From contig OZ242320.1 of assembly GCA_965208125.1 (NCBI GenBank), forward strand, positions 3,680,001 through 3,744,000: a DNA stretch of 64,000 nucleotides, in the 5' to 3' direction. Below the pieces are notes generated by a model. It saw only the letters and a program-made list of their open reading frames with translations. It did no database searches and was not told the DNA's origin. Made by a program: the position numbers and the translations under genes. This stretch comes from Candidatus Latescibacterota bacterium. GTDB lineage: Bacteria; Latescibacterota; UBA2968. This document shows positions 1-64,000 of the stretch, in pieces (the first letter of the stretch is position 1; each line of letters opens with the position of its first letter).

Positions 1-1
1 A

Positions 2-607
2 GATTCGTTAAAGAAGGCGACACAGGAGCGTATTGCCGCTCAAAAAGCAGCAGATAGTCTCGCCGTAGTGCATCAAGAGGCGCGTGAGAAGACATCGCAA
101 AGATTGCAATGGGCCATCGTCTCTGGGGGCACTGTGGTCATTCTGGTGCTTCTCGGCTGGTTCATTTTCGCGCGTAGTAAAAAGGCACAATTGCAGAGTG
201 CCGCCTCTCGTTTGAGCGAGGCAGAACAAGAGGCTGAAGTCGCGCGACAGGCCGTGGCAGAGGCACCACAGCCCGCGCCTTTCAGATGTCTATTAGAAGG
301 TCAAGATAACACAGGCCAACCCTTTGCACTGAGTATATCGGCATTAGCCCTTGGTACGTCTTCAGGTGCCACACTTGGGAGAAGCCCTGCCAATGCGGAA
401 TTTATTATTGACCACGAGGCCGTATCTCGTGAACACATCAGGCTTTTCTATACCAATGAACATCTCTATACAGAAGATCTGAACACTCTGAACGGCACTA
501 AGATCAATGGTCGCCTGCTCAATCCGCACGAATCAGTGGTATTGCAAAACAATGATCAACTCGAGTTGGGGCCTGTTGTTTTTCAAGTGCGTTTGATGCA
601 GGAGTGA
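2..607 (+). CDS. Membrane-anchored FHA-domain protein, 5'-truncated by the window edge
   Basis: Frame is open from nt 2. TM WAIVSGGTVVILVLLGWFIF, then a C-terminal FHA (LGR..., VSREH, DLNTLNGT). The C-terminal region resembles that of 611..1930. Confidence 0.85.
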   Translation, partial: DSLKKATQERIAAQKAADSLAVVHQEAREKTSQRLQWAIVSGGTVVILVLLGWFIFARSKKAQLQSAASRLSEAEQEAEVARQAVAEAPQPAPFRCLLEGQDNTGQPFALSISALALGTSSGATLGRSPANAEFIIDHEAVSREHIRLFYTNEHLYTEDLNTLNGTKINGRLLNPHESVVLQNNDQLELGPVVFQVRLMQE

Positions 608-610
608 AAA

Positions 611-1930
611 TTGCAATCGATATGCAACTATTGGCGTCTTGTCGGTCTTGTTTTCGCGTTTCTGTTTTTTTCGCGCGATGCTGTCGCCGCGCCAGACTTT
701 GATGCGCTTGAGAAGAGTGTTGTACGTATTGTAACGCAGACAAATCAGGGGATTGGTACGGGTACTGGATTTATAATTAACGATCAAGGTTATATCGTCA
801 CGAACGTACACGTTATTGCCGGTAGCAATTTGATCAAAGCAATACCGACAAATTCCAATGCACTGTACGATGTTGAAGTGATTGCCATGTCCCAGGAACT
901 CGATCTGGCAATCGTACGCGCACCAGGGATCAATCTTCCACCGATTACGCTTTCGCTCGCGCCATCGAGAAAGGGGCAAAAGGTATGGTCTATTGGTTAC
1001 CCAGGCGGAGCCGATAGGAACAGACCTGCCCACGATCCAACTGTGCAGGATGGTGTTATAGGTAGAATTTTTTCAGGTGCATGGAAGGTACAAAAATTCA
1101 GGATTATTCAACACAACGCGCCTACGAACCCCGGTAACAGCGGCGGTCCTTTATTGGACGACTGTGGAAGGGTGATCGGTGTTAATACGCAAGCGTCTCT
1201 CGTCGTGATTGCCAGCCCATCTGATGGAGTAACGCGGGTGCCACACGCGGCGGGTATTTATTGGTCTTCCCATATTGAGGAATTAGCAAAACTGTTACGT
1301 GAAAATACAATTTCTTTTCAGTCGGACGACGATGAGTGTTTGGCGGCTGATTCTACTGGGCGTTCTGCGGAGGTGGAAAGAACGCGCCGGGAGGCGGACC
1401 AAGCAAAGAGTCAAGCAGATGATGCGAGCCAGAAATTTCTTATTTGGGTGATATTATTGGGTGCTGTGGCTGTGGTCGCTCTTATACTTGCTTTGAAGAA
1501 ACCTCGGCAGCAGATCATTCACGCTGCAGACCATATCAGCCGACGCCTTAAGGCAAAAGAACCTGCTGAGGCTGTTCAAAAACGAGCATCGGAAAAACTT
1601 CCAGAATACGGTCTGATGCTGACCGGGTTTGATGGTAATGGCAATCCCATCCGCATTGCTTTACCGCCAAACAGATTCGCTGGTCAGCGTCTGGGGCTTT
1701 CATTGGGCAGGCATCCCGAGTTGGTGGATGAAATTATCCATGACCAAAATGTGTCGAGGCGGCATATGCGAATAGCGGTGCAAGCGGGTCAATTTTATAT
1801 TGAAGATTTGAACTCTCGTAACGGCACTTTTCTGAATCACCACAAATTGTCTCCGTTTAAGCCAATGCTTTTAGACTATGGTGCGATAGTGAGATTGGGT
1901 GGTTTAGAGTTCATGATTTCAAAACAGTAA
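611..1930 (+). CDS. Trypsin-like (S1) serine protease + TM + cytoplasmic FHA domain
   Basis: Signal peptide; GTGF, TNVHV (His), LDLAI (Asp), GNSGGP (Ser); TM FLIWVILLGAVAVVALILAL; FHA LGRH, VSRRH, SRNGT. TTG start is uncertain. Confidence 0.9.
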   Translation: MQSICNYWRLVGLVFAFLFFSRDAVAAPDFDALEKSVVRIVTQTNQGIGTGTGFIINDQGYIVTNVHVIAGSNLIKAIPTNSNALYDVEVIAMSQELDLAIVRAPGINLPPITLSLAPSRKGQKVWSIGYPGGADRNRPAHDPTVQDGVIGRIFSGAWKVQKFRIIQHNAPTNPGNSGGPLLDDCGRVIGVNTQASLVVIASPSDGVTRVPHAAGIYWSSHIEELAKLLRENTISFQSDDDECLAADSTGRSAEVERTRREADQAKSQADDASQKFLIWVILLGAVAVVALILALKKPRQQIIHAADHISRRLKAKEPAEAVQKRASEKLPEYGLMLTGFDGNGNPIRIALPPNRFAGQRLGLSLGRHPELVDEIIHDQNVSRRHMRIAVQAGQFYIEDLNSRNGTFLNHHKLSPFKPMLLDYGAIVRLGGLEFMISKQ

Positions 1931-1946
1931 TGAGAATGCTTTGTAA

Positions 1947-2867
1947 ATGAAAAAACGCAACCGAGAAATTAATATTTTTAGCATGTCTGCTCTCGATCTA
2001 TTCGCTTCGGCAATGGGAGCTTTCATTTTAATTACCATTGTGCTGTTTCCCTTTTTTCCGAACTTGGGCGATTCATCGGAAAACATGGAAAAAGAAAAGG
2101 CCGAACTGTTACAGGAAAAGGCTAAACTACAACAGGAAAAGGCTAAACTACAACAGGAAAAGGCTAAACTACAACAGGAAAAGGCCAGATTGGAGCAAGA
2201 AAAAGCTAAACTACAACAAGAGAGAGCTAAACTGGAACAAGAAAAAGCCAAAACCCCCCAAAAAAATACCCCACTTGAAGAACGGGTTAAAGCTCTGCAA
2301 CAGGAGATTGATGACACATCTGTTTTATTGGGTATCAGGACCAAAGCAAAGAAGTTTGTGATGGTCGTGGATATGTCTGGCAGTATTTATCAACCAGGCA
2401 GCCAGGACTATCGCCGGTTCATTACATTGTCAGTACAGAATATGCTTGCTTCTTTTCAATCGGAGATAGAATTGGTTCTTATTGGTTTTCACGCCCCAAA
2501 TCGCAGGACACGATTGCACTATTGGCCTGAAAATAGGCATTATTTTCAGGTGCGGAAGAATACGCGAAATCGCGTTATAGCTACTATAAACAACTGGATG
2601 AGTCTCGTTAATGGTGGCACACCAACCCGTGAAGCTCTGTTGGCGGCATTGGCTCTCGATCCCGAAGAGATTATCCTCTTAAGCGATGGCGCACCCTCGG
2701 AAAATTGGCGGCAGGTCGTCAATGCTATAACAGTCAGAAACAGAAAAAAAATACCGATACACGCTGTTGCTGTTGGCAACTATGTCACAAAACGAGATTT
2801 TATCGATTTTTTGGTGCAGTTGACAGAGCGGAATCGCGGGTATCTCGTAGGTGCCAAACCCGGGTGA
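1947..2867 (+). CDS. Single-TM, coiled-coil, vWA-domain protein with a MotB/ExbD-like N-terminal TM
   Basis: KKRNREINIFSMSALDLFASAMGAFILI (Asp inside the TM); QQEKAKL heptads; MIDAS DMSGS, GGT, LLSDG. Confidence 0.85.
   Translation: MKKRNREINIFSMSALDLFASAMGAFILITIVLFPFFPNLGDSSENMEKEKAELLQEKAKLQQEKAKLQQEKAKLQQEKARLEQEKAKLQQERAKLEQEKAKTPQKNTPLEERVKALQQEIDDTSVLLGIRTKAKKFVMVVDMSGSIYQPGSQDYRRFITLSVQNMLASFQSEIELVLIGFHAPNRRTRLHYWPENRHYFQVRKNTRNRVIATINNWMSLVNGGTPTREALLAALALDPEEIILLSDGAPSENWRQVVNAITVRNRKKIPIHAVAVGNYVTKRDFIDFLVQLTERNRGYLVGAKPG
2112..2249 (+). repeat. 21-nt coding tandem repeat (QEKAKLQ): 3 exact copies plus degenerate copies
   Basis: caggaaaaggctaaactacaa at 2112, 2133 and 2154, followed by variants. 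Confidence 0.95.
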
Positions 2868-2986
2868 GGAGAAGTGCGAAGTAGTAAAGTATGAGTTGGA
2901 GTTAAGGTGTTGGAAGATGTTTTAGAATCTCTGGGGGAGAGACTATGCGGATGAGACGCACGTGCACCCATTGAGAGGATTTCGGG

Positions 2987-3349
2987 ATGTCTAATTTTTT
3001 TATTTATCGAATCGGTCGCGGTTCAAATGTGGATATTCGCATTGATGATAGCACAGTTTCCCGCATTCACGCAGAGTTGGTTGTGACTGCGAAGGAGACA
3101 TATTATCTGACTGATTGCGATAGTAGCGGCGGGAGTTATGTTGCGAGAAATGGCGAGTGGGAACCTATTACGCAGGATTTTATAGCTCCGATGGATGCAA
3201 TTCTACTCGGTCGGTATCAGACGACCGTACAGCAACTCATGGCGATGATTAATCAAGGTAGCCAGGATGTAAGACGCAAGGATGATTTACCCGAAGGACC
3301 GGTGCGTCGCAATGTAGATACGGGTGAAATTATAGGAGACGAGGACTGA
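2987..3349 (+). CDS. Small stand-alone FHA protein
   Basis: IGRG, TVSRIH, DCDSSGGS; AGGA-type RBS upstream. Confidence 0.85.
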   Translation: MSNFFIYRIGRGSNVDIRIDDSTVSRIHAELVVTAKETYYLTDCDSSGGSYVARNGEWEPITQDFIAPMDAILLGRYQTTVQQLMAMINQGSQDVRRKDDLPEGPVRRNVDTGEIIGDED

Positions 3350-3350
3350 C

Positions 3351-4136
3351 ATGGCAATGGGTCAAACAGTAGAGACGAATCAACGCCTCATCGCATCAGG
3401 TTTCAGTTTAGTAATAGGTATTATTCTTATCGCGCTACTGAGTATTTTTTTTAACAGTCCCGATTCACAAGTGGGTGCTTTCTTGCTTGACCGTCACACG
3501 AAGAATTTTCCCTATCCATTTACGATCCAAAATATCATGTGGCTTATGTTTTGCATAGGCTGTGGCGAGTTGTGGGGGCGATTTAGCCAGTCCAATTTGG
3601 AGTTGAAGCAAATCTCAAAGCGGTATCTTCCAGAAGACGATTCGATTATGTTGCGGGCGCAGGATCTCGGTGCTCTCTATCAAAAGATGCGCCCAAGGGA
3701 AGGGGAACGGACTTTTTTCTTGCAACGCTTAATCACACGCTGTATTTTGCAATTTCAAGGGAGCAGATCCGTCAATCAGACCAATTCTCTGTTAAATTCT
3801 TCTCTGGAATTATTCCAGCACGAGCTTGAACTCAAATACACTATGCTGCGATATCTCGTCTGGCTGATTCCCACGATGGGCTTTATTGGCACAGTTGTGG
3901 GGATCGCCTTTGCACTGGATTATGCAGCGAGCATTGAAAATCCCCAGGATCCGACGTTGCTGGCGGAGATAACCGGACGGTTGGGTGTTGCGTTTTATAC
4001 GACCTTACTCGCCTTGATTCAATCGGCACTGTTAGTTTTTGCCCTGCATATCGCCCAAGGAAGAGAAGAGATGGCTTTGAATCAATCGGGGCAGTACTGT
4101 TTGGATAATTTAATTAACCGACTCTATGAAAAATAG
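3351..4136 (+). CDS. MotA/TolQ/ExbB proton-channel family protein
   Basis: About 4 TM segments; family motifs LIPTMGFIGTVVGI and LGVAFYTTLLAL. Confidence 0.88.
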   Translation: MAMGQTVETNQRLIASGFSLVIGIILIALLSIFFNSPDSQVGAFLLDRHTKNFPYPFTIQNIMWLMFCIGCGELWGRFSQSNLELKQISKRYLPEDDSIMLRAQDLGALYQKMRPREGERTFFLQRLITRCILQFQGSRSVNQTNSLLNSSLELFQHELELKYTMLRYLVWLIPTMGFIGTVVGIAFALDYAASIENPQDPTLLAEITGRLGVAFYTTLLALIQSALLVFALHIAQGREEMALNQSGQYCLDNLINRLYEK

Positions 4137-4148
4137 GAGGGTAGTGTT

Positions 4149-4802
4149 ATGCCTGTTTATCGGGGACCCGATGGCAAGATTATTGAAGAAAAAACCAATA
4201 AGTTAGAAGATGTAACCCAGTCGACTGACAAGGCACAAAGACCTTTGCCACCAACACCACCGGGAAGCGGTCAAGCCGCCGGTGCGGGGCGTTTGGATGC
4301 ACCCACCCAGAAGATGGATGCGAGTGGTTCTTCATCCAATGCAATTACTGAGGAAAAGACTCGGGTCGTAGGTGGTCGTCGCAGGCAAGAAGATCAGCAG
4401 CGCTTGGAAGAACGCGCCGAGAAAGCCGATGGTATGGACGATCCAGTTGTTGGGTGGTTGGTTATTGTCGAGGGGCCGGGAAAGGGGAGGGCCATGCAAT
4501 TAGGTTATGGTTCTAATTCCATTGGCCGCGGGGAGACTGACCGTGTCAATCTCAATTTCGGTGATGATCAAATTTCGCGTAGCGGACATGCTATCATGAC
4601 TTACGATCCGCGTGGCAGAAAGTTTTACGTGCAGCACGGCGGTGGTACCAATCTGACCTACGTTAACGACCAGCCCGTGCTCATTCCGATTGAGCTGCCC
4701 GCACTGAGTCATATTAGCATCGGCAATACGATTCTGCGATTTGTGCCCTTATGTGGCGACGCATTTGATTGGCAGGATACGGGAGAAAATGCGCGAGAGT
4801 AA
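4149..4802 (+). CDS. FHA protein with a disordered Thr/Pro-rich N-terminus
   Basis: PVVGWLVIVEGPGKG, NSIGRG, ISRSGH, GGTN; RBS GGAGG. Confidence 0.88.
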   Translation: MPVYRGPDGKIIEEKTNKLEDVTQSTDKAQRPLPPTPPGSGQAAGAGRLDAPTQKMDASGSSSNAITEEKTRVVGGRRRQEDQQRLEERAEKADGMDDPVVGWLVIVEGPGKGRAMQLGYGSNSIGRGETDRVNLNFGDDQISRSGHAIMTYDPRGRKFYVQHGGGTNLTYVNDQPVLIPIELPALSHISIGNTILRFVPLCGDAFDWQDTGENARE

Positions 4803-4835
4803 ACCATAAAAGAATATATAATCAAGGCAAACTCT

Positions 4836-7316
4836 ATGAACGAAGCACAACATCCGATCCATGCCTTGCCTCAAGGATACCGACTACAGGAATACGAACT
4901 GGTACGCGTGCTCGGCTTCGGCGGCTTCGGCATGACCTATCTTGGCTTTGACCACAATCTGAACAAAGCTGTAGCCATCAAAGAATACCTGCCATCAGAT
5001 ATTTCCACCCGTACAAGCAATAATAGCGTTGTCCCACAAGCGAGCCAGTTTCAAGATGATTTTGAGTGGGGATTGGAGCGCTTTTTGGATGAAGCACGCA
5101 CCTTGGCTCGCTTTGACCATCGCAACATTATTAAAGTGTATCGTTTCTTTGAGGCACATGGCACGGCGTATATCGTGATGGAATATGCTGAGGGTGAGAC
5201 CTTGGCAGCATTTTTGGAACGCAAGGGGACGCTAACAGAAGCCGAACTCAGAGCGATACTATATCCGCTTCTGGATGGTCTGGAGGTGGTGCATCGTGCT
5301 GATTTTTTGCATCGGGACATCAAGCCTGGCAATATCATCATCCGGGATGAGGACAATTCGCCCGTGTTGCTGGACTTTGGTTCAGCGCGTCAGGCGATGG
5401 GAGCGAAGAGCCGTTCGGTTACGTCGATCATCACACCGGGATATGCGCCGATAGAGCAGTATTCGAGTCGAGGTGATCAGGGTCCTTGGACGGATATCTA
5501 TGCATTAGGTGGTGTATGCTATCGTACATTGACTGGTGAAGTGCCAGATGATGCGACGGATCGTGTTCGGGATGATCCACTTATTTCAGTAGTTGAGCTT
5601 TGTGCGGGTCAAGCGAGTTCTGGATTTTTATCTGCGATAGATTGGGCGTTGGTGGTGGATGAGGGTGATCGTCCGCAAAGTATAGGTGTATGGCGTACTG
5701 CGTTGGGGGAAGAAATACCAAGGAATGTGAGTGCTCAGCCGTCAATCACGGCGTCTGTGCCTGCCCCTCCATTGGAAGAAGAGAAGCGTGAGATAGTTGA
5801 TAGCATAGCTGGGAGGCAGCCTGATGCATTTCCATCGGAAAGAGAAAGGGGGACAAGAGGCAAGGTACTTGCTGTGATCATAAGCGTGGTTGTTGTCCTG
5901 ATTGTAGGCATAATTTATATTGATCAAGCTGAGAAGCAGCGTCAGGAGTTAGTAGCAGAACAAGCAAGACTGAAAAAAGAAAAAGCAAGATTGGCAGCAG
6001 AAAGAGCGCGAATAGCGGCAGAGCAAGCTGAGAAGCAGCGTCAAGAGCAAGCAGCATTGGAGAAGCAGCGTCAAGAGCAAGCAGCATTGGAGAAGCAGCG
6101 TCAAGAGCAAGCAGCATTGGAGAAGCAGCGTCAAGAGCAAGCAGCATTGGAGAAGCAGCGTCAAGAGCAGGCGAAAACAAAAGAAGAACTACAGGAACCA
6201 GTGTTGCACGGTGATGTGCGTCGAGGATTTTTAGGTGTACAGATTAGTGACTTAGATCCGGTGCGAGCTAAGGCTTTAGGGGCGTCCAATATCCAAGGCG
6301 TGGTAATTGAGCAGGTAATACCGGGAAAAGCTGCGGACAGAGCAGGTGTCAAGACCAATGATATTGCGATTGCAGTTGATGGTCACTCGGTGAGCGACGT
6401 AACCGAGTTGACTAGTCGGATCGGGCGTGTGCGTCCTGGTACAGAAGTCGAACTGTCAATATTGCGCAATGGTAGGAAGATGCGCATTAAGGTTGTTTTA
6501 GATGCATTGTCCGAGACAGTAGTGACTGCACATAGCCCGCTAAACAACCTGAACAATATTCAGCCTGGCCGACGTTTTAAGGACTGTTCCGTGTGTCCTG
6601 AGATGATCGTCGTTCCATCTGGTTCATTTACTATGGGGTCACCGTCCTCTGAAGTCGGACGTAAGGATACTGAAAGTCCGCAACGTCAGGTGCGTTTCAC
6701 TAGGCCATTTGCCGTGGGAGTCTATGAAGTGACATTTGAGGAATGGGATGCCTGTGTGAATGCGGGAGGATGTAACAACTCTTATCCTATTGATCAGAAT
6801 TGGGGGCGAGGCAACCGGCCCGTGATCAATGTGAGTTGGAACGATGCACAGGCTTATATACGGTGGTTATCTGAACGGACGGGCAAGCATTATCGATTAT
6901 TGAGCGAATCGGAATGGGAATATGTGGCGCGTGCAGGAACGACGACCCCATTTCATTTTGGAGCAACTATATCTACGGATCAAGCGAATTACAATGGCAA
7001 TTATACATACAACACTGGTCACAAAGGCCTATTTAGAAAAAAGACCTTACCGGTGGGAACGCTTTCACCGAACCAATTTGGTTTGTACGACATGCATGGC
7101 AATGTAATAGAGTGGACTCAGGACTGTTGGAACGACAGTTATAATCGAATATCGAGTAATGGGGCAACTCGTGAGTATGGGAACTGTGGTTTTCGCGTGA
7201 TTCGCGGTGGTTCGTGGTACAACGAACCACGGTATCTCCGCTCAGCAAATCGTGGTCGGGGTACGCGTGAGATTCGGAATGCCTATATCGGATTTCGTGT
7301 CGCCCGTACGTTCTGA
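4836..7316 (+). CDS. Ser/Thr kinase 1: kinase-TM-coiled coil-PDZ-FGE-sulfatase (SUMF1-like)
   Basis: GFGGFG, VAIKE, HRDIKPGN, DFG, YAPIE; TM; HtrA-type PDZ (RGFLGVQI...); FGE motifs FTMGS, RLLSESEWEY, GLYDMHGNVIEW, RGGSW, GFRV. Confidence 0.93.
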   Translation: MNEAQHPIHALPQGYRLQEYELVRVLGFGGFGMTYLGFDHNLNKAVAIKEYLPSDISTRTSNNSVVPQASQFQDDFEWGLERFLDEARTLARFDHRNIIKVYRFFEAHGTAYIVMEYAEGETLAAFLERKGTLTEAELRAILYPLLDGLEVVHRADFLHRDIKPGNIIIRDEDNSPVLLDFGSARQAMGAKSRSVTSIITPGYAPIEQYSSRGDQGPWTDIYALGGVCYRTLTGEVPDDATDRVRDDPLISVVELCAGQASSGFLSAIDWALVVDEGDRPQSIGVWRTALGEEIPRNVSAQPSITASVPAPPLEEEKREIVDSIAGRQPDAFPSERERGTRGKVLAVIISVVVVLIVGIIYIDQAEKQRQELVAEQARLKKEKARLAAERARIAAEQAEKQRQEQAALEKQRQEQAALEKQRQEQAALEKQRQEQAALEKQRQEQAKTKEELQEPVLHGDVRRGFLGVQISDLDPVRAKALGASNIQGVVIEQVIPGKAADRAGVKTNDIAIAVDGHSVSDVTELTSRIGRVRPGTEVELSILRNGRKMRIKVVLDALSETVVTAHSPLNNLNNIQPGRRFKDCSVCPEMIVVPSGSFTMGSPSSEVGRKDTESPQRQVRFTRPFAVGVYEVTFEEWDACVNAGGCNNSYPIDQNWGRGNRPVINVSWNDAQAYIRWLSERTGKHYRLLSESEWEYVARAGTTTPFHFGATISTDQANYNGNYTYNTGHKGLFRKKTLPVGTLSPNQFGLYDMHGNVIEWTQDCWNDSYNRISSNGATREYGNCGFRVIRGGSWYNEPRYLRSANRGRGTREIRNAYIGFRVARTF
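6030..6169 (+). repeat. 30-nt perfect coding tandem repeat (EKQRQEQAAL), about 4.6 copies
   Basis: agaagcagcgtcaagagcaagcagcattgg repeated exactly from 6031. Confidence 0.97.
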
Positions 7317-7363
7317 GTCTTACATTTTTAATTTATAATCACTCACAGGTCTTTTAGTTGGCG

Positions 7364-7393
7364 TTGATATACGTTCCGATTCGGTTCTATACT
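7364..7393 (+). promoter_or_regulatory. Putative sigma70 promoter of the orphan gene
   Basis: TTGATA-18 nt-TATACT; TAAGGAGG RBS before ATG 7439. Confidence 0.45.
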
Positions 7394-7438
7394 GATGTCC
7401 ACTATGAATAATCATCCATTTTTTAAGGAGGAATAGCA

Positions 7439-8002
7439 ATGAAATGGCACTATGTATGGCACTTGATGACTGTTTTCATTTTGAGTTCTCCTGCCATGTG
7501 TATTGACTCATCTGATCTCACAATTGGCGACCGTATTCGGGTTACTTTCGCAAATGGAACTATCATCACAGGTTCTATGATCTCAATGGAGGTAGATGGC
7601 TTGAAAATGAAACAAGATGGGCAGAGCCATTTTCAGAGGATGGTGACTTTTAGCGATGTCGAGCGGATAGACCACAGTATTGGTGTCAATAAGCCTCTAT
7701 TCACACCTACTATTATTTGCGGTCTGATAGGTTCAGGTATCTATACACTTTCAAAATATAAACAGGTTGAAGGACAGGAAGGGGTTCCAACAGAAGATAA
7801 GAAGTATGAATTCAGGGATTGGGATAACAAACAGGCGGCTTACTTTACGCTCGGTGGCATAACAACGGGATTTTTAATAGGCCTGATGCTCCCAGGCAAA
7901 GAGAATTGGGAGAAAGTTGAGTTAATGCAATTTGGTTTAGATATTGACATGAATTTAGGACATAGTGGAATAGCGATGCTTGAGTTGAAAATTAAATTTT
8001 AA
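7439..8002 (+). CDS. Hypothetical exported/membrane protein
   Basis: Strong RBS, signal-peptide-like N-terminus, two Gly-rich hydrophobic segments; no family recognised. Confidence 0.75.
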   Translation: MKWHYVWHLMTVFILSSPAMCIDSSDLTIGDRIRVTFANGTIITGSMISMEVDGLKMKQDGQSHFQRMVTFSDVERIDHSIGVNKPLFTPTIICGLIGSGIYTLSKYKQVEGQEGVPTEDKKYEFRDWDNKQAAYFTLGGITTGFLIGLMLPGKENWEKVELMQFGLDIDMNLGHSGIAMLELKIKF

Positions 8003-8249
8003 ATATTGATATCCAGGCAGGCAGAACTCGAAGCACAGTCATTTCTTGCTCTATTAGGTAATCTCTGGAAAAGATGAACAGCGTCATCAACTTATAGTGC
8101 CTGCTTTGACATATTTGTGCAGTAGCCACTGTGGTAGCCCTAAGGACGCCAATGTTGTCTGGGGTAGGGGTCATTCAAAAAAAAACGATTTGATCCTTAC
8201 CCCAAACTGTCAATCCCTTTGATAAACTCAGAGCACAGCATTTTTTATC

Positions 8250-8281
8250 GAGCGTATAGGTCTTCTCAATGCGCTTTTTTT
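8250..8281 (+). terminator. Possible intrinsic terminator
   Basis: GAGCGTAT...ATGCGCTT stem followed by a T run. Confidence 0.4.
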
Positions 8282-8294
8282 ATTTTCTATATCT

Positions 8295-8382
8295 GGTCGG
8301 TTACTTGTATGATGTAGCTGGTAGCGATGCTCTTGAAGCGGTAAAAGTATTGCATCGTTAAGGTGGTTTGAAGGTGAGATAA
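8295..8382 (+). pseudogene. Relic of an ankyrin gene 3' end
   Basis: Reads LYDVAGSDALEAVKVLHR*GG, matching the tails of the ankyrin kinases (LHNAVEKNNYETVEVLRRYGG). Confidence 0.6.
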
Positions 8383-8409
8383 GCTAATTTTTAAATAATC
8401 GGAAATGCT

Positions 8410-10566
8410 ATGAACGAAGCACAACAACCTCTCAATGCTCTGCCTCAGGGGTATCGGCTTCAAGAATATGAACTGGTACGTGTCCTCGGCTTTGGCGGAT
8501 TTGGCATGACCTATCTCGGCTTTGACCACAATCTGAACAAAGCCGTGGCCATCAAGGAATACCTCCCATCTGATATTGCTATCCGTACAAACGATAACAG
8601 CGTTGCTCCGCAAGTCAGCCAGTTTCAAGATGATTTTGAGTGGGGATTGGAGCGTTTCTTAGACGAAGCACGCACCTTGGCTCGTTTTGATCATCGCAAC
8701 ATTATTAAAGTATATCGTTTCTTTGAGGCACACAGCACAGCCTATATCGTGATGGAATATGCCGAGGGTGAGACCTTGGCAGCATTTTTGGAACGCAAGG
8801 GGACGCTAACAGAAGCCGAACTCAGAGCGATACTATATCCGCTTCTGGATGGTCTGGAGGTGGTGCATCGTGCTGATTTTTTGCATCGAGATATAAAGCC
8901 TGGTAACATCATCATCCGAGACGAGGACAATTCACCAGTATTGTTGGACTTTGGTTCAGCGCGTCAGGCGATGGGAGCAAGGAGCCGTTCGGTTACGTCG
9001 ATCATCACACCGGGATATGCGCCGATAGAGCAGTATTCGAGTCGAGGTGATCAGGGTCCTTGGACGGACATCTATGCGTTAGGAGGTGTATGCTATCGTA
9101 CATTGACTGGTGAAGTGCCAGATGATGTGACGGATAGGGTGCGGAATGATCCTTTAATTCCGGTATCTGAGCTGTGTGCGGGTCAAGAGAGTGCGAGTTT
9201 TTTATCTGCGATAGATTGGGCGTTATCTGTAGATGAGGGTGATCGTCCGCAAAGTATAAATGTCTGGCGAACTGCGTTGGGAGAAGAGACACCGAGGATT
9301 GAGAATGTTCAACCATCAGTCACGGCGTCTGTGCCTGCCTCTCCATTGGAAGAAGAGAAGCGTGAGGCAGTTGTTGGCAAAACCATGAGGCAGCCTGATG
9401 CATTTCCATCAGAAAGGGAAAGGGGAACAAGAGGAAAGTTGCTTGCTGTGATCGGAAGTGTGGTTGCTGTCCTGATAGCAGGCATAATTTATATTGATCA
9501 AGCTGAGAAACAGCAGAAAGAGCAAGTGGCATTGGAAAAGCAGCGCCAAGAGTTGGTAGAAGAAAAAGCAAGATTGGCAGCCGAGCAAGCAGAGAAGCAA
9601 CGTCAGGAGCAAGCAGCGTTAGAAAAGCAACGTCAGGAGCAGGCCTTGTTGGAAAAGCAGCATCAGGAGCGGGCTACAGAAAGAGCGCGACTAGCGGCAG
9701 AGCAAGCTGAGAAGCGGCGCCAGGAGCAAGAGGCTGAAAAAACAAGACGACTGGCGAAGTGGCGGGATCCCAAGACGGGCAGAACATCGCTGCATGATGC
9801 GGCCTATAAAAATGCTCCTGAGACAGCAGAAGTATTGCTCAAGCACGGGGCTGACCCTAATGCGCAAGACAGAGATGGTCATACGCCATTGTACAATGCT
9901 GTGAGGAAATGTAGTCGTGAGGTAGTAGAGCTATTGCTCAAACAAGGTGCCGATGTCAACGCAAAGAGCAATTTTGGTGGGACGCCACTGCACGAAGTGT
10001 TACAGACACATGTTAGTGCGGTAATCCAGTCAAGAAAGTATTCCAGTTTTGAAAAAAAAAGAGGTGATGAGTTTCGTAAGAAAGCAGAAGTTGCTCTTGA
10101 TATCTTCAAGTTATTGCTCAAACATGGTGCTGATGTCAATGCGAAGAACAATTTTGGTGGGACGCCACTGCACAGCAGTATTATGTATAACTCCTCTGAT
10201 GAGACTAAGATAGTTGAGATGGCAGAGCTATTGCTTAAACACGGTGCCGATGTCAATGCGAAGGACAACGGGGGCTTGACGCCGCTACACACTGGAGCGC
10301 ACAATGCGAAGAATAACCAAATTTCTGTTGAGATGGCAGAGCTATTGCTTAAATATGGTGCCGATCCCAACACGAAGGATAAAGATGGCCGCACACCGTT
10401 GCACTGGGCTGCTTGGAACATAAATTCTCATAAGTTTGCAGAGCTATTGCTCAAACATGGTGCCGATGTCAATGCGAAGGACAATTTAGGCGAGACACCG
10501 TTGCACGATGCGAGAATGCGTTCTCCTCGTACGGCGGGGATATTGAGACGTTACGGTGGACAATAA
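8410..10566 (+). CDS. Ser/Thr kinase 2: kinase-TM-coiled coil-ankyrin repeats
   Basis: Complete kinase motifs; TM; about 7 GxTPLH...LLKHGADVNAK repeats. Confidence 0.93.
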   Translation: MNEAQQPLNALPQGYRLQEYELVRVLGFGGFGMTYLGFDHNLNKAVAIKEYLPSDIAIRTNDNSVAPQVSQFQDDFEWGLERFLDEARTLARFDHRNIIKVYRFFEAHSTAYIVMEYAEGETLAAFLERKGTLTEAELRAILYPLLDGLEVVHRADFLHRDIKPGNIIIRDEDNSPVLLDFGSARQAMGARSRSVTSIITPGYAPIEQYSSRGDQGPWTDIYALGGVCYRTLTGEVPDDVTDRVRNDPLIPVSELCAGQESASFLSAIDWALSVDEGDRPQSINVWRTALGEETPRIENVQPSVTASVPASPLEEEKREAVVGKTMRQPDAFPSERERGTRGKLLAVIGSVVAVLIAGIIYIDQAEKQQKEQVALEKQRQELVEEKARLAAEQAEKQRQEQAALEKQRQEQALLEKQHQERATERARLAAEQAEKRRQEQEAEKTRRLAKWRDPKTGRTSLHDAAYKNAPETAEVLLKHGADPNAQDRDGHTPLYNAVRKCSREVVELLLKQGADVNAKSNFGGTPLHEVLQTHVSAVIQSRKYSSFEKKRGDEFRKKAEVALDIFKLLLKHGADVNAKNNFGGTPLHSSIMYNSSDETKIVEMAELLLKHGADVNAKDNGGLTPLHTGAHNAKNNQISVEMAELLLKYGADPNTKDKDGRTPLHWAAWNINSHKFAELLLKHGADVNAKDNLGETPLHDARMRSPRTAGILRRYGGQ

Positions 10567-10587
10567 ATATAAAATATCGGAAATGCT

Positions 10588-12819
10588 ATGAACGACGCAC
10601 AACACCCGATCCAGGCCTTGCCTCAAGGATACCGACTACAGGAATACGAACTGGTACGCGTGCTCGGCTTCGGCGGCTTCGGCATGACCTATCTTGGCTT
10701 TGACCACAATCTGAACAAAGCTGTAGCCATCAAAGAATACCTGCCATCAGATATTTCCACCCGTACAAGCAATAATAGCGTTGTCCCACAAGCGAGCCAA
10801 TTTCAAGATGATTTTGAGTGGGGCTTGGAGCGTTTCTTAGATGAAGCGCGTACCTTAGCCCGCTTTGACCATCGCAACATTATTAAAGTGTATCGTTTCT
10901 TTGAAGCACATGGCACGGCGTATATCGTGATGGAATATGCTGAGGGTGAGACCTTATCGGCATTTCTGGAACACAAAGGGATACTGAAGGAATCAGAACT
11001 CAGAGCGATACTATATCCGCTTCTGGATGGTCTGGAGGTGGTGCATCGTGCTGATTTTTTGCATCGAGATATAAAGCCGGGCAACATCATCATTCGTGAT
11101 GAAGATAATTCGCCTGTATTACTGGACTTTGGTTCAGCGCGTCAGGCGATGGGAGCAAGGAGCCGTTCGGTTACGTCAATCATCACGCCGGGATATGCGC
11201 CGATAGAGCAGTATTCCAGTCGTGGGAATCAGGGTCCTTGGACAGACATCTATGCGTTGGGTAGTGTATGTTATAGTGCGTTGACCGGTGAAGTTCCTGA
11301 CGATGCTACGGATAGGGTACGGAATGATCCTTTGATTCCAGTGGTTGAGTGCTGTGCGGGTCAAGCGAACTCAGGGTTTTTATCAGCGATAGACTGGGCG
11401 TTGGTGGTAGATGAGGGTGATCGTCCGCAAAGTATCAGTGTATGGCGTACTGTATTGGGAGAAGAGACACCGAGGATTGAGAATGTTCAACCATCAGTCA
11501 CGGTGTCTGTGCCTGCCCCTCCCTTGAAAGAAGAGAAGCGTGAGGCAGTTGTTAGCACGGCTAGGATGCAGCCTGATGCATCCCCATCGGAAAGAAAAAA
11601 ACACACAAGAGGAAAGCTGCTTGCAGTGGTCATAAGTGTGGTTGCTGTCCTGATTGTAGGCATAATTTATATTGATCAAGCCGAGAAGCAGCGTCAAGAG
11701 TTGGCCGTGTTGGAAAAGCAGCGTCAAGAGTTGGCAGCAGAAAAAACAAGGTTGGCGGCAGAGCAAGCTGAGAAGCAGCGCCAGGAGCAAGCAGCAGAAA
11801 GAGCGCGACTGGCGGCAGAGCAAGCAGAGAAGCAACGTCAGGATCAGGAAGCAGAAAGCGCCAGACAAGCTGCTGAGCGTCAGGATAAAATCACACGATA
11901 TAAGATGAAGTTTGAGGAGGCGTTGGGACGTAATGATTTTGATATGGCGGGTAGGTATGTAGATTCTATCCGAGCAGTTGATAGTAATGCGTCAATGTTG
12001 TCAAATTTGGAAGGTCGCTTGTCGGAGGCGCGTCAACGCTTAGTGAACAGGACATTCAGAGACTGTGGAGAATGTCCACAGATGGTAGAGGTGCCGTTGG
12101 GTTCGTTTACAATGGGATCACCTAGTTGGGAGTGGGACCGTGATGATGATGAGGGGCCTATTCATCGTGTGAGGATAGATTATAGGTTAGCAGTGGGTAT
12201 GTATGAAGTGACCTTTGGCGAGTGGGATGCGTGCGTGTCTGCTGGTGGTTGTAGGGGGTATATTCCAGATGATGAGGGCTGGGGACGAGGGAACCATCCG
12301 GTGATCAATGTGAGTTGGAAAGATGCTCAGTCTTATGTGTCGTGGTTGTCGCAACGGACAGGTGAATCGTATCGTTTACTGAGCGAGTCAGAGTGGGAGT
12401 ATGTGGCGCGAGCTGGATCGGTGACAGCTCGTTATTGGAGAGAACCGGCAAATGATCAGTGCCGTTATGGGAATGGTGCGGATGAGACAGCGAAACGATA
12501 TAATAGTAGCTGGACTGTTGCATCGTGTGACGATGGTTATTATGGGACATCACCAGTGGGAAATTACGAGGCAAATAATTTTGGTTTGTATGATGTGTTG
12601 GGCAACGTGTGGGAATGGACTGAGGATTGTTATAAAGATAGCTATTCGGGATTACCTGCTGACGGTTCTGCGCAGGCGTCTGAGGACTGCGCTGAACGCG
12701 TGTTGCGTGGCGGTGCGTGGAGCAGCAAGCCGAGAGACCTCCGCTCGGCTGACCGCTTCCGCTACTCTCCCGAGGTCCGTGCTGTCCATTGGGGTTTTCG
12801 AGTTACCCGGCGTTTTTAG
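10588..12819 (+). CDS. Ser/Thr kinase 3: kinase-TM-coiled coil-FGE-sulfatase
   Basis: Kinase motifs; TM; FRDCGECPQMV, FTMGS, SESEWEY, GNVWEW, RGGAW, GFRV. Confidence 0.93.
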   Translation: MNDAQHPIQALPQGYRLQEYELVRVLGFGGFGMTYLGFDHNLNKAVAIKEYLPSDISTRTSNNSVVPQASQFQDDFEWGLERFLDEARTLARFDHRNIIKVYRFFEAHGTAYIVMEYAEGETLSAFLEHKGILKESELRAILYPLLDGLEVVHRADFLHRDIKPGNIIIRDEDNSPVLLDFGSARQAMGARSRSVTSIITPGYAPIEQYSSRGNQGPWTDIYALGSVCYSALTGEVPDDATDRVRNDPLIPVVECCAGQANSGFLSAIDWALVVDEGDRPQSISVWRTVLGEETPRIENVQPSVTVSVPAPPLKEEKREAVVSTARMQPDASPSERKKHTRGKLLAVVISVVAVLIVGIIYIDQAEKQRQELAVLEKQRQELAAEKTRLAAEQAEKQRQEQAAERARLAAEQAEKQRQDQEAESARQAAERQDKITRYKMKFEEALGRNDFDMAGRYVDSIRAVDSNASMLSNLEGRLSEARQRLVNRTFRDCGECPQMVEVPLGSFTMGSPSWEWDRDDDEGPIHRVRIDYRLAVGMYEVTFGEWDACVSAGGCRGYIPDDEGWGRGNHPVINVSWKDAQSYVSWLSQRTGESYRLLSESEWEYVARAGSVTARYWREPANDQCRYGNGADETAKRYNSSWTVASCDDGYYGTSPVGNYEANNFGLYDVLGNVWEWTEDCYKDSYSGLPADGSAQASEDCAERVLRGGAWSSKPRDLRSADRFRYSPEVRAVHWGFRVTRRF

Positions 12820-12895
12820 TTCTTACTACTTTGCTTTTTGGGGATGTGGGAGAAGAAATGATGATGAGGATTTTGGGGTATGTGAGGGTTTTTCG

Positions 12896-12974
12896 GGCCA
12901 TCCTGTGGTTTATCTGGATGGGCTGGTTGATCCACCTGTGGTCGGTTCTGAACGCCGCCCGGCGGAGGCCGTAA
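12896..12974 (+). pseudogene. 5'-deleted copy of the small membrane protein gene at 20123
   Basis: AILWFIWMGWLIHLWSVLNAARRRP matches the C-terminus of 20123..20320; the N-terminal part is missing. Confidence 0.7.
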
Positions 12975-13034
12975 GCGCATACACTTTAATACCAACAATC
13001 GCGCTCAAGTATAGCACGCGATAAGAGGAAGTAT

Positions 13035-14234
13035 ATGGATCTGTTAGACGGACGATTTGCCGCGCAGCAAATTCCCGGTGGGCGGGAATATCAGGAGGAC
13101 GATTACGGTCTGATTGAGCCGGGTGATCCCGATGCTGATGGAAGTGAGGTATTATTGATAGCCGATGGGATGGGTGGACACGTCAGCGGCGATACGGCGA
13201 GCAGGACGGTGGTCAAAACCTTTGTGGAGACCTATCACTGCACGGATGGACCGGTGCCGGATCGTCTGCGTGCTTGTCTCAATGCGGCCAATGATGCTCT
13301 CGCCGAAGCAATCAAAGAAAACCCTGAATTGGAGGGCATGGGATCGACTGTGGTCGCAGCCGTTGTTTCACAACACGGACTCGACTGGATCAGTGTGGGC
13401 GATTCCCCCTTGTGGTTGTTCCGCGATGGCAAGTTGCGCCGCCTCAATGCTGATCACTCTATGGCACCTGTGCTTGCGAACCTGGTGGCGGTTGGGCGCA
13501 TGACCGAGGAAGAAGCGGCGACGGATTCCAAACGCCATGCCCTGCGTTCGGCGGTTATGGGCGATGAGATTCACATGATTGATGTCTCATCGCAACCTGT
13601 TGCGATTCGGAAAAGCGACCGCCTGTTATTGGCGAGTGATGGTTTAATGACGCTTGAGGATGGGGAGATCGCGGGTATTTTACAGAATATGCAGGACGCA
13701 ACTTTGTCAGAAGTCGCCGATGCACTCATCCAAGCTGTGGAAGAGGTCGGACATCCCAATCAGGACAATACGACGGTGTTGCTCTATGCTCCGAAGGCCG
13801 ATTGTGGGGTGGAAACGCTTCCCGTCGATACTGCCGAGGAGGAGTCCAGACAGCGCGAGGAGACTCAGCGATCAGGGCGAAAGAAGGGCCTATTTTGGAT
13901 ATTGTTATGCGGGATCTTGATTGCACTTGGAGTAATCACGTATTGGATCACGTCGCGCACGCACCACAAAGAAGCAGCGTCTGAATCCCCACCTGCACCG
14001 CAGGTAGAGCCAACCAAACAGGATGTTTCTCCACCTGCTACGAGAACTCCTGATTTACCGGAAGTGCAACCGGAGGGCAAATCCCCACAGGCAGAGCCAC
14101 CTGCAAAGGATGCGCCAGCACAACTCGACACAGGCAAGGTGAATGAGGAATCACCGAAGAAAGAAACCGAAGATATTCCAGCGAAGCGATCAACAACACT
14201 CGACACCACAGCCCAATCGAAAGGAACGAGGTGA
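13035..14234 (+). CDS. PP2C/PPM Ser/Thr phosphatase with TM and Pro-rich tail (copy 1)
   Basis: REYQED, IADGMGGH, SVGDS, DHS, LASDGL, QDNTT; TM GLFWILLCGILIALGVITYW. Confidence 0.93.
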   Translation: MDLLDGRFAAQQIPGGREYQEDDYGLIEPGDPDADGSEVLLIADGMGGHVSGDTASRTVVKTFVETYHCTDGPVPDRLRACLNAANDALAEAIKENPELEGMGSTVVAAVVSQHGLDWISVGDSPLWLFRDGKLRRLNADHSMAPVLANLVAVGRMTEEEAATDSKRHALRSAVMGDEIHMIDVSSQPVAIRKSDRLLLASDGLMTLEDGEIAGILQNMQDATLSEVADALIQAVEEVGHPNQDNTTVLLYAPKADCGVETLPVDTAEEESRQREETQRSGRKKGLFWILLCGILIALGVITYWITSRTHHKEAASESPPAPQVEPTKQDVSPPATRTPDLPEVQPEGKSPQAEPPAKDAPAQLDTGKVNEESPKKETEDIPAKRSTTLDTTAQSKGTR

Positions 14235-16264
14235 ACGACGCACACCACCGATTGGCACTGCCACAAGGTACCCGTATACAGGACTTTGAATTTCACCGCG
14301 TCTTAGGTCAAGGTGGTTTTGGCATCACTTATCTCGGCTGGAATATCGCGCTGGATATTCCCGTGGCGATTAAAGAGTATTTGCCTTCTGACCTTGCGAC
14401 CCGTGAATACGACCTGTCGGTAGTGCCACAGTCACCTCAAGCCGCGTCAGACTTTGAGTGGGGGCTGGAGCGGTTTATAGATGAAGCGAGAATATTGGCG
14501 CGTTTCCAACATCCAAACATTGTTCGTGTGCATCATTTTTTTCAAGCGCATAGCACGGCATATATTGTGATGGAATATGCCGAGGGAGAGACCTTGGCGG
14601 CATTTCTGGAACGCAGGGGGCCGCTGAGAGAATCTGAACTCAAAGCTATACTATATCCGATACTTGATGGTTTGGATGTGGTGCACCGGGCTGTTTTTTT
14701 GCATCGAGATATAAAACCGGGGAACATCATCATTCGCGATGAAGACAATTCGCCCGTGTTACTGGACTTTGGTTCAGCGCGTCAGGCAATCGGTACCAGA
14801 AGCCGTTCAGTTACATCAATTATCACGCCGGGTTATGCACCTATAGAGCAATATTCGAGTCGGGGAGATCAAGGACCCTGGACGGACATTTATGCATTGG
14901 GCGGCGTGTGTTATCGCGCATTGACAGGTCAAGTGCCGGATGATGCGACAGACCGGGTACGAAATGATCCACTCATTCCAGTTTTTGAGCGATGTGCAGG
15001 TCAAGCGAGTGCTGGGCTTCTCTCGGCGATAGATTGGGCGTTGGCAGTGGATGAAGGGGACCGCCCGCAAAGTGTGGCAGCTTGGCGTGTTGCGCTGGAG
15101 GGGGAGGTCCCAGGCAGTGTGGATGAGGAACTGTCAGTCACAAGGTCTGAAACCGTAGCCCGATCAGAAGTGCAGGATCAAGAGAGAGATGATGCCCCAC
15201 CTGTGCATTCTCCCAAGAAGCCCAAAGAGAAATTATTTGCTGCGTTTGCCTGCCTTTTCGCTCTGTTGATAGGAGGTGTCTATTATTATCACTATGAATA
15301 TCTCCCCGATCAGCGTCGTCAAGCACAGGAAGCGGAAAGAGAAAGACAAGCTATTGAGGAGGCAGAGCGTCGTCAGGCTAAAATAGCGGCATATGAGAGG
15401 AAATTTGAGGAAGTGTTGGGGCATAATGATTTTGATATGGCGGGTAGGTATGTGGATTCTATCCGAGCAGTTGATGATGATGCGTCAATGTTGTCAGATT
15501 TAGAAGGTCGTTTGTCTGCGGCACGTCAGGCTGATCAGCGTCGTCAGGCGCAAGCTGCATTGGAAAAGCAACGTCAAGCAGCGGAAAAAGCAAAACTGGC
15601 AGCAGAAAAAGTCGAACGCACGCGCCAGAGACAGGTATTTGTCGCAGAAGTGGGGCGTATGCCGTATCCAAGGGGGATGAACGATAAGGATGAGACCGAT
15701 CTGCACATTGTAGCTAAATTGAACCTGCCTATGCTGACTATATCCTTGCTGAATCAGGATGCCGGTGTCAACGCGAAGAACAATTTTGGATTTACGCCTC
15801 TGCACTTTGCTGCAATGGAAAATGCTCATGAGACAGCAGAGGTATTGCTGAAATATGGTGCTGATGCCAACGAGAAGGACAACTCTGGTTCTACGCCGTT
15901 ACACACTGCGGTAGAGAACAACGCTCTTGAAACGACAGAGATATTGCTCAAACACGGTGCTGATGTCAACGCGAAGAACTATTCTGGTCATACGCCGCTG
16001 CACACAGCGGCGGCGAATAATGCTCATGAGATAGCAGAGGTATTGCTCAAACACGGTGCTGATGCCAATGCGAAGAACAATTATGGCGATACACCACTGC
16101 ACAACGCGGGGTGGAAAAATAATCACGAGACAGCGGAGGTATTACTCAAACATGGAGCCGATGTCAACGCCAAGGACAAATATGGCAATACGCCGCTACA
16201 CAATGCTGTGGAAAAAAATAATTACGAGACAGTGGAGGTATTGCGGCGTTATGGCGGACGATAA
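14231..16264 (+). CDS. Ser/Thr kinase 4: kinase-TM-coiled coil-ankyrin repeats
   Basis: GTGA overlap with the PP2C gene; GQGGFG, HRDIKPGN, DFG; TM; about 6 ankyrin repeats. Confidence 0.93.
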   Translation: MNDAHHRLALPQGTRIQDFEFHRVLGQGGFGITYLGWNIALDIPVAIKEYLPSDLATREYDLSVVPQSPQAASDFEWGLERFIDEARILARFQHPNIVRVHHFFQAHSTAYIVMEYAEGETLAAFLERRGPLRESELKAILYPILDGLDVVHRAVFLHRDIKPGNIIIRDEDNSPVLLDFGSARQAIGTRSRSVTSIITPGYAPIEQYSSRGDQGPWTDIYALGGVCYRALTGQVPDDATDRVRNDPLIPVFERCAGQASAGLLSAIDWALAVDEGDRPQSVAAWRVALEGEVPGSVDEELSVTRSETVARSEVQDQERDDAPPVHSPKKPKEKLFAAFACLFALLIGGVYYYHYEYLPDQRRQAQEAERERQAIEEAERRQAKIAAYERKFEEVLGHNDFDMAGRYVDSIRAVDDDASMLSDLEGRLSAARQADQRRQAQAALEKQRQAAEKAKLAAEKVERTRQRQVFVAEVGRMPYPRGMNDKDETDLHIVAKLNLPMLTISLLNQDAGVNAKNNFGFTPLHFAAMENAHETAEVLLKYGADANEKDNSGSTPLHTAVENNALETTEILLKHGADVNAKNYSGHTPLHTAAANNAHEIAEVLLKHGADANAKNNYGDTPLHNAGWKNNHETAEVLLKHGADVNAKDKYGNTPLHNAVEKNNYETVEVLRRYGGR

Positions 16265-16297
16265 AATAAGCTGATTCTTAAAAAAAACGAAAATGCT

Positions 16298-18013
16298 ATG
16301 ACCGGCGCACAACACCCCCTCAATGCTCTGCCACAAGGCCACAGGCTCCAGGAATACGAACTGGTACGCGTGCTCGGCTTTGGGGGATTTGGTATGACCT
16401 ATCTCGGCTTTGATCACAATCTGGACAAAGCCGTTGCGATTAAAGAATATCTGCCATCCGATATTGCTACCCGTACAGGCGATAATAGTGTTGTGCCACA
16501 AGCGAGCCAGTTTCGAGGTGATTTTGAGTGGGGATTAGATCGTTTCGTGGATGAGGCACGCGCCTTGGCCCGGTTTGACCATCGCAACATTATTAAAGTG
16601 TATCGTTTCTTTGAGGCACATGGCACAGCGTATATCGTGATGGAATATGCTGAAGGAGAAACCTTGGCAGCGTTTCTGGAACGCAAGGGGACGCTAACAG
16701 AGGCCGAACTCAGAGCGATACTATATCCGCTTCTGGATGGCCTGGAGGTGGTACATCGGGCTAATTTTTTGCATCGGGATATAAAGCCGGGCAACATCAT
16801 CATCCGCGATGAAGACAATTCTCCCGTGTTGTTGGACTTTGGTTCAGCGCGTCAGGCGATGGGAGCAAGGAGCCGTTCGGTTACGTCAATTATCACACCG
16901 GGTTATGCGCCAATAGAGCAGTATTCGAGTCGTGGGAATCAGGGACCCTGGACGGATATTTATGCGTTGGGTGGTGTGTGTTACCGAGCATTGACAGGAG
17001 AGGTGCCGGATGATGCGACAGAAAGAGTACGCCATGACCCGCTCATTCCAGTGGTTGAGCGGTGTGCGGAGCAAGTGGATGCTGGATTTCTTCTGGCGAT
17101 AGATTGGGCATTGGCGGTAGATGAAGGTGATCGTCCGCAAAATATCGGTACCTGGCGTACTGCACTGATAGGTAATTCGACAGATGATTCGATGGAAGCA
17201 GAAAAGCGTGAAGCGGTTGATGATACTGCCATTAGGGCTACTGAAGAAAAGCGTGAGGAAGAGGTATTTGTCGCAGAGGTGGGCCGCGTGCCATCCCCGG
17301 ATGCAGTGGACGATGATGGTGGGACCGACCTGCACCATGCAGCGGCTATGAGCCTACCCTTGATGACTATATCCTTACTGAAGCAAGGGGCAGAGGTCAA
17401 TGCGCAGGACAATGATGGCTTTACTCCGCTGCACTATGCGGCAGCAGGAAAAAATGCCCATGAGATAGCGGCCATGTTACTGAGTCATGGTGCTGAAGTC
17501 AACACGAGAAACAAATATGGCGAGACGCCGCTGTATTGGGCTGCGATGAAAAATGCTTGTGAGATGACCAAGGTCTTACTGAATTGGGATGCTGAAGTCA
17601 ACACGAAAAGCGAATATAGCCAGACGCCACTGCATTGGGCTGCGATGGAAAATGCACATGAGGCAGCAGAAGTATTGCTGAATCAGGGAGCTGAAGTCAA
17701 CGTGAAGGACAAATATGGCGAGACGCCGCTGCACCGTGCGGTGCGAGAAAATGCTCGTGAGATGGCTGATATTTTACTGAATTGGGGTGCCGAAGTCAAC
17801 ACAAAGAACAATTCCGGTAGCACACCACTGGACATTGCGGTGGGTAAAAATGCACATGAGATAGCTGAGGTCTTACACCAATGTCATAATGAGAGCTTGC
17901 GCCAGCCTCTCTATAAGGACAAAAAAACGAGATCTGGAAGTGGTGGATGCTTAGTGCTGGTAGTGGTGTTCTTAATCATAAAGGCATTCGTATTGGGAAT
18001 GATAGGCTGTTGA
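16298..18013 (+). CDS. Ser/Thr kinase 5: kinase-ankyrin repeats-C-terminal TM
   Basis: Kinase motifs; no central TM; about 6 ankyrin repeats; hydrophobic tail CLVLVVVFLIIKAFVLGMIGC. Confidence 0.92.
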   Translation: MTGAQHPLNALPQGHRLQEYELVRVLGFGGFGMTYLGFDHNLDKAVAIKEYLPSDIATRTGDNSVVPQASQFRGDFEWGLDRFVDEARALARFDHRNIIKVYRFFEAHGTAYIVMEYAEGETLAAFLERKGTLTEAELRAILYPLLDGLEVVHRANFLHRDIKPGNIIIRDEDNSPVLLDFGSARQAMGARSRSVTSIITPGYAPIEQYSSRGNQGPWTDIYALGGVCYRALTGEVPDDATERVRHDPLIPVVERCAEQVDAGFLLAIDWALAVDEGDRPQNIGTWRTALIGNSTDDSMEAEKREAVDDTAIRATEEKREEEVFVAEVGRVPSPDAVDDDGGTDLHHAAAMSLPLMTISLLKQGAEVNAQDNDGFTPLHYAAAGKNAHEIAAMLLSHGAEVNTRNKYGETPLYWAAMKNACEMTKVLLNWDAEVNTKSEYSQTPLHWAAMENAHEAAEVLLNQGAEVNVKDKYGETPLHRAVRENAREMADILLNWGAEVNTKNNSGSTPLDIAVGKNAHEIAEVLHQCHNESLRQPLYKDKKTRSGSGGCLVLVVVFLIIKAFVLGMIGC

Positions 18014-18088
18014 TTTAATAAGCGGGCTACTCCGACAATGACCGAAACCATGTCCTGCGTAGCAACGACGGTCAATGATTGGTAATTG

Positions 18089-18190
18089 GATGTGATCGCC
18101 GTGTTATCATCGGCGGTACCTGTCTGATGGGGGCGTGGAAGCTGGCTCTTGAACAGTAGTAGTATTGTGCCTTTACGGTGAGCGAAGGTG
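18089..18190 (+). pseudogene. Second relic of an ankyrin gene 3' end
   Basis: DVIA.../GGTCLMGAWKLALE/(T)VVVLCLYGERR* with frameshifts; aligns with 8329-8382 at nucleotide level. Confidence 0.55.
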
Positions 18191-18224
18191 AAATAAGCTA
18201 ATTTTTGAAATAATTGGAGATGGT

Positions 18225-19970
18225 ATGAACGACGCTCAACAACCTCTCAATGCTCTGCCCCAGGGCCACCGGCTCCAGGAATACGAACTGGTACGCGTGC
18301 TCGGCTTCGGGGGATTCGGCATGACCTATCTCGGCTTTGATCACAACTTGGACAAAGCCGTTGCTATCAAGGAATACCTCCCATCCGATATTGCCACCCG
18401 TGCAAGCAATAATAGCGTTGCTCCGCAGGCCAGTCAGTTTCACGATGATTTTGAATGGGGATTGGGTCGTTTCTTAGATGAAGCCCGCGCCTTAGCCCGG
18501 TTCGATCATCGCCATATCATTAAAATACATCGTTTCTTTGAGGCACATGGCACAGCGTATATCGTGATGGAATATGCTGAAGGTGAGACCTTGTCGGCGT
18601 TGCTGGAACGCAAAGGGACATTGAGAGAAGCTGAACTCAGATCGATACTATATCCGCTTCTTGATGGTCTGGAAGTGGTGCATGGGGCTGATTTTCTACA
18701 TCGGGATATAAAGCCTGGCAATATCATCATTCGTGATGAGGACAATTCGCCAGTGTTGTTGGACTTTGGTTCAGCGCGTCAGGCGATAGGAGCAAGGAGC
18801 CGTTCAGTTACGTCGATCATCACGCCGGGATATGCGCCTATAGAGCAGTATTCGAGTCGGGGAGATCAGGGGCCATGGACGGATATCTATGCGTTGGGAG
18901 GCGTATGTTATCGCGCACTGACGGGTGAGGTGCCGGATGATGCGACAGATCGTATGCGGAATGATCCGCTTATTCCAGTGATTGAGCGATACGCGGGGCA
19001 AGTGAGCGAGGAGTTTCTTTCTGCGATAGATTGGGCGTTGCAGGTAGATGAAGGGGACCGCCCGCAGAGTATCGTTGCATGGCGGGCTGTGTTGCAAGGT
19101 GAGACACAGGCCCTGCACGTCAATGAAGGTACAATCTCTGCTAGCCCAGTTGTGCTGCGTCCCAAGACTTCGGTGCCTACAGGCTCTGCACCCCCTGCGG
19201 CGGCACGTCAGGAGGAATTGGAACTTCAGGACAAGGTTGAGAATTTGGAAAGCAGGCATGGTCTGGAGTTTGTGTGGATAAAGCCTGGGACATTTAAAAT
19301 GGGTTCTCCGTCCTCTGAGAAGGACCGCTATGATAATGAAGGTCCAGTCCATATGGTGCGGATAAGCGAGGGATTTTGGTTGGGTAAGTGTGAAGTAACG
19401 CAAGGCCAGTGGGAGAGTGTGATGAGAACGCGGCCTTGGCAGGGAATATTCAAAATCAAGCGTTATGTGCGTTCAGGTGCGAATAATCCAGCGGTATATA
19501 TCTCTTGGAATGATGTTCAAAAATTTATTGGTCGGTTGAACGCGGCGGCGGGTTCAAAAGTATATCGTTTGCCTACTGAAGCAGAGTGGGAGTATGCGTG
19601 TCGGGCAGGGACGCGTACGCGTTGGTCTTTTGGTGATGATGAGAGCCAATTGAAACATTATGCGTGGTATGCTGATAATGCGTTGGGTGAGAAGTATGGT
19701 CATAGCGTGGGGACAAAGCGAGCAAACCCTTGGGGGTTGTATGATATGCATGGGAATGTATGGGAATGGACACAGGATTGTTATAAAGATAGCTATTCGG
19801 GAGCACCCACTGACGGTTCTGCATGGAAGTCTCAGAACTGCGATATTCGCGTATTGCGTGGTGGTTCGTGGTACGACGAACCGAGGAGCTTGCGTTCGGC
19901 GAATCGCAGCAGGTACACCGCCGGGAACCGGTACAGCAGCGTCGGTTTTCGGATTGTCCGGCGTTTTTAA
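18225..19970 (+). CDS. Ser/Thr kinase 6: kinase-FGE-sulfatase, no TM
   Basis: Kinase motifs; FKMGS, RLPTEAEWEYACRAG, GLYDMHGNVWEW, RGGSW, GFRI. Confidence 0.93.
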   Translation: MNDAQQPLNALPQGHRLQEYELVRVLGFGGFGMTYLGFDHNLDKAVAIKEYLPSDIATRASNNSVAPQASQFHDDFEWGLGRFLDEARALARFDHRHIIKIHRFFEAHGTAYIVMEYAEGETLSALLERKGTLREAELRSILYPLLDGLEVVHGADFLHRDIKPGNIIIRDEDNSPVLLDFGSARQAIGARSRSVTSIITPGYAPIEQYSSRGDQGPWTDIYALGGVCYRALTGEVPDDATDRMRNDPLIPVIERYAGQVSEEFLSAIDWALQVDEGDRPQSIVAWRAVLQGETQALHVNEGTISASPVVLRPKTSVPTGSAPPAAARQEELELQDKVENLESRHGLEFVWIKPGTFKMGSPSSEKDRYDNEGPVHMVRISEGFWLGKCEVTQGQWESVMRTRPWQGIFKIKRYVRSGANNPAVYISWNDVQKFIGRLNAAAGSKVYRLPTEAEWEYACRAGTRTRWSFGDDESQLKHYAWYADNALGEKYGHSVGTKRANPWGLYDMHGNVWEWTQDCYKDSYSGAPTDGSAWKSQNCDIRVLRGGSWYDEPRSLRSANRSRYTAGNRYSSVGFRIVRRF

Positions 19971-20122
19971 CTCTTGATTCTTTACTCCTTTACCTCTTTT
20001 GTAGGGAAGGGTAGATAAATGAAGATGGAATTTTTTTTAAAAGAGGTCTTGTGCAGTTAAGGTGATAGATCAGATGCAGGGTAAAGCGGCTTGATCAGTG
20101 CAGATGAAAAGGAGAAAATATT

Positions 20123-20320
20123 ATGGCGGGGCAAGGTTCGGGCGGTAATGTTCTGGCAGCTTTGTGTAGCTTTTTTATTCCGGGTTTGGGCCAGTTGCTT
20201 CAGGGGCGTTTGCTAATTGCCCTTTTCCAATTTGTTTTGGCGGCCATCCTGTGGTTTATCTGGATGGGCTGGATAATCCATCTGTGGTCAGTTTTGAACG
20301 CGGCCCGGTGGAGACCATGA
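20123..20320 (+). CDS. Small two-TM membrane protein
   Basis: RBS AAGGAG; GNVLAALCSFFIPGLGQLLQGR (TM2-like motif). Confidence 0.8.
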   Translation: MAGQGSGGNVLAALCSFFIPGLGQLLQGRLLIALFQFVLAAILWFIWMGWIIHLWSVLNAARWRP

Positions 20321-20382
20321 GCGCATATAATCGTTAATATCGACAATCGTGCTCAGGTAGAGTACGCGATAAGAGGAAGTAT

Positions 20383-21579
20383 ATGGACCTTTTAGACGGA
20401 CGATTTGCCGCGCAGCAAATTCCCGGTGGGCGGGAATATCAGGAGGACGATTACGGTCTGATTGAGCCGGGTGATCCCGATGCTGATGGAAGTGAGGTAT
20501 TATTGATAGCCGATGGGATGGGTGGACACGTCAGCGGCGATACGGCGAGCAGGACGGTGGTCAAAACCTTTGTGGAGACCTATCACTGCACGGATGGACC
20601 GGTGCCGGATCGTCTGCGTGCTTGTCTCAATGCGGCCAATGATGCTCTCGCCGAAGCAATCAAAGAAAACCCTGAATTGGAGGGCATGGGATCGACTGTG
20701 GTCGCAGCCGTTGTTTCACAACACGGACTCGACTGGATCAGCGTGGGCGATTCCCCCTTGTGGTTGTTCCGCGATGGCAAGTTGCGCCGTCTCAATGCCG
20801 ATCACTCTATGGCACCTGTGCTTGCGAACCTGGTGGCGGTTGGGCGTATGACTGAGGAAGAAGCGGCGACGGATCCCAAACGCCATGCCCTGCGTTCGGC
20901 GGTTATGGGCGATGAAATTCACCTGATTGATGTCTCATCGCAACCTGTTGCTGTTCGGAAAAGTGATCGTCTGTTATTGGCGAGTGATGGTTTAATGACG
21001 CTTGAGGATGGGGAGATCGCGGGTATTTTACAGAATATGCAGGACGCAACTTTGTCAGAAGTCGCCGATGCACTCATCCAGGCTGTGGAAGAGGTCGGAC
21101 ATTCCAATCAGGACAATACGACGGTGTTGCTCTACACTCCGAAGGCCGATTGTGGGGTAGAAATGCTTCCCGTTGATATTGCCCAAGAGGCGCCCAAACA
21201 GCGCGAGGAGACTGAGCGGGCAGGTCGAAAGAAGGGCCTGTTTTGGATATTGTTATGTGGGGTTTTGGTTGCATTTGTAGTGCTCGCGTATTGGATCACG
21301 TCGCGCACGCACCACGAAGAAGCCACGTTTGAACCCCCACCGGTACCGCAGGTAGAGCCAACCAAACAGGATGTTTTTCTACCGGCTATGAGAACTCCTG
21401 ATTTAGAAGTGCAGCCAGGTGGCAAACCTCCGCAGACAGAACTCCCCGTAGAGAATGCGCCAGCACAACTTGATACAGGCAAGGTAAACGGGGAATCACC
21501 GAAAGAAAAAAACGAAGATACTTCAACAAAGGCATCTGCACCGCCCGATACTACGACACAATCGAAAGGACCGATGTGA
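20383..21579 (+). CDS. PP2C/PPM phosphatase with TM and Pro-rich tail (copy 2)
   Basis: Catalytic domain nearly identical to 13035..14234. Confidence 0.93.
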   Translation: MDLLDGRFAAQQIPGGREYQEDDYGLIEPGDPDADGSEVLLIADGMGGHVSGDTASRTVVKTFVETYHCTDGPVPDRLRACLNAANDALAEAIKENPELEGMGSTVVAAVVSQHGLDWISVGDSPLWLFRDGKLRRLNADHSMAPVLANLVAVGRMTEEEAATDPKRHALRSAVMGDEIHLIDVSSQPVAVRKSDRLLLASDGLMTLEDGEIAGILQNMQDATLSEVADALIQAVEEVGHSNQDNTTVLLYTPKADCGVEMLPVDIAQEAPKQREETERAGRKKGLFWILLCGVLVAFVVLAYWITSRTHHEEATFEPPPVPQVEPTKQDVFLPAMRTPDLEVQPGGKPPQTELPVENAPAQLDTGKVNGESPKEKNEDTSTKASAPPDTTTQSKGPM

Positions 21580-21635
21580 ACGACGCACAGCACCGATTGG
21601 CACTACCACAAGGCACTCAAATACAGGACTTTGAA
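21576..21635 (+). pseudogene. Truncated seventh kinase (first 20 codons only)
   Basis: MNDAQHRLALPQGTQIQDFE matches the kinase 4 start, then switches abruptly to AT-rich DNA. Confidence 0.85.
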
Positions 21636-21717
21636 GATCCTCTTAGTGTAATAAATAGAAAAAGAAAGAGAATGGTATAGAGATGTATTATTATTTTATA
21701 TTATATTTATTTTTAGT

Positions 21718-21746
21718 TTTACTTATGAATTTCGTTTTAGTATATT
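21718..21746 (+). promoter_or_regulatory. Putative sigma70 promoter with AT-rich upstream tract
   Basis: TTTACT-17 nt-TATATT. Confidence 0.5.
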
Positions 21747-21960
21747 GTTCCTCTGAAGGGGCAGATCTTTATGGTAGAGGGTAGCTAAAGATAAAGGGCC
21801 GAATAGAAATTACTGAATAGCTATTTTAATTGTTAATTATTAAATCCATTGATAGGTAATAAGACCGCCGAATGGTGGTTTGTTAAATTACGGTGGCCTG
21901 ATGGGATAAAAAATTATCAACATCATCCATCAGACACCACAACCCAATTGGGAGGAAGAT

Positions 21961-22386
21961 ATGAATAAAAAACAAAAAGAAGTTAATGTTAACGCGCAGG
22001 ATAGCTCTGATCAGATGTTACTACACGAGGCGGCCAGTAGAAACGCTTTTGTGACAGTGGAGAAATGGCTGAGAAAAGGTCTTGATGCAAACACAAAGGC
22101 CCAAAATGGCGATACGCCGTTGCACTATGCGGCAAGGGCGTACGACGCTCCTGAAACGGCAAAGGTATTGCTCAAATACGGGGCTATGGTCAACGAGAAG
22201 AACATTTTTGGCAATACGCCGTTGCACTATGCGGCGGTACATGACTTTCCTGGGATGGCAAAGATGTTGATTGAACACGGTGCCGAGGTCAATGCGGAGA
22301 ACATTTTTGGCAATACGCCGTTGCACCGTGCGAATTCGTATAGATCTCATAAAACAGCAAAGGTGTTGGATCGTCACGGTGCGTGA
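21961..22386 (+). CDS. Stand-alone ankyrin-repeat protein
   Basis: RBS GGAGG; about 4 GxTPLH repeats; no signal peptide. Confidence 0.9.
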   Translation: MNKKQKEVNVNAQDSSDQMLLHEAASRNAFVTVEKWLRKGLDANTKAQNGDTPLHYAARAYDAPETAKVLLKYGAMVNEKNIFGNTPLHYAAVHDFPGMAKMLIEHGAEVNAENIFGNTPLHRANSYRSHKTAKVLDRHGA

Positions 22387-22524
22387 GGATAAACGCTTTG
22401 ATGAGGTGATCGCAGTATGAGATTACCCCGGAATCTATCTGGCGACGATTTAGCAGGATTGTTGCTTGTTCTCTCTGTTTATTGGTATTAATCGGTTTGG
22501 AAAGCACACATGAAGTTTTGCATA

Positions 22525-22923
22525 TCATGTTGCGTCCATTTGCCGTGCTGAGTTGAGAGAGGGTGCGAGCTCAGCATACGGCTCTATCTCCCGCTCAATT
22601 TTGAGACGTACTGTGTGCTCGGCGACATCGAGATCGTAGCGGGTTTGAAGATTCATCCAGAACTCAGGCGTCATGCCAAAGTAGTGACCAAGGCGTAGCG
22701 CGGTATCGATTGTAATTCCATTGATTCCATGTACGATAGCGTCTAAGTCCTTCTCAGAAACCTTGATACCTTGAGCAAGGCGAGCCACACTGAGATTCAT
22801 CGGAATAAGGAACTCATCGCGCAGGATCTCGCCAGGATGTACCGGAGATAGTAGCTGTCCGGTTGTGACTTCCGAGAAGTCAACCTTTCGCCGGTCCAGT
22901 TCTTCGCGTTTAATGGTCATCAT
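22525..22923 (-). CDS. higA: HigA-family antitoxin (XRE HTH)
   Basis: PVHPGEILRDEFL, TALRLGHYFGMTPEFWMNLQ. Confidence 0.9.
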   Translation of the reverse strand: MMTIKREELDRRKVDFSEVTTGQLLSPVHPGEILRDEFLIPMNLSVARLAQGIKVSEKDLDAIVHGINGITIDTALRLGHYFGMTPEFWMNLQTRYDLDVAEHTVRLKIEREIEPYAELAPSLNSARQMDAT

Positions 22924-22931
22924 TTATCTCC

Positions 22932-23213
22932 TCAATGATAGTCAACGATCTCGACCTTCCACGATGCACCATCGCGCCAGACGAAGCAGATACGCCATCG
23001 GTTATTGATGCGAATACTGTATTGCCCTCGACGATCCGCTCGTAAAGCCTCGAGACGATTGCCAGGTGGTGTAAGCAAGTCGTTGAGCCTATTAGCAGCA
23101 TCAATCGCCAGAAGCTTCGTCCGTGCCCGTTGCTGGAGTTGCAGAGGCAGGCCTCGAACAGCATGTCCCGCAAAGATAGCCGCGGTGCGCTTGTCTGCAA
23201 AGCTCTTGATCAT
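22932..23213 (-). CDS. higB: HigB-family (RelE-like) toxin
   Basis: MIKSFADK, PPGNRLEAL, YSIRINNRWRICF, VEIVDYH; toxin-first gene order. Confidence 0.92.
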   Translation of the reverse strand: MIKSFADKRTAAIFAGHAVRGLPLQLQQRARTKLLAIDAANRLNDLLTPPGNRLEALRADRRGQYSIRINNRWRICFVWRDGASWKVEIVDYH

Positions 23214-23405
23214 GCGTTAATCATGCGTTAATGTAATGACAAATGGATGATCAGTGACATCTATCCGCTACTTCCAATCTTGTATCCGCTTTCCTTTGTG
23301 TTTACAGAGGAATTTTTCCAGAATTGCCGAAAATAATAGCCGATTTGATCTCGCGTGTCAAGAATTGTCGTGACTAATCAAGAAAACCCTGCTCGGCTAC
23401 CCAAC

Positions 23406-23433
23406 GGGCGGGCACGGGGGCACTGCCCCTGCA
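23406..23433 (-). repeat. GTAG-type REP-like palindrome (degenerate)
   Basis: Reverse complement is GCAGGGGCAGTGCCCCCGTGCCCGCCC; resembles 58499..58524. Confidence 0.5.
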
Positions 23434-23468
23434 TTGTATAGATGGACTGCTATTGAAAGGATTTTCCT

Positions 23469-24581
23469 GTGAAAATTGATGCTGCGGAAATTCGATATGT
23501 CGAGTTGCCGCTGATTTCGCCGTGGCGCACGGCTTATGGCGAGGATGCGACGATTCATTCGGTGATGGTTAAACTCTCGGGTGGAGGAACCGCTGCTTGG
23601 GGTGAGGCTACGCCGTTTTACGCGCCGACTTATTCGTCCGAGTCGGCACGATCTGTGTATGAGACAGCGCGGGAATTTTTCTTGCCGCATCTGGTAGGAG
23701 AGCAAATAGAGACGGCAGCGGAACTGATGGCGCGGATTGCGGTGTTTAAGGGCAATCCTTTTGCCAAAGCATCTGTGGAAACCGCGTGGTGGGCATTGGA
23801 TAGCGTGTTGAAGGGCATACCACTCTGGCAGTCGCTGGGCGCAACCGATCCTACGGTGGCATGTGGTGCTGATTTTGGTGTGCAGGATACGGTTGATGAG
23901 CTTCTGTCACTGATCCAGGGTGCTGTGGATATGGGATATCCGCGGATCAAATTGAAGGTACGACACGGATGGGATATCAAGATGCTCAAAGCCGTGCGCT
24001 CGGCTTTTCCCGATCCCGTGATTCATGTGGATTGCAATTCGGGATATGATTTGAATGCGGATTTTGATACGCTCAGGGCATTTGATCAGTTCAATTTGGC
24101 GATGATTGAGCAGCCCTTAGATCATCTGGACCTGATTGAGCATGCGGAGTTGCAAAGCCAAATTGAGACGCCTGTGTGTTTGGATGAGTCGGTAAAACGC
24201 CCTCGGGATTTTGAACTCGCATTGAAAATTGGCGCCTGTCGCGTGATCAATGTAAAACCCGGTCGCGTGGGTGGCTTGTTAAATGCTGTGAAAATTCACG
24301 ATATGGCGCGCGATGCGGGTATAGATGCCTGGGTGGGCGGGATGCTGGAGAGTGGAGTTGGTGCTGGGATTTGTGCGGCGTTGGGTACGCTGCCGGGATT
24401 TAACTATCCAGCAGATGTGTTTCCATCCCGCAAGTTCTATGTTGAGGATATTACAGATCGGTGGATTGAGCAGGATGAGAATTGTAATGTGGTACTGGAT
24501 GAGACACCCGGTGTTGGGTTTGATCCGATTCCTGAGCGTCTGGAGAAAGTGACGGTTATGAAGGCGGTTGTAGAGGCGTAA
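23469..24581 (+). CDS. menC: o-Succinylbenzoate synthase / N-acylamino acid racemase (enolase superfamily)
   Basis: RIKLKV, VDCN, EQP, LDES, VKPGRVGG, GGMLESG. Not in a men operon, so a racemase role is possible. Confidence 0.8.
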   Translation: MKIDAAEIRYVELPLISPWRTAYGEDATIHSVMVKLSGGGTAAWGEATPFYAPTYSSESARSVYETAREFFLPHLVGEQIETAAELMARIAVFKGNPFAKASVETAWWALDSVLKGIPLWQSLGATDPTVACGADFGVQDTVDELLSLIQGAVDMGYPRIKLKVRHGWDIKMLKAVRSAFPDPVIHVDCNSGYDLNADFDTLRAFDQFNLAMIEQPLDHLDLIEHAELQSQIETPVCLDESVKRPRDFELALKIGACRVINVKPGRVGGLLNAVKIHDMARDAGIDAWVGGMLESGVGAGICAALGTLPGFNYPADVFPSRKFYVEDITDRWIEQDENCNVVLDETPGVGFDPIPERLEKVTVMKAVVEA

Positions 24582-24601
24582 ATAAAACTACAGTAAAAAT
24601 G

Positions 24602-24646
24602 AAAAATAACAGTCCTGCTGGATCCGGTAGGATTGTTTTATTTTTT
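24602..24646. terminator. Bidirectional intrinsic terminator
   Basis: AACAGTCCTGCTG-GATC-CGGTAGGATTGTT with flanking A and T runs, between convergent genes. Confidence 0.75.
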
Positions 24647-24648
24647 CC

Positions 24649-25536
24649 TTAAGCGAGCGCAAATTTTCCCTCAATCGGTTCTACGGTGACAGATACCGTG
24701 AGTGCGTGTTGACCACCGCCCAGGACTACGCCTTTGAGAGGGGTGACGTCGGCAAAGTCTCGGCCCCAGGCCACGGTGATGTGCCGGTCACCGGGCAGGA
24801 GGTTGTTGGTCGGATCAAAGTCGATCCAGCCGTGATTGGGCAGGTACACAGAGAACCAGGCGTGGGAGGCATCCGTGCCAATCAGGCGTTCTTTGCCGGG
24901 AGAGGGCAGGGTCTCGAGATAGCCGCTTATATAGCGCGCGGCCAGACCCATAGCGCGGAGGCAACCGATAGCCAGGTGGGCAAAGTCTTGACACACGCCT
25001 TTGCGGTGTTTGAACACATCGGATAATGGTGTGGATATGGTAGTGAATCCTGGTACGTATTCAAAGTCGTTGTAGATGCGTTGGGTGAGGTCGCTAACCG
25101 CTTCTATAAAGGGACGGTCTTTAGAAAATGACGGTTCTGCATATTTTGTCAACTCGGGGACGGTAGTGGCTTTGGGAGAATCCAGTACAAATTGGCGCAC
25201 TGAAAGAAGGTCGGGAACGGTAGTGGTTTTGAGGATATGACACACGGTTTCCCAGGACATATCGCTGGTCAATTGGGTTTGCGATACGATATGCACATCG
25301 CTTTCGGCTGTGACTGAGAGGATATTGTGGGGTTGTTCGATGGAAAAATAGGCGGTGCGATTGCCAAAAAAATCTTTTCGCTCGCGAAAAGATGCTGGCT
25401 GTGGATTGATGGTGATGTGGCTATTCAAGCATGTCTGATTGAAAAAACTGCGCGGGCTCAATCGGGCTTGATTGTGAGACAGGCCTACGGTCTCTGCATA
25501 TTCGTAGTGGCTCTGATGTGTGATGCGATAATTCAT
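24649..25536 (-). CDS. Transglutaminase-like protein
   Basis: GVCQDFAH, ASHAW, DFDPTN triad; GRDFADV. Confidence 0.92.
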   Translation of the reverse strand: MNYRITHQSHYEYAETVGLSHNQARLSPRSFFNQTCLNSHITINPQPASFRERKDFFGNRTAYFSIEQPHNILSVTAESDVHIVSQTQLTSDMSWETVCHILKTTTVPDLLSVRQFVLDSPKATTVPELTKYAEPSFSKDRPFIEAVSDLTQRIYNDFEYVPGFTTISTPLSDVFKHRKGVCQDFAHLAIGCLRAMGLAARYISGYLETLPSPGKERLIGTDASHAWFSVYLPNHGWIDFDPTNNLLPGDRHITVAWGRDFADVTPLKGVVLGGGQHALTVSVTVEPIEGKFALA

Positions 25537-27041
25537 GCGCCAAAGTTCCGGTGTGGATGACCGTCGATTACCCAGGTGTCTTTGCTGTGAACAAACGCAT
25601 GCGTAGGAACGACAAAATTCTCGCGCTCGGGTGCGCTGCGCGTGAGGCCTCCGGGCATTACCGAGTATGTATTTTGATGGGAGACTGCAAAGGCTGTGAG
25701 GGTGGTGTAGCGAGATTCGAGATGGCCGTTGATCAGGGAAGGCGCCGTTGCAAAGCTGACGTGTTCCAGGCCTGCGTAATGGGTGGGATTTGCCCTGATG
25801 CGATCGCGCCAGACTTCGCGCTCGGATCGGCTGAGCAAGGCGCCGAAGACGCGGGGAATAGCGGATTGCTGATCAATTGGACAGAGAACCAGGCTGTCGA
25901 GATGATCGAGCACATAGTTCATTTCCCGCACTTGCCCACACCACCAGGTGGCTATTGAGGGCAGGATGAGATCTTCGCCCAGCAAGTGTTGTGCAATGCC
26001 GGGCAAAAAAGGCATCAAGCCCAGATTTTCGAGCATGCCACTGCCCAGGGGATTGGCAATGACTACATGCCCATTTCGCACAGCATTGAGCAGACCGGCA
26101 ACGCCGAGTTTCGATTCTTCGTTGAGTTCCAATGGGTCGCAAAAATCGTCATTAATGTGGCGCAAAATGATATCGACGGGATGCAAGCCATCGATGGATT
26201 TGAGCCACACGCGCCCATCGCGCACGGTGAGGTCATCGCCTTGCACAAGGGTATAACCCAGATAAGCCGAGAGATATGCATGCTCAAAATAGGTGGCGTT
26301 AAAAGGTCCCGGGGTCAGTACAACGATCCGGGGGTTTTCTTTATTCTGAGGAGCAATTTGAGACAGGCCAGCCTGAAAGGTGCGAAAAAAATCGGCCAGG
26401 CGTCGCACATTGCAGTCGTTGAACAAGACGGGCATGATGCGCGATATCGCGGTTCTGTTTTCGAGCGCGTATCCCAGGCCCGAAGGTGCCTGTGTGTGGT
26501 CGTACAAAACCCACATCTGTCCATCGGGTCCCCGCGCGAGATTGGCGGCATAGACGCGCAATTGATGTTCAACAGGCAAAAAGACATCTTTGCAGGATCT
26601 CAAAAAACCAGCGTGATTGTAGATGAGTTCAAAGGGTAAAAGGCCCTCTCGGATGAGTGTTTGGGGACCGTAGATGTCCTTGAGCACGAGGTTGAGTAAT
26701 TCGGCGCGTTGAGATACACCTCGCGCAATATGGGTCCAGTCATTTGCCTGAAGCAGGAGGGGGATAGGATCGAGTTCCCAGGGTCGGTGCAAGCCATCGG
26801 GATTGCCGTGTACGTTGTACGTAACGCCGTTTTCGCGGAGCAACAATCGCGCTTCCTGATGGCGGCGCGCCAGTTCTTTGCTGCCCATGCGTTCTATTGC
26901 GTGAAAAAAGGGATGCCAATGGGCGCGCACCCCATCTTTTTGGTCCCACATTTCGTCGTAAGAACCGGGTTCGATGGCATACCCTTCGGGCATAATATCG
27001 GCAATTGGGGTTTTGGACAAAGCTGGTTCCCCGGACAACAA
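25533..27041 (-). CDS. Circularly permuted ATP-grasp protein (divergent copy)
   Basis: PSGLGYALENR, LTPGPFNATYFEH, MPGGLTR, SKDTWV. Start is uncertain (alternative ATG at 26993). Confidence 0.85.
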   Translation of the reverse strand: MLSGEPALSKTPIADIMPEGYAIEPGSYDEMWDQKDGVRAHWHPFFHAIERMGSKELARRHQEARLLLRENGVTYNVHGNPDGLHRPWELDPIPLLLQANDWTHIARGVSQRAELLNLVLKDIYGPQTLIREGLLPFELIYNHAGFLRSCKDVFLPVEHQLRVYAANLARGPDGQMWVLYDHTQAPSGLGYALENRTAISRIMPVLFNDCNVRRLADFFRTFQAGLSQIAPQNKENPRIVVLTPGPFNATYFEHAYLSAYLGYTLVQGDDLTVRDGRVWLKSIDGLHPVDIILRHINDDFCDPLELNEESKLGVAGLLNAVRNGHVVIANPLGSGMLENLGLMPFLPGIAQHLLGEDLILPSIATWWCGQVREMNYVLDHLDSLVLCPIDQQSAIPRVFGALLSRSEREVWRDRIRANPTHYAGLEHVSFATAPSLINGHLESRYTTLTAFAVSHQNTYSVMPGGLTRSAPERENFVVPTHAFVHSKDTWVIDGHPHRNFGA

Positions 27042-27056
27042 AAAAAGAGGAAGATT

Positions 27057-28016
27057 TCAGGCGGTCGTGGAGGAAGGCGCAGTTGCGAAGAAGGTTTCGA
27101 AAATAGCGTTATCAAGCTGGTTGAGCCGCGTTTGAAATGCGTCGAGGTATTCGTGCAGACCCCGCGTGATGATTTCATCTATACTGGTGTAATCCAGTTC
27201 GGCGAGCAGGCGACCCAGTACTTGTTCGGACGTGTTTTGAAAAGAGTCTTCGGGCGTACCCGATATGGTGTGCAAGGATTGATTGGCCCTGGAAAGACAG
27301 TATCGAATAGCGCGGGGAAATTCGCGGTTTAAGAGCAAGAAATCGACTACATTATGGGGGTCGATAGGGCCATATTGCTTGCGATACATTTCGAGGGCAC
27401 TGGCAGATTTGAGCAATGCCGACCACTGGATATTGTCAAAGGGCGTGCCCACATCATCAACTTCGGGCAATAAAAAAAAGTATTTGACATCGAGGATGCG
27501 CGAGGTCTTATCGGCGCGTTCTAAGTCCCGACCCAGTTGAGCAAATTGCCATGCTTCATTGTGAGACAGGGTGTTGCGCTGAATGCCAGTGAACAGGTGG
27601 CTGGCCATGATGATATCTGTAAAGTAGGTATGGGGAGCATCCTGTGCCTGGGGTTTGTCGATGTTTTGCACCTGCAAGTAGAATTTGTTAATCTGTTCCC
27701 ACATTTCCGTTGAAATAATTTCTCGGATAGCACGCGCATTTTCACGGGCGTTTTGCAAGCAGGAGATAATGGAGTTGGGATTTACGGGACTAAATGTCAG
27801 GAAGTCGATGACGCTGGCCTGGTTGTCCGTTGCGTAGTTTTCGTAGAACAGGTCCTGATCGCCTGTGGTGAGCACAAGCGGTTCCCACTGACCTTTGGCT
27901 TCAACGGGTAAGTCGAGCATCAAGTGACAATTGACCTCAATAAAGCGGGCGACATTTTCGGCGCGTTCAAGATAACGACTCATCCAGTAAATGGATTCTG
28001 CAGCGCGGCTTAACAT
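27057..28016 (-). CDS. Alpha-E domain protein
   Basis: MLSRAAESIYWMSRYLERAENVAR, ARENAR, LERADKTSR, FPRAI. Confidence 0.92.
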   Translation of the reverse strand: MLSRAAESIYWMSRYLERAENVARFIEVNCHLMLDLPVEAKGQWEPLVLTTGDQDLFYENYATDNQASVIDFLTFSPVNPNSIISCLQNARENARAIREIISTEMWEQINKFYLQVQNIDKPQAQDAPHTYFTDIIMASHLFTGIQRNTLSHNEAWQFAQLGRDLERADKTSRILDVKYFFLLPEVDDVGTPFDNIQWSALLKSASALEMYRKQYGPIDPHNVVDFLLLNREFPRAIRYCLSRANQSLHTISGTPEDSFQNTSEQVLGRLLAELDYTSIDEIITRGLHEYLDAFQTRLNQLDNAIFETFFATAPSSTTA

Positions 28017-28030
28017 AAGATGGCTCGGCG

Positions 28031-29512
28031 TTAGTGCGTTTGTGAAAGGTATCTGTATGGGACAAGTGGATCGTCGCTGTCGTATAATACCCAGGTGTCT
28101 TTGCTTCCCCCACCTTGTGAAGAATTGACTACCAGAGATCCTTTTTTAAGGGCCACGCGCGTCAGCCCGCCGGGCAAGACATAAGTATCTTCGCCATTGT
28201 AGAGAATATAGGGCCGCAAATCGACGTGCCTACCTTCAAAGTGGTCTTCTACCAGAATAGGGCTTCGCGAGAGTGAAATGGTGGGCTGTGCAATATAATT
28301 GCGTGGGTTTTTGGTGATGCGGTTGGCAAAGTCTTCGCGTTCGGCTCGTGTGGAATTTACGCCAATGAGCATGCCGTATCCGCCCGACTCATTGGCGGCT
28401 TTGACCACAAGGGTGTCCAGGTTTTCGAGTACATGCTGGCGTTGCTTGTCGTCCCAACAAACATAGGTAGGCACATTGGGCAGCAAGATGTCTTCGTTGA
28501 GATAATATTTGATGATTTGTGGCACATAAGCATATACGACCTTGTCGTCGGCAACACCTGTGCCGGGCGCATTCGCAATGGCGACTTGACCGTTTTTATA
28601 GACCTCCAGGAGTCCGGGCACGCCCAGCATGGAATCGGGACGAAAGACTTCTGGATCGAGAAATTCGGCATCAATGCGCCGATAAATAACGTCGATGCGC
28701 TGAAATCCACGGGTCGTCCGCATCGATACAGAACCATCGGCAACGACGAGGTCCCGCCCTTCGACCAATTCGACACCCATTTGTTGGGCGAGAAAGGCAT
28801 GTTCAAAATAGGCCGAGTTGTAGATGCCGGGTGTGAGTAAAACGACCGTTGGCGATGTGACATGGGTAGGAGATAGAGAACGCAGTGTGTTGAGCAATTG
28901 AGCGGGATAGTCATCGACATGTCGCACATGAGAAGCTTCAAATACTTCTGGAAATATGCGTTTGAGAACCTCCCGATTTTCAAGTACATAAGACACACCC
29001 GAAGGACAGCGCATGTTGTCTTCAAGGATGTAAAACTGGCCGTCGCTATCGCGCACGAGGTCAATGCCGGAAATGTGACACCATACATCTTTGGGTGGCG
29101 AAAGGCCAATGCAGGGTTTTAGAAATTCTTTGGCTGTGTCGATGACGTAGCGGGGAATGATGCCGTCTTTGAGGATTTTTTGCTCGGTGTAGATGTCGCA
29201 GAGAAAGAGGTTGAGGGCCTGAATGCGTTGCGTGAGGCCATTTTCGATGTAGGCCCAGTCGGTATGAGAAACGATGCGGGGAATGATGTCGAAGGGAAAA
29301 ATTTTCTCGACGCCAGCTTCGTGGCCATACACGTTGAACGTGATGCCCATGTTCATCAGGGCCAGTTCGGCGGCTTGGTGGCGTTTTTGGAGTTCGTCTT
29401 TGGAGAGTTCGCCGAGTGTTTCGAGGAGCAATCGCGCGCCGGGATGGGGCGTGTTCGGAGATTCAAAGAGTTCGTCGTAAAATCCGCCGAGTTCATAAGA
29501 TGAAAAGTCCAT
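28031..29512 (-). CDS. Circularly permuted ATP-grasp protein (type 2)
   Basis: [48 protein letters not shown]; start trimmed to MDFSSY. Confidence 0.92.
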
Positions 29513-29812
29513 GTGTTCACCATCTATCAAAAGAAGGCTTACGTGACGTGGTGAAAAAATAATAAAGCGGTGGAGAGCACCTGTCAATTGTTTTTTGGGT
29601 GAACGACGAGTCGGGATTTTAGGATGAGAAGATGAGCAGGATGAAAGGCGGGAGGTATCCGCAGATGGACGCAGATGAGTAGCGTCACATCTCATCACCA
29701 TTGCATTGACCACGTACTGCAATTACAGTATATTTTCTATTGAATCGTAAAATGCGGTTTTAATCTATTATCTTGTTTCTACTTTAGGCCATTATTTTTC
29801 GGAGGTACGGTT

Positions 29813-31660
29813 ATGGCTATCGCTATTCAAAGTTTCCAGGATCGGCTCATGGACGGGGATATGACCCTGGATGTTTCTCCGGTAGTGGATCCGAGCAATC
29901 TGGTGTATCACAAATTGTGCTCTGCTGATGATTTTGAAGAAGGCGAAGGGAAGCCGTTTACGGTGGAGGGCACCCACATCGCCGTTTTCTGCTACGAGGG
30001 GAGGTTCAATGCGGTAGATAACCGCTGTCCGCATATGGGATATCCGATGTCCGAGGGCAGCGTTCGGGATGGGGTCCTGATTTGTCACTGGCACCACTGG
30101 GAGTTCGACCTTAAGACGGGCGGTTGTTTCATAACCTCCGGAGCTGGAAACGATCTGAAGAGCTTTCCCGTGGAGGTGCGGGACGACGGGTGTCTGTACG
30201 TGGGGCTTGCACCGGGCGAAAAAGAGGCGGCCAGACGCCGGCAGATTGACCGGGGGAAGTATATTCTTGAGCAGGGTCTGAAAGATCGGAGTTCGCTCCT
30301 GATTGCCAAGGCGATTACCGCGCTAAAGGCTGCAGGCGCCACGCCGCAGGAGATGATCCAACAGGGACTTTTTTACGGGGCATATAAATCGAATGAGGGT
30401 TGGTCATCGGGCGTGGCCATTTTGACGCTGGCTGCAAATATGTTGGAAGATGTAGGTGAGAGGGACCACAATCTTTTCCTGGTCCACGGGCTGACACAGA
30501 TTTCCAGACGCACATCAGGAGGTTCGCGGCGGCAGGGTTTCCCTTTGCCCAAAACATCGGACGAACCTGATCTGGCGACCCTCAAACGCTGGTTCCGGCG
30601 GCTGGTGGATCAGCGCAGCAGCAGCGCTGCACAGCGTATTCTGATGACCCTGTACGACCGTGGGTATTCACCAGAAGAGATTGCGGATATTGTTTTTACC
30701 ACGGCGACGGATTTCTATTTTACCGGGGACGGTCACGCGCTCGATTTCGCGAATAAAATGTTCGAGGCCTTAGATTATGTAGATTGGGAAGGGGCGAATG
30801 AGATTTTGCGACCGATTGTGGTCGATTTAGTGGGCAGGGAACGACACGAGGAGACCGCCCGATGGGAAGACAGCGTGCCGGTCCTGGAAGATATTTTCAC
30901 CCGTCTGGACGGGATGTGGGAGGCGAACCAGGAGAACGAGGCACCGCTGGATATTTCTGCTTTTACGCAGACGCTGCTGGGGGAGGCGTTCGAGCCGATT
31001 GTCGCCGAGATAGAAGACAAACTGCGCGAAGGTGTGAAGCCCACGGATATCTGCCGGGCGATGACCTATGCCGGGGCCATCCGCACGGCGCGGTTCCACC
31101 TCAAGAACGAGGGGGACTGGCACGATGTGGCGAATATTTACTCTTATGCCCATGCCCTCTATCGCGCTTTCCACCTGGCGCCGAGCGCAGAGCTTTTGCG
31201 CGGCATTTTCCACGGCGCTGTGTTTATGACCTATTTGCGCTGGCTCAACATGCCAGCGGCCCGCCTGCCCAGGGAAGGACAGCGGCTGGACGAGACGTTC
31301 GCATCTGAGGACAAGATGTTGGACCGGCTACAGGAGTTTGCGGATTTCCAGAAGGTCTTCGAGGCTGAGGTGCTGGTAAGCCAGTACCTGGAGGAAGGAT
31401 ACGATATCACGAAGCTCAGGCATACTTTGGCCCATATTATGCTGCGCGAGGATGCGGAACTGCACATGTTCCAGGTGCTGGAGGTGGCGTTCCGGCACTA
31501 CGACCTGTCGGACGATCCGAAGGAGAAGCGTATGCACCTGCTGGCAGCGACCCGGTATATTACCGCCCAGAAGGTGATGAAGGGGATTCTGTGGTCCACG
31601 GAGAACGCGGAGCGGCTGCAGCGCGGGGAACTGCTAAGCGAGCGGGATGATGATAATTAG
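29813..31660 (+). CDS. Rieske 2Fe-2S domain fused to a long helical domain of unknown function
   Basis: NRCPHMG...ICHWHHWEFD; RBS GGAGG. Confidence 0.85.
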   Translation: MAIAIQSFQDRLMDGDMTLDVSPVVDPSNLVYHKLCSADDFEEGEGKPFTVEGTHIAVFCYEGRFNAVDNRCPHMGYPMSEGSVRDGVLICHWHHWEFDLKTGGCFITSGAGNDLKSFPVEVRDDGCLYVGLAPGEKEAARRRQIDRGKYILEQGLKDRSSLLIAKAITALKAAGATPQEMIQQGLFYGAYKSNEGWSSGVAILTLAANMLEDVGERDHNLFLVHGLTQISRRTSGGSRRQGFPLPKTSDEPDLATLKRWFRRLVDQRSSSAAQRILMTLYDRGYSPEEIADIVFTTATDFYFTGDGHALDFANKMFEALDYVDWEGANEILRPIVVDLVGRERHEETARWEDSVPVLEDIFTRLDGMWEANQENEAPLDISAFTQTLLGEAFEPIVAEIEDKLREGVKPTDICRAMTYAGAIRTARFHLKNEGDWHDVANIYSYAHALYRAFHLAPSAELLRGIFHGAVFMTYLRWLNMPAARLPREGQRLDETFASEDKMLDRLQEFADFQKVFEAEVLVSQYLEEGYDITKLRHTLAHIMLREDAELHMFQVLEVAFRHYDLSDDPKEKRMHLLAATRYITAQKVMKGILWSTENAERLQRGELLSERDDDN

Positions 31661-31694
31661 GACAAGGGGCAGGTGAAGGCATAGGGCTGAACAG

Positions 31695-31728
31695 GCAGTA
31701 GCAGGTAATATCCTGCTACTGTTTTTTT
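31695..31728 (+). terminator. Intrinsic terminator
   Basis: GCAGTAGCAGG-TAATAT-CCTGCTACTGT followed by a T run. Confidence 0.85.
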
Positions 31729-31736
31729 GTGTGCCA

Positions 31737-32732
31737 CTATCTGATCGATAGAAATTTTCCACCTTGTCGCGCCGATTCTTCGGCTGTGATGCAGGCATTG
31801 GCAACGGCGAGGGTATCGTCTGTTGAGATCGAGTTTTCTTCACCGCGCGAGAGTGCATCAATCATATTTTCAACAAATGCGTGATTGGTTGAGGAAGGGA
31901 GTTTGGGTTCGTAAGTGCCCGATTTGTTGGAGACAATGAGCACGTGGTCGTCGGCATAGGCACGCAAGTGTGCCGAGCCTTCGGTGCCCATAATAATGAA
32001 TCGCGTGTCGCCAAAAGATCGCGCATCGTTTGGGGTGAGCCAATCGGCAGTGGCGGTGGCAAGTGCGCCATTGTCGAGTTGAAACGAAGCCTGGACGTGA
32101 TCGAATGTGAGGCCCGTGTCGATGTGTTTTTTGAGCGTGCCGAGCGCGTGAACCCCCGTGTATTCTGCGCCGGTGAGCCAGCGAACCTGATCTACGCCGT
32201 GACCTGCCAGGTCGTGGAATGTACCCACATATTTGTCTGCATCAAAGTAGAGGGCGGGGGGATTTGCGCCGAGTTTGTGCGGATGCGTGGTGATAAGGCT
32301 CACGAGGTCACCCAAATCGCCATTTTGAATCGCCTGTCTCAATGCGATAAAGGCTCCATAACTGCGAGATGTAAAAAAGGTGGAAAGTTTGATATTATTT
32401 TTTGCAACAGCCGTTTTGATGCGTTTTAATTCTTCCTTCGTTCGGCAGAGCGGTTTGTCGAGTAGCATGTGGACGCCAGCTGCGGCACACGTTTCAATGA
32501 CAGGCGTTTTTTCGTGATGCTCAAGACCCTCAATTACCAGGTCGGGTTTTGCTTTTTCGAGCATCAGGTCGAGTGTGGCAAAGCGGGTGATGTTGTGGTC
32601 TGCGGTATATTTTTTATAAAGTGCGTCATCTGATTCTACAATACCGACGATTTTGCCATTTGGCGCGTTGATCGCCGAGTGAAACATACCGCTTATATGT
32701 CCGTAGTGCATGCCCATAATACCGATTTTCAT
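31737..32732 (-). CDS. Gfo/Idh/MocA family oxidoreductase
   Basis: MKIGIMG Rossmann fold, HMLLDKP, DLAGHGVD. Confidence 0.88.
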   Translation of the reverse strand: MKIGIMGMHYGHISGMFHSAINAPNGKIVGIVESDDALYKKYTADHNITRFATLDLMLEKAKPDLVIEGLEHHEKTPVIETCAAAGVHMLLDKPLCRTKEELKRIKTAVAKNNIKLSTFFTSRSYGAFIALRQAIQNGDLGDLVSLITTHPHKLGANPPALYFDADKYVGTFHDLAGHGVDQVRWLTGAEYTGVHALGTLKKHIDTGLTFDHVQASFQLDNGALATATADWLTPNDARSFGDTRFIIMGTEGSAHLRAYADDHVLIVSNKSGTYEPKLPSSTNHAFVENMIDALSRGEENSISTDDTLAVANACITAEESARQGGKFLSIR

Positions 32733-32745
32733 AATAGCGTCCTTC

Positions 32746-33522
32746 CTACGCTCGCCATCTGCGCGATTCGAGCACCGTATGTGTTAAAAAAAGAAAAAAA
32801 GCCGCAGCACTAACAAAAAATACCACGTCGTGCGTATCGACAACACCGTGAATCATGTCTCGGGTGTGTTCTATAAGGGAGAGAAATTTCAAAATAACAA
32901 AAAATATATCGCTGGCAAAACGCGCAGCCCAGTCGATAATCCACAACAGTATTAAAAAGAAAAAAGACAACACAGCTGCGATAATCTGGTTCTCAGTCAA
33001 AGACGACGCCAAAATGCCCACACTGATAAATGTGGCGCCAATCAACACCACAGCCAGCGCACCGGAAAAAATGGGGCCCCAGTCTAATTGCGCATGCATA
33101 GACAACACGCCAATATAGCCGAAGGCCATTGCTTCGATTAGCAAATACAATACATAACAAGCGAGAAATTTGCCTATCAAAATTTGTGCCGAAGTTACCG
33201 GTGAAGTCATCAATAACTCATACGTGCCCCCGCGTTTTTCCTCGGCGTAGAGACGCATCGTGAGCATTGGAATCACAATCATCCAGATAAAAATCTGAAA
33301 TTCAAAAAATGGTGTGGCAACTTCTGTATTGACGTTTAGTAGCATTTTTTCTTCGCGTTCTGCCAATTTCAGATATACGGTCATATCGTGAAATTCGAGC
33401 AACTGATTGCGAAAAACAAAGCCGCTAAATAGCAAAAACACGCTGGCCATCACGTATGCAATTGGCGAGCCAAAATACGACCGCATCTCTTTGCCAAAAA
33501 TCGCCATTATATTGCCCATCAC
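32746..33522 (-). CDS. ABC-2 permease (GldF-like)
   Basis: KEMRSYFGSPIAY, LTMRLYAEEKRGGTYELLMTSP; about 6 TM. Confidence 0.88.
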   Translation of the reverse strand: MMGNIMAIFGKEMRSYFGSPIAYVMASVFLLFSGFVFRNQLLEFHDMTVYLKLAEREEKMLLNVNTEVATPFFEFQIFIWMIVIPMLTMRLYAEEKRGGTYELLMTSPVTSAQILIGKFLACYVLYLLIEAMAFGYIGVLSMHAQLDWGPIFSGALAVVLIGATFISVGILASSLTENQIIAAVLSFFFLILLWIIDWAARFASDIFFVILKFLSLIEHTRDMIHGVVDTHDVVFFVSAAAFFLFLTHTVLESRRWRA

Positions 33523-34445
33523 ACCTCCTCCTCGTGCATGGTCAGAGCGTGAAAAATTTCTTCCAAAGACATGGCTTCACGCTTCATTTCCACCAGTCCC
33601 ATGCCCAATTCGACAATGCGAGCCGATACTGCGGCACTCAAATCCGCTTCAGCCTGCCAATGGACATGCAGCCCATTTTTTGTTCGCGTCACATCGCTAA
33701 TCCCTTCAATAGCGGCAATCGCTTTGGCGGCAATATCCTCATCGCCCGATATCCGAACAAAAAATCGCGTTGTGTCGCGCATATGAGCTGTGAGATTTTC
33801 TGGTGTATCAACAGCGACAATTTTGCCTTCGTGAATAATGATCACGCGATTGCAGGTCATTTCAACTTCGGGCAAAATATGAGTGCTCAAAATTACCGTG
33901 CGCTCCTGGGCAAGTTCGCGGATCAATTGTCGCACCTCGATGATCTGATTGGGATCGAGGCCCGAAGTCGGCTCGTCCATGATGATTACTTCAGGGTTGT
34001 GCAATATCGCCTGTGCAAGCCCTACCCGCTGTCGATATCCTCTGGACAAATGACCGATGAGTTGCTCGGTGCGATCCACAAGCCCGCATTGGACAACGAC
34101 TTCATCAATTCGCCGTCTGGATTCTTTTGGCGCAACGCCCTTGATTTTAGCGATAAACTCCAGATATGTACGCACGCGCATATCGCGATACAGAGGCGGC
34201 AATTCGGGCAAATACCCAATACGTTTTTTGACTTCCAATGGATTGTCAAAAATGTCGTAGCCGGCAATGCGCGCTGTGCCTTCTGTGGCGGGCAAAAAAC
34301 AGGTAAGCACGCGCATGGTCGTGGTTTTGCCCGCGCCGTTTGGCCCCAAAAAACCGACAATTTCGCCCTTACCCACTTGAAATGAAATGTCGTCAACAGC
34401 CGTAAATGCGCCGTATCGCTTTGTCAGGCGATCAACTTCTATCAC
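33519..34445 (-). CDS. ABC transporter ATP-binding protein (GldA-like)
   Basis: GPNGAGKTT, LSRGYRQR, IMDEPTSGLD, STH. Confidence 0.92.
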   Translation of the reverse strand: MIEVDRLTKRYGAFTAVDDISFQVGKGEIVGFLGPNGAGKTTTMRVLTCFLPATEGTARIAGYDIFDNPLEVKKRIGYLPELPPLYRDMRVRTYLEFIAKIKGVAPKESRRRIDEVVVQCGLVDRTEQLIGHLSRGYRQRVGLAQAILHNPEVIIMDEPTSGLDPNQIIEVRQLIRELAQERTVILSTHILPEVEMTCNRVIIIHEGKIVAVDTPENLTAHMRDTTRFFVRISGDEDIAAKAIAAIEGISDVTRTKNGLHVHWQAEADLSAAVSARIVELGMGLVEMKREAMSLEEIFHALTMHEEEV

Positions 34446-34455
34446 GTCTTGCTCC

Positions 34456-35352
34456 TTATCCCTTAATTTTTTTTGCCCGCATTCTGAAAAATTGCATCAA
34501 CGGTTCGTGATACGCTCCTTGAGTCGAAATATTCACGGCGTCTAAGCCCATACGTCGAAACAATGCGTCGCGGTCATCGCGCTCTTTTCGCGTTAGCTTT
34601 TGGAACGCATCTCGTACTGCTGTATTGCCAAAATCGACCATTATGCCTTCGCCCGTCTCAGCATCTTCCAACTCCACAATGCCAATTGCAGGCAGATCGT
34701 ACTCCCGCGGATCTTCCAGTGCTATCGCTACCAGATCATGACGTCGATTGGCAACGCGCAATGCTTTCTCATAGTCAGAAGCGAAAAAATCCGATACCAG
34801 AAACACAACGCTGCGCCGATAGGTCACGCGATTTAAATACTCCAAGGCAGTATTGATATTTGTACTGCGTCCTGAGGGCTGAAAATACAACAATTCTCGA
34901 ATTACGCGTAGCACATGCTTTTTGCCCTTTTTGGGGGGAATAAATAACTCGACTTCGTCGGTAAAAATGATCAGTCCCACACGATCGTTATTCTGAATTG
35001 CGGAAAAGGCGAGCAAAGCGCAGATCTCAGCACCTATCTCGCCTTTCATTTGCGCCACCGTTCCAAAGTCACCTGACGTACTCGCATCCACCATCAATAT
35101 CACGGTGAGTTCGCGCTCCTCATCGAATACTTTGACAAAAGGATCGCCCATACGCGCTGTCACATTCCAGTCAATTGTGCGAACATCATCGCCGGGCTGA
35201 TATTCTCGCACTTCTGCAAACGCCATGCCCCTGCCTTTAAATACCGAATGGTATTCGCCGGCAAATATTGTATTTACCAGATTGCGCGTGCGCAACTCAA
35301 TGCGTTTCACTTTTTTTAAAATTTCAGTTGGAATCATGGTAAAAACTATCAC
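34456..35352 (-). CDS. DUF58 protein (MoxR-associated)
   Basis: GRGMAFAEVREYQPGDDVRTIDWNVTAR, VDASTS, LVSDF. Confidence 0.9.
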   Translation of the reverse strand: MIVFTMIPTEILKKVKRIELRTRNLVNTIFAGEYHSVFKGRGMAFAEVREYQPGDDVRTIDWNVTARMGDPFVKVFDEERELTVILMVDASTSGDFGTVAQMKGEIGAEICALLAFSAIQNNDRVGLIIFTDEVELFIPPKKGKKHVLRVIRELLYFQPSGRSTNINTALEYLNRVTYRRSVVFLVSDFFASDYEKALRVANRRHDLVAIALEDPREYDLPAIGIVELEDAETGEGIMVDFGNTAVRDAFQKLTRKERDDRDALFRRMGLDAVNISTQGAYHEPLMQFFRMRAKKIKG

Positions 35353-36344
35353 GGCACTTCAACGTGGTCGAATATTTGGCGGGCGATTTCTTCGGAGTTA
35401 ATTTCCTCAGCTTCTGCCTCGTAAGTTACCAGTACGCGGTGGCGCAATACGTCCATGCCAATGGCTTTCACATCTTCGGGAGTGACATAGCCGCGGTGGC
35501 GCAAAAACGCATGCGCTTTGGCAGCGCGGGTCAGGGCGATAGACGCGCGTGGCGATCCGCCAAATTCGATCAGGGCGCGTAAATCACCCAAACCATAAGC
35601 CTCTGGATCGCGGGTCGCCAACACGAGATCGACGATATAATCTTTGATTTTGTCATCCACATAAATCTCGTCGGCTACACTCCGCGCGCGAATGAGATCG
35701 TCAGTTGTTATGACTGTCTCAATTTGAGGGGGTGCAGCGCGGCTCATGCGATCGACAATGGCGCGTTCTTCCTGTTTATTGGGATATGTTACCCGCACTT
35801 TTAGCATAAAGCGATCAACCTGTGCCTCGGGCAGTGGATAGGTCCCCTCTTGTTCGATGGGATTTTGCGTGGCCAGCACCAAAAAGGGATCGGGCATGGC
35901 AAATGTTTCGTTTCCAATGGTAACTTGACGCTCTTGCATGGCTTCGAGCATGGCACTTTGCACTTTTGACGGTGCGCGATTGACTTCATCGGCGAGTACG
36001 AGTTGGGCAAAAATAGGCCCTTTTTGAGCCATAAATTCGCCCGTCTCCCGGTGATAGACCATTGTGCCAATCAGGTCTGCGGGCAACAAATCGGGTGTAA
36101 ACTGAATGCGTTTAAAAGATGCCTGAATCGCATGAGCCAATGAATTGACGGCTAAAGTTTTCGCAAGACCGGGAACGCCTTCGAGCAAGACATGCCCGTT
36201 GCACAATAGACCGATTAACAATCGCTCAATCATGTCCTGTTGTCCGACAATGACCTTGCCCACCTCGGACAATAATCGATCTACAAACGCGCTTTCGCGC
36301 CCAACCCGTTCATTGATTAATTGAATATCTTGTCCAACTGTCAT
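35349..36344 (-). CDS. moxR: MoxR-family AAA+ ATPase
   Basis: GVPGLAKT, RIQFTPDLLPAD, LADEVNRA, ATQNPIEQEGTYPLPEAQVDRF. Confidence 0.93.
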   Translation of the reverse strand: MTVGQDIQLINERVGRESAFVDRLLSEVGKVIVGQQDMIERLLIGLLCNGHVLLEGVPGLAKTLAVNSLAHAIQASFKRIQFTPDLLPADLIGTMVYHRETGEFMAQKGPIFAQLVLADEVNRAPSKVQSAMLEAMQERQVTIGNETFAMPDPFLVLATQNPIEQEGTYPLPEAQVDRFMLKVRVTYPNKQEERAIVDRMSRAAPPQIETVITTDDLIRARSVADEIYVDDKIKDYIVDLVLATRDPEAYGLGDLRALIEFGGSPRASIALTRAAKAHAFLRHRGYVTPEDVKAIGMDVLRHRVLVTYEAEAEEINSEEIARQIFDHVEVP

Positions 36345-36348
36345 TGTA

Positions 36349-36840
36349 TCACTCTCGGCTTATTGGTTTGGTACGCAACCACTGCTCGGGCGTTTTGCCC
36401 AAATTTTCGATTGAAAATTTGGCATCATCCACTAACTCAGATTTTGGATAGGTATCAATCACCTGTTGATAGGCTACCCGCGCTTGTTCGTAATCACCGA
36501 GTTGATCGTGGATATAGCCAATCATAAACTGTGCCTGTACACAATATCGGCTCTGCGGAAATCGCGCGATCAGGGTTTCGTATCGCGCAATGGCTTCTTT
36601 GTGTTTTTGTTGATTCATCAATACCCGCGCCAGAGCCTGTAGTGCCACCTCAGCGCGAGGGTCGTCGGGAAAACGCGTCAGAAATTCCGCCAATTTGACT
36701 TCGGCCACGGGATACGACGCCATATCGTGCGTGGCCTGTTCGCCCTCTCGAAAGAGTAAATCCGCAGATTGTTCTTGTGCTCCACAGGCGACAAATAGTG
36801 GCAAAAAGAATAAGAATCGAAATCTGTGCATCTTTGCCAA
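36349..36840 (-). CDS. TPR lipoprotein (BamD/YbgF-like)
   Basis: Lipobox LFVAC; TPR repeats ending in FP.S / YP.S. Confidence 0.75.
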   Translation of the reverse strand: MAKMHRFRFLFFLPLFVACGAQEQSADLLFREGEQATHDMASYPVAEVKLAEFLTRFPDDPRAEVALQALARVLMNQQKHKEAIARYETLIARFPQSRYCVQAQFMIGYIHDQLGDYEQARVAYQQVIDTYPKSELVDDAKFSIENLGKTPEQWLRTKPISRE

Positions 36841-36918
36841 TCTCCTTTGCTTATTTATACTTTTTCAAAAACGTTTTTGTCCAACGCGAGTTCCGTTTTT
36901 TCTTTTTAGACAGTGCAA

Positions 36919-38214
36919 TCAGATTAGACGGTGTATATTAAAAAATCGCCCTATTTTCGTCAAGATTTCTGTGCGCTTGAGAAGTAAACACAAGATGCCT
37001 ACCAGTGCCAATCCACCGTATTCCACCCATTGAACCCAGGCGGCTTCTTCCCATACGCCACGGGCCTGGTATTGAATCAGAACGTGATAGGATAAGACTA
37101 CCAGGAGTGAGAAAGCGATCCAGGGCGGATGCCGATAAAAAACGAGAAATGGGATTAACCACAAGACATACCACGGATGGAGCGTGGGGGTGAGTAGAAC
37201 AAAGGCCGCCGTAGTCAGATATACACAGTGCAACAGGGGGACGCGCTTCCAGATCAGCAACAGCACAACACTTGAAAAGAGCAGGGCAATGATACCGCGC
37301 GCAATTTGTCCATCGCCACAAAGCAGAATGAGTACATTAAATACCGCGCTGTTAAATGACCAGTGTTGTGCATAAGTACCCAGGCTACCCAAAACAGGCG
37401 CGCCGGTCCACGCATAGGGTAAATATCCCAGAAGCACGACACAGGGGGCCATGAGCAGAGCGGGCCAATTGGTTGGTACCCACCCTTTCCAACGCACGAG
37501 ATTCGCCAAAAAAACAAGAGGGAAAAATTTCACCAGAACAGCCCCACCAAGCGTACTTAGCGCGATGTAATCTCGTCCTTTTAAGAACAAATACAATGCA
37601 GCCAATAAAGCGACAATGCCCAGCGATTCGATATGTCCATTTCCAGCAATTTCCACTACGACCAGCGGATGCCAGAAGTAAATCAAAACCCATTGTGGTC
37701 GCTGCTCAAAATGCCTGAGCAAACAGACGATCAGCCATCCCGCAATCAGGTCGGCACATGCGAGCAGCACCTTGATGCCCAGTATGCCACCCGAAATGCC
37801 ATATCCCATCCAGAATGCTATTTGAGCGATAGGCGGATAAATGGTCGGTAATTCGGGGTGGTTAATTTTAGGGAAAATGAGCGCGTCTCGTACATGCGCC
37901 AGTTCTTGTGCTACAGGTGCAAATCGGTAGGGATTGACGCCCGCCCACTGTACGCGTCCATCCCACACATAGCGATAGATATCATCGGACAGCGTTGGAA
38001 AAGAAAACAAAAGGCTAAGCCGGAACACAGCGGCAGCGATCACAATAGCCTTCAATGGCACATATTCACAATGCCAGACTGCAATGAGATAGGCCACAGA
38101 TGAAATGCCAAAAAGCACAAAAAAAACCGGCACTTGCTTGCCCAATGCCGGCATCGCAGCAAAACTGCTCGTCATGACCAACCCCATCAAAAGGGGCACG
38201 ATCCACCGCTGCAT
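36919..38214 (-). CDS. Polytopic GT-C glycosyltransferase (GT87/DUF2029-like)
   Basis: LSDDIYRYVWDG, GVNPY, TIYPP, GNGHIE, LHPWY; many TM. Confidence 0.8.
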   Translation of the reverse strand: MQRWIVPLLMGLVMTSSFAAMPALGKQVPVFFVLFGISSVAYLIAVWHCEYVPLKAIVIAAAVFRLSLLFSFPTLSDDIYRYVWDGRVQWAGVNPYRFAPVAQELAHVRDALIFPKINHPELPTIYPPIAQIAFWMGYGISGGILGIKVLLACADLIAGWLIVCLLRHFEQRPQWVLIYFWHPLVVVEIAGNGHIESLGIVALLAALYLFLKGRDYIALSTLGGAVLVKFFPLVFLANLVRWKGWVPTNWPALLMAPCVVLLGYLPYAWTGAPVLGSLGTYAQHWSFNSAVFNVLILLCGDGQIARGIIALLFSSVVLLLIWKRVPLLHCVYLTTAAFVLLTPTLHPWYVLWLIPFLVFYRHPPWIAFSLLVVLSYHVLIQYQARGVWEEAAWVQWVEYGGLALVGILCLLLKRTEILTKIGRFFNIHRLI

Positions 38215-38240
38215 AAATATCTCTTAGTGCAATATGTCCA

Positions 38241-39149
38241 TTACCGCTGGTCTTGTCCAATGTGCCACCGGTGTGTGTTGATTTGCAAAACGATTTTGCC
38301 CTGCTTAAATACGCGAACCGTTCCGGTTGACTCAGAAATAGCCAGAGCAATGGCTCGGGTGGTTTTGGTAATCGCCGCCGCCGCCACATGCCGTGCGCCC
38401 AATCCCTTGGGCAAAGTGAGACCGCGCACACTCGCTGAAATATAGCGCCCTCCAGATAGGATAACCCCATCTTCCCGAATGATAAATGCACCATCCATCA
38501 GCGATACTTCTTTGACACCTTCGTGAACATCGGGATTGCAGATATTTTTTTCTTTATCGGAATATCCGCGAAAAGGATCAAATGTCATGGACCGCGAATG
38601 GTGCAAAACCCGTTTGGAATCGCCAATGACAAATAAGGTGCCGACCGGTTCGCCTTCGCGACCGTCCTTACCAATATCGATGGAAAGATCGAGCGTGGTT
38701 TTGACAACTTTGAGCGGTAAATCGCCCGCTATGGATGAGATTTTTGCCGAATCGTATATATCAAACCCAATACTGGTATCCATCACCGTTATCGCATCCA
38801 CACCCCGCGAAGCCAGCAGGTGACTCAGGCATACCAATCGCGCATCCCTGCGAATATACCCGCTCTCCAGACCTCTGATAACGCATTGTCGCAACTGTTC
38901 GAAGTGCGTGTCATTACCCAGGCGATAATCATAAGTCAAACGCTGCACACCCTTCTTTTCAACACCACTCAAAAAGTGTTTTTTTCGCGTAACAACCAGG
39001 ACCTGACAGGTGGTGTTCAGTTTGTGAACATCAGCGTGGCTCACGCCGGAATTGGCCACGAGCAGAATCATATCGGCGCAGGTTTTCCGAGCCAAATTTT
39101 GGGCGGTACTCATCAAGGACTGCGTGTGATTTTCGTGTGATTTAGCCAT
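38241..39149 (-). CDS. Diadenylate cyclase (DisA_N domain; DacZ/CdaZ-like)
   Basis: GREGEPVGTLF, MDGAF, GLGARHVAAAAIT, ISESTG. Confidence 0.85.
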   Translation of the reverse strand: MAKSHENHTQSLMSTAQNLARKTCADMILLVANSGVSHADVHKLNTTCQVLVVTRKKHFLSGVEKKGVQRLTYDYRLGNDTHFEQLRQCVIRGLESGYIRRDARLVCLSHLLASRGVDAITVMDTSIGFDIYDSAKISSIAGDLPLKVVKTTLDLSIDIGKDGREGEPVGTLFVIGDSKRVLHHSRSMTFDPFRGYSDKEKNICNPDVHEGVKEVSLMDGAFIIREDGVILSGGRYISASVRGLTLPKGLGARHVAAAAITKTTRAIALAISESTGTVRVFKQGKIVLQINTHRWHIGQDQR

Positions 39150-39212
39150 AAAACGATTTTGTGAGAAGATTATTTATTTTAGCCTTGTAAACATGTCCAA
39201 AACTGCTATTTA

Positions 39213-39836
39213 CTACCGCCGGGAGGAGAAGCGCCGTCGCCGACCATAAGTCACGTTATCTCGTTCCTGAGATATGTTATGCGATGTTATGCCCCCTCCC
39301 CGTTCTAAATCCAAAAATTCCCCGGGAATATGTTTGGTCAATACGGTTGGGCCACAATCGTAGAAATGCACGCCAGCTTGATGGGCGCGTGTCGCTGCAA
39401 TGCGTATGACAGCCCCTCGGCGTCCGGGCCTGGCGCTTAACCTCGCGGCGACATCGGCATCAAACGACAAATGTACATAATCGCGATCATCTGGTGCCAA
39501 GCCTTCGGATAACAATCGCTCAACATCGGCGGAATCTACTCCCTTGTACAGAAATTCGGGGGGTTCTGATGGGTCGAGACCCAGGTCGATGGAAAAACTA
39601 TGCCCATAACGCGCTCGAATGCGGTTTTCCACAATCTCAAAACGTTGTTTCTCTCCATCATAAACCACTTTTTCAATATCTTCAAGAGTAAATGTCGAAT
39701 TTCGGTCTTGAAATGCACGTAAAACCTCGTCGAGATCGGCAAATCCATAGCGATCAACTTGTAGTCCAAACTCATCGGGTCTGTGCCGCAACATCAATGA
39801 CAACAATTTAGAAATGTGTACCATTCTCGGTGCCAT
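39213..39836 (-). CDS. kptA: RNA 2'-phosphotransferase KptA/Tpt1 family
   Basis: LSLMLRHRP, KQRFE, IRARYGHS, YVHLS; the HGT motif reads KGV. Confidence 0.85.
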   Translation of the reverse strand: MAPRMVHISKLLSLMLRHRPDEFGLQVDRYGFADLDEVLRAFQDRNSTFTLEDIEKVVYDGEKQRFEIVENRIRARYGHSFSIDLGLDPSEPPEFLYKGVDSADVERLLSEGLAPDDRDYVHLSFDADVAARLSARPGRRGAVIRIAATRAHQAGVHFYDCGPTVLTKHIPGEFLDLERGGGITSHNISQERDNVTYGRRRRFSSRR

Positions 39837-39860
39837 GCGCTTTCTCCGTAATAATAATCT

Positions 39861-41228
39861 TTATGAAAACACTACATCTTGCGCGGCATCCACATCCTGA
39901 ACGCCAATCAATGATAGGCCATCGGGAATGCGTGCCCCACTCAAATTTGCTTTGGCGGCAATACACCGCGTGAAGCCCAGTTTGCGCGCTTCGGCCATTC
40001 TGCGTTCAATTTGACTAACAGCACGCACTTCTCCACCCAACCCCACTTCGCCAATTACAACCGTATCGCGGTACATCTGTCTGCTGCGAAAGCTCGACGC
40101 CATAGCCATAGCTATACCCAGATCGACAGCGGGTTCGTCAATACGCAAGCCCCCTGCGACATTTAAGAAAATATCCTCAGTTCCCAATTGCAGGCCCGAC
40201 CGTTTTTCGAGCACGGCAATTAAAATCGCCATTCGCCGCGCATCAAATCCCGTGGCCACGCGCTGCGGGTATCCGAAGTTACTGCGGCTGACCAGTGCTT
40301 GTACTTCGACCAAAATGGGACGTGTACCTTCAATTGTGCAAACAATGGCTGTGCCTTCTCGATCGGCCTCGCGCTCGGGCAAGAATACCTGTGAGGGATT
40401 ATTCACTTCGACCATCCCCCGATCACACATTTCAAAAATACCGATTTCATTTGTCGAGCCAAACCGGTTCTTGGCAGCCCGCAAAATGCGAAACGCACCG
40501 TGTTGCTCGCCCTCCAGATAAAGTACGGTATCGACGATGTGCTCGAGCACGCGCGGTCCTGCAACCGTACCTTCTTTGGTGACATGTCCGATTAAAAAAA
40601 TCGATGTGCCCGTGCGTTTGCCCAGTGCCACCAGTTTTGCAGAAGATTCTCTGACCTGCGCCACACTTCCCGGCGCGCTTTGCAGATCTGGGCTAAAAAT
40701 GGTCTGCACTGAATCGACCACAACCGCGACGGGCTGCATTTCTTCGATGTATCCGCAAATCAGATCGAGATTGGATTCAGAAATCAAGTACAATTCATCG
40801 GATAACGCGCCGATTCTTTGGGCGCGCATCCGCGTTTGACGAGGGGACTCTTCTGCGGATACGTACAGTGTTTTCATACCCGAAAACGCGAGTTGTGCAA
40901 CCCCTTGCAAGAGCAGTGTAGATTTGCCAATGCCGGGGTCGCCGCCAACAAGCGCAGCCATGCCGGGCACTATGCCGCCGCCCAATGTGCGGTCAAATTC
41001 TCCGATAGCTGTCTTAATGCGGTCTTCTCTGCCACCCACCACTTCGGTAATCGGCTGCGGCGGATTTGCTTTGACCCATTCGTCCGTGCGTCTGTTTTGT
41101 TTTGCTTCGGACGATGCGGTTTCTTCGACACAGGTGTTCCATTCACCACAGGATACGCACCGACCAAACCACCGTCCCGAATCTGCACCGCATTGCTGAC
41201 ATACATACCGCACGCGCACTTTGCCCAT
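39861..41228 (-). CDS. radA: DNA repair protein RadA/Sms
   Basis: C4 zinc finger, GDPGIGKST, KNRFG. Confidence 0.96.
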   Translation of the reverse strand: MGKVRVRYVCQQCGADSGRWFGRCVSCGEWNTCVEETASSEAKQNRRTDEWVKANPPQPITEVVGGREDRIKTAIGEFDRTLGGGIVPGMAALVGGDPGIGKSTLLLQGVAQLAFSGMKTLYVSAEESPRQTRMRAQRIGALSDELYLISESNLDLICGYIEEMQPVAVVVDSVQTIFSPDLQSAPGSVAQVRESSAKLVALGKRTGTSIFLIGHVTKEGTVAGPRVLEHIVDTVLYLEGEQHGAFRILRAAKNRFGSTNEIGIFEMCDRGMVEVNNPSQVFLPEREADREGTAIVCTIEGTRPILVEVQALVSRSNFGYPQRVATGFDARRMAILIAVLEKRSGLQLGTEDIFLNVAGGLRIDEPAVDLGIAMAMASSFRSRQMYRDTVVIGEVGLGGEVRAVSQIERRMAEARKLGFTRCIAAKANLSGARIPDGLSLIGVQDVDAAQDVVFS

Positions 41229-41239
41229 GGGCTATTTCC

Positions 41240-42607
41240 TCAGGGAAATTCGCGATAGATTTCGGGCTCTTCAAAGCGAAGATACTCTGCCCGAAAGACC
41301 AAAAAAACGCTGCCAATCGGCCCATTGCGTTGCTTGCCCAAAATGATCTCGGCTCTGCCTTCTTGTGAATTGCCCTCTTCGTCCATAATGCCATATACTT
41401 CGGGGCGAAAGAGAAACATCACCACATCCGCGTCCTGTTCAATTGAGCCACTCTCGCGCAAATCAGCCAATTGCGGTCGCTTATCCGTGCGACTCTCCAC
41501 AGCCCGCGACAATTGCGCACAGGCAATGAGCGGGATATCGAGTTCTTTGGCGAGGGCTTTCAGGGACCGCGAAATAGAGGCGATTTCCTGTTCGCGGCTG
41601 CTGTAATTTTCAGTTGTGGTCATCAATTGCAGATAATCGACAATGATTAACTCAATATTGTATTCGGATTTCGCGCGGCGCGCTTTGGCACGCAGTTCCA
41701 TTACGGAAATAGCAGGTGTGTCATCGATGTATATGGGGGCTTCAATGAGCTTTCCCGTCCAGTTGGCTAATCTATCCCATTCATCGTCCGACAACTTGCC
41801 CGTTCGCAAACGGTGCGAATCCACGCGCGCTTCGGCACACAAAAGTCGCTGTGCGAGTTGTCCTGTTGCCATTTCCAGAGAAAAATACAGCACGGGGGTA
41901 CCCTTCACGGCGGCATTGCGCGCCATGCACAATGTGAGTGCTGTTTTGCCCATTGAGGGACGCGACGCGAGGATGATCAGGTCCGAAGACTGCAAGCCCG
42001 CTGTGATTTCATCGAGTTCCGTATAGCCCGTGGTCACGCCAGTCAGCGCACCGCCATGTTCGCGCGCTCTATCAATGGCTTCATAAACCTCGTTAAGTGC
42101 AGATTCAAGGGACATGACGCCTTTGCCCAATTCACCTTCAGCAATTTGAAAGACCCGTTGTTCGGCGCGGTCGATGAGTTCGCGCACATCCTCGGTTTCT
42201 TCATAGCTTTCGGTGAGTGTTTGGGTCGCTGCGGCAATCAACCGCCGCCGTTGCGCTTTTTCGAGTACGATCTGCGCGTGGTATTCGGCATTGGCTGCTG
42301 TCGCCATTTCACTGGCCAACTCGGCAATCAAAACCGCGCCGCCGACATCGTCGAGTTGCCCTCGGCGCTCGAGTTCTGCTGTGAGTGTCACCTGATCAAT
42401 GGGATCGCCGCGCTCTGACATTTTTTGGATTGCCGCATAGACTTTTCGGTGTGGGGTATGGTAAAAAGCCGTTTCATCACCCAGTACTTCCACCACGCGA
42501 TTGATTGCCATATTGTCAATCAACATGGCGCCCAACACAGCGCGTTCGACTTCGAGTGCCTGGGGCTGTGCGCGTTCAGCCGTGTTCAATGTAGGATTTT
42601 CGACCAT
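41240..42607 (-). CDS. dnaB: Replicative DNA helicase
   Basis: SRPSMGKT, IIVDYLQL, DLRESGSIEQDAD, KQRNGP. Confidence 0.97.
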   Translation of the reverse strand: MVENPTLNTAERAQPQALEVERAVLGAMLIDNMAINRVVEVLGDETAFYHTPHRKVYAAIQKMSERGDPIDQVTLTAELERRGQLDDVGGAVLIAELASEMATAANAEYHAQIVLEKAQRRRLIAAATQTLTESYEETEDVRELIDRAEQRVFQIAEGELGKGVMSLESALNEVYEAIDRAREHGGALTGVTTGYTELDEITAGLQSSDLIILASRPSMGKTALTLCMARNAAVKGTPVLYFSLEMATGQLAQRLLCAEARVDSHRLRTGKLSDDEWDRLANWTGKLIEAPIYIDDTPAISVMELRAKARRAKSEYNIELIIVDYLQLMTTTENYSSREQEIASISRSLKALAKELDIPLIACAQLSRAVESRTDKRPQLADLRESGSIEQDADVVMFLFRPEVYGIMDEEGNSQEGRAEIILGKQRNGPIGSVFLVFRAEYLRFEEPEIYREFP

Positions 42608-43278
42608 TAAATTTCAGTTCCATCGTAAAGTTTGCGAACCAGTTTCAAGTCTTCCCAGGCAGGGCGCTTCCAGTGTGCATTTCTCAATAGGGCAGCAGGG
42701 TGATATGTGGGGACTAATTTCGCGCCATGGTATTCAAAAATTTTTCCTCGCAAACGCCCCATCGACTCGGTGGTCTGCAACAGGGTTTGTGCGGCAAAAC
42801 GACCAAGAGTACAGATTATAATCGGCGCAATCAGGTCAATTTGTTGTAGTAGATAAGGCTGACACTCGGCAATTTCATCGGGTTTTGGATCCCGGTTATT
42901 AGGAGGCCTGCATTTGATAATGTTGGCAATATAGACGTCTTCGCGCGTCAAACCCATAGCTTCGATCATGCGCGTCAACAATTGTCCAGCCGCACCCACA
43001 AAAGGCAATCCCTGTCGATCTTCGTCAGCGCCTGGTGCTTCGCCAACAAACATGAGGTCTGCATTGGTTTTCCCGCTTCCAAACACGACTGAGGTGCGCG
43101 TTTGCGCCAATCCGCATTTTTGACAGCTGCGGGCCTCTTGCCCCAAGACAGTCAGGGGATCAGCGTCCGATTCTCGATCATCCATCAGCGCAACCGAGGC
43201 GGGCGCGTAAGCGATTTCTCGCGATAGAAAATCGCGTGCAAGCGCGAGGGTTTCCAACAGGTCAGGGGGTTCATTCAT
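42607..43278 (-). CDS. Uracil-DNA glycosylase family 4
   Basis: [32 protein letters not shown]. Confidence 0.92.
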
Positions 43279-44476
43279 GCGCGTTCTCCCAACGCGAGAC
43301 CAGCCAATCCAAAATGCGGTCTGCCACATCGCGTTTGGACATCAAAGGCCATGCGACAGGTTCCCGACGGGGTTCGATAAAAGTCACGACATTGGTATCG
43401 ACACCAAACCCCGCACCTTCCACATTCAATTCGTTCAACACAATCAGGTCAAGATTTTTCTCGTGAAGTTTTTTGCGGGCATTTTCCAGCGCGTGATCGG
43501 TTTCCATCGCAAATCCGATTACGATTCGCTCGCCTTTGTTTTGTCCCAGGGAAATTAAAAAATCTTCATTGGGCAGCAGGTGGAGTGAAAGACCGCCATC
43601 GCGTTTTTTGATTTTTGATTCGGACACATGTTCGGGGCGAAAATCGAGCACTGCTGCGGTCATAATTAGTGCGTCGGCCTGCTGATATGCGCGGATGGTC
43701 GCTGCTTTTAAATCGGCTACTGTGCGGATAGACTCGACCTGTACACCTGTGGGTGCAGTGAGTTCTGTCGGTCCGCTGATCAACGCGACATCAGCACCTC
43801 GGCGGTGCGCTTGTTCGGCAATAGCATAGCCCATTTTACCCGTTGAGCGATTGGTGATAAAACGGACGGGGTCAATAGGTTGCTCTGTCCTGCCCGCTGT
43901 CACTGCAATGCGTTTCCCCGCAAGTGATAGCGTTGCGCCCATCATACTGCTGGCCTCATCCACAATCTCATGGGGTTCGGCCATGCGTCCCATTCCCTCG
44001 GCACCCGAGGCGAGCAATCCCGCCCCCGGCCCAACCATCCGATAGCCGTCTTTTTTTAAGAACTCGACATTTTGTCGTACAGCACCGCGTTCCCACATTT
44101 GGGTTTCCATTGCCGGAGCGAGTAAAACAGGTGCTTCTGCAGCCAACAACGCACAGGTCAACAGGTCGTCGGCCAACCCATGGGCCAATTTGCCCATGCA
44201 ATTTGCAGTTGCTGGCGCGACAATGATTAGATCGGCCCATTTGCCCAAATGTACGTGGATAACATCTGGGTCGCCGTCCGACGGAAACAAATCCGTATAG
44301 ACGCGATGGTGCGAGAGTGCTTCAAAAGTGAGGGGCTGCACAAACTTCTGTGCAGCAGGTGTCATGACCACCCGAACTTCTGCACCTGCATTCTGAAGAA
44401 GGCGCAATAAGAATACGCTTTTATAGGCGGCAATTCCACCGCTAACGCCCAGAAGAATCCTCTTTCCCGTCAGCAT
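43271..44476 (-). CDS. coaBC: Phosphopantothenoylcysteine decarboxylase/ligase
   Basis: [35 protein letters not shown]. Confidence 0.95.
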
Positions 44477-44669
44477 AGGTCACCTGAATTTTCTTTTCTA
44501 CAATTCGGTCCAGTGCAATGGTTGTTATTTTTTCTTCACCTTCGGGTACACCCGCAACCAGCCGGGCTTTATTCAACCGGCGCGCTTCTTTTGATGCCAG
44601 CAATACGGCTTTATAGGTATTCATATCCTCTTCAACTGTTAATTCTTCAGAAAAAAATACGTTTGACAT
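44442..44669 (-). CDS. rpoZ: RNA polymerase omega subunit
   Basis: NTYKAVLLASKEARRL, EKITTIAL; gmk-rpoZ-coaBC synteny. Confidence 0.8.
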   Translation of the reverse strand: MSNVFFSEELTVEEDMNTYKAVLLASKEARRLNKARLVAGVPEGEEKITTIALDRIVEKKIQVTYADGKEDSSGR

Positions 44670-44747
44670 AACGCTCTCCTTATCGGAAATGGGGATTTTG
44701 CACTGCAATAACAGACCGGAAATAGGTCGGGAGCATAGCTGGAGTTT

Positions 44748-45407
44748 TTAGTGATTCAATCCATGCAAACACATCCGCCGTGTGCGTCGTCGCTCTGCGT
44801 GAATAATAGCGAGTAAATCGGCGATGGCATGTTCCAATTTGTCATTTACGATAACGTAATCGCTGTTTTTTGCCTGGACGAGTTCAGAAACGGCATTTTC
44901 CATACGCAAACGAAAGGCCGACGTGCTTTCAGACTGTCGCGCATTGAGTCGCTCTGCAAGCACATCGAGAGAAGGCGGTACGACAAATACGATTACACAG
45001 CGATCTCCCAAGACCTTTTTCCACGCGGCTACGCCTTGCACATCCACGTCCATTAACATCACCTGTCCGCCGCTCATGGCTTTTACAACCGCATCGAATG
45101 TCGCGCCGTAAAGATGTCCGTGTACTTCGGCAGACTCGATAAAATCGCCTCGCGTTTGCATGGCTTCAAATTGTGCAACTGTCACAAAATGACGGGCAAC
45201 ACCTTCTACTTCGTCATCGCGTGGTGGTCGCGTCGTTGTCGTCACACACCGCCGCACGCGAGAATCTGCACGTAAAACTCCCTGGCATATCGACGTTTTT
45301 CCCACTCCCGATGGCCCGGCGACGACCACGGCAAATGCGTCGGGACTATCGCTCAGCTTTTGCCGAATTCGTCCAACACTCGTTTTTTTTGATTTAATCC
45401 GCGCCAT
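44748..45407 (-). CDS. gmk: Guanylate kinase
   Basis: GPSGVGKTS, TTRPPR, EVHGHLYG, DVDVQG; start uncertain. Confidence 0.93.
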   Translation of the reverse strand: MARIKSKKTSVGRIRQKLSDSPDAFAVVVAGPSGVGKTSICQGVLRADSRVRRCVTTTTRPPRDDEVEGVARHFVTVAQFEAMQTRGDFIESAEVHGHLYGATFDAVVKAMSGGQVMLMDVDVQGVAAWKKVLGDRCVIVFVVPPSLDVLAERLNARQSESTSAFRLRMENAVSELVQAKNSDYVIVNDKLEHAIADLLAIIHAERRRTRRMCLHGLNH

Positions 45408-45466
45408 CCGTTTTATCTGCACCTCGCTTTAATCCGTGTCATCCGCGCCATCCGTGTCATCCGCGA
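45394..45466. repeat. 9-nt periodic ATCCGYGYC repeat tract
   Basis: atccgcgccatccgttttatctgc ... atccgtgtcatccgcgccatccgtgtcatccgcg. Confidence 0.8.
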
Positions 45467-45469
45467 TCA

Positions 45470-46342
45470 TTACTCGATGTTTTGAACCTGTTCTCTGAGT
45501 TTTTCGATTTCTTCTTTGATATCTACGACCACATGGGCTATTGCCGCATCACCCGCTTTGGATCCTATGGTATTGGCTTCCCTGAGCATTTCTTGCAACA
45601 GAAAATTGAGACGCCGGCCAACTGCTTCTTTGCGATCGAGCATTCCGAGAAACTGCGCGTTGTGACTGTGAAAACGCACGCATTCTTCTGTTATGTCGCT
45701 GCGGTCAGCTAAGAGGGCAATTTCCATCAACAGCCTGCTCTCATCAATTTGTTCAGGCGTTAATAATTGTGCCAATTTTTCCTCTAATCGCGTCCGAACA
45801 GTTTCTACTCGCTTGGGTGCGAGTGCTTCGACGCGCTGGAGAAATTCGTCGAGCACTGAAATGCGCATACGGAGATCACGAGCGAGTTTTTCACCTTCTG
45901 CCAGGCACATGACCCGACAGGCGTCAATGGCTTGACTGAGCGCAGCAGATACTATTTTCCAGAGGGCTTCAGAATCGAGTTCGGGAACTTCAAATGCGAA
46001 TATTTGAGGCAATTGGGCAATTTGCATCAGATCGACATCGCCCGATATATCTGAACGAATTTCCTCGATTCCCTTGAGATATGCGGCCAGCACTTCGGGC
46101 TTGAGTACGGGAAGGCCCTGCTCTGATGCAGCATCCTGCAAGGTGACACTCACATCGAGTCGCCCTCTTGTAAAGACCGATAACACTCGTTCTTTGATGC
46201 GAGGCTCAAGCTCAGACAAAGAACGGGGCATGCGTACCATCACATCGCCATAGCGTCCATTGACCGACCGAATTTCAACAATAACGCGGCCCACTTCCCC
46301 TTCTGCAACACCCTTTCCAAAACCGGTCATGCTGGCGATCAT
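45470..46342 (-). CDS. yicC: YicC/YloC family endoribonuclease
   Basis: SMTGFG, EIRSVNGR, DITEE, GRRLNFLLQEMLREANTIGSK, REQVQNIE. Confidence 0.93.
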   Translation of the reverse strand: MIASMTGFGKGVAEGEVGRVIVEIRSVNGRYGDVMVRMPRSLSELEPRIKERVLSVFTRGRLDVSVTLQDAASEQGLPVLKPEVLAAYLKGIEEIRSDISGDVDLMQIAQLPQIFAFEVPELDSEALWKIVSAALSQAIDACRVMCLAEGEKLARDLRMRISVLDEFLQRVEALAPKRVETVRTRLEEKLAQLLTPEQIDESRLLMEIALLADRSDITEECVRFHSHNAQFLGMLDRKEAVGRRLNFLLQEMLREANTIGSKAGDAAIAHVVVDIKEEIEKLREQVQNIE

Positions 46343-46397
46343 ACACGCTCCCACCTGCTGGCAAATGCAGTAAAAATATCTGAAATAATAGCTAAAA

Positions 46398-46426
46398 AAG
46401 ATAGTCAATTTACATATTATTGTCAA
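46398..46426 (-). promoter_or_regulatory. sigma70 promoter for the yicC operon
   Basis: TTGACA-17 nt-TATCTT on the minus strand. Confidence 0.65.
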
Positions 46427-46526
46427 TCAAACCGGATAGAACTGCGGATTTGTGGTTGTCAATCGCATTTCTTTGCAGCTCGCAATTGGGGTGGTCTGGA
46501 GGGCGTTTCTACAATCAGGTCTTAGA

Positions 46527-46555
46527 TTGACTTGAACAGAGCAAGACGGTATATT
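46527..46555 (+). promoter_or_regulatory. sigma70 promoter for the lepA operon
   Basis: TTGACT-17 nt-TATATT. Confidence 0.65.
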
Positions 46556-46629
46556 CTTATTCTTTATGGCATTTATTGAACTACTATGACAGTTATCACA
46601 ACTTTTCGAACTTGTTACAACACGAAAAC

Positions 46630-48429
46630 ATGAATCTTCAGAATATTCGAAATTTTTCCATCATTGCGCATATTGACCATGGAAAATCGACTCTGGCCGA
46701 CCGGTTGCTCGAGCAGACACAAACTCTGAGTAAATTTCAGATGCAAGATCAGGTGCTCGACAGCATGGACCTTGAGCGCGAGCGGGGTATTACTATCAAA
46801 TCGCACGCCATTCGCATGGATTACACGGCGCCGGATGGGCAGATTTATGAACTCAATCTCATCGATACGCCGGGCCATGTCGATTTCTCTTATGAAGTCT
46901 CGCGTAGCCTCACTGCGTGTGAAGGTGCGCTGCTCCTCGTTGACGCGGCACAGGGAGTGGAAGCCCAAACCGTTAGCAATGTCCTCCTCGCTATGGAACA
47001 CGACTTATTCATCATTCCCGTGATCAACAAGATTGACCTGCCCGGTGCTGAAGTAGATCGCGTGGTCATGCAACTCCACGACTTGCTCGGTGTAGAAGAA
47101 GAGGAAATTGTCAAAATCAGCGCTAAAGAGGGCATTGGGATCGATACACTCCTGGCCGCCATTATCGATGAGATACCACCTCCTGAAGGGAATCCGGATG
47201 CTCCGCTCAAGGCCCTCATCTTCGATTCTATTTTTGATCAATATCGCGGTGTCGTGGCTTATGTGCGCGTTTTTGATGGTGTTTTGAAAAAAAGCATGCC
47301 CATCCGCCTCTTTTCGACCAACCAAAATTACGACGCCGAAGAGATCGGTACCCTCAAACTCAAACGCATCAAACAACAAAGCCTCAGCGCAGGCGAAGTC
47401 GGGTATCTCATCGCGGGTATCAAAGATCTTGAAGATGCTCGGGTCGGGGACACCGTCACCGGCTCTGCGAATCCCGCCATTCATCCCTTACCCGGCTACC
47501 AGGAAGTCAAACCCATGGTCTTTGCTGGACTTTATCCAGTATCATCAGATGACTTTGAAAACCTCCGGTCTGCACTCGAAAAACTGCACCTTAACGATGC
47601 GTCATTGTCCTATGAGCCCGAAACTTCGACAGCACTCGGTTTTGGGTTCCGATGTGGCTTCCTCGGTCTGCTCCACATGGAAATTGTCCAGGAGCGACTG
47701 GACCGCGAATTTGATATAGACATCATCACCACTGTGCCCAATGTCGAATATCGCGTGCGTCTGACCAGTGGCGAGCAAATTGATGTGCAAAATCCCGCTG
47801 AGATGCCACCTGCGGGAAACATAAAAGATATTGCCGAACCGATACTTGATGCCCAAATTCTGGTGCCCTCTGAATATGTGGGCAATATTATGCGTATTGC
47901 ACAAGATCGTCGGGGCCATTATCGTACGACCGAATACATTGACCCCACCCGTGCTCTCTTGCGCTATGATCTGCCGTTATCCGAAATTGTGCTCGATTTC
48001 TACGACCGCCTCAAATCGGTCTCGCGCGGTTATGCATCGTTTGACTACGAATACAAAAAACACCAGGCTGCGGATCTGGTCAAACTCGACCTGCTCATCA
48101 ATGGCGAACCCTTAGACGCACTCTCTGCAATTGTTCACCGCGATAAAGCCTATGAATGGGGGCGCGCGTTGAGTCAAAAACTCAAAGCACTGATCCCGCG
48201 CCAGCTCTTTGAAGTCGTTATTCAAGCGGCAATCGGTGCCAAAGTGATTTCGCGCGAAACCGTGCGTCCCTTCCGCAAAAACGTCACTGCCAAATGTTAT
48301 GGCGGCGATATTACCCGCAAGCGCAAACTCCTCGAGCGTCAAAAAGAGGGCAAAAAGCGCATGAAACAAGTCGGCGCAGTAGAAATCCCTCAAGAGGCGT
48401 TTCTCGCTGTTTTGCAGATGGAAGTGTGA
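46630..48429 (+). CDS. lepA: Elongation factor 4
   Basis: [44 protein letters not shown]. Confidence 0.98.
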
Positions 48430-48434
48430 GGAAA

Positions 48435-49124
48435 ATGCCCCAAAAAAGATCCGTGACTATTGAATATATCAAAGCCATCTTACTCGCGTTTGCACTCGCG
48501 CTTTTTATTCGCATATTTGTCGTGCAGGCATTTCGCATTCCTTCAGGATCGATGGAAAACACTTTGCTGGTTGGAGATTTTTTGCTGGCAAATAAATTTA
48601 TTTACGGTGCTCGCATTCCCTTTACCGACATTCGCCTGCCCGCGTGGCGTTCGCCAGTTCCCGGCGATATTGTCATTTTTCAGTATCCCAGAGACCCATC
48701 CCGCGATTTTATCAAACGCATTGTTGCAGGTCCCGGGCAGAAAGTTGAAATTAAAGATAAAATCCTTTATGTTGACGACAAACGCGCGATTGATCCATCC
48801 AGAGCTAAATATATCGATTCTGTTATTCTCAAACGGAGATCGGTGACCAATACGCGGGATAACTACGGGCCTAAGATCGTACCCGAAGACTGCTATTTCG
48901 TGATGGGCGACAACCGCGACAGCAGTGAAGACAGTCGATACTGGGGTTTTCTCAAGCGCGATCTCATTCGGGGGAAAGCATTTATTCTCTACTGGTCCTG
49001 GGCACCAGATGATCGCGTTCCCGCATATAGCAACGTGACGTCTCTATTCGGTATCGCGCTCTATAATCTGTTCCATTTTCCAGAGCGTGTGCGCTGGCGG
49101 CGCATTGGTATGCTCGTGGAGTGA
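48435..49124 (+). CDS. lepB: Signal peptidase I
   Basis: IPSGSMENTL, FIKRIV, MGDNRDSSEDSRYWG. Confidence 0.95.
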   Translation: MPQKRSVTIEYIKAILLAFALALFIRIFVVQAFRIPSGSMENTLLVGDFLLANKFIYGARIPFTDIRLPAWRSPVPGDIVIFQYPRDPSRDFIKRIVAGPGQKVEIKDKILYVDDKRAIDPSRAKYIDSVILKRRSVTNTRDNYGPKIVPEDCYFVMGDNRDSSEDSRYWGFLKRDLIRGKAFILYWSWAPDDRVPAYSNVTSLFGIALYNLFHFPERVRWRRIGMLVE

Positions 49125-49130
49125 AACGTT

Positions 49131-50240
49131 ATGCACCTCGGCCTTTACATTCATATCCCATTTTGTCATTCGCGCTGTCCGTATTGCGATTTTGCATTTG
49201 TCGTGGGAAAAAATCATATGGCGAAACGCTATACAGATGCGGTGATTGTCGAGATGCAAAATCGCATACAATCCCTCAGAACGCCGCCCGTGTTCAATAC
49301 GCTGTACTTTGGAGGAGGCACGCCCTCGGCAATACCACCTGGACAATTGGATCGGATCACGGCAAGTGTAAAAAGCACGACCGCTCCCGATGCAGAGATT
49401 ACGGCGGAGGTCAATCCCAATGATCGCAAGCACTTTGAAAAATTATATGAATACGGCATCAACCGCTTGAGTCTGGGTGTACAGGCATTTACAGATCGCG
49501 CACTCAAAGCACTCGGTCGATTTCACACGACATCAGATGCGATAGGCGCGTTTCAAGTCGCCCGCGATGTGGGGTTTAAGAACATAAGTATCGACCTTAT
49601 GTACGGCGCGCCGGAACAGACGCTTGAAGAATGGGCAACGAGTATTCAGAGGGCCATTGACCTGCGTCCCGAACATATCTCGGTGTATGGACTCACGATT
49701 GAGCCTCAGACCAATTTTGCGCGCCGCTTTCGAAAGGGGAAATTGGATGTGCCGCCTGAAATCGATCAGGCCGAGATGTATATGTATGCTATTGACCAAC
49801 TCGAAGATGCCGGGTACACACATTACGAAATTTCCAATTTTGCCCAACCGGGCTTTGCGTCACGTCACAATCTTAACTACTGGCATGATCGCCCCTATCT
49901 GGGCGTTGGTTTATCTGCACATTCGTACCTCGACAATCGGCGATTCTGGAATGTGCGCGAGCTCACAACTTATATGCAACATATTGAGGCAACCGGATTT
50001 GCGTTGGAAAGAGAAGAACAGCTTACGCCGACGCAACATCTGCTGGAGCGCATTATGCTGGGGTTGCGCCAGCGTCGGGGGCTTCGGGCAGAGTTTTTGA
50101 GTCATCCGAAAATTCACAAACAGTATATTGCGATGGCAAACCAGCACTTGCTGGAACGAACTGATAACCGCGTTCGCCTGACGCGGCGAGGTCTCCTGCT
50201 CGCCGATCTGGTATGCACCGAACTCGTTAGAGAACTATAG
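49131..50240 (+). CDS. hemW: Radical SAM heme chaperone HemW
   Basis: YIHIPFCHSRCPYCDF, GGGTPS, YEISNF, HNLNYW. Confidence 0.9.
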   Translation: MHLGLYIHIPFCHSRCPYCDFAFVVGKNHMAKRYTDAVIVEMQNRIQSLRTPPVFNTLYFGGGTPSAIPPGQLDRITASVKSTTAPDAEITAEVNPNDRKHFEKLYEYGINRLSLGVQAFTDRALKALGRFHTTSDAIGAFQVARDVGFKNISIDLMYGAPEQTLEEWATSIQRAIDLRPEHISVYGLTIEPQTNFARRFRKGKLDVPPEIDQAEMYMYAIDQLEDAGYTHYEISNFAQPGFASRHNLNYWHDRPYLGVGLSAHSYLDNRRFWNVRELTTYMQHIEATGFALEREEQLTPTQHLLERIMLGLRQRRGLRAEFLSHPKIHKQYIAMANQHLLERTDNRVRLTRRGLLLADLVCTELVREL

Positions 50241-51140
50241 ATGGAATTTAGCATCCGGCTACCCGGTTCCACCGCCAATCTCGGTCCCGGTTATGATGCA
50301 CTGGGCATGGCGTTGTCCATTTACAATTATGTCGCGGTAAAAACCCGTTCCCGACCGGGCGTGTCATTTAGCATTGAGGGTGAAGGCAAGAATATTTTGC
50401 CCACCGATGAGGAGAATCTCTTTTATCATGCCGCGCAATTTGCCGCCCAACGCGCGGGGAAAACACTGCCAGGAATCGATATCCACATGCACAATACCGT
50501 GCCTCTTGCCCGGGGATTGGGCAGCAGTTCAACGGCTATTGTCGGCGGTATTATTGCGGCTAACTCTCTTTTAGGTGAACCCTTTTCACAGATGGAGATG
50601 CTCGATATTGCCACGGCTATTGAAGGGCATCCCGACAATGTCTCGCCCTGCTTGCTCGGCGGTCTTACAGCTTCTATTATGGATGGCAATCGCGTTGCCT
50701 GCGTGTGTGCCCTGCCACCGAAAGAATTGCGCGCCGTGGTCGCTATTCCCGAATTTGAACTCAAGACCGAACATGCCCGCAATGTTTTGCCCGACGCGAT
50801 TTCCCACCGTGACGCTGTTTTCAGTACAAGCCGAGCGTGCATTGTTACAGCAGCGCTGATTACAGGAGATTTTGAGCATCTCGCTGTTGGCATGCAAGAC
50901 CGCTTGCATCACCCCTATCGATCAAAACTCATTCCGGGTTTTGATCAGATACTCGCAGCAGCGGTCAAAGCAGGGGCATGGGGTGCCGCGCTTTCGGGCG
51001 CAGGGCCGACTCTCATCGCGCTTACAACCCAAAATGCCGACGATATTGGACAGGCTATGATCGGTGTTTGGGGGGAAAAAAATATACAGGCTCGTTATCG
51101 CATCCTCAAAATTGATCCATCGGGAGCCACCGTCACATGA
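50241..51140 (+). CDS. thrB: Homoserine kinase
   Basis: STANLGPGYD, PLARGLGSS, EGHPDN, LSGAGPT. Confidence 0.95.
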   Translation: MEFSIRLPGSTANLGPGYDALGMALSIYNYVAVKTRSRPGVSFSIEGEGKNILPTDEENLFYHAAQFAAQRAGKTLPGIDIHMHNTVPLARGLGSSSTAIVGGIIAANSLLGEPFSQMEMLDIATAIEGHPDNVSPCLLGGLTASIMDGNRVACVCALPPKELRAVVAIPEFELKTEHARNVLPDAISHRDAVFSTSRACIVTAALITGDFEHLAVGMQDRLHHPYRSKLIPGFDQILAAAVKAGAWGAALSGAGPTLIALTTQNADDIGQAMIGVWGEKNIQARYRILKIDPSGATVT

Positions 51141-52885
51141 TCACCTCTATGGCATATCCGGGGCGCTATATGCGTTTTTTTTATTTCGCGCTCGTGGGCT
51201 TGCTCATTTTTGACTTTGCGTTTTATCCCTTCGCTGCACACGCGCAATCTCGCCGCCGTGACTCGCGCCAGAGTGAAGAAAAACCAGAACGGCGAGAACC
51301 CACCAGACCTTTTGCCGCGCCTTCTGTGGAAAAAACAGAGCAAGAAGCTACGCCACTGGTTGAAATCAAAAGTATTGGCAAGGCGGCCTATGATGCGGTT
51401 ATTCGCTCGGGTCGCTATATTGTCGGGCCGGGCGATGTTTTTGCCGTGGTTGTAAATAGAGGTGAAGAAATCGAAACCTTTGAAGTGCCCGTCGGCGCGA
51501 GCGGCAGTTTGCTTTTTCCGTCTATCGGCCCTGTTCCCGTTGCGTTTTTATCGCTTTCAGAAGCCGACCAGGCTATCCTGGCAGCTATAAGAAAACGCTT
51601 TCATCAACTCGATATCTCTATTAGCCTCGCGCAACTCCGCACATATCCCATCAACGTGGTTGGCGAAGTGCATATACCCGGTACTGTTGCAGTGAATGGT
51701 GTAGAGCAGGCATCGCAACTCATTCTCAAAGCCGGAGGTCTTATCGACGATCCAGACCGCAGAGGCTCCAGTCGCAATATCCAGATTATGCGCCTTGACG
51801 AAAATGGACAATGGCACAATACGGGACGCAGGGTTGATCTCGAACTGTGGAATCGCACGGGCGACGAACAATACAATCCCTTCATGCTCGATGGGGAACA
51901 AATCGTGGTGCCCGCTGCCCAAAGCGATTCTATCTATGTCACAGGGGCGATACAACGGCCCGGTAGTTATGAATTTGCGCCAGGCGATCGCGTATCCGAT
52001 CTCATTGTTCTTGGGAATGGTTTGCGCGCCCATTCCCCTCCAAAGCGCGCCCATCTTTTGCGCCTGTCGGATGATGGCGAAGGGGCACCCATAGATATTG
52101 ATCTCCCGCGTGCGCTTGCAGGGGATCCCGAGGCCAACATCCCCGTACAAATAGGTGATAAACTTTATGTTATTGGCGATACAAAGTGGGTTTATGTCGA
52201 AGGTGAGGTAAAATTTCCCGGTCCTTTTCCCCTGAAGGAGGGGCTTCGCCTCAAAGAGTTATTACAACGGGCCGAACTAACACCCGAAGCGTCCGTGGTT
52301 CAGGCGTCTCTTATTCGCAAAGTCAATTTTGAAGAGACCGAAACAGAAGACGATCCCGCGCTCGACCGATTGCTCGACATTCCTCGCACACAGCGCACCG
52401 ATGCCGAAGAGGCTCTCATTACTCTTAAAACCCAGCAGCTTTCGGGGCGTTTGCCCATTGATTTTGTAGCGCTCATGGCCAGCGACGAGCGACACAATAT
52501 CCTCCTGCAAGATGGCGATGTCGTCCGCATTCCACGATTTGTGCCTTCTGTGCGTGTGACAGGTGCGGTCATTGCGCCTGCGAATATTCCTTATGACGCA
52601 GCACTTATGGTTGGCGGTTATATCGATCTCGCCGGCGGTTTTAACACGCGTGCAAAACGGAAAGATATCATTATTGTTGAGGGCAATACGGGCAATGCCA
52701 TAGGGGCTACGTCAGAATCGATCGTGCGTCCCGGCGATGCGATTTTTGTTCCCCCACGAGAGATTGTGCCCGGGCAGGGCTATCGCATTTTGAGAGAAGC
52801 TATTGCAATGGTGGGTGCTGTTGCATCAATTGTTCTGACCATCGTGGTGATCGAACGCGAACGCGATCGAGGGCAGGGGCAGTGA
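51137..52885 (+). CDS. SLBB-domain polysaccharide export protein (Wza/KpsD-like)
   Basis: YIVGPGD, then repeated V.GEV..PG and LQDGDV SLBB units. Confidence 0.82.
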   Translation: MITSMAYPGRYMRFFYFALVGLLIFDFAFYPFAAHAQSRRRDSRQSEEKPERREPTRPFAAPSVEKTEQEATPLVEIKSIGKAAYDAVIRSGRYIVGPGDVFAVVVNRGEEIETFEVPVGASGSLLFPSIGPVPVAFLSLSEADQAILAAIRKRFHQLDISISLAQLRTYPINVVGEVHIPGTVAVNGVEQASQLILKAGGLIDDPDRRGSSRNIQIMRLDENGQWHNTGRRVDLELWNRTGDEQYNPFMLDGEQIVVPAAQSDSIYVTGAIQRPGSYEFAPGDRVSDLIVLGNGLRAHSPPKRAHLLRLSDDGEGAPIDIDLPRALAGDPEANIPVQIGDKLYVIGDTKWVYVEGEVKFPGPFPLKEGLRLKELLQRAELTPEASVVQASLIRKVNFEETETEDDPALDRLLDIPRTQRTDAEEALITLKTQQLSGRLPIDFVALMASDERHNILLQDGDVVRIPRFVPSVRVTGAVIAPANIPYDAALMVGGYIDLAGGFNTRAKRKDIIIVEGNTGNAIGATSESIVRPGDAIFVPPREIVPGQGYRILREAIAMVGAVASIVLTIVVIERERDRGQGQ

Positions 52886-54069
52886 TTATGGAATCTGAAC
52901 GCAATATTCTCGATTACATTTACGTTCTCGTGCGCTGGCGGCGCATGATTCTCATGTGCTTTTTTGCCGTCACGCTGGTGACAGCGGGCATTTCGCTCGT
53001 CTTGCCCAAAGCCTACCGCGCGTATGCGACAGTTTATCCACCGCAAGATACCGGCAGTAGTCTCGGGGGACTATCTACCCTTTTACAAGAACTGCCCTTT
53101 AATTTCATGGGATTGGGCGGTGATGCCGTATCTGCCACAGAATTTGTTCCGGTCGTTGAAAGCGAAAGCGTGCGTCTATCTGTTGCCAGGCGGTTTGATC
53201 TCGCCACGCGCTATGGTGCCAGCCATCAAAGCGCATTGCTCGATATGATAGCCAATCGCCTGGAAGTCGGGCTCTCGCGCGAGCAATTTCTCACGATTTC
53301 CTATGAAGCCGACTCCCCAGAACTGGCGGCAGAATTGACCAATGCTTTTGTTGAAGAACTCAAAAACGCGCTTGAACGACGCAATCAAAACAAAACGCGC
53401 GCCTATCTGGCTTATCTCGAAGAGCGGCTCAAAGAAGCCGAACAGGACATGCTCGAAGTCGAGCGGCGCTATCGGGATTTTCAGAACGAGCACATGGTAT
53501 TAGACGTTGAAACGCAGATCAAAACACAGTTGGAAACCGCTTCCACTCTCATCGGCTCGCTGGCAGAACTGATTATCAAGCGCGATGTCCAATCAAAACT
53601 GATGACCTCAGACAATCCCGAATTGAAAAAACTCGATATAGAAATCCAGACCACGCGTCAGGTGCTCGACGATATGCTTATGGGGCAAGTCCCCGATAGC
53701 CTGCGCAGCAGTGATTCGGGCGGACAATTGCCCGAAATTTTTAAGCCTTTCCGACAATTGCCCGAATTGGGCCTGGCCGCACTGCCACTCATCCGCGATA
53801 TTCAAATACAGAACGCCATCTATCAGTTTGTCAAACAAGAGTACGAAAAAACGCGATTTGAAGATGAAAAAGGCACGCAGGTGGTTACTGTCCTGGATTA
53901 TGCGCGATCTCCTGATACGCGCAGCTATCCGCGCCGCAGCCTCATGGTTGCCATTGCGGGGGGGCTCAGCCTGATATTGAGTTGCTTGTTTGCCTTTGTA
54001 TTTGAAGCTCTGAGAAATCTGACTCCGGAGAATCGGGCCAAACTCGATGCCATATCAGATGAATTGTGA
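52882..54069 (+). CDS. Wzz/GumC chain-length determinant
   Basis: N- and C-terminal TMs, coiled coil, VLDYARSP..RSYPRR. Confidence 0.85.
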   Translation: MIMESERNILDYIYVLVRWRRMILMCFFAVTLVTAGISLVLPKAYRAYATVYPPQDTGSSLGGLSTLLQELPFNFMGLGGDAVSATEFVPVVESESVRLSVARRFDLATRYGASHQSALLDMIANRLEVGLSREQFLTISYEADSPELAAELTNAFVEELKNALERRNQNKTRAYLAYLEERLKEAEQDMLEVERRYRDFQNEHMVLDVETQIKTQLETASTLIGSLAELIIKRDVQSKLMTSDNPELKKLDIEIQTTRQVLDDMLMGQVPDSLRSSDSGGQLPEIFKPFRQLPELGLAALPLIRDIQIQNAIYQFVKQEYEKTRFEDEKGTQVVTVLDYARSPDTRSYPRRSLMVAIAGGLSLILSCLFAFVFEALRNLTPENRAKLDAISDEL

Positions 54070-54086
54070 GTAAGCGAGGTATTTCT

Positions 54087-55109
54087 ATGTCTGAAAACCT
54101 GGATACAATTCTCACCACCACAGTTGGGTCTTATCCGCTACCCGACTGGCTCGTGGCTGCACCGAGTGAAACCGCTGTTGTGGATGCCACGCGTGTCATC
54201 TTTGATACGCAGCGTCAGGCCGGGATTGATCTGCCCACCGATGGCGAACTCTACCGATTTGACATCAACCATCCAGAGACCAATGGCATGATCGAATATT
54301 TTGTGCGTCCTATGGGTGGTACACGCGTCGATTTTGGACGCACCGAGGTTGAGGTATTTCGCCAGCGACAATCCATGGACTTTCGCGCCAAACCCGCCGC
54401 TGTTGTCGATGACGTGCTTTCAGAAGGTTCTCTCGATTTGTTATCCGACTGTTTGCGCGCGGCAGCCGTCGCAGGTGGGCCTTTCAAATTTACGCTTACC
54501 AGCCCTTATATGCTTGCTCGCACCTTGCTCGACAATTACTACGGTGATTTTGAAGCCCTGCTCATGGGGGTGGCCGATGTGTTGGCCGGTCAGGTGCGCG
54601 GCCTGCCATGCGCCTGTGTACAGGTTGATGAAGCCAATATCCCGGGGAATCCTGAGGATGGACCTATCGCAGCGAGGGCGATTAATACGGTGCTTGACGC
54701 GGTTGATCCCAATACTGAAAAAGCCGTTCATTTTTGTTTTGGAAATTACGGTGGGCAAACCATCCAACGCGGCACATGGCGCGCGCTTATCGATTTTCTC
54801 AATGACCTGCACACCGATCATCTCGTGCTCGAACTCGCCCATCGCCCTGATGATGATCTGGTTGCTCTGAAAGAAATTGATCCGCGCATCAAGCTCGGCA
54901 TTGGCGTGGTTGACATCAAAATCAATCACGTTGAAACCGCGGAACAGATTGCCCGACGCCTCGACCGGGCTGAAAAAGAACTCGGCCCGGGGCGCATCGC
55001 ATTTATTCATCCCGATTGCGGGTTCTGGATGCTCAAGCGCTCGGTAGCTGATCCCAAGATCGCAGCTCTCGCACAGGGTAGAGATCTTTATTTGGGAAGT
55101 GTGAAGTGA
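54087..55109 (+). CDS. Cobalamin-independent methionine synthase II-family (single-barrel MetE-like) protein
   Basis: TTVGSYP, TDGE, QVDE, HFCFGN, HPDCG zinc ligands. Confidence 0.85.
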   Translation: MSENLDTILTTTVGSYPLPDWLVAAPSETAVVDATRVIFDTQRQAGIDLPTDGELYRFDINHPETNGMIEYFVRPMGGTRVDFGRTEVEVFRQRQSMDFRAKPAAVVDDVLSEGSLDLLSDCLRAAAVAGGPFKFTLTSPYMLARTLLDNYYGDFEALLMGVADVLAGQVRGLPCACVQVDEANIPGNPEDGPIAARAINTVLDAVDPNTEKAVHFCFGNYGGQTIQRGTWRALIDFLNDLHTDHLVLELAHRPDDDLVALKEIDPRIKLGIGVVDIKINHVETAEQIARRLDRAEKELGPGRIAFIHPDCGFWMLKRSVADPKIAALAQGRDLYLGSVK

Positions 55110-55153
55110 GAAGTGTGAAGATCGGTAGTAGTATTCCGTCCTATAATTTTACC

Positions 55154-58100
55154 ATGCGCTATTTTTATATATTTTTTTTTAGTATTCTGATCTCGGAAGC
55201 AGGTGTTTTTGCTCAGGCACGCGGTACGATTGTCACGATCGCCGGTGGTGGTTTGGAAGATGGCGATAATGTGCTGGCTACGGATGTTGCGCTCAACCGT
55301 CCGCTCGGAATGGCGCTCGATCCACAGGGCAATCTCTATATCGCGGATACAGATAATCACCGCATTCGACGGGTAGATGCGATAACGGGTATTATTACTA
55401 CGGTCGCGGGTACTGGGGACCCGGGATTCTCAGGTGATGGCGGGCTGGCGACAAGTGCGTTGCTCAATACCCCCAATGCTATTGCGATCGATAGCGCGGG
55501 CAATATTTATATCAGTAGCGGTGGCGCGAGTGAAAGTGATGTTCGCAATCGGCGCATTCGGCGCATTGATTCTTCCGGTATCATCACTACGGTCGCGGGT
55601 ACGGGCGAAGGTGGTTTCAACGATCTACCTGCGCTACAAGCCACTTTCCACGAAATTGTCGCGCTGACGATGTTAGGCAATGTAGCTCTTTTAATCTCCG
55701 ATAGCCTTGATGAAAATGGACAGGGTAACAACCGCGTGCGGCAATTCGATCTGGCGAATAATACCATAGGCACAATCGCGGGCAATGGCAGTGCTCAGGC
55801 GTCGAATGTTCAGGATGGTAGGGAGGCACCTCTGGCGGGTTTAACCCCTGGGCAATTGGCTGTGACGAGTCAGGGCGATATTTTGATTGCCGATTTTAAC
55901 AATGGACGCATTCGGCGCGTCAGCAGGGCCATACAAGGCACTACAGAAGTTGCCTTGATCAACACCATCGCCGGGCGGGAAGCTACCTCTGAGGAGAAGC
56001 AGTCAGAAGATCTCTATCAGGGCGATGGTGGTCTAGCAACACGTGCTCTATTTTTTAATCCTCTGGGGGTTGCTGCCGATGAGGCTGGCAATGTTTATAT
56101 TGGCGATACGGGCAATAATCGCATTCGCGTGGTCGAAGCGGAAGCGGACACTGTGTTGACTATCGCGGGAACGGGTATTGAGGGCGCGGGGCCTGAAGGT
56201 ACACTCGGTCTTCTGTCTGATCTGGGGCAGCCCACGCATTTGCTGATTGATGGCAATGGGGATCTCATTTTTATTGATGTCGCCAACAATCGTATCCGCA
56301 AATTGCGTGATCCCACATTCCGCATGCCCTTGTTCAATGTTCTCTCCGAGAATATCGATTTTGGCGAGGTTAGCGTTGGCGATCCCGCCGTGAGCCGTTT
56401 GCGCGTTGAAAATTGGGGCAATTTGTCCATCCGTATCGAAACAGCGATTTCCGATAACTCCGCTTTTCGCGTTTTGTCGGCATTGCCCCTCGAAATCGGC
56501 ATTGCCCAAACCGCCGATATTGAAATTGTGTTTGATCCTGTACAAGCTGGCTCTATAGAAGGGCTTATCACCCTCACCACCGATGATTCGCGCACCCCTT
56601 CTATCGCTGTCACGGTGCGAGGTCTGGGGGCTGAACCCAGTATCGGACTTTTTCCTACGGATGTCTTAATTTTCGATCCCACGTTTATCGGGCGATCTCA
56701 AGTATTGTCGGTTCGCATTGATAACCTCGGCGCCGGTGTGCTGATCGTTCCCAACGCCACGACTACCGACTCGCAATTTGTGGTGGAACAAACCGATATC
56801 TTGCGGATTGACGCAGGGCAAAGCCAGCAGCTTTCCATCGCATTTCGCCCGCAAGCCGAGGGCCAGCAAGAAGCCACGCTCACCATTTTTAGCAACGCAC
56901 CAGCCAACCCCACGGCCACGCTCCAATTGCAGGGCATTGGGGAAAGTGCCCAACCCGGCGGGTTTGTCGATGAGGCCCCCAACGCGGGTTTAGGCGATAC
57001 GGGCGCGGGATTTGGCGCGGCGTGGGCAGATTACGACAACGACAATGATCTCGATCTCTACCTCGTGCGTAGCAGAGAGCCGAACCGATTATATCGCAAC
57101 GATGGGACTGGATTTACAGATGTGGCTTCAGCGATGGGTGTTGGCGATTCAGGCGATGGCAGCGCGGGCGTCTGGGGCGATTACGACCGCGATGGCGATC
57201 TCGACCTCTACGTCACCAATTTTGGTGGACCGAACCGGTTATATCGCAACGATGGGACTGGATTTACAGATGTGGCTTCAGCGATGGGTGTTGACGATTC
57301 CGGCGATGGATATGGCGCGGCCTGGGGCGATTATGACCGCGATGGCGATCTCGACCTTTACGTCGCCAACTTTGGCGCGAATCGCTTTTTCCAGAACAAT
57401 GGCAACCGTTTTTCCGAACTGGCGGATAGCCTGGGCCTGAGCGATACAGAAAGTGGGATTCAACCTGCCTGGGGCGATTTTGACAACGATGGCGACCTCG
57501 ATTTGTTTTTGGCAAATAGCGGTCCCAACCGTCTCTTTCGCAATGATGGCGCGCGCTTCGCGTCCATAGAAAATATTTTTAATCCCATTGATGAAGGGCC
57601 GAGTTTTGGCGCGGCCTGGGGTGATTTTGATAACGATGGGGACCTGGATCTGTTTATCCCTTATTTTGGTGCGGATAATAGATTTTATACCAATGAGGGC
57701 AATGGCACGTTCAGAGATCGCGCGACGGAGTTGGGGCTCGCCCACGATGGACGAAGCCGGGGCGCGGTCTGGGGTGATTTTGACAACGATGGCGATCTCG
57801 ATCTCTATGTCACCAATAGCGATCAGCCCAATTTGTATTACAAGAATGTGGATGGGCATTTCGCCGACATATCCGATTCTTTGGACGTTGCCCTGAATGC
57901 GGACAGCCGCGGCGTTGCCCTTGCCGATTACGACAACGATGGGAGACTCGATTTTTATGTCGCCGTGCAAAATGGTCCCGATGCACTTTTTCGCAATCGC
58001 GAGGCCAATGGCAACTGGATCGCAATTCGGCTTCGCGGCACAGAAAGTAGCCCCGATGCGATTGGCACGCGCCTCGAAATTGCGTTCAAAGACAGAGATG

Positions 58101-58486
58101 GCAATAACCGCCGCGCCATTCGAGAAATCACAGGCGGTGCGTCCTTTTTGTCGCAAGACGCGCTCACGCCCGTGTTTGGTGTAGGCAGAGCCGAATATGT
58201 CGAGGTACTCACCCTGCGCTGGCCCAGTGGCATTGTCCAAGAATTTCGCAGTGAGACCGACGATTTGTCGGTCAATCGCGTTCTCCACATCGTCGAACAA
58301 CCACTTGCGTCTGCAAAATCCTTCGATTTTAATGCCGATGGTCGGTTCGATTTCAACGATTTTCGGATTTTTGTCAGTGCTTTTGATTCTGCTGATATGC
58401 GCTTTGACCTCAATGCCGATGGTCGGGTTGATTTCGGCGATTTTCTGCACTTTGCCAGGGTTTATGAAGTGAGAGGTGAGAGGTGA
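55154..58486 (+). CDS. Secreted multidomain protein: NHL repeats, two Ig-like (ASH/choice-of-anchor D) domains, FG-GAP/CRTAC1 propeller, ASPIC/UnbV, EF-hand/dockerin tail
   Basis: ITTVAGTG..GFSGDGG; WGD(Y/F)DNDGDLDLY repeats; GGASFLSQ..FGVG..RWPSG; DFNADGRFDFNDF. TATAAT sits 6 nt before the ATG (possibly leaderless). Confidence 0.88.
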   Translation: MRYFYIFFFSILISEAGVFAQARGTIVTIAGGGLEDGDNVLATDVALNRPLGMALDPQGNLYIADTDNHRIRRVDAITGIITTVAGTGDPGFSGDGGLATSALLNTPNAIAIDSAGNIYISSGGASESDVRNRRIRRIDSSGIITTVAGTGEGGFNDLPALQATFHEIVALTMLGNVALLISDSLDENGQGNNRVRQFDLANNTIGTIAGNGSAQASNVQDGREAPLAGLTPGQLAVTSQGDILIADFNNGRIRRVSRAIQGTTEVALINTIAGREATSEEKQSEDLYQGDGGLATRALFFNPLGVAADEAGNVYIGDTGNNRIRVVEAEADTVLTIAGTGIEGAGPEGTLGLLSDLGQPTHLLIDGNGDLIFIDVANNRIRKLRDPTFRMPLFNVLSENIDFGEVSVGDPAVSRLRVENWGNLSIRIETAISDNSAFRVLSALPLEIGIAQTADIEIVFDPVQAGSIEGLITLTTDDSRTPSIAVTVRGLGAEPSIGLFPTDVLIFDPTFIGRSQVLSVRIDNLGAGVLIVPNATTTDSQFVVEQTDILRIDAGQSQQLSIAFRPQAEGQQEATLTIFSNAPANPTATLQLQGIGESAQPGGFVDEAPNAGLGDTGAGFGAAWADYDNDNDLDLYLVRSREPNRLYRNDGTGFTDVASAMGVGDSGDGSAGVWGDYDRDGDLDLYVTNFGGPNRLYRNDGTGFTDVASAMGVDDSGDGYGAAWGDYDRDGDLDLYVANFGANRFFQNNGNRFSELADSLGLSDTESGIQPAWGDFDNDGDLDLFLANSGPNRLFRNDGARFASIENIFNPIDEGPSFGAAWGDFDNDGDLDLFIPYFGADNRFYTNEGNGTFRDRATELGLAHDGRSRGAVWGDFDNDGDLDLYVTNSDQPNLYYKNVDGHFADISDSLDVALNADSRGVALADYDNDGRLDFYVAVQNGPDALFRNREANGNWIAIRLRGTESSPDAIGTRLEIAFKDRDGNNRRAIREITGGASFLSQDALTPVFGVGRAEYVEVLTLRWPSGIVQEFRSETDDLSVNRVLHIVEQPLASAKSFDFNADGRFDFNDFRIFVSAFDSADMRFDLNADGRVDFGDFLHFARVYEVRGER
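57089..57293 (+). repeat. 55-nt exact direct repeat, 150 nt apart, within FG-GAP blades
   Basis: 57089-57143 is identical to 57239-57293. Confidence 0.9.
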
Positions 58487-58498
58487 TAAATGTGAAGC

Positions 58499-58524
58499 GT
58501 AGGGGCGATCCCTTGTGGTCGCCC
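58499..58524 (+). repeat. GTAG-type REP-like palindrome
   Basis: GTAGGGGCGATCCCTTGTGGTCGCCC. Confidence 0.65.
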
Positions 58525-58562
58525 GTTCTATTATTGAATATCGACATCAAAAGTCTTTGACT

Positions 58563-59180
58563 ATGATCGCACTGCCAACTCCTCAAAATATCAATCAGGC
58601 TGCCGATATAATTAAAAACGGCGGCCTGATTGCCTATCCGACCGAGACTGTTTATGGTCTGGGGGCAGATCCCCATAACGATGAAGCTGTTCAGAGAATT
58701 TTCACTGCTAAAGGGCGTGCGGAGGATAAGGGGATTATTCTCTTGATTCGCGGTGCAGATGATCTTTCAACGCTTGTTCGCACTGTCCCTCCGACAGCTC
58801 AAATACTTATTGAGGCATTTTGGCCGGGACCGCTCACCCTTGTTTTTCACGCCAATCCCGATCTTTCTCCCGCGTTGCTCGGCGGACGCGATACAATAGC
58901 ACTCCGCTATTCGAGTTCTCCCATTGCCACTCAATTGCTCATAGCTCTCGGTGGTCCCCTCACGAGTACGAGTGCCAATCGTTCTACAGAGCGTCCGGCG
59001 CGCTCGGCATGTGAAGTAGAAAACGCGCTGGGAGAACATCTCGATCTTATTCTCGACGGTGGGCCTTCCGACAGTACACTCCCTTCTACACTTGTCGATG
59101 TTTCTACCGACCGCGCAATTCTCCTGCGCGAAGGTGCTGTTTTTGCTCAAAAACTCAGATCGCATATTCACCTTTATTAA
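58563..59180 (+). CDS. tsaC: Threonylcarbamoyl-AMP synthase (Sua5/TsaC)
   Basis: YPTETVYGLG, KGR, FWPGPLT, TSTSANRS, PSTLVD. Confidence 0.92.
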   Translation: MIALPTPQNINQAADIIKNGGLIAYPTETVYGLGADPHNDEAVQRIFTAKGRAEDKGIILLIRGADDLSTLVRTVPPTAQILIEAFWPGPLTLVFHANPDLSPALLGGRDTIALRYSSSPIATQLLIALGGPLTSTSANRSTERPARSACEVENALGEHLDLILDGGPSDSTLPSTLVDVSTDRAILLREGAVFAQKLRSHIHLY

Positions 59181-59185
59181 AAAAT

Positions 59186-59217
59186 AAAAGGCGAGGAGAT
59201 TTTTCCCCTCGCCTTTT
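59186..59217. terminator. Bidirectional intrinsic terminator
   Basis: AAAAGGCGAGG...CCTCGCCTTTT between convergent genes. Confidence 0.8.
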
Positions 59218-59241
59218 CGCAACACAGGAAGCAATATTACT

Positions 59242-60441
59242 TTAAAATGAAACATTGCTCATCACATAAGCCCAGTGCATATTCTCGTTCAATCGGCCCA
59301 ATGCTTTGATGGCATCTCGCGCCAGGGCAATTGTATAACCTGTGACAAAGGTTACATTTTCGCTGTATTGATACGATAGTGTTAAGTCGAGTTCGTCTGC
59401 CAGATGCCCCGATTCCAAATTGCCTTTTTGGGCGAGGAAGAACACATGTCCGTCCGCTGCCAAACGCAACTGCTCTTCCTCATCCAGCGGTACGGATACT
59501 TTTATCGCAAAGTCCTGAAGGCCGAGATTTTGAGTGTGGACGGGAATGTTGAGAAATAAATCGGCAAATCCGTAGTATTTGTGATTGGTTGCAAATAGGG
59601 TATCAAATGATTTCCATTTGCTGTCTTTCTCATTGCCATCGCCAGATAAATAATCATACCACAGGGTCAGGCTACCTTTGCCCAGTGTTGTGCCCAGTCT
59701 GCCGCCAAACATAAATGCCGAGCCATTCGGCCCGCGCCGTTCGCCCGTTTGGAAAGAGCCTTCTGCGCGGTAGGTCCAGTTCGATTTTTCGCCGTAAATG
59801 CGTGCGCCGAGTGTCCATAGCCGCGTATTGTCACTTCTGTTGAAGCCTTTGGGAGATACGTGGTGGTAGATGCCGTAAAAATCTGCGGATGTGTTCGTTC
59901 CCGATGCCGTAGCATACAAAGCGGCCAGATAGGCATTGCCGTTTATACCTTCGGCTGTGGTATCGGATAGGCGAACACCAACGCCTTGAACTGTGCCCCA
60001 TTGGGGTCTGGCGGTTACGATAACGCCGTCGAAGGCACGCCCTTGTTGTGCCCATTCAACTGCGCCGATTATCCGCTGTCCGCCCAATCCTATCGCCTGT
60101 CGTCCAATGCGAAGGGATAGAGTAGAGTCACCCATATCTTTAATGTCCATATATGCCTGATGAAAGTCGAAATTATCGGCATTATAATCGGTGAAGGTAT
60201 TGGTTTCTTCACCCCACAATCGCACATCTTGCAACTGGATAAACACATTCACATCTTGATCTAAATTCGCTGTGATATTCAGCCGAGCACGCATCGAAGT
60301 GAATACGTCGTGCCCATTGCCAACGGGATCTCGAAATTCCGTGCGAGGCCGAATTTGCCCCCCAAACTCGATATCTGTGGCTTCAACACCACTTGCTATA
60401 ACGACAATTATCGCTATACCAACCAACCATCTCGACAGCAT
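59242..60441 (-). CDS. Outer-membrane beta-barrel, alginate export (AlgE-like) family
   Basis: Signal peptide; IQLQDVRLWG, HQAY, RIGRQ, RAFDG, THKYYG-like motif; C-terminal Phe. Confidence 0.78.
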   Translation of the reverse strand: MLSRWLVGIAIIVVIASGVEATDIEFGGQIRPRTEFRDPVGNGHDVFTSMRARLNITANLDQDVNVFIQLQDVRLWGEETNTFTDYNADNFDFHQAYMDIKDMGDSTLSLRIGRQAIGLGGQRIIGAVEWAQQGRAFDGVIVTARPQWGTVQGVGVRLSDTTAEGINGNAYLAALYATASGTNTSADFYGIYHHVSPKGFNRSDNTRLWTLGARIYGEKSNWTYRAEGSFQTGERRGPNGSAFMFGGRLGTTLGKGSLTLWYDYLSGDGNEKDSKWKSFDTLFATNHKYYGFADLFLNIPVHTQNLGLQDFAIKVSVPLDEEEQLRLAADGHVFFLAQKGNLESGHLADELDLTLSYQYSENVTFVTGYTIALARDAIKALGRLNENMHWAYVMSNVSF

Positions 60442-60568
60442 ATTAGCCTCCTGGATACAAATCTTTCAAATAGAGGTCACGCCAAGTATAATATACTATA
60501 AAATTTTAGACAATAAACGAGTATCGCCATAGCGGCGGTGGCCATAACCTAAAAAAACAATCCTTCTA

Positions 60569-62743
60569 TCACAACAAAGTTCCCTGGACGGGTTCTTCAA
60601 CAATTCCTGCTCGAATGCGCTGAGATAGGGTTGTGTGTCGTTCTGCAACCCGGTTGTTGCGAACAGCCATCCCCAGGGCTTGTTTTGTGCCTACCAGAAC
60701 GACCAGTTCTCGCGCCCGCGTAATGGCGGTGTACAACAGGTTGCGCTGTAACATCATATAGTGTTGCGTGGTCAAAGGCATGACTACGACGCGAAATTCA
60801 GCGCCCTGGCTCTTGTGTACACTCATGGCATAGGCCAGCACCAACTCGTCTAATTCCGAAAACTCGTACTCCACGACGCGGTCCTGAAACCGCACGCGCA
60901 ATATATCGTCCTCTATTCCCTGGACGTGCCCAATATCACCGTTAAAAACATCGCGGTCGTAGTTATTTCGCACCTGCATTACTTTGTCGCTCACCCGAAA
61001 GCGGATACCGCCGCGCGTCATCTCCTGTCCTTTGGGATTTAACTCGTCTTGCAAGACCTGGTTGAGATTGTTCGCGCCGGTTTCCCCTCGATACATCGGC
61101 ACGAGTACTTGAATATCTTCAATACTGTCCAACCGATATGTGCGCGGCAAACGTGCAGCACACAATCCACAAACCATCTCGACGACCTGATTGGGTTCCG
61201 AGACTTCGAGAAAAAAGAAATCCGCATCGCGATCATTTTGCACGTATGGCATTTCGCCGCGGTTGATCGCGTGGGCATTGGTAATGATGCGGCTCGTTTG
61301 TGCCTGCCGAAAGATCTCGTTGAGTTCCACGACTTCGACAATGCCAGATGCAATGACGTCCTTCAACACATTTCCCGCGCCGACCGATGGCAACTGATCG
61401 ACATCGCCTACCAGGACCACCGAAGCACTGATTGGTACAGCGCGCAATAGACTGTTCATCAGAACCGTATCGACCATGGATATTTCATCGACAATCAGGG
61501 CTTCGATCTCCAGAGGGTTATTAAAATTTTTTTCAAACACCATTTCAGATGGACTAAATTTCAGCAATCTGTGGATGGTTTTGGCCTCATACCCGGTTGC
61601 CTCAGACATCCGCTTGGCCGCGCGTCCTGTCGGTGCTGCCAGTGCGATTGTTTTTTTTCGCGCCTCTAAAAGTGCGATGAGTCCCTTAATGGTCGTTGTT
61701 TTACCCGTTCCCGGGCCGCCCGTCAATACCAGTAAATTGTGTGACAATGCCTTTTCCAATGCCAATTTCTGACGGGGTGCGAATGTTACTTCATCTCGCT
61801 GTTCTATGGCTTTGATCTCTGCAGGGATATTGCCCAATTCAATGCGTTGCACTTGAGATAATTGATAGCACCGCGTTGCAGCACCTTGCTCGGCATAGTA
61901 TAAATGTGGCAAATACACCCGCTTGTCATCAACGACTATCGATTCTTCGGAGAGCAATTGCGCCACGCACGGTGCGATTGCATCAACGGGTACATCGAGT
62001 GCTTCGGCACACGATTCAATGAGCGCCTCTTCGGGCAAGAAAACATGTCCTTCTTTGTCTGCAGCTTCATTGAGTACATGCAAAAGACCGGCCTGAATGC
62101 GCCGGTTTGAATGTGCGGGTATGCCCATTTTTTGCGCGATGCGGTCTGCTGTCAAAAATCCAATGCCCCAAACATCTACCGATAGGCGATAGGGATTTTC
62201 CCGAATTAATTCAATGGCTTCATGCCCGTACCGCTTCCATATTTTTACGGCGTATCCCGTGCCCACTTCGTGCGATTGCAAGAATAGCATTACATTGTGA
62301 ATTTCGCGCTGGTCTTCCCAGGCTTTGATAATCCACTCTGCGCGTTTTGCTCCTAATCCCTCGACTTCGACCAATCGTTTGGGGGCGCTTTCAATGACAT
62401 CAAGAGCTTCTTTGCCAAAGTGATCCACAATCCGCTTTGCCGTGACGGGTCCGATGCCTTTGATCAATCCCGATCCCAAATACCGCCGCATTCCCTCTAC
62501 TGTAGATGGATGCACGGTCTGGTAGGATTCAATTTTGAACTGTGCGCCATATTGCTTATGGGTTGTCCATTCGCCTTCCAAAATCACGGTCTCGCCCGGG
62601 TTGATCGACAGCATTTCGCCCACAATGGTCGCCAGACGGTTGTTGTATGCGGCAGATCCCTCTACCTGCAAACGGGCAACTATGTATCCATTTTCTTCAT
62701 TTTGAAATGTAATGCGATCCACAATTCCGCGAAGCTGAGCCAT
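60569..62743 (-). CDS. recD2: RecD-like SF1B helicase RecD2
   Basis: YLGSGLIKGIG, TGGPGTGKTT, VDEISM, GDVDQL, HKSQGAEF, YTAITRA. Confidence 0.94.
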   Translation of the reverse strand: MAQLRGIVDRITFQNEENGYIVARLQVEGSAAYNNRLATIVGEMLSINPGETVILEGEWTTHKQYGAQFKIESYQTVHPSTVEGMRRYLGSGLIKGIGPVTAKRIVDHFGKEALDVIESAPKRLVEVEGLGAKRAEWIIKAWEDQREIHNVMLFLQSHEVGTGYAVKIWKRYGHEAIELIRENPYRLSVDVWGIGFLTADRIAQKMGIPAHSNRRIQAGLLHVLNEAADKEGHVFLPEEALIESCAEALDVPVDAIAPCVAQLLSEESIVVDDKRVYLPHLYYAEQGAATRCYQLSQVQRIELGNIPAEIKAIEQRDEVTFAPRQKLALEKALSHNLLVLTGGPGTGKTTTIKGLIALLEARKKTIALAAPTGRAAKRMSEATGYEAKTIHRLLKFSPSEMVFEKNFNNPLEIEALIVDEISMVDTVLMNSLLRAVPISASVVLVGDVDQLPSVGAGNVLKDVIASGIVEVVELNEIFRQAQTSRIITNAHAINRGEMPYVQNDRDADFFFLEVSEPNQVVEMVCGLCAARLPRTYRLDSIEDIQVLVPMYRGETGANNLNQVLQDELNPKGQEMTRGGIRFRVSDKVMQVRNNYDRDVFNGDIGHVQGIEDDILRVRFQDRVVEYEFSELDELVLAYAMSVHKSQGAEFRVVVMPLTTQHYMMLQRNLLYTAITRARELVVLVGTKQALGMAVRNNRVAERHTTLSQRIRAGIVEEPVQGTLL

Positions 62744-62975
62744 ATAAAACCTCGGCGAACATGTTCTCCCATCACACAATCGGAGTAGTAGAAGAATTAT
62801 ACGACACTTGCCGCGGTTTTACAAGTTGTATCAAATTTGCAGTACACAAAATGTATAAAATCCGTATATTGTTGAAACACAACATTTAACGGCTACGTCA
62901 CAACGGAAAAGAGGTTGGCCCAAAAGCATTGACACACCGCATGTACCTGTCGGTGTGATCTGGGGTCCTCGCGCC

Positions 62976-63011
62976 GTCCCGCCAAGAACTCGCGCGAGGG
63001 CCTTTCTTTTT
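62976..63011 (+). terminator. Terminator-like hairpin in a long intergenic region
   Basis: GGTCCTCGCGC...GCGCGAGGGCC followed by TTTCTTTTT. Confidence 0.55.
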
Positions 63012-63360
63012 GGTATATAAAATAGTTGCCTTCGGGCCAACCGCATCACAACTTAAATTTTTTTATGAAAAACAAAAAGCACCTGCTCGTCCCTCCACCA
63101 AATCGTCAAATTTGACGTAAGGAACAGGCAGGTGCCTCGTGGACTGGTATGGCAACGCTGCTGAAACGCTGTGCATTTCGAAAATATTGTTTTTTTCACA
63201 GGCCAGTCGGCGAAAAATATAGCCAATCTTATATTTGAGGTCAAGGGAGAAGTGTGAAGGAAGAAGTGTGAAAAGAAGTGTGAAGGGAGAAAATTCCGCC
63301 GTTGGAGCGGCATCCCTGCCGCGAATTTGAAAAAATAAGTAGAAATATGAGGATAAAAAG

Positions 63361-63981
63361 ATGAAGCAGTTTCTTATCGTTATTTTGCTCGGATTAACAT
63401 GGACGGCTCATGCTGAAGAAGATCGCAAGACGATTTTGTTTTTAGGAGATAGCCTGACTGCAGGTTATGGTCTGGATAAAACGCAGGCTTTTCCCGCGCT
63501 GATTCAGGCAAAGATCGATTCGCTCGGGTGGGGGGGTGATGTGATCAATGGTGGACTGAGTGGCGAAACATCGGCGGGAGGGCTGCGGCGGGTCAACTGG
63601 TTGCTGCGGCGAAAAATCGATGTGCTGGTGCTGGCATTGGGGGGCAACGATGGTTTGCGGGGGATTCCCACGACTGAAATGCGGCAAAATTTGCAGGGAA
63701 TTATAGATCGCGCAAAAGAGAAGTATCCAGATATTCAAATCGCGCTTGTGGGTATTGAAGCACCACCAAATTTGGGAGATGCATATACGACGGCTTTCCG
63801 CGCAGTGTTCCCGGCTCTATCTGAAAAAAATCGCGTACTTTTGATACCCTTTTTATTGGAAGGTGTTGGTGGGATTCCAGAACTGAATCTGCCAGACCGC
63901 ATTCATCCCAATGCTGCAGGACATCGGATTATAGCAGAAACCGTGTGGCGCGCGCTTAAACCGGTTCTGGAAAAGTGGTGA
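63361..63981 (+). CDS. tesA: GDSL/SGNH arylesterase (TesA-like)
   Basis: FLGDSLTAGYG, GLSGETS, LGGNDG, DRIHPN; signal peptide. Confidence 0.9.
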   Translation: MKQFLIVILLGLTWTAHAEEDRKTILFLGDSLTAGYGLDKTQAFPALIQAKIDSLGWGGDVINGGLSGETSAGGLRRVNWLLRRKIDVLVLALGGNDGLRGIPTTEMRQNLQGIIDRAKEKYPDIQIALVGIEAPPNLGDAYTTAFRAVFPALSEKNRVLLIPFLLEGVGGIPELNLPDRIHPNAAGHRIIAETVWRALKPVLEKW

Positions 63982-64000
63982 GAGGTAAGAAGTGAGAATT

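Follow-up and report, generated by a model that had tools for sequence, protein, structure and literature searches.

A widely conserved, apparently undescribed bacterial gene cluster in which a threonine-phosphorylation switch may be coupled to a MotA/TolQ-like motor and membrane-tethered proteases

Gene content and conservation of the cluster

The window analyzed here is a stretch of 64,000 nucleotides from a Candidatus Latescibacterota bacterium. According to the ORF listing and Pfam, every gene at positions 2–22386 lies on the + strand and belongs to one cluster, in agreement with the co-oriented locus described in a first-pass annotation. The gaps between the core genes are 1–33 nt, except for 119 nt before the gene of a small cytoplasmic FHA protein, FHA_s. 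The transmembrane (TM) segments and topologies given below for all proteins come from a crude hydropathy scan combined with the positive-inside rule.

Within this cluster, FHA domains were detected by Pfam in four ORFs, 2–607 (E 1.7e-15), 611–1930 (E 1.9e-16), 2987–3349 (FHA_s, E 1.4e-12), and 4149–4802 (the cytoplasmic protein FHA_c, E 4.1e-7), and the phosphothreonine (pThr)-binding motifs are intact in all four domains. Four FHA proteins plus a protease-TM-FHA fusion had been counted before; the fusion at 611–1930 is real, but the FHA ORFs total four with the fusion included. The protein encoded by 611–1930 consists of an N-terminal hydrophobic signal-like segment, a trypsin-like serine protease (Trypsin_2, E 4.7e-29) with intact triad motifs (H67, D98, and S177), a TM segment at residues 277–295, and an FHA domain with the motif GR..SR.H; its protease is predicted to be periplasmic and its FHA domain cytoplasmic. 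ORF 2–607 encodes 201 aa with a TM segment (residues 38–56) and the FHA domain, and shares 85% identity with residues 365–565 of a 565-aa orthologue in the related locus L078 (5724–7421), which carries Trypsin_2 and FHA. ORF 2–607 is thus the 3′ piece of a protease-TM-FHA gene, and the cluster therefore begins about 1.1 kb before the window. The presence of two protease-TM-FHA paralogues had been missed earlier.

The stop codon of FHA_s lies 1 nt ahead of the start of the MotA-like gene, and an FHA-MotA fusion was seen in a single sequence (P0039), which could be a sequencing artefact because both genes abut. T112 in the C-terminal tail of FHA_s is conserved in at least 95% of 60 sequences, while the disordered-looking N-terminal half of FHA_c holds the conserved threonine T71, and also T16 and T53 (77 sequences). 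These threonines sit in otherwise variable tails.

Downstream, tblastn with the kinase domain gave exactly six copies, so that the six intact kinases counted in the first-pass annotation stand. The truncated seventh one was rejected: the supposed copy, the last gene of the cluster (21961–22386), is an ankyrin-only ORF of 141 aa (Ank_2, E 2.2e-39) with no kinase tblastn match there, and a stand-alone Ank ORF is also found in the kinase array of the related locus L001. Pfam and hydropathy describe kinase 1 (4836–7316) as Hanks kinase, TM (344–362), a coiled coil holding 30-nt tandem repeats, PDZ, and an FGE-sulfatase-like domain; kinase 2 (8410–10566) as kinase, TM, coiled coil, and ankyrin repeats predicted to be extracytoplasmic; kinase 3 (10588–12819) as kinase, TM, coiled coil, and FGE-sulfatase-like domain; and kinase 4 (14231–16264) as kinase, TM, coiled coil, and ankyrin repeats. 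Kinase 5 (16298–18013) has no TM segment between its kinase and its ankyrin repeats, which are predicted to be cytoplasmic, and kinase 6 (18225–19970), ending in an FGE-sulfatase-like domain, is predicted to be soluble. The term receptor kinases therefore fits four of the six by hydropathy, since kinase 6 has no TM segment and kinase 5 a C-terminal anchor only. ORF 7439–8002 has no match in Pfam, PADLOC, or NCBIfam and no homologue in any of 80 related loci, and probably lies outside the system.

Both PP2C phosphatases, each a membrane protein, were recovered, at 13035–14234 (PP2C_2, E 2.2e-11) and 20383–21579, and catalytic motifs are intact in 6/6 kinases and 2/2 PP2Cs. PP2C 1 comprises a cytoplasmic PP2C domain with the motifs DGMGG and DNTT, a TM segment (287–305), and a Pro/Glu/Thr-rich tail, and matches an Stp1-type NCBIfam model with E 3.7e-42, under its cut-off. 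PP2C 2 is 98% identical to PP2C 1 at the protein level across the first 260 aa, and the regions 12888–14290 and 20234–21635 share 91% nucleotide identity; judged by these identities, PP2C 2 is a recent duplicate of PP2C 1. The kinase domains share 76–94% protein identity (kinase 4 being the most divergent, with 76% to kinase 1), against just 44–52% for the FGE domains, and this combination of near-identical kinase domains with divergent FGE domains is not due to chance.

Pattern matches in genome_contigs encoded a relative in 566 of 599 cases, and the best 80 of these 566 relatives, 61 of them full-length, were compared as loci. FHA_c was present in 78 of the 80, a kinase in 75, PP2C in 74, a vWA-type protein in 69, a protease-FHA protein in 64, and FHA_s, adjacent to the MotA-like gene, in 60. 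The full six-part core occurs in 60/80 loci from several phyla and in 50/61 full-length loci, with at least one part missing in the other 11. The linkage of FHA, motor, vWA, and kinase genes on which the first-pass annotation had staked its proposal is thus conserved, and its writer-reader-eraser set of kinase, FHA, and PP2C is tied genetically to the MotA-like, vWA, and protease genes. In full, the conserved core is made up of two protease-TM-FHA proteins and a helix-coiled-coil-vWA protein, of FHA_s, the MotA-like protein, and FHA_c, and of a membrane PP2C with one or more Hanks kinases. Gene order is kept across contigs labelled Latescibacterota, Pseudomonadota, Acidobacteriota, Binatota, and Gemmatimonadota, and no further recurrent gene was found in the 80 loci, the biggest unassigned family occurring in 16.

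Variable kinase C-termini, as proposed before, were seen both in the window and across the family (Ank, FGE, Sel1, PG-binding, DUF4328, PDZ, and others). The kinase array itself does not define the system: 30 of the 61 full-length loci have one kinase and only one has five, these counts being lower bounds as the flanks end at 10 kb. The six-kinase set of the window is a lineage-specific local tandem expansion.

The MotA-like protein and its putative vWA partner

The protein encoded by 3351–4136 matches MotA_ExbB (PF01618, E 5.7e-10) with 39.5 bits over a cut-off of 22.9, and its AF2 model (pLDDT 83.7) finds TolQ, ExbB, MotA, ZorA, and PomA as best Foldseek matches with probabilities of 0.99–1.00 and moderate TM-scores (0.34–0.56). 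The earlier MotA/TolQ-like assignment is upheld by both, and the modelled protein has the fold of the A subunits of 5:2 motors. By sequence, the protein is marginally similar to solved A subunits (TolQ, E 0.35), and its TM3 Gly/Thr motif aligns with TolQ. We found 2186 homologues. P174, T175, G177, G180, T181, T217, and T218 are invariant, the Thr and Pro residues among them falling in TM3 and TM4, and the C-terminus is very conserved. This gene is the most conserved of the cluster, which argues that its product is the functional centre, not a passive substrate.

The neighboring gene 1947–2867 gave a vWA match below the Pfam cut-off (20.6 vs 23.8 bits). Its AF2 model (pLDDT 75) has 58 Foldseek PDB matches at E ≤ 1e-3, and all those listed are vWA or integrin-I-type, which together with an N-terminal membrane helix bears out the membrane vWA protein of the first-pass annotation. 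The protein is built of a basic N-terminus, a TM helix with Asp17, a coiled coil (about residues 43–123) holding 21-nt in-frame tandem repeats (repeat family D19), and a vWA domain whose MIDAS is complete (D142, S144, S146, T227, and D247). Asp17 and the surrounding helix motif are invariant in 64/64 homologues. In 68/80 loci, the motif was found no further than 10 kb from the MotA-like gene; 8 of the 12 loci missing it are contigs shorter than 13 kb, and 4/61 full-length loci are without it. The helix is the conserved part of this protein type, and the C-terminal domain differs, being of vWA types or, as a replacement head in other lineages, a DUF2135-like beta domain. Since many lineages carry another head in place of the vWA domain, and the proteases are missing from some variants (e.g. 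the Rhizobium plasmid locus L081), neither is essential to the basic mechanism.

No MotB/ExbD/TolR gene was found in the cluster by Pfam and family searches, and the N-terminal helix gave no match to ExbD, TolR, or MotB by PDB profile search or by Pfam at E ≤ 1 with 22 members. Its sole B-type match is a weak one to PADLOC ZorB1 (E about 1e-3). By its sequence features, the vWA protein resembles a B subunit of the motor itself, a likeness that had not been noticed earlier. Given the invariant Asp helix and the lack of MotB/ExbD/TolR, we read the MotA-like and vWA proteins as a putative non-canonical 5:2 ion-driven motor. Ion-coupled 5:2 motors are marked by a buried Asp in a single-pass partner together with conserved A-helix Thr/Pro residues (PMC12204202, section 8).

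The same genes might instead form a module for envelope or host sensing by signalling only, with the MotA-like and vWA proteins as substrates, scaffolds, or a gated ion channel that exerts no rotary force. In the actinobacterial FhaA/FhaB(FipA)/PstP/PknA/PknB cluster, receptor kinases, a TM-anchored PP2C, and small FHA adaptors control envelope processes. The present cluster likewise has Ser/Thr kinases of receptor type whose sensors are extracytoplasmic, the PP2C-TM architecture, and small FHA adaptors, its FHA proteins match FhaB/FipA-like NCBIfam models (E 6.7e-13 and 1.7e-13), and its kinases give Stk1/PknB-like matches, all under the cut-offs; rotation and 5:2 stoichiometry, moreover, are read here from genes and models. 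Unlike the actinobacterial cluster, it has FGE, Ank, and Sel1 sensors, not PASTA, and MotA-like, vWA, and protease genes in the stead of RodA/PbpA. The buried Asp, the A-helix Thr/Pro residues, and the conservation of the MotA-like gene all speak against signalling alone, which we consider unlikely.

An adhesion or gliding apparatus of the Agl-Glt type, in which the motor would move the vWA protein as an adhesin-like head with FHA proteins in the place of GltG, is very unlikely. The Myxococcus focal-adhesion machinery likewise includes vWA adhesins and an FHA protein in the excerpts of PMC11761067 and PMC12204202 (section 8) considered here, and FHA_s and the PP2C tail weakly match GltG/GltJ (NCBIfam, E 7.5e-6 and 1.4e-3). 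These matches are, however, far under the cut-offs, no Glt/Agl, outer-membrane, or cytoskeletal partner is conserved nearby, and the family occurs in planktonic-type lineages, among them SAR86 and Pseudohongiella as labelled in the records.

Genomic surroundings and the relation to T6SS and defence

In the T6SS PpkA/PppA/Fha1/TagR pathway, assembly of an envelope machine is controlled by a Hanks kinase together with a PP2C and an FHA reader, and an FGE-sulfatase-like domain serves as periplasmic sensor. All four elements co-occur in the cluster, and weak TagH (TIGR03354) matches of 21–33 bits were obtained, as if an orphan pathway of this type steered a T6SS elsewhere. These matches stay far under the 120.25-bit cut-off. 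As stated before, the window holds no T6SS structural gene (Pfam, NCBIfam). T6SS families were absent from its remaining 42 kb, and also from 32 in-cluster or flank ORFs, from 22 ORFs flanking L078 and L001, and, at E ≤ 1e-20, from 98 ORFs flanking 36 related loci. The upstream T6SS cluster that the first-pass annotation had considered is not found upstream in the closest relatives. Here, two of the four FHA domains are carried by proteases, the conserved partners are MotA-like, vWA, and protease genes, and the putative output is a MotA-like motor; an orphan T6SS pathway is largely refuted.

The cluster was also weighed as an anti-phage or conflict system, in which a Zorya-like motor would sense envelope perturbation, with the variable kinases as sensors and the proteases as effectors. 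Zorya ZorAB is a non-flagellar 5:2-type MotA-like motor with extra cytoplasmic components, which the present cluster resembles; a ZorAB structure is among the Foldseek matches of the MotA-like model, and PADLOC gave weak matches to ZorA2 (E 2.8e-4) and to the ZorB1 model mentioned above, besides similarity of the protease domain to the RT-Protease and Avs1b models. Several genomes carry 2–3 copies (e.g. L005, L014, and L044 on one contig), kinase repertoires vary between close relatives, toxin-antitoxin genes adjoin the clusters (HigBA in the window; HipA and PIN in L078 and L001), and some loci are broken by transposases. Unlike Zorya, however, the cluster has no PG-binding ZorB and no ZorC, ZorD, or ZorE, the PADLOC matches being marginal, and the long ZorA tail is absent because the MotA-like protein has just 261 aa. 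PADLOC otherwise returned generic kinase, Ank, and protease domains with no system-specific match, none of 50,697 phage records and 1 of 72,556 plasmid records matched, and the flanks are diverse housekeeping genes. The MotA-like tree mostly tracks phylum labels (11 label changes vs a shuffled mean of 36.2), core proteins are 55–94% identical between phyla, unlike fast-evolving defence genes, and the conserved core is without a nuclease or NADase-type effector. The defence role suggested earlier is thus weakly supported, and we regard it as unlikely.

A phospho-gated motor as the proposed mechanism

In our reading, a threonine-phosphorylation switch is coupled in this cluster to a MotA/TolQ-like ion-channel motor and to membrane-tethered proteases. 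We propose, with a probability of roughly 0.5, that the cluster encodes a self-contained, phylogenetically widespread membrane machine, a phospho-gated non-canonical 5:2 motor that is no T6SS accessory. Five MotA-like subunits around two Asp-bearing helices would form the ion-driven motor, whose axle would run via the coiled-coil stalk to a periplasmic MIDAS-bearing vWA head. The kinases would sense periplasmic or cytoplasmic cues via swappable C-terminal modules (FGE-like, ankyrin, Sel1, PG-binding, and others) and phosphorylate threonines in their own chains or in the FHA proteins, with FHA_c T71 and FHA_s T112 as candidate sites, and the membrane PP2C would remove these marks. By binding pThr, the four FHA domains may tether FHA_s and FHA_c to the cytoplasmic face of the motor or set them free from it, and may also cluster both protease-TM-FHA proteins, so that the cytoplasmic phospho-state would govern periplasmic proteolysis and motor engagement. 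Most likely, then, the kinase/PP2C/FHA layer gates the assembly or activity of the motor and the periplasmic proteases. In this Latescibacterota-like lineage, the input layer grew through tandem duplication, reaching six kinases and two PP2Cs, and the several kinases would feed one shared output, for which envelope remodelling or surveillance is our preferred guess.

Parts of this phospho-gated machine have counterparts elsewhere. In the T9SS GldLM motor with its PorK/GldK ring, which is of the 5:2 type, the B subunit forms a long stalk in the periplasm and FGE-sulfatase-fold proteins are part of the machine, features paralleled here; the kinase FGE domains match the GldK model (NCBIfam, E 2e-26 to 8e-20, under its cut-off) and also resemble GldJ. 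Other T9SS genes are absent, the FGE-like domain is fused to kinases, and the parallel is only a lead. Linked vWA, FHA, Ser/Thr kinase, and phosphatase genes, with phosphorylation controlling complex formation, are described for Sulfolobus ArnA (FHA)/ArnB (vWA) and the Deinococcus DRA0331-0334 vWA/kinase/FHA/PP2C operon in excerpts of PMC6509490, PMC12852372, and bioRxiv 10.64898/2026.01.23.701218. As portrayed in those excerpts, their vWA proteins are cytoplasmic FHA partners, whereas ours has its vWA domain predicted on the periplasmic side of a TM helix, in a core that also has a MotA-like gene and proteases.

For tolQ-like genes without tolR/exbD, transpore-helix-vWA partners have been proposed (PMC12204202, Mol Biol Evol 2025, section 8). 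Compared by description, that family and our vWA protein are alike in that a membrane-tethered vWA protein adjoins a tolQ-like gene, tolR/exbD are absent, and a conserved Asp lies in a helix predicted to enter the pentamer. The described genes come mostly as heterologous pairs and from Proteobacteria and Verrucomicrobia, whereas our loci carry a single such gene (two in 3/80) on contigs labelled Latescibacterota, Acidobacteriota, Binatota, and others. Kinase and FHA domains go unmentioned there (the word "kinase" is absent, and "fha" appears solely within FhaC).

Gene content of the cluster

The genes of the cluster (2–22386) were named from Pfam, NCBIfam and PADLOC scans together with a hydropathy scan, and the ORF listing bore out the first-pass annotation in that all of them form one run on the + strand. 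The run opens with an ORF whose 5′ end is open and which encodes a TM segment and an FHA domain (2–607), followed by genes encoding a signal-like segment, a trypsin-like protease, a TM segment and an FHA domain (611–1930), a TM segment, a coiled coil and a vWA domain (1947–2867, the helix protein), a small FHA protein (FHA_s, 2987–3349), a MotA/TolQ/ExbB-like protein of 261 aa (the MotA-like protein, 3351–4136) and an FHA protein with a long N-terminal tail (FHA_c, 4149–4802). Downstream lie kinase 1 with PDZ and FGE-sulfatase-like domains (4836–7316), a 187-aa ORF without a family (7439–8002), kinase 2 with Ank repeats (8410–10566), kinase 3 with an FGE-like domain (10588–12819), PP2C 1 (13035–14234), kinases 4 and 5, both with Ank repeats (14231–16264 and 16298–18013), kinase 6 with an FGE-like domain (18225–19970), PP2C 2 (20383–21579) and an Ank-only ORF (21961–22386).

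The ORF at 2–607 shares 85% identity with residues 365–565 of a 565-aa orthologue in L078, a related locus, and the N-terminus of that orthologue is a trypsin domain. The cluster therefore holds two protease-TM-FHA paralogues and starts about 1.1 kb before the window. Where four FHA proteins plus one protease-FHA fusion had originally been described, the FHA-domain ORFs number four altogether, the two protease-TM-FHA genes among them. The catalytic motifs of the one complete protease are intact. The 187-aa ORF that separates kinases 1 and 2 is hydrophobic at its N-terminus, matches no family and lacks homologues throughout the best 80 related loci; it looks like an insertion into the kinase array. 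A further ORF (12452–13024, 190 aa) was dropped as a gene because of its overlap with kinase 3 and its lack of a family.

Related loci and genomic surroundings

A word-indexed search returned 2186 homologues of the MotA-like protein at E ≤ 1e-3, and a search against cluster representatives returned 187 at E ≤ 1e-30, 1416 at 1e-10 and 3267 at 1e-3. A pattern scan of species-representative genomes gave at least 599 matches, 566 of them confirmed, from which the best 80 of the 566 loci were kept and all their ORFs searched with the window proteins. The cluster is thus common, with at least 566 loci in species-representative genomes, 187 protein clusters at E ≤ 1e-30 and multiple copies per genome. 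Among the best 80 loci, the closest MotA-like proteins come from the Latescibacterota-labelled L001, L078 and L002 (94%, 93% and 91% identity), with which the window protein also groups in the tree. MotA-like genes on contigs labelled Gemmatimonadota or Acidimicrobiaceae (L012, L035 and L046, compared with L008/L010, L034 and L033) are nested in the Latescibacterota clade, some with branch lengths of about 0.002–0.01; either the genes were transferred very recently or these contigs were assigned to the wrong genome bin.

Besides the MotA-like query, FHA_c was present in 78/80 loci, a kinase in 75/80, a PP2C in 74/80, a vWA-type protein in 69/80 and a protease-FHA protein in 64/80, and these six core parts occurred together in 60/80 loci and in 50 of the 61 full-length loci; FHA_s, not counted among the six, was found in 60/80. 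The linkage of FHA, motor, vWA and kinase genes, on which the first-pass annotation had staked its proposal, is thus conserved. Gene order is conserved among related loci as well; some loci from proteobacteria, Binatia and acidobacteria have their protease and vWA genes after the PP2C gene instead of ahead of the MotA-like gene. Several contigs hold two or three copies of the cluster. Clustering the unassigned ORFs of the 80 loci yielded no further general component. A cultured Rhizobium leguminosarum strain carries a variant on a megaplasmid: its PP2C, FHA_c and kinase genes share a strand, a PP2C gene lies with those for FHA_s, the MotA-like protein and the helix protein on the opposite strand, and there is no protease.

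Past the cluster, about 40 kb of the window hold ordinary chromosomal genes, including those for DnaB, a RadA-like protein, LepA, signal peptidase and polysaccharide export. No tRNA gene was found. In L078 and L001 the upstream flank carries genes for a metallophosphatase, a DUF255 thioredoxin-like protein and an FAD oxidoreductase (with a PIN gene in L001 only), and HipA lies downstream; flanking genes vary from locus to locus. A HigA-family antitoxin gene (22525–22923, - strand; TIGR02607, E 2.8e-30) abuts the cluster end, and the 93-aa ORF directly upstream of it (22932–23213, - strand) is HigB-type toxin-like by position and size. Farther on, the - strand carries genes for two circularly permuted ATP-grasp proteins, an Alpha-E protein and a transglutaminase-like protein (24649–29722); a MoxR-type AAA_3 ATPase, a DUF58/vWA protein and a TPR protein in a row (34456–36840), the second vWA-containing module of the window and unrelated to the cluster; and a DAC-domain protein of the diadenylate cyclase type beside a Tpt1/KptA RNA 2′-phosphotransferase (38241–39836). 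Cumulative GC skew peaks near 31–32 kb, at the switch in gene orientation from mostly + to mostly -.

These surroundings bear on the possibility that the cluster merely regulates a T6SS. No T6SS gene was detected in the window by Pfam and NCBIfam, the 40 kb beyond the cluster included, as had been claimed from the sequence. No T6SS family was found in the flanks of L078 and L001, among 32 further in-cluster or flank ORFs of related loci, or by NCBIfam at E ≤ 1e-20 among 98 flank ORFs of 36 loci, and matches to the TagH/Fha1-type model TIGR03354 reached 21–33 bits against a cut-off of 120.25. By the window and the flanks of related loci, T6SS-type regulation is effectively refuted.

A defence role, which had also been suggested, would fit the multiple cluster copies, the toxin-antitoxin neighbours and weak Zor matches. 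However, PADLOC and NCBIfam gave the cluster no system-level or equivalog-level name, no phage record and only 1 of 72,556 plasmid records were matched, the MotA-like tree follows phyla, the flanks are housekeeping genes, and the sequences are strongly conserved. Zorya needs a long-tailed ZorA, ZorB, and ZorC/ZorD or ZorE/F/G, whereas the MotA-like protein is only 261 aa long and the cluster gave a ZorA2 match at E 2.8e-4 only and no PADLOC match to ZorC–G. We regard a defence system as improbable. A gliding or adhesion apparatus, towards which weak matches point, seems more improbable still.

Candidate motor subunits

The MotA-like protein matched PF01618 at 39.5 bits (gathering score 22.9, E 5.7e-10). 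Its AF2 model (pLDDT 83.7) was used for Foldseek, and the top PDB matches were exclusively A subunits of 5:2 motors, namely TolQ, ExbB, MotA, ZorA and PomA, with probabilities of 0.99–1.00 and TM-scores of 0.34–0.56; plain sequence similarity to solved A subunits was marginal. The TM3 motif aligns to TolQ, and P174, T175, G177, G180, T181, T217 and T218 show no variation among 17 sequences; the conserved Thr, Pro and Gly residues of the last two TM helices would line the pore. In the protein atlas the protein matched generic MotA_ExbB clusters only. Three matches to longer, fused MotA-like forms were not informative, and the sole FHA-MotA fusion, P0039, is a single sequence.

No MotB, ExbD or TolR gene was found in the cluster by Pfam, and the candidate B subunit is the helix protein, which has a basic N-terminus followed by one TM helix in an N-in orientation by the hydropathy scan. 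The helix motif, including Asp17, is invariant in 64/64 homologues, and in 68/80 loci it occurs no more than 10 kb from the MotA-like gene, 8 of the 12 misses being short contigs. A membrane-buried Asp in the single-pass partner of a MotA-like protein is a hallmark of B subunits. Database matches on the B-subunit side were confined to a weak PADLOC ZorB1 match (E about 1e-3): none of 22 helix-protein members gave an ExbD or MotB Pfam match at E ≤ 1, and a PDB profile search with the N-terminal helix returned no MotB-, ExbD-, TolR- or ZorB-type chain. A search with residues 1–42 alone retrieved 572 proteins. What stays constant in this family is the helix; coiled-coil length varies, and the C-terminal domain is of three kinds: the window-type vWA, a classical vWA, and, in other lineages, a beta-rich domain that one source names DUF2135.

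Instead of a periplasmic OmpA-like or ExbD-type domain, the window protein has the coiled coil and the vWA domain. The vWA call fell below the Pfam cut-off (20.6 vs 23.8 bits), and an AF2 model with its Foldseek matches shows that the domain is a true vWA fold; all of 18 sequences share the MIDAS residues DxSxS...T...D (D142, S144, S146, T227 and D247). With an N-in helix ahead of it, the domain is placed outside the membrane by sequence-based prediction. Perfect or near-perfect tandem repeats, in frame, code for the coiled-coil stalk of the vWA protein (2068–2273, 21-nt units) and for that of kinase 1 (6000–6179, 30-nt units), and since stalk length varies between homologues, these repeats may be length-variable spacers.

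This arrangement resembles motors proposed in PMC12204202, in which 'transpore-helix-vWA' partners are assigned to tolQ-like genes without tolR or exbD, and whose section 8 takes a membrane-buried Asp in a single-pass partner as the mark of B subunits; a TM-tethered vWA beside a tolQ-like gene, the absence of tolR/exbD and the Asp in the helix are shared. The likeness is one of described features, and genes of that family come mostly in heterologous pairs, whereas pairs occur here in 3/80 loci only. Kinases and FHA domains are both unmentioned in the text of PMC12204202. Two helix-bearing vWA-type genes within a single locus were seen in L030/L031 (7647–9578) and L072 (4362 and 8616), and recall the 'heterologous pairs' of that paper.

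A complex prediction with a non-native set of four MotA-like (59–261) and two vWA-protein (1–50) chains, run without controls, scored 0.12 against a mark of 0.32 and speaks neither for nor against the motor. Less probably, the cluster is a signalling module only, without rotary force.

Kinase array, phosphorylation layer and proposed mechanism

At least one Hanks kinase and a membrane PP2C belong to the core, as do the four FHA domains. All four FHA domains scored above the Pfam cut-off and carry the GR..SR.H-type pThr-binding motif, and both PP2C phosphatases that had been recognised scored above the cut-off for PP2C_2 with DGMGG and DNTT motifs intact. In the otherwise variable FHA_c tail, T71 is conserved in at least 95% and T16 and T53 in at least 80% of 77 sequences, and T112 of FHA_s in at least 95% of 60 sequences. 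The residue at +3 of each of these threonines in the window is V, L, M or I, a common FHA preference. The four are candidate phosphorylation sites. In L076 a 502-aa vWA-then-FHA protein (7902–9410) stands in place of the protease-TM-FHA proteins beside the FHA_s and MotA-like genes, so the FHA-tethered module may be exchangeable.

Six intact kinases and a truncated seventh had been read from the sequence; tblastn found exactly six kinase domains, ruling out the seventh. All six (Pkinase E about 1e-38 to 1e-39) retain the Gly loop, the VAIK Lys, the HRD catalytic loop and DFG of Hanks-type Ser/Thr kinases. In kinases 1–4 the hydropathy scan placed a TM segment C-terminal to the kinase domain, so their sensor modules, including the Ank repeats of kinases 2 and 4, are predicted outside the cytoplasm; kinase 5 has a C-terminal anchor only and kinase 6 no TM segment. 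The array is a recent tandem expansion: the 5′ 0.9–1.3 kb of the kinase genes share 78–86% DNA identity, a short stretch 5′ of each start codon included, protein identity is 76–94% for kinase domains and only 44–52% for FGE domains, and over 1.4 kb PP2C genes 1 and 2, together with the DNA upstream of them, share 91% identity.

Among the 61 full-length related loci, 3 had no kinase, 30 had one, 16 two, 7 three, 4 four and 1 five, numbers that are lower bounds because flanks end at 10 kb; the six kinases of the window are at the extreme. The kinase C-termini differ within the window, as first noted (PDZ plus FGE, Ank, FGE), and also across related loci, where 120 kinase ORFs ended in Ank (31), FGE (29) or other sequences (60). 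Scanning of the 51 'other' C-termini with at least 80 aa past the kinase domain gave Sel1 repeats in 12, DUF4328 in 3, PG_binding_1 in 2, PDZ, PEGA, TerB+DnaJ, TM2 and SNase in 1 each, weak matches only in 4 and no match in 25. Unusual examples are kinases ending in TerB plus DnaJ (L016, 3048–3833), a staphylococcal-nuclease domain (L079, 5025–5642) and RDD plus peptidoglycan-binding domains (L009, 250–1959).

A literature search found this gene set not described, only thematically related systems. The closest are the helix-vWA motor proposal (PMC12204202), a MotAB-homologue survey that, in its available part, leaves many 'generic ion transporters' without function, and modules of cytoplasmic vWA, kinase, FHA and PP2C proteins. 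In the latter, the ArnAB and DRA0331-0334 type, FHA reportedly binds a vWA protein in the cytoplasm when phosphorylation occurs, whereas here the vWA domain is predicted outside the membrane. We file the cluster as allied to two known kinds, 5:2 motors and FHA/kinase-gated envelope machines.

The analysis establishes the parts list, conservation, folds and motifs, and we infer the stoichiometry, rotation, targets and output. In the mechanism that we find most likely, a MotA-like pentamer and a dimer of the helix-coiled-coil-vWA protein would form a non-canonical 5:2 motor; kinase and PP2C activity would determine how this motor engages and how the two periplasmic proteases with FHA tethers cluster, with inputs coming from swappable kinase heads. 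A bolder reading, to which we give a probability of roughly 20%, is a phospho-gated 5:2 ion-driven machine of a previously unrecognised class. Receptor-like Ser/Thr kinases with exchangeable sensor heads would license a PMF motor, the rotating axle of which would carry a vWA 'hook' at its end, and this motor would act jointly with the FHA-tethered proteases of the periplasm. Such a machine would amount to a grab-and-cut device that runs on PMF where ATP is absent, in the periplasm, and in some lineages its kinase repertoire would have diversified like innate-immune or host-recognition receptors.

To our knowledge, every 5:2 motor studied powers one of the major processes of the envelope (flagellar stators, Ton, Tol, gliding/type IX secretion and Zorya), and we know of none wired to eukaryote-like Ser/Thr phosphorylation. 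The cluster would join these two fields. It merits experimental follow-up, and the variant in the cultured Rhizobium leguminosarum strain makes the idea testable. In the kinase array, nature combines a constant kinase chassis with sensor modules that are rapidly exchanged, and the cluster provides eight defined gene families for studying the control that phospho-threonine readers exert over a membrane motor and over proteolysis in the periplasm.

Follow-up and report, generated by a model that had tools for sequence, protein, structure and literature searches.

A TolQ/ExbB-type channel protein and an Asp-helix vWA protein as probable partners in an inner-membrane motor, encoded within a Ser/Thr phosphorylation gene cluster of a Latescibacterota bacterium

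Ion-driven motors of the 5:2 type power flagella, TonB-dependent uptake, Tol-Pal envelope maintenance, gliding and Zorya defence. To our knowledge, the plug subunit of every characterised motor of this type either anchors to peptidoglycan or passes force to a separate transducer. The window analysed here, a stretch of 64,000 nucleotides from a Candidatus Latescibacterota bacterium, encodes a TolQ/ExbB-like protein (A, the channel-type product of 3351..4136) near a membrane-anchored vWA protein (B, the product of 1947..2867), and raises the question of whether B could be the plug subunit of A. The open reading frames of B, of a small FHA protein (2987..3349) and of A lie where the initial annotation had placed them. 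The genes considered are as follows.

2..607, + strand: membrane-anchored FHA protein, 3′ part, cut by the window edge; TM segment, then FHA (Pfam FHA E = 1.7e-15)
611..1930, + strand: protease-TM-FHA protein with N-terminal trypsin-like (HtrA/MarP-like) serine protease, TM segment and C-terminal FHA (Trypsin_2 E = 4.7e-29, FHA E = 1.9e-16)
1947..2867, + strand: B, 306 aa, with basic tail, Asp-bearing pore-type TM helix, coiled-coil stalk and vWA head with MIDAS
2987..3349, + strand: small cytoplasmic FHA protein, 120 aa (Pfam FHA E = 1.4e-12)
3351..4136, + strand: A, 261 aa, divergent TolQ/ExbB/MotA-family channel subunit (Pfam, alignment, hhalign, AF2 and Foldseek)
4149..4802, + strand: FHA protein, 217 aa, with low-complexity N-terminal half and C-terminal FHA (Pfam FHA E = 4.1e-7; NCBIfam FhaB/FipA-like partial match)
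4836..7316, + strand: Ser/Thr kinase, followed by TM segment, coiled coil, PDZ and FGE-sulfatase-like domains (Pkinase E = 4.1e-39, PDZ_2, FGE-sulfatase E = 7.2e-57)
8410..10566, 10588..12819, 14231..16264, 16298..18013 and 18225..19970, + strand: five more Ser/Thr kinase paralogues, their C-terminal parts being ankyrin or FGE-sulfatase domains (Pfam)
13035..14234, + strand: PP2C phosphatase (Pfam)
20383..21579, + strand: second PP2C phosphatase (Pfam PP2C_2 E = 1.4e-11)

A is a member of the MotA/TolQ/ExbB superfamily. The Pfam family PF01618 (MotA_ExbB) matched A with an E-value of 5.7e-10 and 39.5 bits against a cut-off of 22.9, and the same domain is carried by 120 of the 120 A homologues among the matches listed; no NCBIfam family matched. 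When the AF2 model of A (pLDDT 82, pTM 0.74) was compared with the PDB by Foldseek, TolQ ranked nearest, followed by ExbB, MotA/PomA and ZorA, and the TM-score against TolQ was 0.60–0.65 (normalised to the target). These fold matches are modest, with a best E-value of 2.6e-3, the rest weaker and none at E ≤ 1e-3. The profile of A returned eight weak matches from the PDB, all of them TolQ, PomA or MotA (E = 0.49–0.87), and hhalign against E. coli TolQ gave E = 7.8e-4 on the G-x-x-G-T-V-x-G-I helix of TolQ, with which the T181 helix of A aligns. Residues P174, G180, T181 (codon 3891..3893) and G184, together with T217, T218 and A221, lie in the two pore-lining inner helices and are invariant in 32 of 32 A sequences; no conserved Thr was seen in the predicted cytoplasmic loop in the same alignment. 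Unlike TolQ and ExbB, A has an extra conserved helix (residues 59–88), and it is 11–17% identical to the solved TolQ/ExbB chains listed. In the AF2 model its C-terminus lies about 25 residues past the last TM helix. The Pfam score above cut-off and the TolQ-like predicted fold bear out the original assignment of A to the TolQ/ExbB type. A 384-aa relative annotated as FHA+MotA_ExbB (P0159) was considered as a natural fusion that would fix the topology of A and was rejected: about 35 FHA residues are followed by low-complexity sequence and then by a normal A, the case is confined to a single contig, and it looks like frameshifted read-through.

The candidate partner, B, divides into three parts.

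Residues 1–40 (1947..2066, + strand): N-terminal tail and TM helix; Asp17 codon at 1995..1997
Residues 43–123 (2073..2315, + strand): coiled-coil stalk; 21-bp repeats at 2111..2252
Residues 125–303 (2319..2855, + strand): vWA head; D142 codon at 2370..2372

In the AF2 model the TM helix of B follows the basic tail and spans residues 15–36 (hydrophobic window 18–36), with Asp17 at its N-terminal edge. A long helix (residues 43–102) runs through the heptad stalk and is partly encoded by a 21-bp tandem repeat of 6.8 copies. Residues 125–303 form an alpha/beta domain that gave 103 vWA-type PDB matches at E ≤ 1e-3 in Foldseek, the best being ITIH1 at 2.1e-7. The Pfam VWA score of the single B sequence was under the cut-off (20.6 versus 23.8 bits), and NCBIfam returned coiled-coil noise only. 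The MIDAS residues D142, S144, S146, T227 and D247 show no variation across the 33 aligned homologues. The periplasmic part of B consists of the long helix and the vWA domain instead of an ExbD/TolR fold or an OmpA-like peptidoglycan-binding domain, and neither Pfam nor NCBIfam returned an ExbD, MotB_plug or OmpA match for B. The predicted model, the Foldseek matches and the MIDAS conservation all agree with the first description of B as a protein with a basic tail, a single Asp-bearing TM segment, a coiled-coil stalk and an intact vWA MIDAS.

Compared by eye, B and E. coli TolR, ExbD and MotB share one layout, in which a basic tail and then an E/D-I-N-I/V motif precede the Asp, which lies at the N-terminal boundary of the TM helix (D17 in B, D23 in TolR, D25 in ExbD, D32 in MotB). 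Profile methods detected no such relationship. The hhalign probabilities for the B helix against E. coli TolR, ExbD and MotB were 0.24%, 0.11% and 0.79%, and in the MotB alignment Asp17 was one residue off register with respect to D32. The helix profile gave chance matches only in the PDB (insect Orco, E = 0.45–1), Pfam found nothing relevant in 25 B N-termini, and the two PADLOC ZorB matches of B (E ~1e-3) may be driven by the coiled coil. Because no homology of the B helix to TolR, ExbD or MotB is statistically detectable, the equivalence of the Asp residues is one of position and motif only; the correspondence with ExbD D25 and MotB D32, which the initial annotation proposed to check by alignment, stands as a shared layout but is not reproduced by significant alignment.

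The first 40 residues are the best-conserved stretch of B. Of 121 aligned rows, 120 have the equivalent of Asp17 and the remaining one has a gap there, a level of conservation far beyond chance. The initial annotation had allowed for an Asp that varies among homologues; it was retained in all 93 helix-bearing ORFs of the 80 related loci and the window, and in 150 of the best 150 of 1198 representatives (50% identity) that match a 50-residue helix profile. P35, F37 and N39, just past the TM helix, are also conserved. No His occurs within residues 1–40 in 25 of 25 aligned N-termini, and an S-H-L-S-type motif is absent from the TM helix. Overall, the sequence evidence gives B the topology that a TolR/ExbD/MotB-type pore helix would have, together with the invariant Asp.

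Different heads are found on the same conserved helix: vWA domains of two types, and a domain rich in β structure. A second B gene is present in 13 of the 80 related loci; the window has a single one. In three of the two-gene loci (L042, L048 and L068) the heads are unrelated (18–21% identical) while the helices are 95–100% identical, as would be expected if both proteins must fit one A channel. Pfam found nothing in this β-rich alternative head; its likeness to DUF2135, which comes from an Atlas feature score of 0.90 alone, is a lead.

The genes for A and B are tightly linked. A was found inside the fetched locus in 71 of 80 B loci, at a median distance of 382 bp from B and at 16–28 bp in 12 loci, with A either following or preceding B. 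The linkage spans Latescibacterota, Gemmatimonadota, Binatia, Alpha- and Gammaproteobacteria and Arcobacter, and the nearest relatives of the window genes are in Latescibacterota MAGs. A was absent from the fetched DNA in 9 of 80 loci, and in three of these nine (L072, L078 and L080) B stands alone among unrelated genes. The claim that no ExbD, TolR or MotB gene accompanies the pair held throughout the DNA scanned: no ExbD/TolR/MotB/OmpA-type domain was found in 8 plus 40 large ORFs of the window or in its 10 small ORFs (at least 70 aa, outside the large ones, scanned together with 2 large ORFs), and no ExbD, TolR, MotB or OmpA_C in 85 proteins from 22 related loci, including unassigned ORFs around B in 10 loci. 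A canonical ExbD just upstream, a possibility raised at the outset, was not found upstream of B in the three closest loci with unassigned ORFs scanned (L002, L003 and L009).

The gene content around the pair is conserved, the cluster comprising genes for protease-TM-FHA, B, small FHA, A, FHA, PP2C and Ser/Thr kinase proteins. Of the 80 related loci, 57 have a protease+FHA gene, and many loci, such as L001–L006, have two upstream of B; the gene cut by the window edge (2..607) occupies the position of the first of two protease-TM-FHA genes in relatives. The stop codon of the small FHA gene lies 1 nt ahead of the A start codon, and in 55 of the 71 A-bearing loci the gene immediately before A encodes an FHA protein of fewer than 200 aa. 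Directly downstream of A, an FHA gene occurs in 66 of these 71 loci and is followed by a PP2C gene in 57. Counted over all 80 loci, PP2C is found in 69 and a kinase gene in 71. A connection to phosphorylation, first suspected from the small FHA gene, is much stronger than supposed: the genes of four FHA proteins, of PP2C phosphatases and of Ser/Thr kinases surround the pair in a conserved cluster. A scan of positions 1..8500 revealed no promoter or terminator site marking an operon boundary; the 13 promoter-like sites agree with the 13.8 expected by chance, and the 11 terminator-like sites are not far from the 6.7 expected (sd 2.4). PADLOC returned generic kinase matches and weak ZorA/ZorB matches only, so that the cluster does not correspond to any defence system it recognises.

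Taken together, we consider it fairly likely that A and B are subunits of a TolQR/ExbBD-type inner-membrane motor that is probably switched by phosphorylation and exerts force on a ligand of the vWA domain. A would form a pentameric channel, and a B dimer held together by the coiled-coil stalk would put its two N-terminal helices into the channel lumen. There Asp17 would lie opposite T181 and T217/T218, which are conserved in A, and carry the proton, whose flow would turn or pull the B dimer. The vWA head with its intact MIDAS would sit about 80 stalk residues off the membrane. Because B has no peptidoglycan-binding or TolA/TonB-contacting domain and ends in vWA, the force would act directly on a MIDAS-bound periplasmic or outer-membrane ligand. 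The complex would probably be switched by the Ser/Thr phosphorylation module, that is, by membrane kinases that have FGE-sulfatase-like sensor domains in the periplasm, by PP2C phosphatases, by the FHA proteins flanking the A gene, and by membrane-tethered periplasmic trypsin-like proteases with cytoplasmic FHA domains. Gating or anchoring of the motor through metal-dependent vWA ligand binding, as the initial annotation proposed, is pure conjecture. We put forward only tentatively, as a possibility, a fuller version, a compact machine of the envelope in which periplasmic sensor kinases and PP2C set the phospho-state of a 5:2 proton motor, FHA proteins dock on the TolQ-like pentamer to switch it on or off, and the Asp-helix dimer reels in or twists a MIDAS-bound periplasmic or outer-membrane ligand, possibly presenting it to the FHA-tethered proteases, with the exchangeable heads (two vWA types and the DUF2135-like beta domain) lending one motor different ligand specificities.

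Other arrangements of the same parts have to be weighed against the motor. The pair could be a gated ion channel or sensor, in which ligand binding at the vWA head or proteolytic cutting of the stalk unplugs A, and the resulting proton leak or conformational change is read by FHA, kinase and PP2C proteins, as an envelope-stress, host-contact or phage-defence switch loosely resembling Zorya. We regard this as rather unlikely. It would account for a pair embedded in a signalling cluster with proteases, and for heads that are swapped on a constant helix, which is the pattern of exchangeable input domains; P35, F37 and N39 could act as a plug, and the weak ZorA/ZorB matches point the same way. Those matches, however, reach E-values of 3e-4 to 1e-3 only, A ends without a ZorA-like long tail, and no ZorC/ZorD-like or other effector gene is present. 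Moreover, the conserved Thr/Asp arrangement is that of coupled proton flow in motors, and a long, rigid coiled coil of variable length fits a device that reaches and pulls equally well.

A further separation of the two proteins seems improbable to us, namely that B serves the Ser/Thr cluster as no more than a receptor or adhesin that holds its vWA domain at the membrane, its TM Asp having another use, for example helix-helix association with kinases or proteases, and that A works alone or with a canonical TolR/ExbD encoded elsewhere in the genome. The lack of detectable homology of the B helix to ExbD, TolR or MotB and the B genes without a nearby A would suit such a division, as would the fact that the absence of ExbD extends no further than the neighbourhoods scanned. 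It is difficult to reconcile with an invariant Asp on a helix more conserved than the head, with the shortest B-A gaps in 12 loci, with the near-identical helices of paralogous B genes within one locus and with the lack of ExbD from every neighbourhood scanned; published AF3 models of pairs of this kind also place the helix inside the pentamer (PMC12204202). Finally, B has the TM helix, long linker and globular head of a TolA/TonB-like force transducer and might sit outside the A pentamer, the true pore subunit being missing or unrecognised. A separate vWA family of that type is described in the available text of PMC12204202, where it adjoins tolQ and tolR-like genes; tolR-like genes are absent here, and the B TM helix has an Asp in place of a His or S-H-L-S-type motif, so that we give this arrangement almost no credence.

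If the fuller, phosphorylation-switched version of the motor is true, it would be the first 5:2 motor known under Ser/Thr phosphorylation control, and the first in which the plug subunit doubles as the ligand-binding force transducer. Confirmation of a plug subunit with a ligand-binding head, controlled in this way, would bring to the class an output and a control logic that are new to it. Members of the family come from several phyla, and among them are named genome records of Alteromonas (Alteromonas lipotrueae, L068) and LSUCC0112 (L076), possibly cultured strains. With a family so large and members possibly in culture, the hypothesis may be testable at the bench.

The comparison with known systems begins with TolQ-TolR and ExbB-ExbD, which A resembles in its predicted fold and its G-x-x-G-T inner helix, and the pair in the adjacency of its genes. 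Like TolR and ExbD, B has a single N-in helix with a basic tail, an E-I-N-I-type motif and an Asp at the cytoplasmic edge; unlike them, B has no match to their profiles, its periplasmic part is a coiled coil and a vWA domain, and there is no TolA/TonB-like third subunit. With MotA-MotB and PomA-PomB the pair shares the superfamily of the channel subunit and a plug subunit that joins an Asp helix to a periplasmic head, but the head of B is vWA and not an OmpA-like peptidoglycan binder, no flagellar genes are nearby, and the MotB comparison by hhalign stayed at 0.79%. Zorya ZorA-ZorB is likewise a 5:2-type pair outside motility and transport, and PADLOC gave weak matches to ZorA2 (E = 2.8e-4) and ZorB; it differs in that A, at 261 aa, has no long ZorA tail, B has no peptidoglycan-binding domain, and neither ZorC/D nor ZorE-type neighbours are present. 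In the threonine-phosphorylation pathway of the T6SS, the PpkA kinase with its periplasmic vWA acts with PppA and Fha1. That pathway likewise combines PP2C and FHA proteins with a membrane-bound Ser/Thr kinase and a vWA domain in the periplasm, all acting at the envelope. In the present cluster it is the Asp-helix protein and not the kinase that bears the vWA, there are no T6SS genes, and TagH-type FHA matches in NCBIfam were far below the cut-off.

The Agl-Glt gliding machine of Myxococcus, described in the available text of PMC11761067 as comprising about 17 proteins, combines the AglRQS motor, GltG with FHA domains and the vWA adhesin CglB, and a published model of it docks an FHA domain onto the pentamer of the TolQ-like AglR from the cytoplasmic side. 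A TolQ-like motor, FHA and a vWA/MIDAS head, which in Agl-Glt is at the far end of the force chain, are thus common to both. Unlike B, the Agl-Glt vWA is a separate outer-membrane lipoprotein, and its FHA is part of a TonB-like transducer (PMC11761067); the other Glt genes are absent here, the single link being a weak GltG match of the small FHA protein (E = 7.5e-6, far below cut-off).

The closest relatives in concept come from an in silico study in Mol Biol Evol in 2025 (PMC12204202), which took away the novelty that the initial annotation had implied for a vWA-bearing B subunit. It describes TolQ-like genes with vWA genes that encode an Asp-bearing "transpore-helix" (TPH), without tolR/exbD, and its AF3 5:2 models put the Asp pair in a threonine ring. 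In our literature search vWA, TolQ and Asp were linked only in the available text of that paper, no paper tied FHA, PP2C or kinase genes to a TolQ-like gene of this type, and no experimental study of any family member was found. The likeness to its family, seeded from Idiomarina, is drawn from its description; a search from an Alteromonas homologue returned no named Idiomarina protein. According to that description the TPH vWA genes are "predominantly" in heterologous pairs, unlike the single B gene in the window, and the description makes no mention of a coiled-coil stalk, an FHA/PP2C/kinase/protease cluster or heads other than vWA; neither the phosphorylation cluster around the pair nor interchangeable heads on the same helix were found in print. 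The features in common are a TM-tethered vWA with a TolR/ExbD-like Asp helix free of an S-H-L-S/His motif, close co-occurrence with a tolQ homologue (71/80) with no tolR, exbD or motB nearby, a conserved Thr in the channel subunit, the inclusion of Proteobacteria, and two vWA genes in some loci (13/80 here). Within the kind that this recent paper proposed, the A-B pair is a genuine and so far uncharacterised member (PMC12204202).

The window opens with a single 21.6-kb array of genes, all on the same strand.

Genes of the array (assignments from Pfam, except for B and the 187-aa ORF)
2..607, +, TM-FHA protein, 3' end of the gene
611..1930, +, trypsin-like protease-TM-FHA protein
1947..2867, +, B, the 306-aa protein with an Asp-bearing TM helix
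2987..3349, +, FHA protein of 120 aa
3351..4136, +, A, the 261-aa MotA/TolQ/ExbB-family protein
4149..4802, +, FHA protein of 217 aa
4836..7316, +, Ser/Thr kinase with TM, PDZ and FGE-sulfatase-like parts
7439..8002, ORF of 187 aa with a hydrophobic N-terminus, between kinase genes 1 and 2
rest of the array, to 21579, +, five further paralogous kinases and two PP2C phosphatases

The intergenic gaps between the first seven genes range from 1 to 119 bp, and A starts 1 nt from the stop codon of the 120-aa FHA gene. Pfam, NCBIfam and PADLOC all gave no match for the 187-aa ORF. The six paralogous kinases (4836..19970) have near-identical N-terminal kinase domains and swapped C-termini, which carry either ankyrin repeats or an FGE-sulfatase-like part with or without PDZ; the two PP2C phosphatases (region 4836..19970 and 20383..21579) are also paralogous. 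This set of kinase genes, which follows the A and B genes, is locally amplified. A lone ankyrin ORF is located at 21961..22383, and in the gap after the array a HigB/RelE-like toxin ORF (22935..23213, -) adjoins a weak HTH_26 ORF (22528..22923, -), likely forming a type II toxin-antitoxin pair.

The initial annotation had read A as a TolQ/ExbB-type protein. This reading was borne out by a Pfam MotA_ExbB match above the cut-off (39.5 bits versus 22.9), by a TolQ-like AF2 fold, and by an hhalign alignment with E. coli TolQ (E 7.8e-4, 55 columns) centred on the G-x-x-G-T-V-x-G-I helix. No NCBIfam model matched. A profile of 32 homologues gave eight weak matches against the PDB (E 0.49-0.87), solely to TolQ, PomA and MotA chains. 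The folds nearest to the AF2 model (pLDDT 82, pTM 0.74) were Acinetobacter and E. coli TolQ, followed by ExbB, MotA/PomA and ZorA, with TM-scores of 0.60-0.65 normalised to the target; none of the matches in the structure search reached E<=1e-3. Residues P174, G180, T181, G184, T217, T218 and A221 are invariant (32/32 sequences). Because the Pfam, profile and fold matches and the invariant residues agree, we conclude that A, though divergent, genuinely belongs to the superfamily and retains the pore threonines.

In the AF2 model of B (pLDDT 77, with low confidence for residues 1-18), residues 15-36 form a TM helix, residues 43-102 a long helix and residues 125-303 an alpha/beta domain. Foldseek placed the alpha/beta domain among vWA domains, for example those of ITIH1, CLCA1, integrin I domains and BatB, with 103 matches at E<=1e-3, and the MIDAS residues D142, S144, S146, T227 and D247 are invariant in 33/33 sequences. 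The heptads of the stalk are encoded by a 21-bp tandem repeat (2111..2252, 6.8 copies, 82% matches). These results uphold the proposed layout of Asp-bearing TM helix, stalk and intact MIDAS vWA domain. The length of the stalk varies widely among homologues, with differences of tens of residues, a pattern suggesting that gain and loss of repeats tunes how far the head reaches. Conservation in B is highest over its N-terminal 40 residues; the Asp, whose lack of conservation would by the initial annotation have spoken against the pair, is present in 120 of 121 aligned rows, the remaining row being a gap.

The proposed equivalence of this Asp to that of ExbD and MotB held for layout and failed as statistical homology. 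In B, TolR, ExbD and MotB alike a basic tail is present and the hydrophobic helix has an Asp at its N-terminal edge, and TolR, ExbD and B share an E/D-I-N-I/V motif, although the spacing in B differs by two residues. However, the B helix had no ExbD/TolR/MotB match in Pfam, NCBIfam or the PDB profile search, and hhalign did not match it to E. coli TolR, ExbD or MotB. Because the layout is shared and the statistics are negative, we hold that B probably acts like a TolR/ExbD-type plug, and do not assign it to those families. A canonical partner was sought with Pfam in all large ORFs of the window and its 10 free small ORFs, and in 85 proteins of 22 related loci; the latter took in, for 10 loci, the unassigned ORFs around B and, for the three closest loci, the upstream regions. 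No ExbD, TolR, MotB or OmpA_C domain was found in any of these, in line with the earlier reading that such a partner is missing, and none lay upstream of B in those three loci, where an ExbD gene would have spoken against the pair.

At E<=1e-3, database relatives numbered 648 for B and 2186 for A, and many of the listed pairs come from contigs of the same length. A genome scan gave 288 relatives of B, and the ORFs of the best 80 loci were searched with HMMs made from the window's own proteins. These 80 loci belong to Latescibacterota, Gemmatimonadota, Binatia, Alpha- and Gammaproteobacteria and an Arcobacter; the closest B relatives among them are from Latescibacterota (up to 76% identity). 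A was found within 71/80 loci, with a small FHA gene immediately upstream in 55 of the 71, an FHA gene immediately downstream in 66, and this downstream gene followed by PP2C in 57. A kinase was present in 71/80 loci, PP2C in 69/80 and the protease-FHA gene in 57/80; in 12 loci B and A are separated by merely 16-28 bp. The nine loci without A have an IS110 transposase right after B, are short contigs, or carry B alone amid unrelated genes (L072, L078, L080). The first case is locus L008, on a Latescibacterota chromosome; an IS110-family ORF (10801-11863) directly follows B there, and because genes for the small FHA protein, A, the FHA protein and PP2C are absent, the cluster seems to be disrupted in this copy. 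One database protein, P0159 (384 aa, annotated FHA+MotA_ExbB), is probably not a real fusion but an artefact of assembly or gene calling, as its sequence resembles that of a small-FHA gene which a frameshift carries on into A.

A 50-residue profile of the B helix matched 1198 representatives at E<=1e-3 (655 at E<=1e-10), nearly always from residue 1, and the Asp motif was kept in 150/150 of the best of these 1198. Among these best 150, the 102 representatives of at least 200 aa carried vWA heads of two types (66), a beta-rich head of ~110 aa (35) or another head (1). Pfam gave nothing for the beta-rich head; DUF2135, at 0.90 in an Atlas feature search, is a lead only. The beta-rich head replaces vWA at L042:11738-12514, L043:5250-5966, L046:10001-10804 and ~20 further loci, in proteins that share B's Asp-bearing N-terminal helix and its coiled coil. 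Two classes can be told apart among the loci that have two B genes. In the first, the helices are 95-100% identical, and the heads are either unrelated (18-21% identical; L042, L048, L068) or 63% identical (L034, L037). In the second (L038, L055, L056, L059, L063, L065, L079), the helices are 45-62% identical, resembling the "heterologous pairs" of the literature (PMC12204202). One helix with differing heads within a locus is as expected if the helix must fit one A channel.

We consider it fairly probable that these genes encode a TolQR-like complex, in which B would take the place of TolR/ExbD alongside A and would itself be the output that binds a ligand, while the flanking FHA proteins would put the complex under Ser/Thr phosphorylation control. 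The main rival, a gated channel or sensor for which the exchangeable heads would serve as inputs, seems to us rather unlikely. For the TolQR-like complex we infer the assembly of A with B, its stoichiometry, proton coupling, ligand and pThr target.

The window contains a second vWA system, unrelated to B: a MoxR AAA+ ATPase, a DUF58/vWA protein and a TPR protein in a row (34456..36840, -, and an unassigned 431-aa ORF at 36919..38214), resembling Bat/MoxR-vWA operons. At 24649..29722 (-), genes for two circularly permuted ATP-grasp proteins are grouped with those for an Alpha-E domain protein and a transglutaminase-like protein; together they make up a known conserved gene quartet.

The idea of a motor of a TolQ-like protein and an Asp-helix vWA protein, put forward in the initial annotation, is not new, because the accessible part of PMC12204202 already describes the same kind. 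There, TM-tethered vWA proteins and tolQ homologues co-occur tightly with no tolR/exbD nearby, AF3 5:2 models place the Asp within a threonine ring, and the vWA proteins are proposed to rotate in the pentamer and transduce force; the support given there is computational. That part of the paper makes no mention of FHA, PP2C or kinase genes alongside such pairs, and our literature searches found no paper mentioning them there. The accessible part of PMC11761067 offers two precedents: a model that puts an FHA domain on the cytoplasmic side of a TolQ-like pentamer, and a vWA adhesin that ends a motor-driven chain. As far as that part of PMC12204202 extends, the genes of the window match its pairs in every testable feature except the paired arrangement.
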